DNA from: Botryllus schlosseri
Lineage: Eukaryota
Direction of reading: 5' to 3'
DNA length: 64,000 nucleotides
Assembly (NCBI GenBank): GCA_051294905.1
Contig: CM119371.1
Location: 31,930,001 to 31,994,000 of the forward strand
Program-made: the position numbers and the translations under genes
Notes under the pieces: generated by a model
Databases searched by the model: none
Told to the model about the DNA's origin: nothing
Seen by the model: only the letters and a program-made list of their open reading frames with translations
Part shown: in pieces, positions 1 through 64,000 of the stretch
How positions within the stretch are numbered: the stretch's first letter is position 1
How the letters are laid out: each line of letters begins with the position of its first letter

Positions 1-342
1 AGAATGAAGGAGTTTATATGTGATGTGTGCGGCAAAGGCTTTGTAAAAAAAAGTCATTTGAGGAGACATTATTTGAGTCATACCGGAATGAAAGATTACG
101 AATGTCATATATGTGGGAAGAGTTTTAACACAAAAAGCCATCTCAAACGTCATTATTTGACTCATAGCAACAAAAAGGAATACACGTGTGACATTTGTGG
201 CAAGGGATTCCGTTGGAGATCATCCATTCAAGTACACATGAAGAAGGTTCACTTTGAAGCAAAAGAGTACGAGTGTGATATATGCGGGAAACATTTTGTG
301 AAAAAGTATTGGTTCGAATATCATTATTCCACCCACGCATAA
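1..342 (+). CDS. Z1: 3' end of C2H2 zinc-finger cassette (5' part outside window), 4 fingers visible
   Basis: Four CxxC-x12-Hx3-4H motifs in ORF 4..342, stop TAA 340-342; finger order matches the C-terminal fingers of the other cassettes. Confidence 0.85.
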   Translation, partial: RMKEFICDVCGKGFVKKSHLRRHYLSHTGMKDYECHICGKSFNTKSHLKRHYLTHSNKKEYTCDICGKGFRWRSSIQVHMKKVHFEAKEYECDICGKHFVKKYWFEYHYSTHA

Positions 343-829
343 ATGAAATGCCAGTGTTAACTATGTGGGAGACGATTCAATGTCACATTACGCTTGGAGA
401 CAACAAGAATCACACGGAAGTAGAAGTGCGATACATCCAGAAAAGATTTTGTTGAAATATCTGTTAACAACCTACTAAAACAGATTAGTATCACTATCGT
501 GAGTAAAATTGTATCTGGTGAAGAATCTGTAATATCAATTTGACAGAATGTTTTTTCTTTAACCCTTTTCCCGTGGGTGAATCATATACGATCCATGCAC
601 AGTTTTTCACAAACACGCTTCAATCAATTACCGACATCTTGCGTTGTAGTGGTCATAATTGGTTACAGTTATCGTCTATTAATAGCTATTGTCAATGCGC
701 ATACGACGAGCTATATATAACCCATTGCCTTACCGCATAATCTGTTCAAAATGCAGGTTGAATACGTTTCCTGCGAAATACAATGTGTAGCGCAGTTTGC
801 CTGAATGAACGCTCATCTTAATTCCTTAT

Positions 830-2259
830 ATCTTCCGTTCTACACGTCGTAAGCAGACACAGTTGTCGTTTTAGAGTATTTGTTGATCGAAGGAGTTCAT
901 TGAAACCATGATATCGGGAATTAGTTGGACAGAACTTGCTTCAAATTGGTGTGAAATGAAGCAATATTCTGTTACGTGAAATATGCTGCGCACGTGTGAG
1001 CATTGCCGCATAAGGCCATATACATTCACTTACGATTGCCTTACACAGTTGAATGTCACATAGTTAAATGCAGTTCGTAACACTTCAACAAGATCAGTAT
1101 CACAGAGGTTGATCATATGCCATCATACTGACGAACCTGTATTGGACATTTGATGTGTAGAACACGTTTCAAATTGATAGGAAATGAAGCAACAAGAGAA
1201 ATCGTGCGCCTATGAGAAGTGCCAAACAAGGCAATATATTTACTTATGATGGCCTTGTGCAGTTGCAAATTGCACATTTTGTTAGTTATGTGCGATCAAT
1301 AGTATCTATAAGATCAGTAACATGGATTTGGACTTATAATATAACTGGGCCAGGCAAAGCCGAATAAACATGAATTACAAGGCGCGTTGCCTCTATCGCG
1401 ATGATGTTGCCTCTATCGCGACCGTGAGTAATGCTTATAACGAAGACTTTCCAGTCACGGTGCTCTCGACTGCGTGAATGTATCAAGTTTTCGTTATAAG
1501 CATTACTCACGGCCGCCGCTAATTATGTCATCGCGATAGAGGCAACACGCCTTGTAATTCGTGTTTATTTGGCTTTGCCTGGTCCAGTTATATAAGTCCA
1601 AATCCATGTTACTGATCTTATAGATACTATTGATTGTACATAACTAACAAAATGTTCAATTTGCAACTGCACAAGGCCATTGTAACTAAATATATTGCCT
1701 TGTTTGACACTTCTCATAGGCGCACGATTTCTCTTGTTGCTTCATTTCATATCAATTTGAAGCGTGTTCTACAGATCGAATGTCCGATACAGGTTCGTCA
1801 GTATATGGGCATATGATCATTCATTGAAGTCTACAGTTACTTCGTATAACATATAAAACAGATGATTCAACTGTCTGTATGATGTTGTGATTACAGGCGC
1901 GAGTACCGTACTCGCGTAACTTACACACCCGTATCTGCAGTGTTTAGCACTGGCGTCGGGTAACTTATATAAGACCAACCTGCATGATACTGATCTTGTC
2001 GAAGTGTTATGGACTGCATCTAACTATGTGTGTGACATTCAACTGTATAAGGCAATCGTAAGTGAATGCATATGGCCTTATGCGGCAATGCTCACGTGCG
2101 CAGCATTTTTCACGTATCAGAATATTGCTTTATTTCACACCAATTTGAAGCGTTTTCTATCCAACTAATTCCCTATATTACGGTTTCAATAAACTCTTGC
2201 GATCAACAACAACTCTAAAACGACAACTGTGTCTGCTTACGGCGTGTAGAACGGAAGAT
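830..2259. repeat. Long inverted repeat / foldback-type element (about 1.43 kb, centre near 1465)
   Basis: atcttccgttctacacgtcgtaagcagacacagttgtcg (830) is the reverse complement of 2221-2259; pairing continues inward to a short loop at about 1447-1487; the right arm has about 165 extra bp (1820-1985). No TSD found. Confidence 0.9.
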
Positions 2260-2719
2260 GATAACATACACGCTCGTACACGCTTCAGAAACATTGACGA
2301 GAATTTATATGCTGGGTGTCTGCATTGTCAAAATTAGGAATGGAAGTCGTTTGTCCTTATTCTTAGAACTGGTTGTGAATTTGAGTCTGTGTGCCGCTTG
2401 TTCATAGATTTGCTGATTTCAGTTTGGTTTAACTCATTTGCTGATTGCAGTTTGGTTTTAACTCCAGGACACACATTGCTGACAGCATATGAACCTAGTT
2501 ACCTTTGAACTGCCTATCTTCTACAATATATAAATATTAAAAATACTTCACATACAAAGAACAAATCTATCCAACACACCCGGGAATCAGTTAATTCAAG
2601 TACAGCACAAAAACTATTAAACTTGCTTGTGTTGTCTATCTGAAATCACACTTGTGGTCCGAATTGAGTCATTTACGATTCACTCTGTGATGTTTACCAA
2701 TTAAAAGCTTTCAAAATGC

Positions 2720-2890
2720 ATGGGCCGCAAGGTCGGGCCATCGCGCCATCAATAAAATGAAAATGTTCTATGGTAATTGAGTAATTTGATTTGTCTATGC
2801 ATTTTATCTATATTTTTAACAAAGTATATCGAAGCTTTATCAGGCCGCACAAAATGGTGTTGCAGGCCGTAGTTTGTCCACTCCTGGTCT
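2720..2890. mobile_element. Fragment of hAT-type MITE (right end)
   Basis: Ends ggccgtagtttgtccactcctg, a degenerate reverse complement of the caggggtgggcaaactacggcc terminus at 3069 and 50681. Confidence 0.5.
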
Positions 2891-3068
2891 GGATCAGGGG
2901 TTCTCAGCCTTTTCTTGGCCGTGTCCCATTTTCCGGTTTGAAAATGTTCAGTGGCCCACCTCTTATTAGAGACATAATCCTTTTCAATGTGTGATAATCG
3001 GTGGCGATGATATGCATAATTCATTAAAATATGCGCATTTTCTCTTAATTTAGTGATAACATTTGAAT

Positions 3069-3803
3069 CAGGGGTGGGCAAACTACGGGCCGCATTGTGG
3101 GGCCCACGAAAGGCTCAATAATCGTATTTAAAATATTTTGAAAAATGCGCAGTAAAAATCTAATTGCTGCAATGACTCGATTAAACTCTTTCTTTAAGTA
3201 TAAGTTATATTCTAATCACAGTTTATTATTTTATGATTTCTGGTGCGATAGCCGACCTCAAGGCCCACACATTTTAAAAGGTTTCAATTGCTGAACATCA
3301 CAGAAATTCAAAATGGAAATGACATAACTCGGTCCAAGAGTGTTTTTCTTTACAATCTGGTTACTGAGGACGATCCACTTATATATTAACTCGATATTTC
3401 TTCGGTCACTATATGACCGTGGTTCTCAGAAGGGGGGCGTGGAAGCATCTGAAAGATGCCGCCTGAAAAAATTTTGCCTCCAATTCCTGGTTATTGCTCT
3501 GTCTATTGTCCAAATTTTCTACTTGATAATTCTCTCGTCTACAGTCATAACCTTCAACGCCATCAAACAATCCGTCGGGATTGCTAGCATTCTGATTTCT
3601 CTCTTGGATGTTTTGTGATATCACGACATGGGGGCGCGAAATTATTCACTATCATAAGGGGGGCGTGTCTAATAAAGGTTGAGAACCACTGCTATATGAT
3701 TAAATAACAATATTGCCTTTTAGCAAATAATCTCAATTTAATATAGTGCGGCCCGCGAATGGATTTAAATGTTGAATGCGGCCCAAAATTTTGCCCACCC
3801 CTG
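3069..3803. mobile_element. hAT-type non-autonomous element (CAGGGGTGGGCAAA TIR)
   Basis: TIRs caggggtgggcaaa / tttgcccacccctg; flanks atttgaat and atttaaat (7/8 TSD); same family as 50681-51856. Confidence 0.9.
3417..3691. mobile_element. Nested hAT-type MITE (CAGTGGTTCTCAA TIR family)
   Basis: ccgtggttctcag ... ttgagaaccactg with perfect 8-bp TSD ctatatga at 3409-3416 and 3692-3699. Confidence 0.9.
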
Positions 3804-4147
3804 ATTTAAATGTATATGTCTTTGGACATGAAACCGCGTGAAGCGCAACGAAAATTTACAAGTTGAATAAATATCCTACAACAAATGACCAACGAAATAA
3901 TCTTGGACCACTTTGAGCTTTCCCAATTGGGGGTTTTAGTGAGGCAATTACAGCCCTGGTAGATCATAGGCTAAAGCTCTTGAGTATATTATGCTCACCT
4001 CGTGCCGCGAAACAATGATCGAATCTTCGCATCCACTGTGTGATTTGGACTTTAGTTCCAGTATTGTGGGGAATAATATAATCATTCTGGGCCAGCTTCA
4101 AACAATTCATTGATGAATGCGGTACTAAAGAGAAGTGGAGAAAGAAT

Positions 4148-4289
4148 TTGACTCCATTCGGATTAGTAGAAGTGGAGTTATTGGAGTTTTTTGTTGATAA
4201 TCCTCGGATTATCGACCAATCAAGGATAATTTGAGAATTATCAACGAAAAATTCAAAAACTCCGCTTCTACTAGTTGGAATTGAGTCAA
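4148..4289. mobile_element. Short palindromic MITE remnant
   Basis: tagtagaagtggagtt pairs with aactccgcttctacta and ttgactc with gagtcaa; core resembles ccaaccagtggaagcggagttatt of 52654-53328. Confidence 0.65.
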
Positions 4290-5887
4290 TTTTTTTTGCA
4301 TCGTCTCTGAAGACAGCTCAACAATTTCATGGGGTTGACGGAAAAATTCGTATTCGCAGCGTTTTCATGGTAATCTGACAATTTAATCACTGTATGGCTG
4401 GAATCCAGGAAAAAAAGGTATTTTTGAACAGCCCTAATGTACACTGTACTGTGTACACTTGTTTGATCGAAACAGATCATTTTTTGAAAATGGTTCCTGT
4501 TTTCGTCCCCAATATTCATTCTGCTCTCCGTGCGAAAATACATTTATTGTTCAGATTGCTTATTCATGGTATTGGTGGTACTGCTTTACATTAAATACGG
4601 TTGGTATGATGTTGAAATTGCTACTTTTTCCTGTAATTAGGTATTAATTCATGATATTAGCTCTACTTCTGCTTGAATACCAGCAACAACTAATTTGACT
4701 TCTTTTAAGTATTTCTTTCAAGTGTTACCATCTCCATACACCAAAAATACTACACCATCTTAACAGACGGTAGATATCATATTGATTTAAAACAAAATTA
4801 ATCCAGATCACATGCAAAAACAGACAGAACAATTGATACAAACGGCGACGGACTGTAATTCATTTGTGTATCTTCTCTGTTAGCGTGTTTGTATTTAAGC
4901 GCATAATGGAGAGGTCTTCTGCTGTGGTGTAATATGATCTTCGTGCACTTTCGTGATTACATCCTCGCTTTGGTACTCAATGTCAAGAAATCTCGTTGTC
5001 ACTCTTTCTGCTGTTATCTTAGCTAATGTGTTGTGATGTTGTATTTAGTTGTACTTGGTTTTGTATAAGCGAATGAAGAAGTCACAAACACCAGTGAGAT
5101 TATGTGACCGTTGTAGTATCTGCATTTGTACGTACATTTAACCTGATCAATCGGCTAGAACTAGGAATATCATCTCCTTTTAAAAACACCCCCTTTTCTA
5201 AAAATATCCCCCGTTTTTTTAGCTGTATACGCCCCTGCCGGTAGGTAATTTCTAATTGGAATATGTCCCGGAATCAAATCACCATATCCGAGATGATTTA
5301 TTTAGTTAGGTACTCAAATTTACCAAGCACTGCCGACATCACAATGTGAGTCTTCACATCCCAGTAGGTAATTCGTATATCAACTCCTTGAATTTGGTCC
5401 TAAATGTGAACAATGATGTTGTGACATAGACTTTGTATTATTGCGACCCATAATTATTTCCAAAGACGCACATATATTCATTCTGCCATGATGTTGCAAA
5501 GATTCATTTACTTGGTCAGATTACGTAACCAAGTACCTGTCACACTTTGATCTATCTCCTCCACCTTTATGTAGTTTATGCTTTTAAACTTGCTACTTCT
5601 CATTCTAATAGAGTAGAAATTCATAGTATCGGTGGTACTTTTACTGAAGTACCAGCAATCAACACTTCCTTGGTAATCTTAAACCATCATTTTTCTGCTA
5701 CTAACAGCTAGTTTTGGTATTGTTTTAAATCGCTTCTTTCTCTTGTAATTGAATAGCAATTGACGACATGAGTTCTACATTTACTTGAAGAACTATTTCG
5801 AGCAATTTGCCTATGCTGTGTATCGGATAGTGAACTTCCGTGATTTGAAAACGTAATTTTCACCTTGTTATCTTTCAAAAATTTTAG

Positions 5888-7192
5888 CACTTGGTATTAA
5901 ACCATATTCTCTTAGATCCCAATTTCCGTGACGTTGAAGAAAAGGCTGTTGTATTGAATCGTATGGATGTCACAGACGCAAATCCTTCTTTCCGAGTAAA
6001 GAGTTGTGGATCTGATTCACAACGTGATGAACGCTCCAGTGAAAATATCTGCGAGATCTGCGGAAAAGGATTTCCCACAAAGTCTAGAATGAGGCTACAT
6101 ATGAAACTTCACACAGGAGAGAAGGAATTTGAGTGTAACATATGCGGTAAAAGATTTTTGTGGAGGTCTGGTCTAGTTGGTCATTCTCCAGTCCACACTG
6201 GAAAGAAAGACTGCAAGTGTGATATATGCGGGCAGCCATTCAGCAACAAATCCAGTATGAGACTACACAGGAAAATTCACATCGGAATTAAACAGTTCAA
6301 ATGCGATATATGTGCGAAAACCTTCATTGACAATTCCAGACTGACACAACATATGGAAGGCCATGCCGGATTCGAAGATTCTGTAATCAACATTTGCAGG
6401 AAAAGTGCTCTTCAAAGGTCTTAACTAATGTGTGATTTATGCGACAAGCCATTCAGCAGCAAATGCAATATGCGAAGACACATGAAAATTCATATCGGAT
6501 ATAAAGAGTTCAAGTGCGATATATGTGGCAAACGATTTATTCATAAACATGAGATAATGACCCACAAAAAAATTCATGACAAATTGAAAATTGACGTCGG
6601 ATTTGAAAAGTTTAAGTGCGATATATGTGCGAAGTCATTCACCAACAAACGTTATATAAAAAATCACATGAAAATTCATGTCAAATTGAAAGAGTTTGAA
6701 TGCGACATATGCGGGAAAAGATTTGGGAACCGGTGTGAGGTTAGATATCATTTTCTCGCCCACATGAATATCAAAAACTATAAATGTGATGTATGCGGGA
6801 AATCATTCATCACAAAATCTGACATGAGAGGCCACTTGAAAATTCATGACGCAGTGAAAGAGTTTGGATGTGATGTGTGCGGCAAAGGTTTCGTTAAAAA
6901 AAGTAAGTTGAGAAGACATTATTTGATTCATACTGGAGCGAAATATTACGACTGTCAATTATGCGGAAAGGGTTTTGGAGAAAAAAGTAATCTCGAACGT
7001 CATTATTTGAGCCATACCGAAAAGACCGAATATAAGTGCGACATTTGCGGAAAAGGCTTCAGAGAAAAATCTGATGTGAAATGTCATATGTGGACTCATA
7101 CCAGCAAAAAGGAAAATGCATGTGACATTTGCGGTAAGGGGTTCCGTAGAAGATCATACATTGATGTTCACATGAAGAAGGTCCACTTGTAA
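5888..7192 (+). pseudogene. Z2: 13-finger C2H2 cassette with one in-frame TAA (6422-6424); pseudogene or split gene
   Basis: ORFs 5891-6424 and 6428-7192 share one frame; paralog Z3 has CGA at the same codon; acceptor ttttag ends 5887, ATG 5963. Confidence 0.8.
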
Positions 7193-7737
7193 GCAAAAGA
7201 CTACGCGTGTGATATATGCGGTAAAGGTTATGTGAAAAAGCCTTTGCTAGTACAATGCGTAAATGAAATATCAGTTTTATGTATGTGCGAGACGATTCAA
7301 TATGAATTTGAACTTGACAACACAACAGAATTGATGCGGAAGCGAAAGTGTTCTATATAAGGAGCGCTCAAGCGCCGCTGCCGGTCTGTAACGGCTTTAC
7401 TGCCGCTCCGCCAGATATTTTGTTATTTTATACATTAGTTGCAATATACAAGATGTTGAAGTCTTGTCAATTGATAAAAAAAAGTAAAACATCAAATTTT
7501 AAACTGATGTGAAATCGCACCATTTTCAGAATTGCCACGTAAGATTAGTTCTTGTAAATAACATGTTCGATTTGACTTGACGTTCATACAGTCTCCGTTT
7601 ATGACATGCAACCGTCAACTTTCAACCTAGCTCGCTGAATCGCGCTGTTTCTATGATCATTTTGCACAGCTGTTTGCTGATGGTCAGGTGTCGGTGTTGG
7701 CAGGTATTTTCGTGTGAAACATTGTATTCGTGCTATA

Positions 7738-8466
7738 CCGTATTTTTTCGAATATAGTGTATGTATAATACGCACCCTTGAAACGCTGTGTAAATTCTGG
7801 GAAAAAGCCTGTACCCATGCATAGTACGCACCCTGCATTCGCAGTACATGAATAGTTGCCATTTAGTATTCGATGTTGTTTTGTTTTGCGATTTCACTGT
7901 CGCGCAATCATGACATAATGATCACTAATCATAATACAATTACGGCATTGTTTCTAAACGAAAGTAGATAGTAGCCAAAGCCTGCGAGGCCGATGACGCG
8001 ATAGTTCAGGCTAGCGACACACGACATCTTGCGCACGAGGCCTATTACAATTACAGATGCGATTGTTCAGGCCAACTTTTATGTCGGGCGCAACAGTCCT
8101 GTTTGCGATGCCACTGATTACGTAAGCGATTATATCTTGCGCACATGGCCTCTTGTGTATGCGTACAAACGGCTAACTAACTCAGCAGGCGATGTGCAGA
8201 CGATTCTCGTTATTTAGAACCACGCTTTTCGTTAATCGGCAACACGCTTCTCTATTTGGCAGCGTGTTACACTCTATAATACGAATTACGGGGCCCAATG
8301 GCTAGAGGTGATGCGCGATTTAAACAAACATGAATAACGGTGTGATTTCAAGTTTTTGATCGAGGGATTTTTTTTCAAGGCTTGATGTACCCATGTATAA
8401 TACGCACCCCCCTATTTTAGGGCAAAAAATCGGTAAAATATTGCGCATTATACATGGAAATTACGG
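7738..8466. mobile_element. Tc1/mariner (Tc2-like) MITE
   Basis: TA|ccgtattttt ... ggaaattacgg|TA; absent at the matching paralogous site near 14745. Confidence 0.85.
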
Positions 8467-10577
8467 TAAATTGGTATTAGCAAAAGCTAGCGCAAGTTCT
8501 TTGGTCCAACTCCGAAATGCTTCTTCTTTCGATATTGTCGAAGAGAAGGATATCATTCGCAATAGTGTAGTCCAGTGGATCTCGACTGGTGTGCCACGAG
8601 GAAATCTGGTGATTAAAGCTGACAAATAACAAAAATTGCGGAATTCAAATTCTTGACTGCGGCATAATCGCTCAAGACGCACAATGTACAATCCGATGCA
8701 ATGAACGGATAGGAGGATGTCGAAACGAATAAGCATGGTATCTTAATCTGATATTCCCCTCACCCTAATATCATTTTTCGATAATGATCTTTTCATTTTC
8801 ATTCTCTTCCTCAGATTAATTCCAAATAAGTTAATCTGTGGTTTTATTGTAAAGACGCGGTGAGCACAGCGACGTACGGAAGACAAATCACAAATATATC
8901 TTCGACACCACGGAACGTGCTACTGCTAACAAGCCCATACATATAGTAGCATTTGGAATGTGATATCTTAACAAAATGTCTTCACTCGTGCAATTTGGCC
9001 GTGATGTTGAGGTTTGGCCATTTTTTTAGTCACCCCCCATCAGAATAGGGAATAATGAACAGTGGTCTGGCCCAGTTTGATTGGTAATCCTGTTATTTAA
9101 TATTCATCATCATGCCAAATATTCGACATCTATGGTCATTTCACATCACACCGTCATTGCTTATTGTGATTCCGGAGATGCCAACTGATAGCACAGTCCA
9201 TTTTGGCTAAATGCTTTTTTTACCACACCACTTGTGCTGCAAATAAACCACCAACACTGAGGAAGAGATTCTGGAGTCGACTTTGATCGGAATCGATTCC
9301 GCAAACCATTTGTGATACAACGATGTAACGTACCACCACGATACTCGCCACCCATGGTATTTAAAGTGCTCTATGGTGCCGTGAGCTATTTTTCCTTTTG
9401 AGAGGGTTGTAATGAAGCCGAAAAGGTTGAGAACCACTGGTGTAGTCGGTTAATCCACGGCCTTCGGCGGGGGAGACCTCTATCGAGTCTTGGCGATAGC
9501 TCGTTTATGTGGAAGAGACAATTTTACCTTGACTCTAGAGACACACTACCGCCAAATTACATGACTATCATGAACACAAGGAAAACCCTCCAAATGTCAC
9601 TCACTAGTACCATACTAGTATGAAACGGCTGCAAACTGTTATCGTAATTGCATTTCGGTTTGATTTAGGTGTTTGAAGGTTCACTGGTCTGCCGACGATA
9701 TTTTCAAATTTTACAGGTCTGTGACCTATCAAAGGTTGCGAGCCACTGCTCCATATGTGGAAACAGAATTTTTTTAAATCAGTTAACGACTTTGTAAATC
9801 AGATTACCAGCACTATTATGAGTGAAAATGTATTTCATGTCTGTAATCGCTCTGTAATACGAATGTGAAGTAATATTTTTTGTTATTGCACCTACACTGC
9901 TATTTTCATCGCTTTTATTCATTCCTTGTTAGTCTCAAAGATGCTTCTTCTTATATGGACTGTTTACCTGCATAGCCTACTTCTCAAACATTCAAATATG
10001 TGGGGCATGATGTGTAAATTGCTGCTTTTTCTTCTTTTTGCGCATTGTTTCGACCTGAGTAAATGGATGTAGTGGGCAATGAGCAAGGTATCACGACAAG
10101 GTGCTTGGTTTAATTCAGAAACGCTTCTCTCGACATTGTCGAAAAGAACAATCTTAATCGAGTGTGCGTGCTCGGTTAAATCCATGGCTTTTGGCGCGAA
10201 ATTCTACAATCGACTCCCGGCGGTGTCACGTTTATCTTGACAAGAAAATCGATGATTTCAATTTTCGAAAGTCCACCGATCCGCCGAATACTTTTTGAAA
10301 TTTCAACGGTCCGCGAGGTGGAAAAAATTCGAAAACCACTGACCTACAGTGCTATTTTTATCGCCATTATTCATTCTTTGCTGGTCTCGAAGTTGCACCT
10401 ACTAATATGGACTGCTTATTTGTGTTGCCTACTTCTCAAAACTTGAGTTTTTACTTCAAATAGGTTTGACATGATGTGTAAATTGCTACTTTCTTCTTGT
10501 AATCGAGTAGGAATTCATGTTATTGGCTCAACTTCTGCTTGAATACCATCAGCGACTAATTTGACTTCTTCCGAGTA

Positions 10578-10810
10578 CCGTCATTTTTCAAGTATAGTAC
10601 GCCCCCATCTATAATACACCCCCTGAAAATGATATGTACATTATGGAAAAAAGCCTTTACTCGTTTATAGTACGCACCCTGCTCGAGCGGTACATGCGTA
10701 GAAGCCGATTATACAAGCTTATCGTGTTGACATACTTGCACGTATGATAAGTTACCAGCGATGGTTATGTTTCAGTATTAGCGGAAATCGATTAGGAACG
10801 TTGTCTAAAG
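10578..10810. mobile_element. Old 5' fragment of the Tc2-like MITE
   Basis: ta|ccgtcatttttcaagtatagtacg; same flank (atttgacttcttccgag) and internal sequence as the copy at 26760. Confidence 0.65.
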
Positions 10811-11224
10811 GCCGTGCTGGGTACATAGTCGTTTTTTTACTTCGGTACAATTGCGTTCATCTTACAGAACGGAATCGTACAGTAAATACCGTTTGAGCCC
10901 TTGCTACTGATTTTAAGCCTATATATGCGCGTTTTACCCAGTATTACAGTATGCAGAGTTTATTGAATCGTTCGGTATCGAATTACTGAATGGTGAACTT
11001 CTCATGGTATAACTATTCCATCAGTGTCATTGCTGTTACACTTGCAGTGTTACATATAATCCACAAAACAATCGGTAGTAAAATGTTAATTTATACAATC
11101 AATTGAGAATCATGAAAAATCAATATTAAACCCATCCTTAGTTACCTATAGGCGATAAAGATTATTTTTCTTTTTTTTTTAATTGTAATTTATTTTTTCA
11201 AATTTCAAATTTAACAGCTTTTTC

Positions 11225-11560
11225 AGGGATTCCGAGAAGAGTTGAACTTATATATTTTAACACATGTTATGAGAGACCTTGACAAACATATTCAATGTCA
11301 AATCAAACTTGAAGACACAACAAGATTAACGCGGAAGTAAATTTGCAATATATGCAGAAAAATTCAGTTGAAAAATCAGTTACCATAACGACCTAATAAA
11401 GCAGATGAGTGTCACACAGTTTTGAGTGAAATTGTATCTGCTGAGAACTCTGAAATATGAATATGACTGAATATCTTTTGTAGCTGCACCTACAGTGCTA
11501 TTCGCATCACCATTATCCATTCCTTGCTGGTCTCAAAGATGCATCTACTCATGCAGATTG
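11225..11560 (+). pseudogene. Orphan ZF 3' tail relic without the finger array
   Basis: attcaatgtcaaatcaaacttgaagacacaacaagattaacgcggaagta and what follows match the tails after Z1 (375-550) and Z7 (26394-26640). Confidence 0.6.
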
Positions 11561-11564
11561 CTTA

Positions 11565-12481
11565 CCGTAATTTTCCATGTATAATGCGCAAAATTTTACC
11601 GATTTTTGTCCTAAAATAGGGGGGAGGGCTTATTATACATGGGAATAACAACACTTGGAAAAAATCTCCCTCGATAAAAAACTTGAAATCACACCTATCT
11701 TCATGTTTGTTTCCAATCGCGCATCACTTTCAGCGATCGCGCCTAGTATTTCGTATTATCAGTGTAACCCGCTTCCAATTAGCAGCACAGCGCGCAGTCT
11801 CCTGCTGAGTTAGTTTGCCGTTTGTTTCGTACTCGAGCGAAATTAGGTCGCTGAACACGAGCATTGCTGCACGCGTGCGCGGCAATCCTCGCTAATTCAT
11901 CACGTCGAAGACAGGCATTAACAATCGCATATACAACAGGTCATGTGCGCAAGATTTAATCGCTTGCGTAATTAGTCGCATCTCCCACAGACCTGGTGCG
12001 CAAGACACAACCGTTGGCCTGAGCAATCGCATCTGTGATAGCCTTCGTGCGCAAGATGTCACGTCGCTGGCCTAAACTATCGCGTCGCCAGCCTCGCAGG
12101 CTTTGGCTGCTATCTACAATCGCTAGGAGATAATACTGTTCATTGTATAATGATTAGCAATCGCATCTGTAATAGACCTCGTGCTCAACATGTCGTGTCG
12201 CTGACCTGAACTATCGCGTTGCCAGCCTCGCAGGCTTTGGCTGCTATCTAATATCGTTTAGAGACAATGCCGGTAATTACATTAGGATTAGCGATCGTTA
12301 TGGCGTGATTGTTGAACAGTGTCATCGCAAAACAGAACATCGTAAAGTAAAACACAACTACTCATGTACTGCGAATGCCGGGTGCGTACTATACATGGGT
12401 ACAGGCTTTTTCCCAGAATTCACAAGGCATTTCAAGGATGCGTATTATACATGGGGGCGCACTATATTCGGAAAATTACGG
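11565..12481. mobile_element. Tc2-like MITE, opposite orientation to 7738
   Basis: TA|ccgtaattttcc ... ggaaaattacgg|TA. Confidence 0.9.
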
Positions 12482-12872
12482 TACTTATATAGGTTACTTG
12501 TGAAAGCTTTGTTTTTACTTCGGATAGGTTTGGCATGATGTGTTAATCTGTTTCGAGTACTATAATCATATCATATGTTGCACTGAAATATTTGATTCAA
12601 AATTAATATCTGTGATCGAATCACTTGGGTTCTCTGAAGTAACCACTCATAGCTGCGTGACCTGTTTGAATTCGATCCTAAATGTGAACAATAAAGATAT
12701 GACATTGACTCTGTATGATGGCAACCGTTCATTATTTAGAAAGATGCACGTTTCGGAATTACTCCCTTTTCGCGAAGATACAACTACTAATTTGCCTATG
12801 CTGTGTATCGGATAGTGAACTTCCGTGATTTGAAAGCGTAATTTTCACCGTGTTATCTTTCAAAAATTTCAG

Positions 12873-14183
12873 CATTTGGTATTAAACCATATTCTCTTTG
12901 ATCCTAATTTCCGTGACGTTGAAGAAAAGGCTGTTGTATTGAATCGTATGGATGTCACAGACGCAAATCCTTCTTTCCGAGTAAAGAATTGTGGATCTGA
13001 TTCACAACATGATGAACGTTCCAGTGAAAATATCTGCGAGATCTGCGGAAAAGGATTTCCCACAAAGTGTAGAATGAGGCTACATATGAAACTTCACACA
13101 GGAGAGAAGGAATTTGAGTGTAACATATGCGGTAAAAGATTTTTGTGGAGGTCTGGTCTAGTTGGTCATTCACCAGTCCACACGGGAAAGAAAGACTGCG
13201 AGTGTGATATATGTGGGAGGCCATTCAGCAACAAATCCAGTATGAGAATACACAGGAAAATTCACATCGGAATTAAAGAGTTCAAATGCGATATATGTGC
13301 GAAAACCTTCATCGACAATTCCAGACTTACACAACATATGGAAGGTCATGCCGGTTATGAAGTTTCTGTAATCAGCATTTGCAGGAAAAGTGCTGTTCGA
13401 AGGACTCGACTAATGTGTGATGTATGCGAAAAGCCATTCCTCAGCAAATGCAATATGCGAAGACACATGAAAATTCACATCGGATATAAAGAGTTCAAGT
13501 GCGATATATGTGGCAAACGATTCATTGAGAAAAAAGATATGATAAATCACAAAAAAATTCATGCGAAATTGAAAATTCACGTCGGATTTCAAAAGTTTGA
13601 GTGCAAAATATGTGCGAAGTCATTCACCAAAATACAATACATGAAAAATCACATGAAAATTCACATCGAATTGAAGGAGTTTGAATGCGGCATATGCGGG
13701 AAGAGATTTAGGCAACGGGGTGAGGTTGAATATCATTTTCTCGCCCACATGGGTATCAAAAACTATAAATGTGATGTATGTGCGAATGCATTCATCACAA
13801 AATCTGAACTAAGAAGACACTTGAAATTCCATGACGGAGTGAAGGAGTTTGGTTGTGATGTGTGCGGCAAAGGTTTTGTAACAAAAGGTCACTTGAGGAG
13901 ACATTATTTGATTCATACCGGAGCGAAATTTCACAACTGTCATATATGCGGATTGGGTTTTGGACAGAACCATCATCTCAAACGTCATTATTTGACTCAT
14001 ACCGACAAGAAGGAATATAAGTGTGACATTTGCGGAAAAGGCTTCAGAGAAAAATCTGATTTGAAATGCCATTTGTGGACTCACTCAAACAAAAAGAAAG
14101 ATTTGCCAACATGTGACATTTGCGGTAAGGGATTCAGTAGTAGATCATACATTAGAAGACACATGAAGAAGGTCCATTTATAA
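12873..14183 (+). CDS. Z3: intact C2H2 zinc-finger protein exon, 13 fingers plus one degenerate finger
   Basis: Open frame from acceptor tttcag (ends 12872) through ATG 12948 to TAA 14183; 13 CxxC...HxxxH motifs; no KRAB/ZAD/BTB seen. Confidence 0.9.
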   Translation, partial: HLVLNHILFDPNFRDVEEKAVVLNRMDVTDANPSFRVKNCGSDSQHDERSSENICEICGKGFPTKCRMRLHMKLHTGEKEFECNICGKRFLWRSGLVGHSPVHTGKKDCECDICGRPFSNKSSMRIHRKIHIGIKEFKCDICAKTFIDNSRLTQHMEGHAGYEVSVISICRKSAVRRTRLMCDVCEKPFLSKCNMRRHMKIHIGYKEFKCDICGKRFIEKKDMINHKKIHAKLKIHVGFQKFECKICAKSFTKIQYMKNHMKIHIELKEFECGICGKRFRQRGEVEYHFLAHMGIKNYKCDVCANAFITKSELRRHLKFHDGVKEFGCDVCGKGFVTKGHLRRHYLIHTGAKFHNCHICGLGFGQNHHLKRHYLTHTDKKEYKCDICGKGFREKSDLKCHLWTHSNKKKDLPTCDICGKGFSSRSYIRRHMKKVHL

Positions 14184-15979
14184 GCAAAAGACTACAGCTG
14201 TAATATATGCGGTAAAGGTTATGTGAAAGTCTTGGTTAGAAAATCATCATTCCAACAACACGTAAATGAAATATCACTGCTTTGTATGAGCGAGACGATT
14301 CAATATAAATTTAAACTTGAAGACACAACAGAATTCATGTGAAAATGAAAGTGCTCTATATCAGGAGCTCTGATCGTCATTACCGGTCAGCAACGGCTTT
14401 TCTGCTGCTCCGCCAAACATTTGGTAATTTTATACATTAGTTGCAATACACAAGGAGTTGAAGTCTTGTCAATTGATAGAAAAGTAAAACATCCAATTTC
14501 TAACTGATTTGAAATCTCGCCAGTTCCGTAATTTCCAAAATTACGACGTAAGACTAGGTATTGTAAATAACATGTTCCATTTGGCTTGACGTTCCTACAG
14601 TCTTCGTTTAAGACATGCGAATTGTGAGCGTCAACTTTCGACGAGGCTCACGGAGTCGCGCAGTTTATATGATCATTCGATAAAGCTGTTTGTTGATAGT
14701 TTGGTTGGTGTTGCCAGCTATTTTTGTGTGACACATTGTATCCGTACTATGAGTTAGTAGTGGGAAAAGCAAGCACGACAAGTGGTTTGATCCAACTCCG
14801 AAACGCTTCTTCTTTTGATATTGTCAAGGAGACGGATCTTCGCGATAGTGTAATCCAGTGGAACTCGACCGGTGTGCCGTGGCACTACACGTCTCAGGAT
14901 TTCGCTCAATTGGTGATGGGGCATGGATAGCTGTGGCATAGATCTGCATTAATAGGTTGTATTTGAGGAATTCAAACGCTCAAAATCATTTAGTAATTAG
15001 TGATGACCCCAACGCTATAGCCAGCGCGAATATAGTCTTACAGGGACATCATACTTTTTGAAATTTACGTTATTATCAGGTCTCGGAATTCAAAACAGCT
15101 CACTACGCCTTGCCGGCACGATAGTCTAGTGGTGAGAGACGTGAAATTATACCCGATCAATCCAGGTTCAATTCTAGCAAAAGTCGCTTTTGATAATAAT
15201 GTGGCATTTGGCGTCATATGGGTGTGGCAATTAAGAAGTCGTGGCATAATATGATTGGGTGCCACAGAATCAGGTCCTCTCACTGTAGCAAAGTTCGATA
15301 TTGCTACCAAAGAAATAATCTGTTATATATGTGAGACCCTTTTCAGCTGTAAAAGTGATGTCTTGGCATATGACATTGTGGTAACACTGAAGTGGTTGTT
15401 GCACGATTTATGTAAATGTATATAAAATCTGCCGCAGCTTTGTATTGCTACGATGCCAATAAACATTGATAGCACGCACACGCATCTTAAGGCGGACTAA
15501 GGTGTAAGCATGATTTGTGCACCCATATGAAAGATTTCTTCCTTTTCAAATATACATGAGAATTGTTAGATACTTTCAAAATTTTCACACAGCGTTTGCT
15601 TATGGGTATTTATCATTAACTATGAAGGAATAGTTGTGTAATTCAATATGGCATAGTGATGTACGTTGTTTGTAATTCATGCATTGTTATCAAGACCATT
15701 CTACAGAGCTGTCAAATCTTCGGCTTATGACCCGAATGTGGCTCTTTGACTGGTTTCATGTCGCTCTTCAATCAAAAATTTCATTTCCATTGTTTTCAAC
15801 TCTGTAACTTTATCAATGACGGATATCATTGTATGATCATTGCTCACTTGAAATATTCTCACGTCGTGAATATCTATACCGATATCAGATTCGAGAACTC
15901 AAAAAGGAGTCCTGAATCAATTGTAGCGATTCGAATTGAGTAGTGACAATTGAGTTTTTCGATTTGATTAAAATATTCG

Positions 15980-16200
15980 CAGTGGACATGGTAGAAATAA
16001 TTTAATAAATTTGTAGTACAAGAGAGATACTTTCCTACATTCTTAGGTAGAAAGTACACGTCCTTACTAAGAAGCTTGCCAAGTACGCTCAACAGCAGTA
16101 GTTGTGGGCTGACAACACTCAAATTGTGCGTACACTGCTGGTGACACACCGTATTGCTTCATCACAATTTTTCATCATGCGCTTCTTAATATAAGAGTGA
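15980..16200 (-). mobile_element. Possible decayed hAT transposase C-terminal dimerisation segment
   Basis: Minus-strand frames give CCQPTTTAVERT followed, after a frame change, by LGKLLSKDVYFLPKNVGKY, resembling the hATC P-x-S-x-x-VERxFS motif. Recognised by eye only. Confidence 0.4.
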
Positions 16201-16956
16201 TGCAATGCCCACGAATTCTTTCTTCAGTTAGGATATTGCGTTCCGTTGACCATAACATCATGTCTACCTATTTGTCTCATTTGAATGTCTACGCTTCACA
16301 ATGAGCAGACAATGATCCATATACAACGGTAGTCCTATAAAGTAGGCTAAAAACTGTAAAATGTCAAACGATAAGTTCACAGACAGTGCAAAATCTACGA
16401 TACAAACGAAATGCAGACGTCAAAAAAAACTTTATGAAAACTATTAAAAAATTTTGACGTGTCAAAAAAAAAGCCCTAATCATAAGTCATACCGGAATAT
16501 TTGATTCGAAGGTAATATTACTCTCGGAATCCAAACACTTGTATACTTTATTTTACCCAGCCATTGCCACCTGGCCTTATTGAACTTTGTCCTAAATGTG
16601 AACAGTGAATCTATAACGTAGTCTCTGTATGATCGCAACTCCTCATTAATTTAGATGATGAACATTTCTTAATTCCCCCTGGTCGCGAAAATGCATCTAG
16701 GTATTCGAACTACTTAATTGAGTACTTTTCACAGCTTAATCTTTCTACTGCTCTTTTATGTAGTTTTGGCATGCTTTAGAAATTGCAACTTACACTTAGA
16801 GTAGATGTTCACAATATTGGTGGTACTGCTACTTGTGTACCAACAATGAATACTTTATCAAAGATCTCATGCCATCATTCTGCCTCAACTAGTTTTGCTA
16901 TGATTGCTGTCATTTGAAATCTGTTTTAAACGCTGTAATCTTTTTAAAAATTTCAG

Positions 16957-17904
16957 CACTCAGTCAAAAACCATATTAGTCCTAATATTTATCACGGAGA
17001 TGTTAAGGAAAGTGCCGCTGTATTGAATCATATGGACGTCACAGACGAAAATCTTTCTTGTGGAGTAAGCGCTGGCGGTGCCGATTCAAAACGCCATGAC
17101 AGCTGCGGTGAAAATATTTGCGAGGTCTGTGGAAAAGAATTGAAAAGCAAATCTCATGTTGGACGCCATATGAAAATTCACACAGGGATTAAAAAGTTTG
17201 AGTGTGACATATGCGGTAAAAAGTTTTTGCGGAGGGCTCACCTAGTTCTTCATTCTCCATTCCACACAGGAATGAAAGACTACAAGTGTGATGTCTGCGA
17301 AAAGTCATTCAGCAACAAATCGAACATGAGAAATCACATGAAAATTCACGTCGGATTTAAAGAGTTTGAGTGTGATATATGTGCAAAGTCATTCACCAAC
17401 AAACATAAAATGATAGATCACCTGAAAATCCACGTCGGATTTGAAGAGTTTGAGTGTGATATATGTGCGAAGCCATTCTTCCACAAACATCACATGATAG
17501 ATCACATGAAAATTCACGCCGAATCGAAAGAATTTGAATGCTACATATGTGGAAAATCATTCATCGCAAAATCTGAACTGAAAATTCACATTAAATTTCA
17601 TGACGGAGTTAAAGAGTTTCTGTGTGCTGTATGTGGTAAAGGTTTTGTAACAATAAGTAATTTAAGAAGACATTATTTGATTCATACCGGAGCGAGAGAT
17701 TACCAATGTCATATATGCGGAAAAGGTTTTGGACGGAAAGGTCATCTCAAATATCATTATTTGACTCATACCGACAAGAAGAAATATAAGTGCGACACTT
17801 GCGGTAGAGGCTTCGATCAAAAGTTTGAACTGAAACGTCATTTTTCGACTCATACCAACAAAAAGGAATACATGTGTGACATTCCGTTGAAGATCATACA
17901 TTGA
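16957..17904 (+). CDS. Z4: C2H2 zinc-finger protein exon, 9 fingers; tenth finger broken by a 14-nt deletion
   Basis: Acceptor tttcag ends 16956, ATG 17032; tgtgacatt|ccgttg lacks the tgyggyaagggatt present in paralogs (ATT microhomology). Confidence 0.8.
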   Translation, partial: HSVKNHISPNIYHGDVKESAAVLNHMDVTDENLSCGVSAGGADSKRHDSCGENICEVCGKELKSKSHVGRHMKIHTGIKKFECDICGKKFLRRAHLVLHSPFHTGMKDYKCDVCEKSFSNKSNMRNHMKIHVGFKEFECDICAKSFTNKHKMIDHLKIHVGFEEFECDICAKPFFHKHHMIDHMKIHAESKEFECYICGKSFIAKSELKIHIKFHDGVKEFLCAVCGKGFVTISNLRRHYLIHTGARDYQCHICGKGFGRKGHLKYHYLTHTDKKKYKCDTCGRGFDQKFELKRHFSTHTNKKEYMCDIPLKIIH

Positions 17905-18895
17905 AGTACACATGTAGAAGTTCCACTTGGAAACAAAAGAGTACGAGTGTGATATATGCGGAAAAGGTTTTGTGAGAAAGTCTTGGTTACAAAATATTAT
18001 AATATCCTCACTTGATTGAAAAACCACTGTTAAGTATGTGGCAGACGATTTAAGGTTTTGTTGAGATATCAGTTAATGACCTAGTAAAGTAGATTTCATC
18101 ACTGTCATGGCTCATGAGTGTAATTGTCTTGGATGAAACTCTGTAATATGAATTTGACAGAGTGTTTTTTTACTAATTGCACCTACAGTGAATTTCATCA
18201 GCATTATTCATTGCTTACTGGTCTCTAAGATGCATCTGCCATACTGTTTGCTTACTTTTTAGCCTACTTCTCTTACCTTGTTTTTTTTTACTTCAAATAG
18301 GTTTGGCAGGATGTGTAAATTGCTAATTTTCTTTCAATTTTTAGAAATTCGTGGTGTTGGTTCTACTTCTTCTTCCATACCAGCAATGACTAATTTGACT
18401 TGTTCTAAGTATGTTGTATGTAAAACAGTGATCCTCTGATTTGAAAAGCTACTTATCATGAATTATTCTATTGAAAATTTTGCAAACAACATTCAATCGA
18501 CTCTAACATCTGAAAAAAAGTGCTATAGCGTAGTGTTGGTCTAGAAATACGAAATTATTTTGGATGAAGTGTAACTAGCATCATTTTCCCTAAATCCGCA
18601 AAAAGATGGTTATTCAAACGTTTCAAATCAAAATAAGTGTACAAATTTTGTTATATAATAGGTTGTACTGGAATATTTGATTCAAAGTTAATACTTGTAT
18701 TTGTCACGTATTCGAATAATTTAGGTACTCTACTTTATGGCATATACTCTGTATGATTATAACCTTTCGTTATTTCGAAAGATGCACGTTTTTTAATTCC
18801 TCGCTGCTCACGAAGATGCATCTAGTTATTCAGATAACTTCATTGATTACTTGTTACACTCTTATTTTACTACTGCGTCTTCTTGTAGTTCTGGC

Positions 18896-19404
18896 TGGGG
18901 CTGGGCAAAATCGAGTTCCTAAGTGATTTGATTTCGAATCAAGTAATATGCTTTGAGTCGAGTAATCGAGTATCACTCATTATGACGACATAACAGGATA
19001 AAAATGTCTAAGCTCAAATATGTACCTTTTATGCAACCACAAAGAATATAATGCCTTTTATCCATCACATTAAAGATAGTTTGGTATTTTTGCGACCATA
19101 CCGATTTCATTGCAATTGGTGACAATGTTGTGGGATGGCCATGACTTCTGAAGTGTGCTATTTCCAGTAACGTTTGTACATTGTACTATATGTTTCGTAT
19201 GCTACGATATGGGCAATCAAGGTTTCAAGGCTTCAACAGTGAATATTAGTATCTAAACTATAATTCCGTTGATAAATTAACTTTCAGTTGCAAGGGGCGT
19301 ATATTTGTGGTACACGAAAAAATCGTCTTTTACTACTCGGCTCGAATCAATAAAATTAATTCTCATTTCATACTCAAGTACTTGAATCATTTTGCCCAGC
19401 CCCC
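18896..19404. mobile_element. hAT-type MITE (GGGGCTGGGCAAAAT TIR)
   Basis: ggggctgggcaaaat / attttgcccagcccc; flanks gttctggc and gttatggc (7/8 TSD); paralogous sites read tgtagttttggcatgct uninterrupted. Confidence 0.85.
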
Positions 19405-19707
19405 GTTATGGCATGCTAGTAGATTGCTACTTCCACTTTAAAATTTGTTGAAATTCAAAATATTGGCGGTACTGCTTCTTGTGTGCCAGCAATGACTACT
19501 TTTTCGATAATCTTGTGCCATCATTCTGGTTCAAGTAGTTTTAATATGCTCTGAAAATCGCTATTTAAATTTGTCAATGAGTAAAAATTCACAATAATAC
19601 TAGTTCTGTTTGTACTTGAAGATTGTTTTGACCACCTTTGGCTATGCTTTGCATCGAATAGTTCTGCGGTTTAAAATGCTGCTTTTCACGCTGTAATCTT
19701 TTATCAG

Positions 19708-21036
19708 CACATTGTCAAAAACCATAATATTCCTAATATTTATCACTGCGATGTTAAGGGAAAGGCTGATGTATTAAGTCATATGGACGTCACAGACACA
19801 AGTCCTTCATGTGCAGTAATAACTGGCGGAGCCGATTCAAAACGTCATGGTGGCTCCGGTGAAAATATTTGTGAGGTTTGTGGAAAAGGATTCAAAAGCA
19901 AATCTCGTGTCGGACGCCACATGAAAATTCACACGGGGATGAAAAACTTTGAGTGTGACATATGCGGGAAGAAGTTTTTGCTGAGGGATCACCTAGTTCG
20001 TCATTCTCCATGCCACACGGGAAAGAAAGACTACAAGTGTGATGTATGTGAGAAGCCATTCAGTCATAAATCGAGCATGATAAATCACATGAAACTTCAC
20101 GTCGAATTTAAAGAGTTTGCGTGTGATATATGTGCGAAACCATTAATCAACAAACATCAGAAGATAGCTCACATGAAAGTCCATGCTGAAATCAAAGAGT
20201 TTGAATGCGACATATGCGGGAAAAGATTTGTGAGAAGGTCTCAGCTAAAAGTTCATTCTTCCACCCACACTGGTATAAAAGACTATAAGTGCGATGTATG
20301 CGAGAAGACATTCATCACAAAATCCCACATGAGAAATCACATGAAAATTCATGTCGGATTGAAAGAGTTTGAGTGTGAAATATGTGGCAAAAAGTTTTTC
20401 ACGAGATCCAACCTAGTTAGTCATTCTCAATTCCACAAGGTAAAGAAGGAATTTGAGTGTGATGTATGCGAGAAGCAATTCAGCCTCAAATTAAACATGA
20501 CAAATCACATGAAAATTCATATCGGATTGAAAGAGCTGAAGTGCGATATATGTGCGAAACCATTCTTATACAAACGTAACATGACAACTCATATGAAAAT
20601 GCACATCGAATTGAAAGAATTTGAATGTGACATATGCGGTAAAAGATTTGTGGAACGGGATAAGCTGAAATATCATTTTACTGCCCACATGGGAATCAAA
20701 AACTATCAATGTGATGTATGCGGGAAAACATTCATCACAAAGTCTGAACGGAGAAGTCACTTGAAATGTCATGAAGCGAAAAAGTTTATGTGCGGTGTGT
20801 GCAGAAAAGGTTTTGCAACAGAAAGTCATTTGAGAAGACATTATTTGGTTCATACCGGAGCGAAAGATTACGAATGTCATATATGCGGGAAGGGCTTTGG
20901 ACTAAAAGCTCATCTGAAACGTCATTATTTGATACATACCGGGGTGAAAAATTATGAATGTCATATATGCGGAAAGGGTTTTGGACTGAAATCTCATCTT
21001 GAACATCATCATTTGACTCATGCTGACAAGAAGTAA
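19708..21036 (+). CDS. Z5: C2H2 zinc-finger protein exon, 14 fingers
   Basis: Acceptor ttttatcag ends 19707, ATG 19783, 417-aa ORF, TAA 21034-21036. Confidence 0.9.
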   Translation, partial: HIVKNHNIPNIYHCDVKGKADVLSHMDVTDTSPSCAVITGGADSKRHGGSGENICEVCGKGFKSKSRVGRHMKIHTGMKNFECDICGKKFLLRDHLVRHSPCHTGKKDYKCDVCEKPFSHKSSMINHMKLHVEFKEFACDICAKPLINKHQKIAHMKVHAEIKEFECDICGKRFVRRSQLKVHSSTHTGIKDYKCDVCEKTFITKSHMRNHMKIHVGLKEFECEICGKKFFTRSNLVSHSQFHKVKKEFECDVCEKQFSLKLNMTNHMKIHIGLKELKCDICAKPFLYKRNMTTHMKMHIELKEFECDICGKRFVERDKLKYHFTAHMGIKNYQCDVCGKTFITKSERRSHLKCHEAKKFMCGVCRKGFATESHLRRHYLVHTGAKDYECHICGKGFGLKAHLKRHYLIHTGVKNYECHICGKGFGLKSHLEHHHLTHADKK

Positions 21037-21746
21037 TATAAGTGCAACATTCGCGGAAGAGGCTTCGGACAAAAGTTTGAATTGAAACGGTATTTCTGAA
21101 CTCGCACCAACAAAAAATGAACATGCATGTGACATTTGCGGTAAGGAATTCCGATGGAGATCATACATTGAAGTAGACATAAAGAAGGCTCACTTGTGTA
21201 AGCAAAATAGTACGAGTGTGATATATGTGAGAAAGTTTTGAGAAAAGTCTTAGTTAGAAAATTATTAAACATGTGGGACACGATTCTCTAAATCCAATAG
21301 CTCATATATGAGATATTGACCAGCCCTAGTAGCCACCACAATGTGAGTGAGGCTGTATATGCCAGTATCTATTAGTATTTACTGCTCAAATTTTATCCAA
21401 AATATGTACAACGGAGATGATGCTTGTGTACTCTATGATAACGCCAGAAAAGAATTAAACAATTAAGACCCGCTAAACGTTTGAGAGCTGTGTTCCAGAC
21501 AGGGGGCATCATTGCATATATGTGACGAAATAGGTTTAAAAATAACGATTTCCCTATATATCTGCTATGTTCTGGTAATATTCGAAAAATCCGTTTAAAT
21601 ATGAAGAAGGAAAACACAACGTTCTGCTACTTTTGGTATGTATTGTGCGAACCTTGATATTTCAGAGGTTTGTGTTTGGAAACCAACGTTTGGATGTTCT
21701 AGGCCTACTCTATATTGTACAGGACAGGTACATTCCTCTTTAATAG

Positions 21747-22530
21747 CACATTTTTTCACGGCGACGTTAAAGAAAAGGCTGTTGTATTTAATCTTATGAA
21801 TGTCACAGGCACAAATTCTTCTTGCCGAGTAAGAAATGGCATAGCTCATTCACAACATCATGATAGCTGCAGCGAAATTATTTGCGAAGTCTGCGGAAAA
21901 GGATTCAAATGTAAGTCTTACATGGAACGCCATATGATAAGTCACACTGGAGTAAAAACGTTTGGATGTGATATATGTGGGATAAGATATGCACAAAGGT
22001 CGGCCTCAACTGTTGATTTCCATATGGAAATGAAAGACAATACTTGCGATCGGTGCAGGAAACCGTTCCGCATCAAGTCCGACATGAGAAGACACATGAA
22101 AATTAACATTGGATTTAAAGAGTTTGAGTGCAATATATGTGCATGTCACTTATGTCCCACATGAGATCTCATTTTACCTCCAATACAAGAATTAAAAAAA
22201 ACATAAGTGTGATGTATGTGGAAAACGATTTGTCAACAAATCCGTTGTGAGAGAACACATGCAAATTCATGAAGTTGTGAATGAGTTTGAGTGCAGTATA
22301 TGTAATAAAGGTGGTGTAACAAAATAGGATTTGGAGAAACAATTTATGATACATGCCAGAGCCAAAAATGACGACTGTCATATATGCGGAAAAAGTTTTA
22401 GACAAAAGGGTCAATTGAAATGTGATTATTAGATTCACACCCACGTGAAAGAACACAAGTACGACATTTGTGGTAAAGCAAAAGAGTATGAGTGCAATAT
22501 ATGCGGGAAAGCTCGCCTTAAAAACCAATA
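21747..22530 (+). pseudogene. Z6: degraded ZF cassette
   Basis: Leader GDVKEKAVVFNLMNV and first fingers recognisable; later fingers have lost Cys/His and contain frameshifts and stops. Confidence 0.85.
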
Positions 22531-23959
22531 TGTCATCCACTTTTGGTGAAATACCAATGCAAAGTGTATGATAAATCATTCAATTACAAATCCAACTCGA
22601 AAAAACACATCTATATTGATGCGAAGTAAAATAGTGTTCTCGCAGTAAACGCGGGAGATATATGGCACCATTTTGAACAGTAGAAGTGATGTTAGGCAAA
22701 TCAAGTTGTGGTAACACTGAAACGATTGTTGCACAATTGTTGAAAATGTATTTGACGTCTGCCACAGCTTTGAATTTTGTGATGGCAATAACCATTAACC
22801 CTTTTGAAATCTGGGGCCTCTGGTGGCTTCGGCCAACTTCATCTGGTCATATCTTGGCTCGTATACGTCCTAGAGGCCTCATATTGGTCTGTACGAAAAG
22901 CTAGCAATCTTCTGATTTATATGATACCTAATTCGAAGGTATAAGACATGTCAATTTTCGCGTACCGACGATCTTACATGAGGTGTTTGGCCGAAAATAC
23001 GCATGCATAAAAAAGTGGTTATCACGCAAAATTTCCAGATATTTTCCGAGTGGGGAATATAGTCAGCAATTCTGCCAGAACATCGGAAGTGGACTTGTAC
23101 GGTATTCTGTGTAATTTTTCACCGTTTCAAACATCAAACCTTGTTGTGGGATGTTTTCTGAGGGGTTTGGTAATTGTGGTCACGCTTCGGTGATTTTCAA
23201 GAACATATTCAAGTTCAAGTCCAAGTTTGTGACGGAATATGAGTCATAAACTGGTTTACTATGGATGCAAATGGTTGGGTATGACAAGAGAAAGTATTCT
23301 GCGTTGATTCAGGCAATAAACTGGACGTTAGGGGTCCGATTTGGTATTTATCTTGAACTTGACCATTATGACCACTCACTGACCACGCCCATATGTAAAT
23401 TTTTCATGTATTTTGGATTTTCCGATATCTGGAGAGCCGCGCGGTTAACGGCCATGGTTGACGGCTTGTTCGAAACCTGGCAACGGCGGCTACGCACTGA
23501 AGCATCATTTTTAATTCTCAGGCGCCATCCTGGGGGAATGCATTGGAAAATGAGATAGAGAGAGAGATTTTTTAGAGAAATGTTTTGTTTATTTAGTCCT
23601 ATAAAAAAAACTAGACATGTCATGGGGTGCCGATCGATGGCGGAAACGGTAGAGAGCTATACTCCGCCCACTTTTAAACTGGAACAGACCAGATTCAAGT
23701 CTCGGTGAGGTCACGGTATGAATTTGAAAAGTGATGGTCAGTTTCGCGAAAACTGACCCGATTTCAAAAGGGGTAAGAGCATGCTACTAGAGGCGGATTC
23801 GAGAGCAAGCGTGATTTATGCACCCGTATGAAAGATGTACGCTATTTCCTTTTCAAATCCACATTTGGATTGTGAGATATTTTCAAAATTTACTCACAGT
23901 GTTTGCTAATGTGTATTTTTCAGTCTATTTGTAGGATTAGATCATTAATCATTATATAC

Positions 23960-24384
23960 GGGTTACACGGAGAATATATAAGTTACACAAAAATATTATA
24001 AGAATCTGTGGTCGTACTGCTGTGCCACTTCTGACACAAAAGGTCCCCGGCGTGCAGAGACACCCGAATCCCGATTTAATAACGGCACACCACATTCAAA
24101 TGTCAGAGTTCATGGTTGAATCTCACGTATTCCTCACAACACATACGCATTCGACTGAATCCAACTTATATCGCCGTTAGCGCCACTGTTTTAGTTGATC
24201 ATGTCTGCCAATCACGGTTTTGGTGCCAATTCTATTATTCGCAAAAATCGTATTTCTAGAACAGTACCCTGTTCAAGTAAAAACATGGGCATGAGGAAAC
24301 ATTTAGAGTCGTATAATTGGTCCGGCCCGCGAGCGATCGCAAGTTGAATCCGGTCCGCGACGCAATTTGAGTTTGACAGCACTG
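23960..24384. mobile_element. Right part of the hAT element also present at 29324-30169
   Basis: Aligns with 29700-30169, ends gtttgacagcactg followed by atatagac (TSD variant). Confidence 0.75.
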
Positions 24385-24816
24385 ATATAGACTCTGCATG
24401 TGCATAAACGATTTGAAATTCCGTCTTGGTCACAAAGATGCATGTAGCTATTCAGACTACACATTTGCGTACTTGTCACACCCGAATATTTCAACTGCTC
24501 TTTTATATGCAACAGTTTCGTCATTCTTTGGACATTGCTACTTCCAATTTTAGTAGAGTATAAATTCACAATATTGGTGGTACGACTATTTGTGTGCCAA
24601 CAATGACTACTTTGTTGATCACTTCGTACCATCATTGTGCTTCAATTAGTCTTGGAATGCTTTGAAAATTGCTATTTTAACTTGAAAATATGAAAAAATT
24701 CACAACGATATAAGTTCTTGTGAAAGATTGTTTTGACCACCTTTGGCTATGCTTTTTAGCGAATAGTCAACTTCTGCGATTTGAAAAGCTGCTTTTCACG
24801 CTGTAGTATTTTTTAG

Positions 24817-26145
24817 AACTTCATCATAAACCACATTATTTTTAATATTTATCACTGCCTTGTTGAGGAAAAAGCTGTTGTATTGAATCATATGGACGTC
24901 ACAAAAACAAATCCTGCATGTGCTGTAGTAACTGGCGGAGCCGATTCAAAACGTCATGGCGTCTCCGGTAAAAATATTTGTGAGGTCTGTGGAAAAGGAT
25001 TCAAAAGGAAATCTTCTGTCGGACGCCATATGAAAATTCACTTGGGTAGGAAAAACTTTGAGTGTGACATATGCAGGAAGAAGTTTTTTCAGTGGTCACA
25101 CCTAGTTCTTCATTCTCCATTCCACACGGGTAAGAAAAACTGCAAGTGTGATGTATGCGAGAAACCATTCAGCAAAAAATCGAATATTAGATATCACATG
25201 AAACGTCACATCGGATTTGAAGAGTTTTCGTGCAATATATGTGCGAAACCATTCATCAACAAACATCAGATGATAGATCACATGAAAATCCATGCTGAAT
25301 TCAAAGAGTTTGAATGCGACATATGCGGAAAAAATTTTGTGAGAAGGTCCCATCTAAAATATCATTCTTCCACCCACACAGGAATAAAAGACCATAAGTG
25401 TGATGTATGTGGGAAATTATTCATCAGCAAACATCAGATGATTGCTCACATGAAAATTCATGTTGAATTCAAAGAGTTTGAATGCGAGATATGCGGGAAA
25501 AGATTTATGAAAAGATCTGAGCTAAAATATCATTTTCCCACCCACGCTGGAATAAAAGACTATGAGTGCGATGTATGCGACAAGCCATTCAGCACAAAAT
25601 CTCACATGAGAAATCACATGAAAATTCATATCGGATTGAAAGAGTTGAAGTGCGATATATGTGCGAAACCATTTTTTTACAAACGTAACATGACAAATCA
25701 CATGAAAGTTCATGTCAAATTGAAGGAATTTGAATGTAACATATGCGGTAAAAGATTTGTGGAACGGCCTCAGCTAGAATATCATTATTCCGCCCACATG
25801 GGAATCAAAAACTATCAATGTGATGTATGCGGGAAAACATTCATCACGAAGTCTGAACGGAGAAGTCACTTGAAATTTCATGAAGTGAAAAAGTTTGGGT
25901 GCGGTGTGTGCGGAAAAGGTTTTCTAACAAAAAGTCATTTGAGAAGACATGATTTGGTTCATACCGGAGCGAAAGATTACGAATGTCATATATGCGGGAA
26001 GCGCTTTGGACTAAAAGCTAATCTGAAATGTCATTATTTGATACATACTGGGGTGAAAAATCATGAATGTCATATATGCGGAAAGAGTTTTGGACAGAAA
26101 TCTCATCTCGTACATCATTATTTGACTCATGCTGACAAGAAGTAA
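24817..26145 (+). CDS. Z7: C2H2 zinc-finger protein exon, 14 fingers
   Basis: Acceptor ttttttag ends 24816, ATG 24892, TAA 26143-26145; close paralog of Z5. Confidence 0.9.
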   Translation, partial: NFIINHIIFNIYHCLVEEKAVVLNHMDVTKTNPACAVVTGGADSKRHGVSGKNICEVCGKGFKRKSSVGRHMKIHLGRKNFECDICRKKFFQWSHLVLHSPFHTGKKNCKCDVCEKPFSKKSNIRYHMKRHIGFEEFSCNICAKPFINKHQMIDHMKIHAEFKEFECDICGKNFVRRSHLKYHSSTHTGIKDHKCDVCGKLFISKHQMIAHMKIHVEFKEFECEICGKRFMKRSELKYHFPTHAGIKDYECDVCDKPFSTKSHMRNHMKIHIGLKELKCDICAKPFFYKRNMTNHMKVHVKLKEFECNICGKRFVERPQLEYHYSAHMGIKNYQCDVCGKTFITKSERRSHLKFHEVKKFGCGVCGKGFLTKSHLRRHDLVHTGAKDYECHICGKRFGLKANLKCHYLIHTGVKNHECHICGKSFGQKSHLVHHYLTHADKK

Positions 26146-27099
26146 TATGAGTGCGACATTTGCGGAAGAGGCTTCGGACAAAAGTTTGAATTGAAACGTC
26201 ATTTCTGAACTCGTACCAACAAAAAATGAACATGCATGTGACATTTGAGGTGAGGAATTCCGTTGGAGATTATACATTGAAGTAGACATAAAGAAGGCTC
26301 ACTTGCGGAAGCAAAATAGTACAAGTGTGATATATGTGTGAAAGTTTTGAGACAAGTCTTAGTTAGAAAATTATTAAGTATGTGTGACACGATTCAATGT
26401 CAAATTAAACTTGAAGACACAGCAAGATTCATGCGAAAGTAGAAGTGCGATACATGCGGAAAAGATTTTGTATAAGTAACTGTTACCAAACTACTGAAGC
26501 AGATTAGTATCACTGTCGTTAGTGAAATTGCATTTGATGAAGAATCTAATATGAATGTGACAGAATATTTTTTCGTTAATTGCACCGGCAGTGCTATTTT
26601 CATTGCCATTATTCATTCCTTGATGGTCTTGAAGATGTATCTACGAACACAGACATGATGTGTAAAATGCAACTTTTTCTGGTAGTTGAGTAGAAATTCG
26701 TGGTATTGGCTCTACTTTGCTTGAATACCAGCAGCAACTAATTTGACTTCTTCCGAGAACCGTAACTTTTCATGTATGATACTCCTCTATGTATAATACA
26801 CATCCTGAAAATGACATGTAGATTCTGGGAAAAGGGCTTTACTTTACTCATATATAGTACGCACCCTGCACGAGCAGTACATACATAAATGCTGATTATA
26901 CAAGATTCTCATGTTGACGAACTTGCGCATTTGATAAGTTACCAGTGATGGTTATATTTTAGTATTAACGGAGGTCGATAACGAACGTTGAAGTCTGCTC
27001 GTGGCGATTCGATGTCATTCTGTTTAGCAATGACACTGTTAAAACATGACGATATCATGATTGCTAATTGTTATACACTTAACCGCATTGTCTCTAAAC

Positions 27100-28444
27100 C
27101 AGTGATTCCCAAGTGCGGCCCCCACATAGCCTTCTTGCGGCCCCAAAAATATATTAAGAAATCGATTTATGACAAAAAATGAAATTTATAAAAACTCTTG
27201 CTTGGCTTGGCCTCTGTAGTTGTTAATGATAGAATTGCAGGAAAGTTGTGAGTATAGACTGCTAACGTTACGTTACTACTGTTTCAATGCAATGTGCCCT
27301 AACTTTCAAGTTGAACGAGCAGCAGCTATAGATATAAATAGGTATTGATAACTTTGAAAACCGGAGGAAAATCCTGAAAAAATGTTAAATTTTTGCACTT
27401 TGTGGTCGCTTGAATAAAAAAGAAAAAGAGGCTCAACTCCTGTAAAATACAGTTTTTCTTTCACATTAACAGGTGGTTGACTGAAAAAAAGGTCAACTTT
27501 CCGGTCCAGCTCCCGAAATAGTCGCCGTAGCGTTCCTACAGTGCTGACTTAATGTATATCAGTCGCATTTGGCCTTATATGTAATCAAAATCCTCAAAAA
27601 GAAGACATTTGGGCGTCCTCTGAGGACACTTTGAAAGAATCACTAGATGTGCAACACGTGACTCACGGTTGAATACGCCGAGATGCATACTGCTTAGCCG
27701 GCTAAAAGCAGCATAAGTGGTAGTCCTATAACTGCCGCACCCCAAACCCCCCAATTGATGGGGTCCGAGCTCGAAGGGGGCCCAAAATTATTTCGTGAAT
27801 TAGCATAAATTATAAAGTATTTTTTGAAAATTTATGCAACTTTTTCATGCAATTCCCGATCTTATTCACCGATTCTATCATGAATTATCGAAATATTCGC
27901 GCATCGCGCTTTCTCACTAAACAATACAATTTTAATTTCGTGGCAAAAGCGAACAACGTGATGCGAGATCAGTTTATCACCCTATGCGAGCCCGGGGTCC
28001 TGACAAAGTGCTGTTACGTTCCTGCCAACGGGTATACCCCCGGAGATGTTTAATTACTATTGAGGGGGTCTATACCTCTTCAAACACACCTCACTCAGCT
28101 CTATACCGATAAATCAGATTACGTGAACAGAGACAGGATGAAAATTGATAGCAATACATGCAATTCCCGATCATATTGACCGATTCAGTCATGAAACTAA
28201 AGAAATTTCTCGCGCTTAGCGCGTTTAGGCAAGAAAAACTGATTCACTCAACGCACACCCAATGCAGCAGATAAGTAGCGGTAAACAGTGTAAGTTTTGA
28301 AATCTCGCCAGGGCAATAAAACTACTCCGAAATAGCCATGGCGACTGTTTGGGTCCGTTTCATAGCCGTAGTATTCATGCGGCCCCGACCGTACTCTGAA
28401 ATTCTAAATTTGGCCCTCACACCGAAAAAGTTTGGGAACCACTG
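27100..28444. mobile_element. hAT-type non-autonomous element
   Basis: cagtgattcccaa ... ttgggaaccactg with perfect TSD ctctaaac at 27092-27099 and 28445-28452. Confidence 0.9.
27490..27640 (-). mobile_element. Fragment of the TAGGGT-terminated (Blackjack-like hAT) family
   Basis: Reverse complement matches 40600-40770 and 45600-45750. Confidence 0.6.
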
Positions 28445-29323
28445 CTCTAAACTGTGATTGATTGGAGCCAAAGCATGCGAGGCACGAGACGCGATAGATC
28501 CGGCCAGCGAAGACATTTTGCTCACTAGGCCTATTGTGAATGCAATTGTTCAGGCGAGCGTAACCAGGCCTGTTGCAAATGAGAGTGTTTTGGCCAGCCA
28601 TTATATCTTGGATACCTGGCCTGCTCTAGATGCGATTTTTTGCTTGCATACAAATAACAAGCCAACTCAACAGGAGATTGCGTGCTGTTGTGCTACACAC
28701 ACAAATCTCGCTGATTGGCAACATGCTTCTTGCTAATTGGCAGCGCCTAACACTGATTATATGAATTACTGACTGTGCTGCACGATTGACAACAAATAAA
28801 AAGAAAGGTGTGATATCAATTTTTTATTTTGAGGGAGTTTTTTTAATTGAGAGTAGTTGTACATACCCATACATAACACGCACCCTCCCTTCCGACTTTT
28901 GTGTAATATACTTGAAAAATTACGGTAATAGGAGTGTCATGGTATGTTGTGTATCAAGCTGTGATCTTCTCTGATTTGAAAACCTGCTTTTCATCATTTG
29001 ATCCATTGAGAATTTTTGCAATGATCGCCCTTCGCCCTGACACACAGTGCGATAACATCAGTAGCCTACAAATATGAAATTATTTTGGATGAAGTGTAAC
29101 TAGCATCATTTCACTTTAAGCACAAAAGGGTGGATATTCAAACGTTTCAAGTCATTGTTACTGTCCTAATTTTGTTGCATAATAAGCCCTACCGGAATAT
29201 TTGATTCAAAGTTGATACTCGTGATCGAATTCAATCACTTGATTACTCTATTTTACCCAGCCATAGCTGCTGCACCTGATTGAATTTTGTCCTTCATGTG
29301 AACAATGAAGTTTTGATGTAGAC

Positions 29324-30169
29324 CAGGAGTTTCAAACATACGGCACGCCAGATTATTTCATGATTTCATCTGGCCCCCGAAGTTATCTTGAGTAGTTTGA
29401 AAAAGGCTTGATTCATTCAGCAAATTTACAACAAATGTTGACGCATAAGAAATACTTTCATTAAATAATCCTTCAACCCAGCAAATGTCGAGCATGCTTG
29501 TTCAATTTGTTCATGGGTCTCGTTATATTCAATGCAACTGCGGTGATGCGGTTTCATTCTAGTTACCATCAGGAACAGGTCAGTGACATTGACGCCGAAT
29601 TTTGAGAAAGTAAAAAAGCGCACACCGAGCTCCCAGTTTTCTGGAAGAATCAATCAAAAAGTGTTTATTCGCAGAGGCGAAAACGCCTCTATGGAATCAT
29701 TATATGCGGGTTACACGGAGAATAAATAAGTTACACAAAAATATTATTCGAATCTGTGGTCGTACTGCTGTGCCACTTTTGACTCAAAAGGTCCCCGGCG
29801 GCCAGAGAAACCCGAATCGCAATTTAATAATGGTACACCACATTCAAATGTCAGAGTTTATGGTTAAATCTCATGTATTCCTCACAACGCATAGGCAGGG
29901 CTGACGTCAGATTTTGACTGAATCCAAGAGAGCATAGAAATATGCCAACATATATCGTCATTAGAGCCACTCGTTTAGCGGTTCATGTCTGTCAATCACC
30001 GTTTAGGTGCCAATTCCATTATTCGCGAATAAAGGTATTGCTAGAACAGTACCCTATTCAAGTGAAAAACATGGGCATGAGGTAACATTTGAAGTCGTAT
30101 AATTGGTCCGGCCTGGATTGATCTCAAGTTGAATCCGGCCCGCGACGCAATTTGAGTTTGACACCCCTG
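29324..30169. mobile_element. hAT-type non-autonomous element
   Basis: caggagtttcaaac ... gtttgacacccctg with perfect TSD atgtagac at 29316-29323 and 30170-30177. Confidence 0.9.
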
Positions 30170-30605
30170 ATGTAGACTCTGCATTTGCATACACGTTTTG
30201 AAATTCCGCCCTGGTCACAAAGATGCATGTTGTTATTCAGACTACTCATTTGCGTATTTGCCACACACTAATCTTTCTATTGCTCTTTTATGTGTGTTAG
30301 TTTTGGCATGCTTTGGACATTGCTACTTCCACTTTCATTAGAGTATAAATTCACAATATTGGTGGTACGACTATTTGTGTACCAACAATGACTACTTTGT
30401 TGATGACTTCACACCATCATCGTGCTTCAATTAGTCTTGGAATGCTTTGAAAATTGTTACTTTACCTTGAAAAAATGAAAAAATTTCCAATGATATAAAT
30501 TCGCCTTGTGAAAGATTGTTTTTGCCACCTTTGGCTATGCTTTGTAGCGAATGATCAACTTCTGTTATTTGAAAAGCTGCTTTTCATGCTCTAATCTTTT
30601 TTTAG

Positions 30606-31610
30606 CACTTTATCATAAACCACATTATTGTTAATATTTATCACTGGATGTCAAGCGTGTTGTATTGGATCATGTCGACGTCACAGAAAAAAATCCTGCA
30701 TGAGTAATAATACCTGGTGGAGTCGATTCAAAACGCTATGGCGGCTCCAGAGAAAATATTTGTGAGGTCTGTGGAAAAAGATTCAAAAGCAAATCTCATT
30801 TCGGACGCCATAGGTAACAAAAACTTTGCGTGTGACATATGCGGGAAGAAGTTTTTGCGGCGGTCTCATCTAGTTCTTCATTCTCCATACCACACGGGAA
30901 AGAAAGACTACAAGTGTGATGTATGTGAGAAGCTATTCAGCCATAAATCGAACATAAGAAATCACATGAAACTTCACGCCGGATTTAAAGCATTTGCGTG
31001 TGATATCTGTGTGAAACCATTCATCAACAAACATCAGGAGGTAGCTCACATGATGAATTGAAAGAGTTCGAATGTGACATATGCGGAAAAGATTTGTGAG
31101 AAGGTCTAAGCTAAAAGATCATTCTTCCACCCACAAGAATAGAAGACTATAAGTGCAATGTATGTGGGAAATTATTTACCACAAAATCTGAACTGAAAAT
31201 ACACGTGAAATTCCATGACGGAGAGAAAGAACTTGAGTGTCGTGTATGCGGTATATGTTTTGTCACAAATAGTTATTTGAAATATTACAAATGTCATATA
31301 TGTCGGAACGGTTTTGCATTGAAATGTAATCTTAAACATCAATATTTGACACATACCGACCAGAAGGAATATGAATGCGACATTTGCGGAAGAGGCTTTC
31401 GACGAAATTTTGAACTGAAACGTCCTTTTTCCAGCCATATGCACAAGAAAAAATATACGTGTGACATTTGCGGTAAGGAATTTCGTTGGAGATCATACAT
31501 TGATGTACACATGATGATGGTCCACCTGGAGCAAAATAGTACGAGTGGGATATATGCGGAAAAGGTGTTGTGAGAAAGTTTTGGTTAGAAAATCATTATT
31601 CCATGCACGC
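30606..31610 (+). pseudogene. Z8: frameshifted ZF cassette related to Z4/Z5/Z7
   Basis: Acceptor ttttttag ends 30605; leader out of frame; finger-coding pieces in 30717-31061 and 31205-31573 separated by frameshifts and stops. Confidence 0.9.
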
Positions 31611-33525
31611 GTAAACGAAATAGGTCTACCAGTGTTAAGAATTAGACTTGTAGACGTAACAGAATTTCATGCGGAAGTAAAAGTGCAATATATGAGGAAA
31701 TTTTTTTTGTGAAAAATCAGTTGACGACCTAGTGACTGGAGTGAAATTTTATTGGATGAAATTCTATGACAGCTGTTTGATGAAAACCGTAATATGAATG
31801 TGACAGAATATTTTTTCGTTAATTACAATTACAGTGCTATTTTATTCTCCACTATTTGTTCCTTGCTGGTCTCGGCGATGCATCTTCTTATACAGAATGC
31901 TTACTTGTGTAGCCTACTTTCAAACCCTTGTGTTTTACTCCAAATAGGTTTGCCATGATTTGTAATTTGCTAAATTTTTTGTACTTAAGTAGAAATCCAT
32001 GGTATCGGCTCTACTTCTGCTTGATTACCAACAACGTCTAATTTGACTTCTTCTAACTAGGCCTATATTGAGTATCAAACAGTGATGATATGTCATTTGA
32101 AAAGCTGCTTATTATGAATTATTCTAATAAAAAATTTTGCAAGCAACATTTTATCGACCCTCACATTTGACACGAAGTACTATAACATAGTTTTAGTCTA
32201 GAAATATGAGATTACTTTGGATGAAATATAGTTAGCATAATTTTCCCTAACGCCCCAAGAAAATGCATATTCAAATGTTCTAAGTCATTATTTCTGTTGC
32301 TATATGCTGCTATATAGCCTAATAAGTCATACCGGAATATTTGATTCAAAGTTTATATTCGTTTCGTAATCGAATACTTAGGTACTCTAGTTTACCCAGC
32401 CACAGCCGCTGAATCTGCTTAAATTTTGCCCTGAATATGAACAATGAAATTATGACGTAGACTATTTATGATCGCACTGTTCAATATTTCAAAAGATACA
32501 GGTTTCTCAAGTCCGCCTCAATCTCGAATATGCATTTAGGTATGAGGACTACATAATTAGTACTTATCACACCGTAATCTTTCCACTGCTCTTTTTTTCC
32601 AATTGCTACTTTTACTTGTAAATGAGTAAAAATTCGCAATACGTACTTGAAAGATTGTTTGAGATACTACCTGGACTTCAATCTATATGATACCCAAAAC
32701 GTTACCAATGCGTTTATTTCTTGTGTCATTTCACTACACTGACCTTATTTTACATGTCATTTATAATTACCAAATTACATTCCGTTAAAATTGATCTGTT
32801 TCTTGATTAAAGGTTTTGATCATTATGTGTGATTCCATGACAAAGGCCACCATTGAAACACCAAATTATTCTGATAATATTCGTGACCACTGAACAATGA
32901 ACATACAGGTAAATTTGGAGGGAAACGCACGGACTCCCGAATTGTAACTTGTACGCATACTCTATATGAATACTACATCCCCTTCTATCAGCAGCTTAAC
33001 TTGTTCCCTTTCTCGATGTTGACTTTTTCAAGTTGAATACCTAGTTACCTAACTTCTTATCACTGTCATGAGTGAAATTGCATCACATTTATGCGATATA
33101 GGCTTTTGTAGTGTGATTTTGACAGATTTTGCACCGATCTCACCTATTGTCATTGGCATCATTCATTCCGTGCTTGTATTGAAATTGTGACATCCACTTG
33201 CAGTTGAGTGGAAATTCACATTATTGCTTGTACTTCTACTTGTGTACCAACAATGATTACAGGCCACTCTTCACTAAGTACTTGACACACTACCATCTTT
33301 CTCATGTACCTTCCTGTAGTTTTGGCATGGCTTGGAAAATCTACTTCCACTTGTAATTGAGTAGAAATTCACAGTATTTGTTTACCTCCTACTTGTTTAC
33401 CAGCAATCCAAGACCATCATTCTGCTTCAATTAGTTTTGCATATCCGCCTATGCTGTGTATCGTATTGTGAACTTCTGTGATTTCGAAACGTACATTTCA
33501 TCCCATATACCTTTAAAAATTTTAG

Positions 33526-34892
33526 CACTATGTAATAATCCATATTATCTTTGATCCTACTTACCGTGACGTTAAAGAAAAGGCTGTTGTATTGAATCAT
33601 ATGGATGTGACAGAACTAAATTCTTTGTGCCGAGTAAGGAATTGTGCATCCGATTCACAACGTGATGAAGACTTCAGGGAAAATACCTGTGAGATCTGCG
33701 GAAAAGGATTTACCATGAAGTTTAGTATGGGGTTCCATATGAAAACTCACACAGGAGACAAGGAATTTGAGTGTGACATATGCGGGAAAAGATTTATGCA
33801 GAGGTCTCACCTCCTTATTCATACTCCAGTCCACACAGGAAAGAAAGATTACAAGTGTGAGGTATGCGGAAAGTCATTTACCTACGAATCCAATATGAAT
33901 CAACACATGAACATTCATATCGAATTTAAATAATTCGAATGCTATATATGTGTGAAACCCTTCATTGACAATTCGAGCATGACAAAACACATGGAAAGTC
34001 ATACCGGATTCAAGCCATGATCAACATTTGCGGGCAAAGTTCTGTTCAAAGGTTTCAACTAATATGTGATGTATGTGAGAAGCCATTCAGCAATAAATCC
34101 AATATGAGAAATCACATGAAACTTCACGTCGGGTTTAAAGAGTTTGTGTGTGATATATGTGCGAAACCATTCATCAACAAACATCAAATGAGAAATCACA
34201 TGAAAATTCACGTCGAATTGAAAGAGTTTGAGTGTGACATATGTGCGAAACCATTCAACACCAAGCATCAAATGAAAAATCATATGAAAATTCACGTCGA
34301 ATTGAAAAAGTTTGAATGTGACATATGCGGTGAAAGATTTGTGGAAAGAAATGAGCTAAAATGTCATTTTTTCGCCCACATGGGAATAAAAAACTATCAA
34401 TGTGATGTATGCGGGAAATCATTCATCACCAAATCTGCACTTGGAATCCACTGCAAATTTCATGGAGTGAAGGAGTTCGGGTGTGATGTGTGCGGCAAAG
34501 CTTTTGTAATGGAAAGTAATTTGAGAAGCCACTATTTGATTCATACTGGAGCGAAAAATTACAACTGTCATGTATGCGGAAAGAATTTTGTACGGAACCA
34601 TCATCTCAAACGTCATTATTTGACTCATACCGACAAGAAGGAATATGAGTGCAATATTTGCAGAAAAGGCTTCAGACTGATATCTGCAGTCAAACAACAT
34701 TTCGCGACTCATACCAATAAAAAGGAATATACATGTCACATTTGCGGTAAGGGATTCCGTTGGAGATCATGCATTGAAGTACACATGAACAATGCTGAGC
34801 ATGAGCATGAGTGTGATATATCCAGAAAATGTTATGTGAAAAAGTATTGGTTAGAAAATAATTATATGGGAGACGATTCAATATCAATTTAA
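33526..34892 (+). pseudogene. Z9: ZF cassette of the Z2/Z3 subfamily with nonsense codon (33931-33933) and frameshift (about 34015)
   Basis: Acceptor ttttag ends 33525, ATG 33601; aaa TAA ttc gaa tgc where paralogs have a Glu/Gln codon; downstream ORF 34017-34892 keeps 9 fingers. Confidence 0.85.
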
Positions 34893-34936
34893 ACTTGTAG
34901 ACACAAGAAGAATCCCGTCGAAGCAACAGTGCAATA

Positions 34937-35002
34937 CCGTAATTTTCCATATATAATGCGCGAAATTTTACCGATTTTTCGACCTAAAATAGGGGGTGTG
35001 TA
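34937..35002. mobile_element. 5' end fragment of the Tc2-like MITE
   Basis: ta|ccgtaattttccatatataatgcgcgaaattttaccg, as at 11565. Confidence 0.75.
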
Positions 35003-35530
35003 TTAGGGATGGTGTGAACGTGAGGTTCACGTTCGCGTTCTGTGTGTGAACCTCAGAAATTTAAAGGTTCACGTTCACAAACGAACCTTGGTAGGTTATG
35101 CACTGTGAACCTCTTTCATAGATTACCATTTGTCACATCATTATACCATCTTTGGTTGAAATTATTTACATTTCAACTTCGCACCAGGCTATGCAAGGCG
35201 TACGTAGGCAGCATAAAAAATCATCACCAAATGGGCATGCACCTGCCAATCTCAAATCTCAAACTCAATCTCAAACTTGCTTTCTTACAAAAGTTTGCTC
35301 GAAATATCCAGCTTTCCGTTTGTGACTATTCAGGGACTCTCTGCTGTGTGCTTGACCCGCAATCACTCAACATCCAGAGCGAAATACACTACATGTAGCA
35401 TGCAGGTAGTGAGCGAATGATGCTTATTCAACCAATCAATGAAATAAATGTCGTGGTCTGATGTAAAAAATCTCGCAGGCGTGCCTGGTCAATCTTGATT
35501 TCATATGTTTATTGTATTATAAAAAAAATC
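35003..35530. mobile_element. Possible hAT-type element remnant (TAGGGATG start, GTGAAC/GTTCAC subterminal repeats)
   Basis: Begins tagggatggtgtgaacgtgaggttcacgttc; no matching right end or TSD found. Confidence 0.35.
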
Positions 35531-37679
35531 CGTGCGATGGGGGTGTTGGCTACTGCTGTATACTTATAATGGGGTAGTATCGGTAGCAAGTATAGAAACC
35601 CATTTTACACTCTGCTCAATATCAAGCAATAGCAATACTCAGACGCCGAATACATTCCCGGTCTGGCCTAGACCGTTAGGAGTAAGCTTATATTCCTTGC
35701 AAGTCGACGTCAAAATTGTTGGCTAAGCGACGGAAGATATTGATTTTAGGGGATTACTATATCATTTGATTGCCCCAGTTGATTCATTTGGCGACGTTAA
35801 AAACGTCAATATGTAGTGCAGCTTTGTGACTTGCTTTCATCCGAGTGAATCATCTGGTCAGTAGAAGTGATATCCATACATATCGCGGCACGCTGTGGGA
35901 ACTCTGGCTGGACTCTTTTGTTAGAGAACAATCCAAACCGAGCATTGATTATAATGATTTGAGCCGTCTTTTAGAGACGATTTTTTCGAGTTTTGACATT
36001 CCTCTCCATCGTTTAAGCCTTGCAACGTTGACCAGTCGTATTACAGCATCCAAAATATCTAGCACTATGGTATGCAAGCTAGTAGAAAGAAAATTTCTTT
36101 GAAGTAGTGATCAAAGTACACCATTGTCTAAAAGCGCAATAAAATTGGTATAAGAAAATACCAATTTCTCGCCAGGAAGGGTATAGAATGTTCAATTCGT
36201 TATGTGGTCGCATTAAAGTACACATTTTAACTTTCCAAATATCCATACTGTTGGAGGATACTGCTTATATATAGACTGCTATACATGGAAATGCAGTATG
36301 AAACCCTGATCTTCCTTTGAATTATAGTATGTCCTGTATTTACAACTGTCGAACTGCAATGATACTGTCATACATCGCGATGGCTTTTTACATCGTGCAA
36401 CAATGAAGATCATGGATCTATCAAATATGCCGGACCTGCAGTGTGGAACAGTATCTCGCCGGCTATCTGACAGTCATCGGGCACATGTGCACACTGCACA
36501 CTCAAGTCGAAATACAAACTATTTCTAATGAATCAATACTAGGTAGTTAGCCCTCTAGTTCATCGGACCTTTTTGTCGATCTTGCCTCCGAAACATATCA
36601 TCTCTTTTTGTCACCTGCCCTTTTATGTTATCATCATTCAGTTTTCATCCAGTGTGCATGCCTCCTTTTTACATCGCCTTGCCCAGGTGGGTGTCTGATT
36701 TTGAAGACGTTTTCACACCTTCCTCTCATATCGATCCCGCCTTCCGACACATATCATCTCTTTTTGTAACCTGTCCTTTCATGTCATCATATTTTACTTT
36801 TCATCCAGTGTTTATGCCTCCTTTTTTGCATCCCCTTGGCCATTTGTCTATTATTTCTTCAGTTATTTTCAACCGCCAATCCGCGGAACGGCCTGGTCCA
36901 TAGCAAGTGATCGACACGTAATACTGCCACAAAGCGCTAGAAAATAGGTAGAGTCCTGAAATAAACAATATTGTGGATGGCATTTTACTGGCATCAATTT
37001 CCTTGCGGTCGCAAAATGATCAATATTGACACGTTTCAATTCATTGTTACCGTTGGGATGCCATGCCCAGGTGGTAAGAGAATATTGGACTCGAGTCTTA
37101 ATACTTGTCTGTAAATCCAATAGCTGAGGCATGAGATATTGACCAGCCCTAGTCGCCACGACAATGTGAGTGAGGCTGCATAGACCAGTATCTATTTAGT
37201 ATTTGCTGCTCAAATTTTATCCTAAATATGTACAATGGACATGATGCTTGTGTACTCTGTGATAACGCCAGAAAAGAATTTAACAATTAAGACCCAGTAA
37301 AGAGAGAGAGAGATTTTTATTTCGTCAACCGATGGCGGCAAAATGAAAGTATAAATATGCAACAGACAAACAGTGCTTCGGTATCGGTATTGACTGGTAC
37401 CGGTGATATGATCATAAAGATCTTCGAGACCCAGTAAATATTTGAGAGCTGTGTTTCAGACTGGGGCATCATTGTATATATGTGATGAAATAGGTTTAAA
37501 AATAACAATTTCCCGATATCTGGTATCTTCTGGCAATATTCGTAAAAATTAGTTCAAATTGAAGGGAAACACAACGTTCTGCTCTCTTTGGTATGTATTG
37601 AGCGAACCTTGAACTTTCAGAAATTTGTGTTTGGAAACCAACGTTGAAATGTTCTAGGCCTACTCTACATTGTACAGTA

Positions 37680-38501
37680 CTGTAATTTTCCATCTATGAT
37701 GCGCAAAATTTTAATGATTTTTTGTCCTAAAATAGGTGGGTGCAGCATGGGTACAGCAAGTTTTGAAAAAAATCTCCCTCGATCCAAAACTCGAAATCAC
37801 ACCTTTCTTCATGTTTGTTCCCAATTGCACATCACCTCTGGCCATCGTACCAGTAATTCGTATTATAGAGTGTAACGCACTTCCAAATAGAGAAGCGTGT
37901 TGCCAATTAACGGAAAGCGTGTTGCCAATTAATGAGAGCGTCTGCACAGCACGCGATCTCTCGCTGAGTTAGTTTGCCGTTTGTACGCGAGCCAAATTAG
38001 GTCGCTGATTGTGATTGCTACAAGCGTTCGCGACAATCCTTGCTAATTCATCGCGTCTTTGACAGGTCTTAACAATCGCATACACAAGAGGCCATGTGCG
38101 CTAGTTATAATCACTTGCGTAATCAGTGGAATCTCCAACTTGACTGGTGCGCTCGACATAGCCGTTGACATGAGCAATCGCATCTGTAATTGTAATAGGC
38201 CTGGTGCGCAAGATGTCGCGTATCGCTAGCCTGAACTATCCCGTCGCAGGCTTTGGCTACTATCTACTCTCGTTTAAAGACAATGGCGGTAATTGTATTA
38301 TGATTAACGATGGTTATGTCATGATTGTTCGACAGTGACATCGCAAAACAGAACAACATCGTGTACTAAAACACAACCATTCATGTACTGAAATGCAGGG
38401 TGCGTACTATACATGGGTACAGGATTTTTTTCCCAGAATTTACACGCCATTTTAAGGGTGCGTATTATACATGGGGGCGCACTACATTCGGAAAATTACG
38501 G
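37680..38501. mobile_element. Tc2-like MITE
   Basis: TA|ctgtaattttcc ... ggaaaattacgg|TA; empty site in unit B near 43435. Confidence 0.9.
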
Positions 38502-39054
38502 TACATGTACATTCCTCTCTGATAGTACATTTTTTCATCAATCCTAATATCTAACTTTCGACACTCTGCGTATTGACTACTTGAACAATTTTACAGAAAA
38601 AATCTAGGCCTACTTACTTACTTTTCTTGTGATTGATTTTGTCAAGAAGAAAGTATTATTTAAATAGGTTCGCATCCATATCATGATTAAACTTTCGCAA
38701 CGACAATACCATGTAGACTTGCATGATCAGAACATATGATTTTTTGAATATTGCACCAATTTTCGTTGCCAGTATTATTCTGCTCTGGGCGCGAAAATGT
38801 ATTTATCGTTCAGACTGCTTGCTGCTGTCCTTCTGATACCATTATTTTTTGCTTCTACTGCGAGTACTTTTATCATGGTTTAAAAATCAATGCCTCCACT
38901 GGTTAGTGCGTTGAGTTCAAAAATTTTATATACATTTGAATACCATCAATCACCCCTTGACAACTTTCTGGTTTAAGATGTGTTTAGTAGTGAACTTCTG
39001 CAGTTCTAAAATCTACTTCTCTTGCTCTAATTGTTTGAAATCTTTTGTTTGCAG

Positions 39055-39430
39055 CAATAATCCATAATATTCTAGATATTCAAGTTGCGACTGCTGCATT
39101 GAATCACGTGAATCACGTCACAGCTACAACTTCTTCCTACCGAGTCGGAAGTGACGGAGCTACTTGGCAACCTCGTGATGTCTCCAGTGTAAATATTTGT
39201 GAGGTCTGCGGAAAAGGATTCAGCAGCCAATCAAACATGGGACTCCACATGAAATGCCACACTGGAGTGACAGACTTTGAGTATGAAATATGTGGGAAAC
39301 CCTTCATTAACAAATGCTATATGAGAAGACACATGACAATTCACACAGGATTGAAAGAGTTTGAGTGTGAAATATGTGGGAAAAGGTTTTATCAAAAGTC
39401 TCATTTGATAATGCGTTTTACATTACACAA
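39055..39430 (+). pseudogene. Z10: truncated 3-finger ZF relic
   Basis: Acceptor tttgcag ends 39054; leader Met lost; finger 2 has Tyr for Cys; array stops in finger 3. Confidence 0.8.
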
Positions 39431-40570
39431 TCACGATTTTGAAATGTGTTTGACGTCGGTAACATCTTTGGAATGCTATGGTACCAATTGCCATTGACAA
39501 CACGCTACTTAAGACAGATTCAAGTGTAAGCATGATTCGTGCTCCCATAGGGAAGATGTATTTTCTTTCAAATTCACAGTGGGATTATGAGATGTTTTCA
39601 AAATTAAGCGTTGGCTTATGGGTATTTATCATTCACTTTGGTGGATTAGGTATGTATTTCATCACGGCGTAGCGCTGCATTTTGTACGTAATTTTTAGTC
39701 TTTGTTATCAAAGCCAGAGGTGCCAAGTTCCGGGGTGGCGGCCATCCCATACAAAATGTGCAATTGGTCACGAACGGGCGTACCGGTAATCGATAAGCGC
39801 TAATATTAAAACATCAGAAGAAGTGTGTTGGGGCCGAGTTATAAAAAGATGGGACAGGCCTTGATCACCACAAATTGGTTCTATTACAGAACAGATTCCA
39901 CAACACACTTCATCATATTGATTTGTGAAATAATTCATCGTGACCGAGGTTGCGTATCTAATTGTTCGAGTTCGTGTTGTTGAATAGTTGATATTGAAAT
40001 GATTATGAGGAATCGCTAATTGACGGCACCCGCTGGGGAGCTTACGCGTATACGTATAACTTCGCATTAATATGATTATCGGCATTCACACATGTACTCA
40101 AACTCAACCCTAATAAATTAATGCTACCATGGTTAATTTGAACCTTCTCTTTTTTTCGGCTTGCCACCCCATGTAAAAATAAAAGTCGTCGTCTATGAGA
40201 GCAAGCATATACTTATACTTTGTAAATTTCATCCAATGAGAAGTAGCGTTCAAATAGTTTAGCATCTCAGTCGTCATCAAAATTCATGACATGCACATTC
40301 GGTATCATCTCTTCAGATCATTATTTCGAAAATTAGCCCATTATTCTTTCATCTCTGGCCGCTAAGATACAATTATTGTTCAGACCGCTTTGTTGAGTGC
40401 TACATATTCCGTAATTTGTCTGCTATTTTGACATCTCATTGAGTAGAAATTCGTGGTATTGGCTTCACTTTGACTTGAATACCACCATGGACTTCATTTT
40501 CGCTTCTGGGTCTATTGTGTAATAAATTATGATCTTTAGTGCTCTGAAAATGGTTTTGATGCTGTAATCA

Positions 40571-40770
40571 TAGGGTACCATATGTCTTTTTAAAGAGGAT
40601 TCGCCCTATTTTTTGAAAGTATCCTCCAAGGACGCCCGAACGTCCTCCTTATTGAGAATTTTGGTTAAATATATGGTAAAATTCGACTTAGATACAGTAA
40701 ATCAGCACTGAAGTAGTAACGCTTCTGCGGCTACTTCGGGACCTGAGCTGGAACGTTGACTTTTTTTTAG
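40571..40770 (+). mobile_element. TAGGGT-terminated hAT (Blackjack-like) end fragment just upstream of Z11
   Basis: tagggtaccatatgtctttttaaagaggat; family also at 45555, 27490 and 60930-61078. Confidence 0.6.
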
Positions 40771-40832
40771 CCAACCAACAGAGAAAATTTCTGCACACAG
40801 CATTAAAGGATATTATTCGCGATAATATAATC

Positions 40833-41855
40833 ATGGCTGCTGTATTGACTCGCATGAACGTCGCAGCGGGAAAGTCTTCATGCCAAGTCGGAAATGACGG
40901 AGACCATTCGCAACGTCGTGATGTTTCTTATGAAAATATTTGTGAGGTCTGCGGAAAAGGATTCAGCAGCAAGTCTTACATGGGACTCCATATGAGAATT
41001 CACACTGGTGTTAAAGAGTTCGAGTGCGAAATATGTGGCAAAAGGTTTTTGCAAAGTTCCCACCTAATTGGCCATTCTTTATTACACACGGGAACGAAAG
41101 ACTATAAATGTGATGTTTGCGGGAAGTCCTTCAGCTATAAATCCAACATGAACAAGCACATGAAATATCACGTCGGATTTAAAGAGTTTGAGTGCAATAT
41201 ATGTGCAAAACCATTCATCAACAAACATGACATGGAAAGTCACATGAAAATTCACGCCACGTTGAAAGAATTTAAATGTGACATCTGCGCTAGAAGATTT
41301 CTGAGAAGGTCCGAGCTACAATATCATTTTTCTACGCACATAGGAATCAAAGATTATATGTGTGATGCATGCGGGAAAACGTTCAACAGAAAATCTAAAC
41401 TGAGAGTTCACATTAAATTCCATGAGGGAGTGAAAGAGTTTGGGTGTTCTATATGCGGTAAAGGTTTTGTAGCGAAAAGTAATTTGGAAAGACATTGTTT
41501 GACTCATACCGGAGCGAAATATTACAACTGTTATATATGTGGGAAAGGCTTCAGACAAAAGGGTCAATTGAAAGCACATTATTCGATTCACAGCGACGAG
41601 AAAGAACACAAGTGCGACATTTGCGGTAAAGCATTTTGTCACAGGTCGTCCATTAAAGTACATGTGAAGATGGTTCACAGAGATACGAAAGAGTTTGAGT
41701 GCGATATATGTGGGAAAGGTTTTGTGCGAAAGCAAGGGTTGAAAATTCATTATGCCATCCATATGGGAATGAAATACCAGTGTAAAGTATGTAGGAAATC
41801 TTTCACTGCCAAATCCAACTTGGGAAGACACAACATGATCCACACGAAAGTATGA
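40833..41855 (+). CDS. Z11: intact C2H2 zinc-finger protein, 11 fingers
   Basis: ATG 40833, 340-aa ORF; candidate acceptor ctgcacacag ends 40800. Confidence 0.9.
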   Translation: MAAVLTRMNVAAGKSSCQVGNDGDHSQRRDVSYENICEVCGKGFSSKSYMGLHMRIHTGVKEFECEICGKRFLQSSHLIGHSLLHTGTKDYKCDVCGKSFSYKSNMNKHMKYHVGFKEFECNICAKPFINKHDMESHMKIHATLKEFKCDICARRFLRRSELQYHFSTHIGIKDYMCDACGKTFNRKSKLRVHIKFHEGVKEFGCSICGKGFVAKSNLERHCLTHTGAKYYNCYICGKGFRQKGQLKAHYSIHSDEKEHKCDICGKAFCHRSSIKVHVKMVHRDTKEFECDICGKGFVRKQGLKIHYAIHMGMKYQCKVCRKSFTAKSNLGRHNMIHTKV

Positions 41856-44017
41856 GTGTGATATATGTGGAACTGTGTCGTTGAAAAGCCTTTTCCATGG
41901 TGCATTAATTTTGCACTTCATGGAATTGACGGGCAATTAAGATTCGACAGTTTATGGAACGATTCAGTCAAGACCGATCTTTGCATTATAGCTGTCATAA
42001 ATTTAGTGTCGTTTATCTGAGTGAACGTTCTGGTCAGTAGAAATGATATCCGTACATATCACATTGTGGGAACTCGGGCTGGACTCTATCGTTTGAGAAC
42101 AATCCGAATCGAGCATCGAGCATAATGACTCTTTGAAGTAGTGTTCAAAGCACAGCATTGCCTCAAATGGCAATGAGATTTGCATTAAAAAATATTGAGG
42201 ATGCTGCTTAAGCTTTTATACATTGAAATGCAGTATGAAACCACGATCTTATTTTGAATTATAGTATGCCCTGTATTTACAACTGTCGACCTACAATGAT
42301 ACTGCCATACATTGTGATGGTTTTTTTTTTATCATGCAATAAAAAGAGTATCGCTCGATCAATTATGCCGGACCTGCAGTTCGGAACAGTATCTCGCCGG
42401 CTATCCGGCAGTCATCGAGCACATGTTCACATTCAAGTCGAAATACAAATAATTTCTACTGAATCAATACTAGGTAGTTAGCTCTCTAGTTTATCGATCT
42501 CGCCTGCCGAAACATACCATCTCTTTTTGTCACCTGCCCTTTTATGTTATCATCTTTTAGTTTCAATCTAGTGTGCATGCCTCTTTTTTTACATCGCCTT
42601 GGCCAGGTGAGTGTCTGATTTCGAAGACATTTTAACACCTTCTTTTCATATCGATCTCCGCTTCCGACACATACCACCTCTTTTTGTAATCTGTTCTTTC
42701 ATGTCATCATCTTTTACTTTTCATCCAGTGTGCACTCCTCTTTTTTTTACATCGCGATGTTCATTTGTCTATTCTTTTAGTTCGGTTATTCTCAACCGCC
42801 GATCCGCAATACTGCCGCAAAGCACTAGAAAATAGGTCGGGTCCAGAAATGAACAAAATATTGTGGATGGCATTTACCTGGTATCAATTCCCTTGTGGTC
42901 GCAAAAAGATAGATATTTGAAATTTTCAATTCATTGTTACTGTTGTGATGCCATACCATACCCAGATGGTAAGAGAATATTAGACTCGAGTCTTAATACT
43001 TGTCTCTAAATCCAATAGCTGAGGCGTGACATATTGACCAGCCGTAGTCGCCACCGCAATGTGTGTAAGGCTGCATAGGCCAATATCTATTAGTGTTTAC
43101 TGCTCAAATTTTATCCTAAATATGTACAATGGAGATGATGCTTGTGTACTCTGTGATAACGTCAGAAAAGAATTTAACAATTAAGACCCAGTAAACATTT
43201 GAGAGCTGTGTTCCAGACAGGGGGCATCATTGCATATATGTGATGAAATAGGTTTAAAAATCTCGATTTCCCGATATCTGCTATGTTCTGGTAATACTCG
43301 TAAAAATCAGTTTAAATTCGAAAAAGGGAAACGCAACTTTCTGCTCTTTGGTTTGAATTATGCGAACCTTGATATTTTAGAGGTTTGTGTTTGGAAACCA
43401 ACCTTGGAATGTTCTAGGCCTACTCTAAATTGTACATGTACAATTGTACATTCCTCTTTAATAGCAGATTTTTTCATCAATCCTAACATCCTTGATCGAA
43501 CTTCCAATGAATTGTAACTTCCGACTCTCTGCGTGTTGACTACTTGAACAATTTTAGAGAAAAAACTAGGCCTACTTAACTTACTTTTCTTGTGATTGAT
43601 TTTGTCAAAAAGAAAGTAGTACTTAAATAGGTTCGCATCCAGATCATGATTAAACTTTCTCAACAACAATACCATGTAGACTGGCATGATCGGAACACAT
43701 GACTTTTTGAATATTGCACCAATTTTCGTTGCCAGTATTATTCTGCTCTGGGCGCGAAAATGTATTTATCGTTCAGACTGCTTACTGCTGTGCTTCTGAT
43801 ACTATTATTTTTTGCTTCTACTGCAAGTACTTTTATTATGCTTTAAAAATCAATGCCTCCACTGGTTAGTGCGGTGACTTCAAAAATTGTATTTGCATTT
43901 GAACACCATCAATCACCCCTTGACAACCTTCTGGTTTGGTATGTGTTTTGTAGTGAATTTCTGCTGCTCTAAAATCTCCTTTTCTTGCCCTAATTGTTTG
44001 AAATCTTTTGTTTGCAG

Positions 44018-44400
44018 CAATAATCCATAATATTCTAGATATTCAAGTTGCGACTGCTGCATTGAATCACGTGAATCACGTCACAGCTACAACTTCTTCC
44101 TACCGAGTTGGAAGTGACGGAGCTACTTCGCAACCTCGTGATGTCTCTAGTGTAAATATTTGTGAGGTCTGCGGAAAAGGATTCAGCAGCAAATCAAACA
44201 TGGGACTCCACATGAAATGCCACACTGGAGTCACAGACTTCGAGTGTGAAATATGTGGGAAACCCTTCATTAACAAATGCTAGGCTATATGAGAAGACAC
44301 ATGAAAATTCACGCAGGATTGAAAGAGTTTGAATGCGAAATATGTGGGAAAAGGTTTTATCAAAAAGTTTTTTTCAAAAGTCTAATTTGATGATACATTC
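44018..44400 (+). pseudogene. Z12: truncated ZF relic, duplicate of Z10
   Basis: Near-identical to 39055-39430, with a TAG at 44281-44283. Confidence 0.85.
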
Positions 44401-45554
44401 TACATTACACAATCACGATTTTTAAATGTGTTTGACGTCGGTAACATCTTTGGATTGCTATGGTACCAATAGCCATTGACAACACGCTACTTAAGACAGA
44501 TTCAAGTGTAAGCATGATTCGTGCTCCCATAGGGAAGATGTATTTTCTTTCAAATTCACATTGGGATTATGAGATGTTTTCAAAATTGAGCGTTGGCTTA
44601 TGGGTATTTATCATTCACTTTGATGGATTAGGTATGTATTTCATCACGACGTAGCGCTGCATTTTGTACGTAATTTTCAGTCTTTGTTATCAAAGCCAGA
44701 GGTGCCAAGTTCAGGGGTGGCGGCCATCCCATACAAAATGTGCAATTGGTCACGAACGGGCGTACCGGTAATCGATAAGCGCTAATATTAAAACATCAGA
44801 AGAAGTGTGTTGGGGCCGAGTTATAAAAAGATGGGACAGGCCTTGATCGATCACCTCAAATTGATTCTATTACAGAACAGATTCCACAACAGACTTCATC
44901 ATATTGATTTGTTGCATAATTCGTCGCGACCGAGGTTGCGTATTTAATTGTTCGAGTTCGTGTTGTTGAATTGATATTGAAATGATTATGAGGAATCGCT
45001 AATTGACGGCACCCGCTGGGGAGCTTACGCGTATACGTATAACTTCGCATTAATATGATTATCGGCATTTACACATGTACTTGAACTCAACCCTAATAAA
45101 TTAATGCTACCATGGTCAAGTTGAACCCTCTCTTTTTTTTGGCTAGCCACCCCATGTAAAAATAAAAGTCGGCGTCTATGAGAGAAACCACATACTTTTT
45201 ACTTTGTAAACTTCATCCAATGAGAATTAGCGTTGAAATAGATTAGCATCTCAGTCGTCAGCAAAATTCATGGCATGCAGATTCGGTATCATCTCTTCAG
45301 ATCATTATTTCGAAAATTACTTCATTATTTTTTCAACTCTGGACGCTAAGATACAATTGTTGTTCAAACCGCTCAGTTGAGTGCCTGTCAGGTCATAATT
45401 TGTCTCCTATTTTGACATCTCTTCGAGTAGAAATTCGTGGTATTGGCTACACTTTTACTTGAATAGCAACAATGACTTCATTGTCACTCCTCGGTATATT
45501 GTGTAATAAATAATGATCTTAAGTGCTCTGAAAATGGTTTTGATGCTGTAATCA

Positions 45555-45750
45555 TAGGGTACCATGCGTCCTCTTTTAAGAGGATTCGCCCTCTTTTTTG
45601 AAAGTATCCTCGAAGGACCCCAAACGTCCTCTTTTTTTGTGAATTTCGGTTATATATACGGTAAAATTCGACTGAGATACAGTAAATCAGCACTGAAGTA
45701 ACGCTTCGGCGGCTATTTCGGGACCTGAGCCGGATAGTTGACTTTTTTTT
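45555..45750 (+). mobile_element. Blackjack-like hAT end fragment upstream of Z13
   Basis: tagggtaccatgcgtcctcttttaagaggat at the same position as the 40571 copy. Confidence 0.6.
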
Positions 45751-45829
45751 AGTCAACCAACAGAGAATTCAACAAGAGTGTTAATTTCTGCACACAGCAT
45801 TATAGAATATTATTCGCGATATTAAAGTG

Positions 45830-46852
45830 ATGGCTGCTGTATTGAATCGTATGAACGTCGCAGCGGGAAAGTCATCATGCCAAGTCGGAAATGACGGAGA
45901 CTATTCGCAACGTCGTGACGTTTCTTATGAGCATATTTGTGAGGTCTGCGGAAAAGGATTCAGCAGCAAGTCTTATATGGGATGCCATATGAAAATTCAC
46001 ACTGGTGTAAAAGAGTTCGAATGTGAAATATGTGGCAAAAGGTTTTTGCTAAGTTCTCATCTAGTTGGTCATTCTTCATTACACACGGGAAAGAAAGACT
46101 ACAAATGTGAGGTTTGCGGGAAGAAATTCAGCAATAAATCCAACATGAACAAGCACATGAAATTTCACGTCGGATTTAAAGAGTTTGAGTGCGATATATG
46201 TGCAAGACCATTCATCGACAAACATGACATGAGAAATCACATGAAAATTCACGCTGAATTGAAAGAATATGAATGCCACATCTGCGCTAAAAGATTTCTG
46301 AGAAGGTCCGAGCTACAATATCATTCTTCCGCCCACGTAGGAATCAAAGATTATAAGTGTGATGTATGCGGGAAATCATTTAACGCAAAATCTGAACTGA
46401 GAATTCACATTAAATTTCATGATGGAGTGAGAGAGTTTGGGTGTTCTATATGCGGTAAAGGTTTTGTAACAAAAGGTAATTTGAAAAAACATTGTTTGAT
46501 TCATGCCGGAGCGAAATATTACAACTGTCATATATGTGGAAAATGTGTCAGACGAAAAGATCAACTAAAAAGACATTATTCGATTCACAGCGACGAGAAA
46601 GAACACAAGTGCGGCATTTGCGGTAAATCAGTCTGTCACAGGTCGCACATTGAAGTACTCGTGAAGATGGCTCAAATAGATACAAAAGAGTACCAGTGCG
46701 ATATATGCGGGAAAAATTTTGTGCGAAAGCGTGGATTAAAAATTCATTATGACATCCATATGGGAATTAAATACCAGTGTAAAGTATGTGGGAAATCTGT
46801 TGCTGACAAGTCCAACTTGAGAAGACACAACTTGATCCACACGAAAGTATGA
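45830..46852 (+). CDS. Z13: C2H2 zinc-finger protein, 10 intact fingers plus one that lost its His ligands
   Basis: ATG 45830; finger 9 reads CGICGKSVCHRSHIEVLVKMAQ versus CDICGKAFCHRSSIKVHVKMVH in Z11. Confidence 0.85.
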   Translation: MAAVLNRMNVAAGKSSCQVGNDGDYSQRRDVSYEHICEVCGKGFSSKSYMGCHMKIHTGVKEFECEICGKRFLLSSHLVGHSSLHTGKKDYKCEVCGKKFSNKSNMNKHMKFHVGFKEFECDICARPFIDKHDMRNHMKIHAELKEYECHICAKRFLRRSELQYHSSAHVGIKDYKCDVCGKSFNAKSELRIHIKFHDGVREFGCSICGKGFVTKGNLKKHCLIHAGAKYYNCHICGKCVRRKDQLKRHYSIHSDEKEHKCGICGKSVCHRSHIEVLVKMAQIDTKEYQCDICGKNFVRKRGLKIHYDIHMGIKYQCKVCGKSVADKSNLRRHNLIHTKV

Positions 46853-47029
46853 GTTTGATATATGTGGAAGTGCATCGTTGAAAAGCCTTCTCTATTGTGC
46901 ATAATTTTGCACTTCATGGATTGTCGGACAATCAAGATTTGACACTTCATTGAACGATTCAGTCAAGACTGATCTTTGCAGTATAGGCTAGGTTTCATAA
47001 ACTTAGTTGCTTTCATCCGGGTGAGCATT

Positions 47030-48152
47030 CTGGTTCTCAACCGGTGTGCCACGGCACATGAGTGTGCCATCTACGTCTCGCAAGGGTGCCACGAGAGATT
47101 TATTTGGAATTTCAAAATTATGTGCAAAATAGTTCTAGTCTGTAGCAAATGATCAATAATCAGAAACGGGCTCGATATGAAGTTTTTACATTTGACAAAT
47201 CAAAATTGCTGTCATCCACGCAATCGACATCCCCCGTTAATTCGCCATACACTAAATATCGCGTGCCTGGAAAGCTGAATTCAGTTTTGCACAGTTCGTT
47301 GATTGAACGCAGAGAAGAGCAGACATGGCGTCACCTGTATGACAATGCAGTTTTCAAATCCTCATTGTCCTCCTAATCACCAGCGAGATATGAACCGCTT
47401 TCGAATTAATGTTCGCGTTTAAAATTTGAATGACAAACAATAGACATCGACATTGCGATTGTCAAGTAACGCGCCAGCACTCCCGGTAAAATGTATAGGC
47501 GCAGAGCGCAACGTTATGTTACGGGCAACAAAGCTGATAAGTGTGAAGTAAACTTGATCACATCATCTCAGTTAACAAATTACCCCGCCTTCGAGGGGAA
47601 TATTCCGGCTTTTTTTAAACTATAATTGAACTGCTGGTGACTGCCCGTGCCAGTAGAACTATTGAGGCATTGCTATCCTCATGCGTGCTATACACGATCC
47701 GCGTGGAAATGTGTTTGGTATCCTCTGGATTCGTCTGTGACTCAATGGCTAATTACATCGACTAATTACATCAACAATGCGGTAGTAGTCGGAGTTTATT
47801 GTCGAACAAATTTTATGAAATAGTATACAAGAGCAGACCGAAGTTTCTACAAGATCGCATCAGACAAGTTATGTGGTAGCAGAGGTAATCGCAAAAAAAT
47901 CTAAACCTCGCATGGAAGCGCAGATAGTGTAATTTATTCTTCGAAGCAGAGCAAATCCGACTTTAGTGCTCCGAAAAGGTAGAAGTACTTCATCAGAGAG
48001 CACCTCTGTACGACTGTAGGTGCTGCTACTTATTCTGGTAGTTCTCAGGTGCCGTAAGCCCCAAAAAATTTCAGAACCTGTGTGCTAATGTGCCGCGAAC
48101 TATTTTTTATTTTCAAAGTGTGCCGCAAGGTCAAAAAGTGTGAGAGCCACTG
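47030..48152 (+). mobile_element. hAT (Charlie/ZBED5-like) deletion derivative with transposase remnant
   Basis: tggttctcaac start, gtgagagccactg end; 47840-47925 translates EVSTRSHQTSYVVAEVIAKKSKP, like the ASYxVAxxIAKxxKP motif. Confidence 0.6.
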
Positions 48153-49418
48153 GCCTAGTGGATATTATGCTCCGTATTAACAATAATTAAAATTCAATTC
48201 AGACTGGTTTGAGCGGAACAGATGAATTTTCAAGTATTTCACCTGTTTCCGTTGCCAGTATTATTCTGCTCTGGGCGCGAAAATGCATTTGTTGTTCGGA
48301 CTGCTTGCTGTTGTGCTTCTGATACCATCATCATCAAATTCCACTACAAGTACTTTTGGTATGCTTTAGGAATTGATACCTCAACTGGTTAGTGCGCATG
48401 AATTGAAATATTCTGCCTGCATTCGAATACCATCAGTCACTACTTTGACACTCTCAGGGTGTGTGGTGTGTTGATGTATTGATCTACCTCTACCGTCCCG
48501 ACGTGCTAAAAGTGGTAGAAAATTCTTATTGTCCAGAAATAAAAATATATCATGAATTGCCCCTGGCTGGCATCATTATCCTTGTAGGCACAAAACAGGT
48601 GGTTATTTAAACTTCAATTCATTGTTCATTGTTGTAATACTATACAAGGTGGTAATAGCATATTGGACTCTAAATCCAACTGCTCATGTGCGAGATATTG
48701 ACCAGTCCTAGCAGCCGCCACAATGTGAGCGAGGCTGCATTGGCCAGTATTATTTAGTATTAACCGTCAAATTTTCTCCTAAATGTGTACAATGGACATG
48801 ATGCTTGTGTCCCTGTGATAATGGTCAGAAATGAATCATTCAATTAAGACCCAGTGAACATTTGTTCCAGATATATGGCAATCAATGTGATCGATTATGA
48901 TTAGAAATCATGGTTACCCCGTGGCTTCTGTGTACTTCTACTAGTAACAATCCGTTTACATTTGAACAAAGGAAACAGGCACACTTTATTTACGACTTGG
49001 AATGGTGCATTCGTCCCGCCACTGTAGTATCCTCTGTGGAAGCCTCGACACTTCGTTGGTTCATCTTTGGAAACAAATCTGTAAATCTTTCACCCTAGTC
49101 TACATAGAACATTCCTGTTTAATAGCAGATTTTTCATTTACTGTACAGGCTGCATACTGTATTGCTTCGGAGACCATCATTTCTCTGCTTCTACTACAAG
49201 CACTATTATTATGCTTTAGAAATTGATACCGCTTACATTTGAATACCATCAATGACTACTACATTGCCAACCTCCGGTTATGTGATGTATTGAATAATAG
49301 ATTTGTGCGATTCTAAAAGCTGCGTTTCTTGCTGTAATCGTTTGAAATTTTTCGTTTGCAGCATTGATCCATAATATTCTAGATATTGAAGTCACGACTG
49401 TTGCACTGAATCACATGA

Positions 49419-49706
49419 GAGACGATAGAAACGACGGAAAGCGTCGTTCACACTTTCACTTGTGTGCCTTGAAGTCGACTTTTATCAAAATACACCAGCC
49501 AAGGCTGTGTCAACAGAAACAGTTAGTGTGTCATCTAAAAATAGTACATTGAACGCTTTTGTATTCGACATTTCGTGCTGGTGACGGCATATTTTGTGAT
49601 ACAATTGTTGATATACGTTGTATTTGAATTCTCTACTAGTTGCTGACGATTACCTCTGACGAGTGTCAGCTGAAAATATTCGGGTTCATTTCAATTATTC
49701 AATTCA
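49419..49706 (+). mobile_element. 288-bp retroposon-like insertion (Penelope-derived or retrozyme-like candidate)
   Basis: Flanked by actgaatcacatga (49405-49418) and actgaaccacatga (49707-49720), 13/14 direct repeat; ends in a TCAAT-like tail; 3' half recurs at about 61655-61790. Confidence 0.7.
49652..49685 (+). ncRNA. Candidate minimal type I hammerhead ribozyme
   Basis: ACCT-CTGACGA-GtgtcagcT-GAAA-ATAT-TC-GGGT: conserved core in order, palindromic stem III loop; stems I and II are very short. Confidence 0.45.
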
Positions 49707-50680
49707 ACTGAACCACATGAATGTCTCAGCCACAACGTCTTGCTGCCGAGTCATAAATGACGTAGCTCCTTCGCAACGCCGTGATGTCTTCAGTGAAAAT
49801 ATTTGCGAGATCTGCGGAAAAGGATCCAGGAGCAAGCATAACATGAGACGCCATATGATAATCACATTGGAGTAAAAAAGTTTTGAGTGTGAAATATGTG
49901 GCAGAAGGTTTTTGCGGAAGTCTCACCTAGCTTGTCATTCTCTATCCCACACAGGAAAGAAAGACTTTGAATGTGATGTATGCGGGAAGGCATTCAGCAA
50001 TAAATACAACATGAAATATCACATGAAAATTCATATCGGATTTAAAGAGTTTGAGTGCGATATATGCGCGAAGCCATTCATCGGCAAAAATCACATGAAG
50101 GATCACATGAAAATTCACCCCAAATTGAAAGAATTTGAATGCAACATCTGCGCTAAAAGATTTCTAAGAAGGTTCGAGCTACAATATCATTCTTCTTCCC
50201 ACATAGGAATCAAAGATTATAAGTGTGATGTATGCGGGAAATCGTTCATTGCAAAATCTGAACTGATATTTCACATTAAATCTCATGACGGAGTGAAAGA
50301 GTTTGGGTGTTCTATATGCGGTAAAGGTTTGGGTGTTCTATATGCGGTAAAGGTTTTCTAAGAAAAAGTAATTTGAAAACGCATTGTTTGATTCATACTG
50401 TAGCGAAACGTTACTTACAACTGTCATATATGTGGAAAAGATTTCAAACGAAAAGGTCAACTGATAACACATTGTTTGATGCACAGGGACGAGAAATAAC
50501 ACAAGTGCGACATTTGCGGTAAAGCATTTCGTCACAGGTCGCACATTGAAGTGCACGTGAAGAGGACTCACACAGCTACAAAAGAATTTGAGTGCGATAT
50601 ATGCGGGAAAGGTTTTGTGCGAAAGCGCGAGTTGAAGATTCATTATGCCATCCATATGGAAATGAAATATCACTGTAAGG

Positions 50681-51856
50681 CAGGGGTGGGCAAACTACGG
50701 CCCGCGGGCCGCATGCGGCCCTCCACACCGTTCTGTGCGGCCCGCGAGAGTATAAAGAAAATTATTAAAAATATTGATAAAATGCGTACTAAAAATCGAA
50801 TTAAAGCTGGGATTTGATTAAATTTTTCTTAGTATATTTCACAATGATAATCCTAAGGCAGTGGTTCTCAAACTGAGGCGCAACCCCCTTGAGGGGGTGA
50901 AACCATCTGAAGGTGAGCACGAAGCTAAGCTCAAAAAAAAAAATTTCGCGCTTCGCGCGATCTACATCCCATTCATACTGGTTACTCTGTATTTTTGTCA
51001 GAATTTCATATTTCAAAATCTCTCATCCACAGTCGTAACCTACCATGCCATATAACTATCCGTTAGGTTTGCTAGCATCGGTTGCGTATTGTGAAATGAC
51101 TATAGGGGGGCGTGAGCTCTTTTACCATCATAAGGGGTGAGGGCGTGTGTTAAAATGTTTGAGAACCACTGTACTAAGGTGAATACTTCGTATATCATTT
51201 TTATGTTCAATTTCTGGCGCGAAATCCCGATCTCAAGGCCCCCGCAGGTTGAAAGGTTTCAACTGCTAAACATCACAGAAATCCTAAACGAGATTTATAT
51301 AATTCGGATCGCTTGTGTGATTACTGATTGGCCAATCCATTATTTTAGTGACATGCTTATAAAAACGATTCGCGCGTGCCTTAGATAGATTCGTTCTCTG
51401 TGTGCGCAGAATTAGGGTATTTATATTTTATCTACACATATAGTAGAAGCGTGTTTGAAGCTAACATGGTTATGATGCTGTCAGTATTGTGTGTCCTGGA
51501 ACTGATCCAAAAGTGGAATTAGCAAATCTACGAACTTGTCACTGCTCACAGATTTAAATTTCATTCCTGTTCTAAGAATCGGGACAACCTACTTTCATCT
51601 CTATAGTTTTGACAAATTGGTTATTGAGGTCGACTAGCCTATGAAATCTCGTCACTGTTTCTGACAAGTGTAGGATATCATCAAAGCAATCTTTAGATTG
51701 TTTTAAATAAGCATATATGTTATCTCCTTGTCCTCGCTATATAATCAAATATCAATATTGCGTTTTGGTTTGTAATCCCAATTTTATATAGTGCGGCCCG
51801 CGAATGGATTCAGATATTGAATGCGGCCCGCGAGCTCAAAAGTTTGCCCACCCCTG
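50681..51856. mobile_element. hAT-type non-autonomous element inserted in Z14
   Basis: caggggtgggcaaac ... gtttgcccacccctg with perfect TSD ctgtaagg (50673-50680, 51857-51864). Confidence 0.95.
50859..51171. mobile_element. Nested CAGTGGTTCTCAA-family MITE
   Basis: cagtggttctcaaac ... gtttgagaaccactg; flanks tcctaagg / tactaagg (7/8). Confidence 0.9.
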
Positions 51857-52653
51857 CTGTAAGGAATATGGGAAATCTCTCACAAATCCAGCTTGAAAAG
51901 ACACAACATGATCCATATGAAAGTATGAGTGTGATATACGTGGAAGCGTATTGTTGAAAAGCCTTTTCTATTGTGCATAATTTTTCACTTCATGGAATTG
52001 ATGGACAATTAAGATTTGACAGTTTATGAAATGATTCAGTAGCTGTCATATATTTACTTGCTTTCATCTGAGTGAACGTTTTCGTCAGTAAAGTGTTATT
52101 TCCATACTTATCCACGCTGTGGGAACTCGTGCTGGACTCTATTGTTTGAGAACAATCCTAATTGAGCATCGATTATAATGATTTGAGCTGTGTTTTAGAG
52201 GTGATTTTTTTCGAGTTTTGACAGTCCTTTCAAGCGTTCAATGCTTTGAACGTTGGGACGTCGTACTACAGCATCCAAAACATGCAGCATGAAGATATGA
52301 ACGTTAGTAGCATTAAAGTACACATTTCAACTTAATTATCCATACTGTTATAACATATAAACGGGTAAAACATTACTCGACCCTAGCGGAATGACCTCGA
52401 CCTTCCTTCGAGGATGCTGCTTATAGACTTTTTTGATAGCTTTGGAACATTTAAAAGTAGTGTTAAACCATGTCTCCTGTTGAATTATAATTTATATTAT
52501 ACTCCGTATTTACAACTGTCATCCGAAAATGGGACATTGTGCTGGCTTTTTCATTATGCAAGAAAAAAGACCATCGCTCTATCAAATATGCCGGACATGC
52601 AGTGTGGAACAGTATCTCGCCGGCTATCCGACAGTTATTTAGCATTATCATTA

Positions 52654-53328
52654 GGGCTCTTATAAAATGACTTTTTTTTCTCAAATCGTACTGGCTACTT
52701 GATAAAATTGTTAGGTTACCTAACTTGAGCCTACACAGCAAATTTGGTTAAATTCCAACCAGTAGCCGCATTGCTACAGGAGAAGAAAGTTTCTATTTAT
52801 TGTATAAAAATAAATACCGAAAAATTTGAAAATTTTCTGTTCACCCCATGACAGTGTTAGGTTGTGTATAGAAACGATGTTCACCAAATTTGGTTCAATT
52901 CCAACCAGTGGAAGCGGAGTTATTGCCTCCGAAAAATTTGGATTATGAATAAAATAGTGTTTACGGTGACCAATTCTTTAATTATTAATTATAGTGGTGC
53001 CCACCGTAAATACTATTTTATTCATAATCCAAATTTTTCGGCGGCAATAACTCCGCTTCCACTGGTTGGAATTGAACCAAATTTGGTGAACATCGTTTCT
53101 ACACACAACCTAACACTTTCATGGGGTGAACAGAAAACTTTCAAATTTTTTGGTATTAATTTTTTTCTGTTTATTTTTAGATAATAAATAGAAACTTTCT
53201 TCCCCTGTAGCGATGCGGCTACTGGTTGGAATTAACTAAATTTGGTGTGTAGGCTTAAATTAGGTAACCTAACAATTTTATCAAGTAGCCAGTACAATTT
53301 GAGAAAAAGAGTCGTTTTTGAAGAGCCC
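52654..53328. mobile_element. 675-bp almost fully palindromic MITE
   Basis: TA|gggctct ... agagccc|TA; arms pair to a loop near 52970-53000; paralogous sites at about 36475 and 42415 are empty. Confidence 0.9.
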
Positions 53329-53629
53329 TAACGAGCATGCTCACATTCAAGTCGAAATACAAACAAATTCTACTGAATCAATACTCCAGTTTACCGGATC
53401 ACGACCTGACATCGATCTTGCTTTTCGACTCATGCTAGTCACGTCTTTTTGCACATGTCCTTTTATATTGTCATCTCTTAATGCTTCATGTTTTACGTTG
53501 CTTAGGCCAGGTGGGGTGTCTGTTTTCGTAGTCGTTTCGACATCTTCCTATCTTTCTCTCTCGCAGTCCAGTGGTGTATTGAAATAATGAAATTGTTACC
53601 AATAATTAATCGAATTGAAGTTTTTATTA

Positions 53630-53758
53630 TGTAGCGATGTTAGGGGAAGCAACAGCAAGTGATACATACACTCTCCCGCTAGTTATCCGTATATGCATGT
53701 ACTAGGAGACAGCCAACACGTACTAACAATCACTCTCCTCCATCATCGAAAACTTACA
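53630..53758. mobile_element. 129-bp unclassified insertion with TGTA...TACA ends
   Basis: Exact 8-bp flanking repeat ttttatta at 53622-53629 and 53759-53766. Confidence 0.5.
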
Positions 53759-54986
53759 TTTTATTACAAGACTGCAAGTGGTGAAAATATCATGAAAATA
53801 CGGAAAAACGCATTTTGCTCGCACATACACTTCATCGGCTTTTAATACATTCAATAATACTACCCGTATAGAGGCTTTACGGTTGATTTTGTGATTATTA
53901 GTAATATTATACTGGGTCTACTAAAACAGCAGCAGTAAGAAAGAATTAAACTGATTCGTAGAATTGTCAACTTCATTTAAGGTCATCATTCTGGGCGTAC
54001 CTTTAACGTGCGAAATAGCAGCTAAAGTTTAATAAACACTGTTCTAGTCAACAACCAAGAACAAGTAATATTTCATTAGATGTGCAACGTAATTTGTCTA
54101 GTAATACTGAGCAATTGGTAGTGTTATGTAACAACCTATTTAGCGCGCAAATTCTTCGATAAGACAGTTTCTGATTTCGTGGTGGTCGGAAAAATATATG
54201 TTCCCACAACCATGGTCCCACGACTAACAAAGTCTTTTTTCTGGCATTCGGATACATTCCTTGAGCAAATTACAGTAAAAAGAGTTGATATGAAGCAATT
54301 AACGCTGTAGAGTTGTTGATGACAACTGTAACGGAATTATATAATCTTTGAAAGAGCAATTCATGAACGTTTCAAACGGCCCAGGGACCTTTTTCACACG
54401 ATCGCCGATAAAACATACCGTAAAAACGTCGCGCACAATGGTTATTATATATACAAGGCTTGCCGTGATCTCACAATGAGCAGAGAATCGTACAGAGAAC
54501 AAAGCTTCGAGTACAGATAAAAAAAACAGTGTAAAAGAGTCGAACCGATCGCAAAATAGATTGGTGTAGAGAAGTGATTTAGAAAAAGCGAAGAAAAAAC
54601 ACACCGGCACACGATGAAAAAAAAAAGATTGCTCAAAGTCGTATAGGCTTTTACACGAGACTCTTTGACCAATGTCAGTACCGTGTATAGAAACGCGAGC
54701 GATGATAGATGCGCGCATAATTCAGACCCATGATTTACGTCAGAGGTAGAGGGTGGTGATAAAAAGATTTTGTGATATGTACCGTAGCAAAAGGATCACA
54801 AATCTAAATAGTCTTTAACCTAATACATTTGCAATAAGGTGGGGGCAGAGGGCAAAATTCCACATTTTCAACATAGTGTCTTCACTACATACACTAGAGG
54901 TGGTTAAACCACCATTCCGCACGCCCGCGGCCCGGCCCTAGTTTACATGGCAGATTCGGATTCGATACATCCGTTATCGCCGACAC

Positions 54987-55166
54987 TCATTCGAAATTCT
55001 CCCGAGTTGTGGTAGCTGTGAAATTTACTGTCCTGTCTGCGGTGTCGACGAGCACCATGTCGTCTTCCGAGTGAGTATCGTCGTCCGCGAGCTCGTCGTG
55101 CTCGAGCAGCTGAGTCTTCTCGGACGTTTGTTGGTTGTTGCGGGCGAAAATTCGCTGGTACGTGTT
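54987..55166 (-). CDS. LRP-like receptor, last coding exon (cytoplasmic tail)
   Basis: Acceptor accacag, phase 0; NTYQRIFARNNQQTSEKTQLLEHDE...ENFE, TGA at 54989-54987; YxxI and ExxxLL sorting motifs. Confidence 0.85.
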   Translation of the reverse strand, partial: NTYQRIFARNNQQTSEKTQLLEHDELADDDTHSEDDMVLVDTADRTVNFTATTTRENFE

Positions 55167-55229
55167 CTGTGGTTATAGACACAGGCGTTCAGACACTGAA
55201 GCACTAATTTAGACTGCTTGAAAGGGTCG

Positions 55230-55890
55230 GGGTGACTCAAGTCGTGGCTTAACCGGAGTCGGACTTAAGGCAATACTACTCAAACTTGAGTACCGAACTC
55301 GACTTGACTAGTTCACAGTGTTGGCATGACTGAAGTCATGACTTGACTAGGCCTGAGTCAAGACTACTTGAACTTGACTTGAGTCGTGACTCAGCTGGAG
55401 GCAGGATTACCTAGACCTGACTAGTTCACAGAGTTGGGATGATTAAAATTCATGACTTGATTTGACCTGAGTCAAGACTACTTAAACTGACCTAAGTCAT
55501 AACTTAACTGGAGTCAGAATCAAGGCGAGACTACCTAGACTTGACTAGTTCAGTGTTGGGATGACTCAAGTCATGACTTGACTAGACCTGAGTCAAGACT
55601 ACTTCAACTCAACTTGAGTCAGACTCGAGGCAAGATTACCTAGACTTGACTAGTTCACAGTTTTGGGATGACTTTCAAGTCATGACTTGACTGGACCTGA
55701 GTCAAGTCTACTTAAATGGACATAAGTCTTAACTTAACTGGAGTCAGAACCTAGACTTGACTAGTTCACAGTGTTGGGATGACTTCGAGTAATGACTGGA
55801 ACTGAGTCAAGACTACTCAAACTGGACTGCTAACTTGGTCTCGACTACTTGATCGTGTTGAGTTGACTCAAGTCATGTGTTGACTCCAGC
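55230..55890. repeat. Intronic tandem array, five 105-124-bp units rich in GACTTGA/GAGTCAAG
   Basis: Anchor gac(t/c)tgactagttca at 55301, 55414, 55538, 55643, 55754. Confidence 0.9.
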
Positions 55891-56088
55891 CGCGTTTTAG
55901 GAGTGGCTCCAGTTACTGCCGTAGAATCAATTGACTACTATTGACGTATATAAACATGAAATGACTCGTGACTCATGCCACGGAATTACTACTGCTACTC
56001 AAGAACCCACACTAGTAACATCGACTACCTCTGTTCTCATTTACATATGAATATTATCGATAATATTCACAAACTATATTCAAGTTAC

Positions 56089-56242
56089 CATCTCTGTCGA
56101 GGTGCCCTCGTTTGAATCATCCGGCATGATGACCTTGGCCTCGCCCTGTCCCGGCATTTGGTCAGCCACCAGGGCCGTGGTGCTGGGTTGGAATTGGACG
56201 TACAGCGGATTGGACCGGGCGTTCATCCTTTTATGGGAGAAC
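56089..56242 (-). CDS. LRP-like receptor, proximal cytoplasmic exon with NPxY
   Basis: tttcag acceptor, phase 2 in and 0 out, gtaact donor; GFSHKRMNARSNPLYVQF..., resembling the LRP1 GFQHQRM...NPTY segment. Confidence 0.9.
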
Positions 56243-56359
56243 CTGAAACGTTTGCAGGATTAAAAGTTGTATTTCACATATTCCAAGCGACAGAAATGGG
56301 AATGGAAAATTTTAGGGTTCAAAACCGAGCATTTTACAGAGATGGGATTAATATTCAGC

Positions 56360-56815
56360 CTAACTCCTATATTGGTGGAGCTCTTCACATTACAGACATA
56401 TGTGATCCACAAAACCAGTTGAAAAGTAAGTTATATTTGGTATATGGTCATATATGTTATATGGGCTCAAAGCTTCAATGTCGGACATATGCGATCCACA
56501 GTTATCATTTGAAAACAAGTTATGTTTGGTACATAGTCATATGTGATATACAATAATCATTGTAAACTGTCATATATGGTATATGGTCACATATGTAATA
56601 TAACGTAGATGATATATTGCTCAAAACTACTATATTGGTTGAGCTCTACACATAACAGACATATGTGACCTCCAATAAATCATTTCGAAATTGTGTTATA
56701 TATTATACTTGTCATATAGTTATGATTAGATATGTTGCATGAAGAATATGTTATATAGGCTCAAAAATCTTACATCAATTGATCTTTAGAGATATGCGAT
56801 CCACAATAATTGCAT
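56360..56815. repeat. Degenerate AT-rich intronic tandem repeat
   Basis: ctatattggt(g/t)gagctct at about 56366 and 56629; recurring gacatatg(t/c)gatccaca and tggtatatggtca. Confidence 0.6.
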
Positions 56816-56859
56816 GAAAACTAGCAGGCAAACCCGTCTATTGTTAACCTGACACTTAC

Positions 56860-57032
56860 CCCCCATATCTCTTGTACCTTCTGAATAAGAAAATACCACC
56901 GAGAACTATAGCAGCCAGAAGTACGAGGGAAACGGCTACGATCGCAGTAAGCGTTGTGCCACTGTGACTTGATAGTAACGTACCGTCCGTGGTGATGCGC
57001 ATTGGTACGGTATTGTGAGGCCACACAACCAC
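56860..57032 (-). CDS. LRP-like receptor, transmembrane exon
   Basis: ctgcag acceptor phase 0, GTAAGT donor phase 2; TLTAIVAVSLVLLAAIVLGGIFLF followed by RRYKR. Confidence 0.9.
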
Positions 57033-57252
57033 CTGCAGATATACATGAAATAGGTCGGTTTTGCTGACAAGCAAATAGGTAAATAATACGTAGATCTATT
57101 CTATCATCAAGAGTAGCAAAGTGGTTTGGCTTGGCACTCAGCATTATAACAAGAGTGATGGTGCAAGACTTGAAAAACCTCACAAGGCTAATTCTGCACC
57201 TTCCATGTCCAGCAGCATATGCGCATCACGCACTCATGGTATGCATATTCAC

Positions 57253-57730
57253 TAGGGTTGTCCAAATTTCAAAAATCTTTTAAAATGCTCCGTGATAGTG
57301 CCTCATTCTATAGTTTATTGATAGAAAACAGTAATGAACCTGAAAGAGGCTCACAGGAAAGCCGTTATTGTTTCGATCAAAGTGTTTGAAAGTAGCTGCC
57401 CAAAATGGGTGTGCCACCGACCATAGAACAGCAAGAAGACTAGTAATCACATAACCATGGCTTGCTTCAATGATCACGACAGCAGCACCTTGCTGATTAG
57501 GTGGTCAAGGAGTCTGCTACCAGCGGGGATTCTGAAAGCCCATTGTTGGTAGGTTGGCAGAAGACGAATTGAGATTAATTCAGGACATGTTGAGGTACAT
57601 CATGAACAAACAACAGCTGCTTCACAAAAACTTCTACAGCATGACCGCTGTAGCTGGAAACGGCTGTAGCTTAAATGCCGTGCTTTCATCGAGGGCAAGC
57701 AAAGGGATCCATCATCATTGAATGCAAATA
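57253..57730 (+). mobile_element. Possible decayed hAT/ZBED fragment in intron
   Basis: Starts tagggttg; a stop-interrupted plus frame loosely resembles a BED-finger transposase N-terminus. Weak. Confidence 0.25.
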
Positions 57731-58029
57731 TAAAGCTTAACAATGGCACTATACTTTGTGTGATCTTATTGGGCGCAGTAGTATATAGGTGATGTTTTGA
57801 ATGCTCTAGGGATCGGTTGAATTGGCCGGTTATGCTTGGCACTTATAAGATACTCACACCAAATTGAATTCACTTGTAAGTGTTATCAAAGTCGTTAATG
57901 ATGACATGACGCAGAAAAGAGGTGTAAATGTAAGCACAGCCTATGATGATAGACACTATGATAGACGAAATACCGATCATGTGATGACTTTACTATTCTT
58001 TGAAGTTACAATGAAATGTCTGTCTTGGC

Positions 58030-58170
58030 CGCCCTAGTCTCGAGTCACAATGCACAATGACTCAGGTACAAGTCGAGTCAATACACAAATTCACTGGAGT
58101 CAAGTCGAGCCATTTTACGAGTTTGAAAAAATGACTTGAGCCACCAAAAATCCATGACTCGAGTCATGAC
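58030..58170. repeat. GACTCGAGTC-rich transposon end fragment (similar piece at 60165-60225)
   Basis: Clusters of ctcgagtc, agtcgagtc, gacttgag, as in the 55.3-kb array. Confidence 0.5.
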
Positions 58171-58341
58171 AAATCTGCGCTCCGCTAAATATATTACAAT
58201 TTCATATCTCAATTGCTAAATGCGAAAAGTTGGACGTCCATTGAAAACGTTTTGGTGTCTTAGCACTGGGCCATGGGTATTGGGTACACACATGTACATG
58301 AGTGTCCTACCAATGCTGACCACCCCTACAGAAACTCTTAC

Positions 58342-59000
58342 CTGCATAGGCTCGCAATGCGCCACCCCCGACCTCGAAGTCTTCTTACAAATAAGCCCGG
58401 CGTCACACTGGCACTCGTCCACACAAGCGTACCGCCCCGGACCGGCCGCCAGGCATAGCTGCGTCCCGGCACATTTTCCACAACCGTCCCGAGCCGACTT
58501 CTCAAATTCGCCCAAAATTTCAGACCCGACAGGACGCAACACTGTCAAGGCAGGTCTGGTCAACGCGGCATCTAATATCCAGTCGATTTTGCTAATGTCC
58601 CTATCCTTTGAGGTCATGTACGCATTTTCGGCCAGCGGGCCGCCTAAATACGCGTACTTTTTGACCCGGAAAACTTTGTTCGTTGAAAACGTGGTGCCAA
58701 AAATCCAATCGCCAGACACCGTAATTTTATACGGTTTTTCATCCCCGAAATCGCGGACCAAAATCCGTTCTGCCCCGTCTGAGTTCGAGCTTTCGATCAC
58801 GCGCTTTTTGGCGTCTGCCCAAAACAGCCGGCCCGTGTGGAAATCGACCGCCACCCCAGAGGGATACTCCAGACGCTGGCCCACCACTGTACGACCTTCG
58901 ACTCGGGACTTGACGTCTCGTTTTGTGCGTTTTTGGGGCACGGTAGAATGGTAGCGTATGATTCTGGCCCGGTGGCCGATGTCCGAAACGAAAATATAAC
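58342..59000 (-). CDS. LRP-like receptor, YWTD repeats 3-5 plus Cys-rich EGF-like region
   Basis: ttttcag acceptor phase 1, CAG|GTAAGA donor phase 0; GYIFVSD, PSGVAVDFHTGRLFWADAK, PYKITVSGDWIFGTT; 8 Cys. Confidence 0.92.
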
Positions 59001-59830
59001 CTGAAAAAAATTCATATCAATTTTAGCAATTTCTATTTTTATTAATTCAATGCAATATTCATTATTATTGGAAAATCTTTACGATACTAATTATAAAATG
59101 CGACTTTAACCAGACTGCCTAGATTTACAAATCAGAGCGAAATTTCGGTAATCTAATTCTAATCAAATTAGTGAAATGTAAGTGCTCAAATTTTAGCTCC
59201 ATTTCTAATTCCAACCTAATTTGGAGAAGTTCGAAATTTCATAGTTTCCCGCCACAAAAATTTGTGTTGCAATACCGGAACTGTTATGCTCCGTTGGTAT
59301 AAGAACACCCTTTTGTAGAATTTATATTCTTGTAACAAATGGGCATCTTATACAAAGTCCGAAATCAATATATCTAGAAGATGGCTAGGTGAAGTCGATG
59401 CCAGTAGTGTCTTATACAACAGCAACAGCTTTCTTACTCTCTGAAATAGGCTGGAAGGCCTAGAACTTATGAAAATCTCAAATGAAATTCGCACGTTCTT
59501 TACGTGACTCAAGACAATGCAAGAAACGTCTGTCTCATACAACAGTCGAATTATTGTCTGAAATACTTTTGAAGGCTAAAATCTTAGGGAAAGCTCAAAT
59601 TAAATTCAGATATTGTGTTGCGTAAAACACACAAATATCCGGAAGTCAAATCTACACAGGAAACGGATGTCTTACGGACTATCTGAAAAGTCACAATTTT
59701 AAGAACAAAACACACCCTTTACTGGAAGATCTATCACAGAAATATCAGTGTCTTGCAAGTGTTTATTAAAGTCTACAAAACCAGCCAAACACAGCAATTT
59801 ATTATTAAAAACAGGAAATGAAATACACAC

Positions 59831-60032
59831 CGTTGACCATATCCAATGCCATGTCCACGGGCCAGTACATGTCGTTGAAGCCTGTGTTTTCGTACAGCTG
59901 CAACACGGATTCGTTCGGATTTTTCAAAGACGCCACGTTGATGGTTCTGCGGCTCTGATCGACCCAGAAGATATTCGAAGCGAAAATATCAATGTCGATA
60001 GCGACTGGTGTGCCGGCGTTAAGGTCAATAAT
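59831..60032 (-). CDS. LRP-like receptor, YWTD repeat 2 exon
   Basis: ttttacag acceptor phase 0, G|GTGTGT donor phase 1; PVAIDIDIFASNIFWVD and WPVDMALDMVN. Confidence 0.92.
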
Positions 60033-60929
60033 CTGTAAAAATTGACAAAATATTACATTTTTTGGAAACAATCAATGATTAAGAGACAGAAAGATATTAA
60101 ATCACAATATTTTAAGATCGTTTTAAAAAAACACTAGGACTCAATCAGATTGATACATGAGCAAGGTTGTGATGACTCGAGTCCTGATTTTCTGGGGACT
60201 CGACTTGACTTGAGTCATCTTTGCAAATGCGTAAATCGATCTACAGCATTGGGGTGAGTCTGCATAGTCATTGAACGATCAATGACCTAGCTAAGCTGTT
60301 TAACAACACTGGTTAACTGTTTTCAAAGTGCGAGAACCCTTGGGACGAATACTGTCGCGCCAATATTTCTTACAATTCATGGGGTGTTTATGGACGTAAA
60401 TTCATAAATTATGGAAACAAGGAAAATAGACACAATGAAATATCATAATATATATTTTTTTCACCGGAATGCCTGTACCGGTATAGGAGTTATTTATATC
60501 TACTAAAATGTCACGCTACATTCCAATCGCAGTATCAACGCTATAACTAATTGTTGTCACGTTACAGCCATTCGCAATATCAAAACAGTAAAACTAAAAT
60601 GTCAGGAATTCGAAATTCAAATACCGAATTCAAATCTAGTTAATCCTAGAAACCACTGTTTTGCCTAAAAAATTAGGATTGTAAAATTCAGAAATATCCG
60701 GTAACTTGAGGTTTACCAAGAGGACACTTTTCAAAAATTTTAAAATCTGTAATACAGTGATTTGGAAAAATTTTGAGTAAAAGCGTTGGGTTGACTAAAT
60801 AGTACCTGCTGAAATACCCATTTCTTCCTATAATACTTCGGATGACTAAAAATGAAAAGGTCATTTTTCTGATTTCTCTCTCGGAATACCAGTCAGGGCG
60901 TATTTTCCCTTCCTTTTTTGGCAAATCCT

Positions 60930-61078
60930 TGCGTTCAGTTCGTCAGAGTTCAATTTTTGCAAGTATTTTGACCCTTTTTCCAGAAAAAGAGGGCAGTTGG
61001 GCGTCCTCCGAGGACACTTTAGATTTATTGAAAAAAGAGAGGACAAATCCTCTTAAAAGAGGGCGTACGGCGACCCTA
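60930..61078 (-). mobile_element. Blackjack-like hAT end
   Basis: Reverse complement begins tagggtcgccgtacgccctcttttaagaggat, matching 40571 and 45555. Confidence 0.6.
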
Positions 61079-61201
61079 GACAACTTGGATACAAAAAAAA
61101 GCATACTAGCATCGAATTCGTTCTGACTATTTCGTCACAGGAATTTCAAAGGCAAAATTTCCGGTCGGAGACTTTACGAATATCATATCAGAAAAACGTA
61201 C

Positions 61202-61371
61202 CTTCTCGCGTTCAGAGCCTGTCCATTTGTAGATGGCCGCGGTCAGCTTGTCAGCCACAAATACATCATCACCGTCAGACGCCATACTATGATGTAACGT
61301 TATAAAGAATATAACAAGGCAAACCAATACGTCGCTAATATCAAATACCTTTCGACCCAAAACGCAGACAT
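61202..61371 (-). CDS. LRP-like receptor, most 5' exon seen (YWTD repeat 1); 5' boundary uncertain
   Basis: AAG|GTACGT donor phase 0; SMASDGDDVFVADKLTAAIYKW preceded by hydrophobic VLVCLVIFFITL; the ATG at 61371 is one base out of frame. Confidence 0.7.
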
Positions 61372-61749
61372 TGAACGATTAGATACCGGCTTCCTAGACA
61401 GTGCCTCGTCAAGATTACCAAATCTCGCGGTATGATATTCAGACGCTACCACCAGTTCTGGGACTGAAGCCGGCCCTTGATTTATCAACGTACAGCCGTT
61501 GTTTCTCTGAAATCAACGTCATATTTTTAAAACCTAATCCTGTCACTGATTTTAGCTACATACCCTAATCCCAATCCATAATTGATTTGTTATATCCAAC
61601 TGAATTATATATTCATAATGGAATGAACCTGGGTAATTTCAGGGCGTGATTACTGAATATTCGAAATTTCAAACCTGTGACGTCATATTTTGTGGCACGA
61701 TCATTGATATGCAATGTCCGTTACAATTCTCTGCTAGTTGCAGACGATT

Positions 61750-61783
61750 ACCCCTGACGAGTGTCAGCCGAAAATAGTAGGGT
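61750..61783 (+). ncRNA. Second candidate minimal hammerhead ribozyme
   Basis: ACCC-CTGACGA-GtgtcagcC-GAAA-ATAG-TA-GGGT inside a diverged copy of the 49419-49706 element. Confidence 0.4.
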
Positions 61784-61869
61784 TCATTTCCGTATCGATA
61801 TACTAATCAATTTTAAATATACGTGCCGCAATGTTATAGCATTCGTGGTGGGTGGTATAGCGTTATATA

Positions 61870-62651
61870 CCGTAATTTTCCAAATATAGTGCGCCCCCAT
61901 GTATAATACGCACCCTTAAAATGGCGTGTAAATTCTTGGAAAAAACCTGTACCCATGTATAGTACGCACCCTGCATTCGTGGTACATGAACAGCTGTGTT
62001 TTAGTACACAATGTTGTTCTGTTTTTCGTTGTCACTGTCGAACAATCATGACATAACCATCGCTAATCATTATACAATGAACAGCATTGTCTCTAAACTA
62101 GAGTAGATAGTAGCCAAAGCCTGCGAGGCCGGTGACGCGATATTTCAAGCTAACGACACACGACATCTTGCACACGAGGCCTATTACAATTACAGATTGC
62201 TCAGGCCAAGGGTTATGTCGTGCGCACCAGGTCTGTTGGAGATGCGACTGATTACGCAAGCGATTATATCTTGCGCACATGGCCTCTGTGTATGCGATTG
62301 TTAAGACCTGTCGTTGACGCGATGAATCAGCAAGGATTGCCGCGGACGCTCGTAGAAATCAGCGACCTAATTTCGCTCGCCTACAGACGGCTAACTAACG
62401 CAACACGCTTTTCGTTAATTGGCAACAAGCTCCTCTATTTGGCAGCGCGTTACACTCTATAATACGAATTACGGGACACGATGGCTAGAGGTGATGCACG
62501 ATTGGAAACAAACATGAGGAGAGGTGTATTTCAAGTTTTTGACCGAGGGGAATTTTTTTCAAGGCTTGCTGTACCCATGTATAATACGCACCCCCCAATT
62601 TTAAGGCAAAAAATCGGTAAAATTTTGCGAATTATACATGGAAAATTTCGG
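61870..62651. mobile_element. Tc2-like MITE
   Basis: TA|ccgtaattttcc ... ggaaaatttcgg|TA. Confidence 0.9.
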
Positions 62652-62699
62652 TATACGTGAATGTGCAGTAGTGCTGTTAAAGGAAAAAATTTTGAATTT

Positions 62700-62893
62700 T
62701 GCACACTGGAAGCGGACTTATTGGCGTCGAGAAATTTTGGATTTGAATAAAATAGTATTTACGGTGACCAATTTTTTAATTATTTATTATAGTTGTGCCC
62801 ACCGTAAATACTATTTTATTCAAATCCAAATTTTTCGACGGCAATAACTCCGCTTCCACTGGTTGGAATTGAACCAAATTTGGTGAGCATCGT
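62700..62893. mobile_element. Central fragment of the palindromic MITE family, cut by the LINE
   Basis: Matches about 52910-53097 and stops at ggtgagcatcgt. Confidence 0.8.
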
Positions 62894-64000
62894 ATTTGGT
62901 TGTATTAAGCTTTAAAGAACGAACCGGAGCCGCTTAGAGTAACCGTAATAGTTAGTTGGTATAATTTTTTCTTAGGTTAACCTACTCCTCACTCTCTCTT
63001 TTCGTCGTCCTTGGATTTCCTTTTCAACTTCGAGCCTTCTTCAGACTCAAACCTTCTCCCTCCTCGAGACTTGACTCCCCTTCCCGAGTCAGGTCTCGTA
63101 GGAGTCTGTACCTACCTCTGCGAGAGCTTGACTCGTCTTCTTGAGTCAACTCTCGTTGGAGTCTTTTCTCTTCAGGTCCTGACTCGACCGTGTGAGTCAG
63201 GACTTGTTGAGTCTTTCCTTTAGAGACTTGGCTCTATCTTGAGTCAAGCCACTCTTTCTTGTCTACGACACAAATCTCTCTTGTGTATCGTAAGACCTTC
63301 TCTTCAGTCTAGACGCCCCTAATTACCTAGTGTCTGCGTCTAGCAAACCAGCTGCAACCGCAGTATCGGCTTTACAAAGAGTGCCTTAAGCAGTACGAAC
63401 GAGTTGCAACCGCTCGCAAATGGCCTACGCCAATGCCGTAAACCACAGCCAAGCGGCTACCAACACTGAGAGAATAATCTACGGTCATAGACCTAGATCT
63501 CTAGATATAATAACGCCGCACGGCACCAAAACAAGCGAGGTATTGGACGCAATAATAAAGCATCCAGAACTGAAGTTATACAGAGAATATATCTTCTCAA
63601 TTTACCAGATCGGGTGGAACACTTACAACCTCACACTGTACAAAGATTCGCCGATAGACATTCTCATACCAACCCTCCTAGAGATAGGCGCAAAAGGCAT
63701 TCCTTCAGTACATGGGAACTTACTAATAGAGAAGCCGAGACCTCCGACAGCTCGTATAAGCATACGAGCCGTCCCTTCAGAAGTAGAGCAACAAGAGGTA
63801 GTCGACAAACTCAGGCTATACAAGTGCGGTAACATCATCGCTATCAGAATGATCTACCACAGCGGCACCAGAATCCATAACGGATTTAGACAGGTGGATA
63901 TCGAAGACTATATCCCAGGACAAATACCAGCCTTTGTAACTCTTGGAGAAGCACCCTGTAAGGTCTTCCACCCACCAGGGGAGGATCATACGAAATGCTT
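62894..64000 (+). mobile_element. 5' end of an L1/Tx1-type non-LTR retrotransposon
   Basis: About 525-bp pyrimidine-rich 5' UTR followed by an ORF1-like frame running off the window. Confidence 0.75.
63420..64000 (+). CDS. LINE ORF1 (RRM plus start of CCHC knuckle; ZCCHC3/Tx1-like), partial
   Basis: Translated by hand, no stop: MAYANAV...TARISIRAVPSEVEQQEVVDKLRLYKCGNII...RIHNGFRQVDI...IPAFVTLGEAPCKVFHPPGEDHTKC. Absent from the ORF track, presumably because it has no stop. Confidence 0.8.
   Translation, partial: MAYANAVNHSQAATNTERIIYGHRPRSLDIITPHGTKTSEVLDAIIKHPELKLYREYIFSIYQIGWNTYNLTLYKDSPIDILIPTLLEIGAKGIPSVHGNLLIEKPRPPTARISIRAVPSEVEQQEVVDKLRLYKCGNIIAIRMIYHSGTRIHNGFRQVDIEDYIPGQIPAFVTLGEAPCKVFHPPGEDHTKC

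What the first reader, a model, noticed from the sequence alone, without database searches (positions are those of the whole stretch)
5860..33610. Six ZF cassettes start with a splice acceptor exactly 75 open in-frame nt before the ATG: possible alternative-terminal-exon or trans-spliced ZF array
Seen: Z2, Z3, Z4, Z5, Z7 and Z9 begin after a pyrimidine-rich YAG (exon starts 5888, 12873, 16957, 19708, 24817, 33526); several have a CT(G/C)TAAT branch-like motif just upstream. In all six the ATG is +75 nt, in phase 0 and stop-free, although the 25 codons diverge widely (HLVLNHILLDPNFRDVEEKAVVLNR vs NFIINHIIFNIYHCLVEEKAVVLNH). No KRAB, ZAD, BTB or SCAN domain is visible and I found no donor conserved in every unit. 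Known: Drosophila lola and mod(mdg4) splice shared 5' exons to arrays of alternative ZF exons, and tunicates use spliced-leader trans-splicing. Inference: the cassettes may be variable last exons of one gene whose constant exon lies left of the window, or SL acceptors. Caveat: Z10-Z13 acceptors are phase 1, so one constant exon cannot serve all units.
Basis: partly seen in the sequence, partly recalled or inferred. Interest (0 to 1): 0.75.

Follow-up and report, generated by a model that had tools for sequence, protein, structure and literature searches.

The report
Zinc-finger gene array with shared 5' leader
This is a tandem array of recently copied, finger-only zinc-finger genes and dead copies in a sea-squirt genome; the "splice acceptor plus 75 open bases" was inherited with each copy, is most likely an untranslated leader, perhaps the spliced-leader attachment site, and is not evidence of one giant gene with alternative last exons.

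Summary
Six cassettes have a pyrimidine-rich YAG, then exactly 75 stop-free in-frame bases, then ATG; a decayed seventh (Z8) keeps the same acceptor. The six sites are copies of one ancestral sequence, not six independent events. Each duplication unit carries about 0.3-0.6 kb of collinear, non-coding 5' flank.

The open frame is weak evidence. 24% of random 25-codon windows in the window's intergenic DNA are open, and an open ancestor stays open in all six in about 8-10% of neutral simulations. dN/dS cannot decide, because the true N-terminal coding part evolves just as freely.

Evidence against a lola-like shared exon:
- the ATG is conserved;
- Z11, Z12 and an outside relative start 7 codons further up, at an ATG in good context;
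- Z12 has an in-frame stop in its leader;
- Z10-Z12 acceptors sit 7-8 bases further down, in another phase;
- no effector-domain exon lies in the window.

No upstream donor is conserved, and intact Z3 has none. Earlier notes of this scan call the genome a stolidobranch ascidian. An unpaired acceptor used for spliced-leader trans-splicing is therefore my leading reading. It is unproven: two bulk RNA runs gave no reads on Z4 or Z5. Ordinary; low interest.

The parts
5388..5887 (+). Z2 5' flank (candidate promoter plus outron/intron), collinear with the flanks of the other units
   Evidence: stops in all frames
5888..5962 (+). Z2 leader, 75 nt, after TAG acceptor
5963..7192 (+). Z2 zinc-finger ORF, disabled by an in-frame TAA at 6422-6424
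12570..12872 (+). Z3 5' flank. It is shortened by a deletion of about 330 nt relative to Z2. No donor-like GT of 4 bits or more
12873..12947 (+). Z3 leader, 75 nt, after CAG acceptor
12948..14183 (+). Z3 intact ORF, 411 aa, 13 C2H2 fingers
16479..16956 (+). Z4 5' flank, uninterrupted version of the ancestral unit
16957..17031 (+). Z4 leader, 75 nt. A second AG lies 7 nt further in, at the position used by Z10-Z12
17032..17904 (+). Z4 ORF, 290 aa, 9 fingers, last finger lost
18655..19707 (+). Z5 5' flank, split by a repeat insertion at about 18896-19404
19708..19782 (+). Z5 leader, 75 nt, with two short out-of-frame uORFs
19783..21036 (+). Z5 intact ORF, 417 aa, 14 fingers
21703..22164 (+). Z6 decayed cassette. 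It keeps the conserved 3' part of the leader and the ATG at 21796
24417..24816 (+). Z7 5' flank
24817..24891 (+). Z7 leader, 75 nt, after TAG acceptor
24892..26145 (+). Z7 intact ORF, 417 aa, 14 fingers
30530..31573 (+). Z8 decayed cassette. The same T7AG|CAC acceptor stands at 30606, the leader has indels and the ATG is lost
32322..33525 (+). Z9 5' flank, split by an insertion at about 32596-33195
33526..33600 (+). Z9 leader, 75 nt, after TAG acceptor
33601..34892 (+). Z9 ORF, disabled by a TAA at 33931 and a 4-nt deletion
39039..39497 (+). Z10 truncated copy. Both ATG positions are lost (GTG) and the acceptor look-alike lies 8 nt further 3' (phase 1)
40701..41855 (+). Z11, 340 aa ORF starting at the upstream ATG 40833 (ataatcATGg). 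Its leader is 15 nt shorter
44002..44283 (+). Near-identical second copy of Z10
45803..46852 (+). Z12, ORF from the upstream ATG 45830. An in-frame TAG at 45803 closes the leader frame
49721..50673 (+). Z13 broken cassette. Its leader is cut by the insertion at 49405-49720

Best explanation
The window holds a tandem array of about 13 separately transcribed, finger-only C2H2 zinc-finger genes and pseudogenes, made by repeated duplication of one unit. The unit is: a non-coding 5' flank of about 0.3-0.6 kb, a YAG, a 75-nt leader, an ATG, one exon with 9-14 fingers, and a 3' flank. The acceptor, the 75-nt spacing and the open frame were inherited together by descent. In the six cassettes the +75 ATG is the start codon and the leader is 5' UTR. 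Its last 21 nt are coding sequence in paralogues that start at an ATG 7 codons further up (MAAVLNRM...), which explains why that part is the best conserved and is open. I infer, but have not shown, the following mechanism. Transcription starts in the conserved 5' flank. The flank is an outron without a partner donor. The AG is an unpaired acceptor to which the ascidian spliced leader is trans-spliced, giving an mRNA of SL plus 75 nt plus ORF. My probabilities: separate genes with the leader untranslated, about 0.75; the AG used for SL trans-splicing, about 0.45.
For: Array and fingers. Homology of the six sites and of about 500 nt upstream, with insertions tolerated only more than about 170 nt before the AG. 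The flank has stops in every frame. No donor is conserved, and intact Z3 has none of 4 bits or more. The flank is T-rich on the sense strand (34-40% against 30%). Ciona outrons have a median of about 458 nt and are U-rich, and about 60% of Ciona trans-splice sites lie in the 5' UTR (PMC11155486). SL goes only to unpaired acceptors (PMC1488885). There is a sharp boundary at the AG: 1-6 gap events per pair in the 80 nt before it, essentially none after it. The ATG is kept in 9 of 11 copies. The upstream in-frame ATG with A or G at -3 and G at +4 occurs in Z11, Z12 and the outside relative P0122/L001. Z12 has an in-frame TAG in its leader. Earlier notes of this scan state that the genome is a stolidobranch ascidian with SL trans-splicing (not tested here).
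Against: There is no RNA evidence. Two bulk RNA-seq runs (about 23 million reads read) gave no genuine reads on Z4 or Z5, and the contig runs look like unspliced DNA. So neither an SL junction nor any junction was seen. The leader keeps frame 0 open in all six (P about 0.08-0.10 given an open ancestor). It has no indels among the six, and the only leader indel between clades is 15 nt, in frame. This pattern would also fit a translated leader. The -3 position of the +75 ATG is C, a poor context. Acceptor look-alikes of this strength are common, 3.7 per kb.
Confidence: 0.5

Rival explanations
1. There is no splicing at these sites. Transcription starts at or just downstream of the AG (YAG|CA also looks like a pyrimidine-purine initiator) or reads through it. 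The acceptor look-alike is a chance motif copied with the unit.
For: Such YAG sites occur 3.7 per kb. The AG position is not the same in the Z10-Z12 clade or in L001. The change in indel density at the AG would equally mark a transcription start. The only read near a cassette (X17, about 19776-19919) lies downstream of the AG.
Against: The AG and a pyrimidine tract are kept at the same aligned column in seven copies, although indels lie right next to them. Every clade keeps one AG after a T-rich tract within 10 nt. About half of ascidian genes are SL trans-spliced (PMC4691747).
Confidence: 0.2
2. Each cassette has its own short non-coding first exon in the conserved 5' flank, cis-spliced to the AG. 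This could occur alongside SL trans-splicing, as in Ciona genes with weak first donors.
For: Collinear 5' flank in each unit. Scattered donor-like GTs in Z2, Z4, Z7 and Z9. In Ciona, trans-splicing often uses the first cis acceptor where the paired donor is weak (PMC11155486).
Against: No donor is at a conserved position. Intact Z3 has no donor-like site of 4 bits or more in its 300-nt flank.
Confidence: 0.15
3. The leader is translated. Each cassette, or the Z2-Z9 clade only, receives an upstream coding exon of its own in phase 0, so the true protein has a longer N-terminus.
For: Frame 0 is open in all six while the other frames carry 1-4 stops. There are no indels in the leader and the 15-nt gap between clades is in frame. 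The uATGs lie only out of frame. The +75 ATG has a weak context.
Against: No ATG-initiated phase-0 exon is conserved in any flank. The flank has stops in all frames. Codon positions change equally, for example 9/9/10. Openness is only P about 0.1. The disabled copies Z2 and Z9 are open too. Z12 has a stop in its leader. The profile search found no longer N-terminus among 1.84 billion representatives.
Confidence: 0.06
4. This is a lola/mod(mdg4)-like locus. The cassettes are alternative terminal exons joined, in cis or by genic trans-splicing, to constant exons left of the window.
For: All cassettes lie on one strand. Six share a phase-0 acceptor and an open leader. No effector domain is in the cassettes. 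The array continues past the left edge of the window (a cassette tail at 4-342).
Against: The ATG is conserved, and an alternative upstream ATG with good context exists in paralogues. Phase differs in Z10-Z12 and Z12 has a stop. Each unit duplicates about 0.5 kb of its own 5' flank. There are no reads across 6 kb of the array in two RNA runs. No BTB or other exon lies in the window.
Confidence: 0.04

Closest known systems
Lineage-specific tandem clusters of poly-C2H2 zinc-finger genes
   Same: Head-to-tail copies on one strand, one large finger exon, fast turnover with intact and decayed copies side by side, and non-finger parts that evolve almost neutrally.
   Different: There is no KRAB, SCAN, BTB or ZAD effector exon. 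The linkers are not TGEKP. The short N-terminus has no relatives apart from one Logan contig.
SL trans-spliced, non-operon genes of Ciona (Satou 2006, PMC1488885; Yokomori 2016, PMC4691747; Yokomori 2024, PMC11155486)
   Same: An acceptor in the 5' UTR shortly before the start codon, no partner donor, and a U-rich 5' transcribed region a few hundred nt long.
   Different: No SL-bearing read was seen here. I did not establish the SL of this species. The Ciona 16-mer is not in the window, and none is expected there.
Drosophila lola and mod(mdg4)
   Same: A row of zinc-finger-coding cassettes on one strand, each preceded by an acceptor.
   Different: Here each cassette has 9-14 fingers, its own conserved ATG and its own 5' flank. 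Acceptor phase is not uniform, and no constant BTB exons are in view.

Membership tests
C2H2 poly-zinc-finger genes | Tandem C-x2-C-x12-H-x3-5-H fingers matching Pfam zf-C2H2 / zf-H2C2_2 | tested here: met
   118 finger motifs on the + strand; PF00096 E=1e-52 to 1e-60 and PF13465 E=1e-52 to 1e-67
Effector-domain ZNFs (KRAB, SCAN, BTB, ZAD) | An N-terminal effector domain in the protein or in an upstream exon | tested here: not met
   No such Pfam hit in the cassettes including the leader or in ten intergenic ORFs. The N-terminal profile has no relatives except P0122
lola/mod(mdg4)-type alternative terminal exon array | All alternative exons accept the same constant exon, hence one common phase and an open frame from the acceptor | tested here: not met
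   Six are phase 0. Z10-Z12 are phase 1, 7-8 nt further 3'. Z12 has an in-frame TAG after its acceptor
lola/mod(mdg4)-type alternative terminal exon array | Shared upstream constant coding exons (BTB) | not testable with these tools
   None in the window.
lola/mod(mdg4)-type alternative terminal exon array | RNA junctions from one donor into many acceptors | tested here: inconclusive
   No genuine RNA reads on 14800-20799 in X13 and X17
Ascidian SL trans-spliced gene | Unpaired acceptor upstream of the start codon (no partner donor in the 5' transcribed region) | tested here: met
   No conserved donor in the flank, and none of 4 bits or more in the flank of intact Z3. The criterion is from PMC1488885
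Ascidian SL trans-spliced gene | Outron of typical length and U-richness | tested here: met
   Collinear flank of 300-590 nt with T at 34-40%. The Ciona median is about 458 nt and is U-rich (PMC11155486). This feature is permissive, not specific
Ascidian SL trans-spliced gene | mRNA 5' ends carrying the SL joined at the AG | tested here: inconclusive
   Z4 and Z5 are silent in both RNA runs read. The contig runs are unspliced and DNA-like
Ascidian SL trans-spliced gene | Host organism performs SL trans-splicing | not tested
   This rests on earlier notes of the scan for this genome and on the literature for ascidians

The most novel reading that the evidence does not exclude
The 25 leader codons are translated because the Z2-Z9 cassettes are alternative last exons, or genic trans-splicing targets, of a gene whose constant phase-0 exon lies left of the window. 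That would be a lola/mod(mdg4)-like zinc-finger isoform array in a chordate.
Probability: 0.04. Interest if true: 0.8.

Novelty: new member of a known kind. Interest (0 to 1): 0.15.

Why it matters
It matters little beyond annotation. The start of the finger exon in this family should be modelled as a 5'-UTR acceptor, probably an SL site, with translation starting inside the cassette and not as a fragment of a larger multi-exon gene. A small side point is the start-codon shift: some paralogues start at MAAVLNRM, while the six start 7 codons later. It shows how a formerly coding stretch can pass for an open leader. If the unlikely lola-like reading were true, it would be the first such ZF isoform array in a chordate.

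Tried and rejected
- RNA junctions. I laid two bulk RNA runs and two contig runs on 14800-20799, which covers the flanks and acceptors of Z4 and Z5. Only repeat-derived partial reads appeared (16000-16600, 18800-19400). No junctions or loose ends fell at 16957 or 19708. The contig runs cover intergenic DNA and cross 19708 unspliced, so they are DNA-like.
- Exact-product look-ups for Z3, Z5, Z7 and Z11 were blank.
- The word-index protein search on residues 1-70 of leader plus Z3 was blank. A profile of ten N-terminal parts returned only generic finger hits.
- The exhaustive profile search of leader plus N-terminus found one relative, P0122. Its 1.2-kb Logan contig L001 is unspliced, 65-72% identical and frameshifted. 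It gives no 5'-end information but does show the upstream ATG.
- dN/dS on the leader was done. It is uninformative, because the true N-terminal coding 87 nt shows the same flat codon-position pattern.
- The consensus fold of the leader is -4.7 kcal/mol with one compensatory pair, so it is not a structured element.
- The Ciona SL 16-mer has no match in the window.
- Rfam finds nothing on the window.
Full report
WHAT IS THERE

The window carries 118 C2H2 finger motifs on the + strand and 3 on the - strand. They are grouped in about 13 cassettes between 1 and about 50.7 kb. Pfam sees only C2H2 finger families in them, also when the 25 leader codons are included.

Z3 (411 aa), Z5 and Z7 (417 aa each), Z11 (340 aa) and Z12 have uninterrupted ORFs. 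Z4 has lost its last finger. The other copies are damaged:
- Z2 has an in-frame TAA at 6422.
- Z9 has a TAA at 33931 plus a 4-nt deletion.
- Z6, Z8, Z10, its twin at 44002, and Z13 are fragments.

To the right of the array, at 58216-58941 on the - strand, lies an unrelated LDL-receptor class B-like ORF.

THE OBSERVATION

All six coordinates are exact: (T/C)AG, then 75 nt without a frame-0 stop, then ATG.
- Frames 1 and 2 of the same 75 nt hold 1-4 stops each.
- The 22 nt before the AG are 59-73% pyrimidine.
- The exact CTGTAAT motif is present only in Z4 and Z5.
- Decayed Z8 has the same T7AG|CAC at 30606.
- The phase-1 caveat for Z10-Z12 is right. Their AG lies 7-8 nt further 3' in the alignment.

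ONE EVENT, NOT SIX

The six sites align without gaps from the AG through the first finger. The whole 300-590 nt upstream of the AG is collinear between units:
- Z2: 5388-5887.
- Z4: 16479-16956.
- Z7: 24417-24816.
- Z5 and Z9: the same, with a 0.5-0.6 kb insertion each.
- Z3: the same, with a deletion of about 330 nt.

Each unit also has a conserved 3' flank. So the duplication unit is flank, AG, leader, ORF and 3' flank. The acceptor, the spacing and the frame were inherited together.

IS THE OPEN FRAME MORE THAN CHANCE?

In this window's intergenic + strand DNA, 24% of 25-codon windows are stop-free. I evolved an open ancestor neutrally along the six-copy tree at the observed divergence (p about 0.36). 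All six stay open in 8-10% of runs. For the first 18 codons alone the figure is 11-21%, about 11% when the simulation is scaled to the divergence seen in those 54 nt. The signal is therefore weak.

Codon positions differ equally in the leader, for example 9/9/10 for Z2 against Z4. The pN/pS ratio is about 0.5-0.6 for deep pairs.

A stronger feature is the boundary at the AG. In the 80 nt upstream, nearly every pair shows 1-6 gap events. The leader has none in the multiple alignment, and the one gap that separates Z10-Z12 from the rest is 15 nt. This marks the AG as a real boundary of constrained sequence. It fits an exon start, a transcription start or coding sequence.

WHERE TRANSLATION STARTS

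The ATG is kept in 9 of 11 copies. The exceptions are truncated Z10 and its twin, which have GTG.

Z11 and Z12 carry a second in-frame ATG 7 codons further up, in good context (ataatcATGg, aaagtgATGg). The six have AAG, AGT or AAA at that position.

The only relative of this N-terminus among 1.84 billion representative proteins is P0122. It sits on a 1.2-kb Logan contig that is 65-72% identical, and it has the same upstream ATG (MAGVLNEM).

The 21 nt before the six's ATG are therefore coding sequence in paralogues. This explains why GCTGnTGTATTGAATCnTATG is the best conserved stretch of the whole 5' region and why it is open.

Z12 has an in-frame TAG (45803) between its candidate acceptor and its ATG, so in that clade the leader is not translated from upstream.

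The uATGs in Z4, Z5 and Z9 open uORFs of only 1-8 codons that end before the main ATG (sequence reading).

IS THERE AN UPSTREAM EXON?

- The conserved flank has stops in all three frames in every unit.
- No ATG-initiated phase-0 exon and no donor is conserved.
- The 300-nt flank of intact Z3 has no donor-like GT of 4 bits or more.
- Ten intergenic ORFs have no Pfam domain.

MECHANISM

Earlier notes of this scan say the genome is a stolidobranch ascidian that uses a spliced leader. I did not test this.

What is known from Ciona:
- SL trans-splicing goes to acceptors without a partner donor (PMC1488885).
- About half of the genes are trans-spliced, and outrons peak near 100 bp with a mean of 438 bp (PMC4691747).
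- About 60% of major trans-splice sites lie in the 5' UTR, and the 5' transcribed regions are U-rich with a median of about 458 nt (PMC11155486).

The flanks here are 300-590 nt long and 34-40% T, against 30% for the window. They also lack a conserved donor.

I therefore read each cassette as its own gene. Its promoter lies in the flank, the flank is an outron, and the AG is an SL acceptor 75 nt before the start codon.

What is shown: the anatomy, the homology, the absence of a donor, and the start-codon evidence. What is inferred: transcription from the flank and SL addition.

RNA

Two bulk RNA runs, about 12.9 and 10.0 million reads read, gave only partial matches to repeats at 16000-16600 and 18800-19400, plus about one read near 19776-19919. 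There were no joints or loose ends at the acceptors.

The two contig runs cover intergenic DNA at low depth, and one contig crosses 19708 unspliced, so they behave like genomic DNA. Z4 and Z5 are silent or nearly silent in those samples, and the mechanism stays untested. Exact-product look-ups and word searches found no transcripts of the family.

VERDICT

The lola-like reading is unlikely, about 0.04. The SL-acceptor reading is the best available, about 0.45. The rivals are no splicing (0.2), a local non-coding first exon (0.15) and a translated leader with its own upstream exon (0.06).

Noticed in passing
window 40833 and 45830; L001 443: Start-codon shift within the family. Z11, Z12 and the outside relative start at an ATG in strong context 7 codons before the ATG used by Z2-Z9, which have AAG, AGT or AAA there. 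Z10 and its twin have lost both ATGs.
   Followed up: partly
window 342-1363, 7192-8612, 14183-15458, 17904-19069: No AATAAA or ATTAAA on the + strand for 1.0-1.4 kb after the stops of Z1-Z4. So 3' ends are either long or use other signals. No operon-like juxtaposition with the next acceptor was seen.
   Followed up: partly
window 16000-16600 and 18800-19400: Repeats in the flanks of Z4 and Z5 are very abundant in the RNA and contig runs. Loose ends include a tRNA-like tail, which suggests a tRNA-derived SINE family.
   Followed up: no
window 28943-29020: An orphan copy of the acceptor-proximal 80 nt without a cassette behind it, directly before the Z8 flank. It is probably the remnant of a deleted unit.
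   Followed up: no
window 49405-49720: The insertion noted earlier as carrying a hammerhead core ends about 10-15 nt before the ATG of Z13, so it cuts that cassette's leader.
   Followed up: partly
window 16613-16956: One contig of run X7 ends exactly at the last base before the Z4 exon start, with 5 unmatched letters. This is most likely a contig break at a polymorphism, and the run looks like DNA.
   Followed up: no
window 5901-5906 with 5960-5965, and the same columns in the other five: CCATAT in the leader is complementary to ATATGG around the start codon in Z2, Z3, Z4 and Z9; Z5 and Z7 each have one mismatch. The predicted helix is weak and shows no covariation.
   Followed up: partly
window 58216-58941 (-): ORF with a weak LDL-receptor class B (YWTD) match followed by a cysteine-rich, EGF-like stretch (my reading of the sequence, no Pfam hit). 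It belongs to an unrelated gene on the opposite strand, to the right of the array.
   Followed up: no
window 12570-12600, 16480-16510, 29180-29210, 32320-32350: The best conserved motif of the 5' flank is ACCGGAATATTTGATTC, whose CCGGAA core resembles an ETS site. It could be a promoter element.
   Followed up: no
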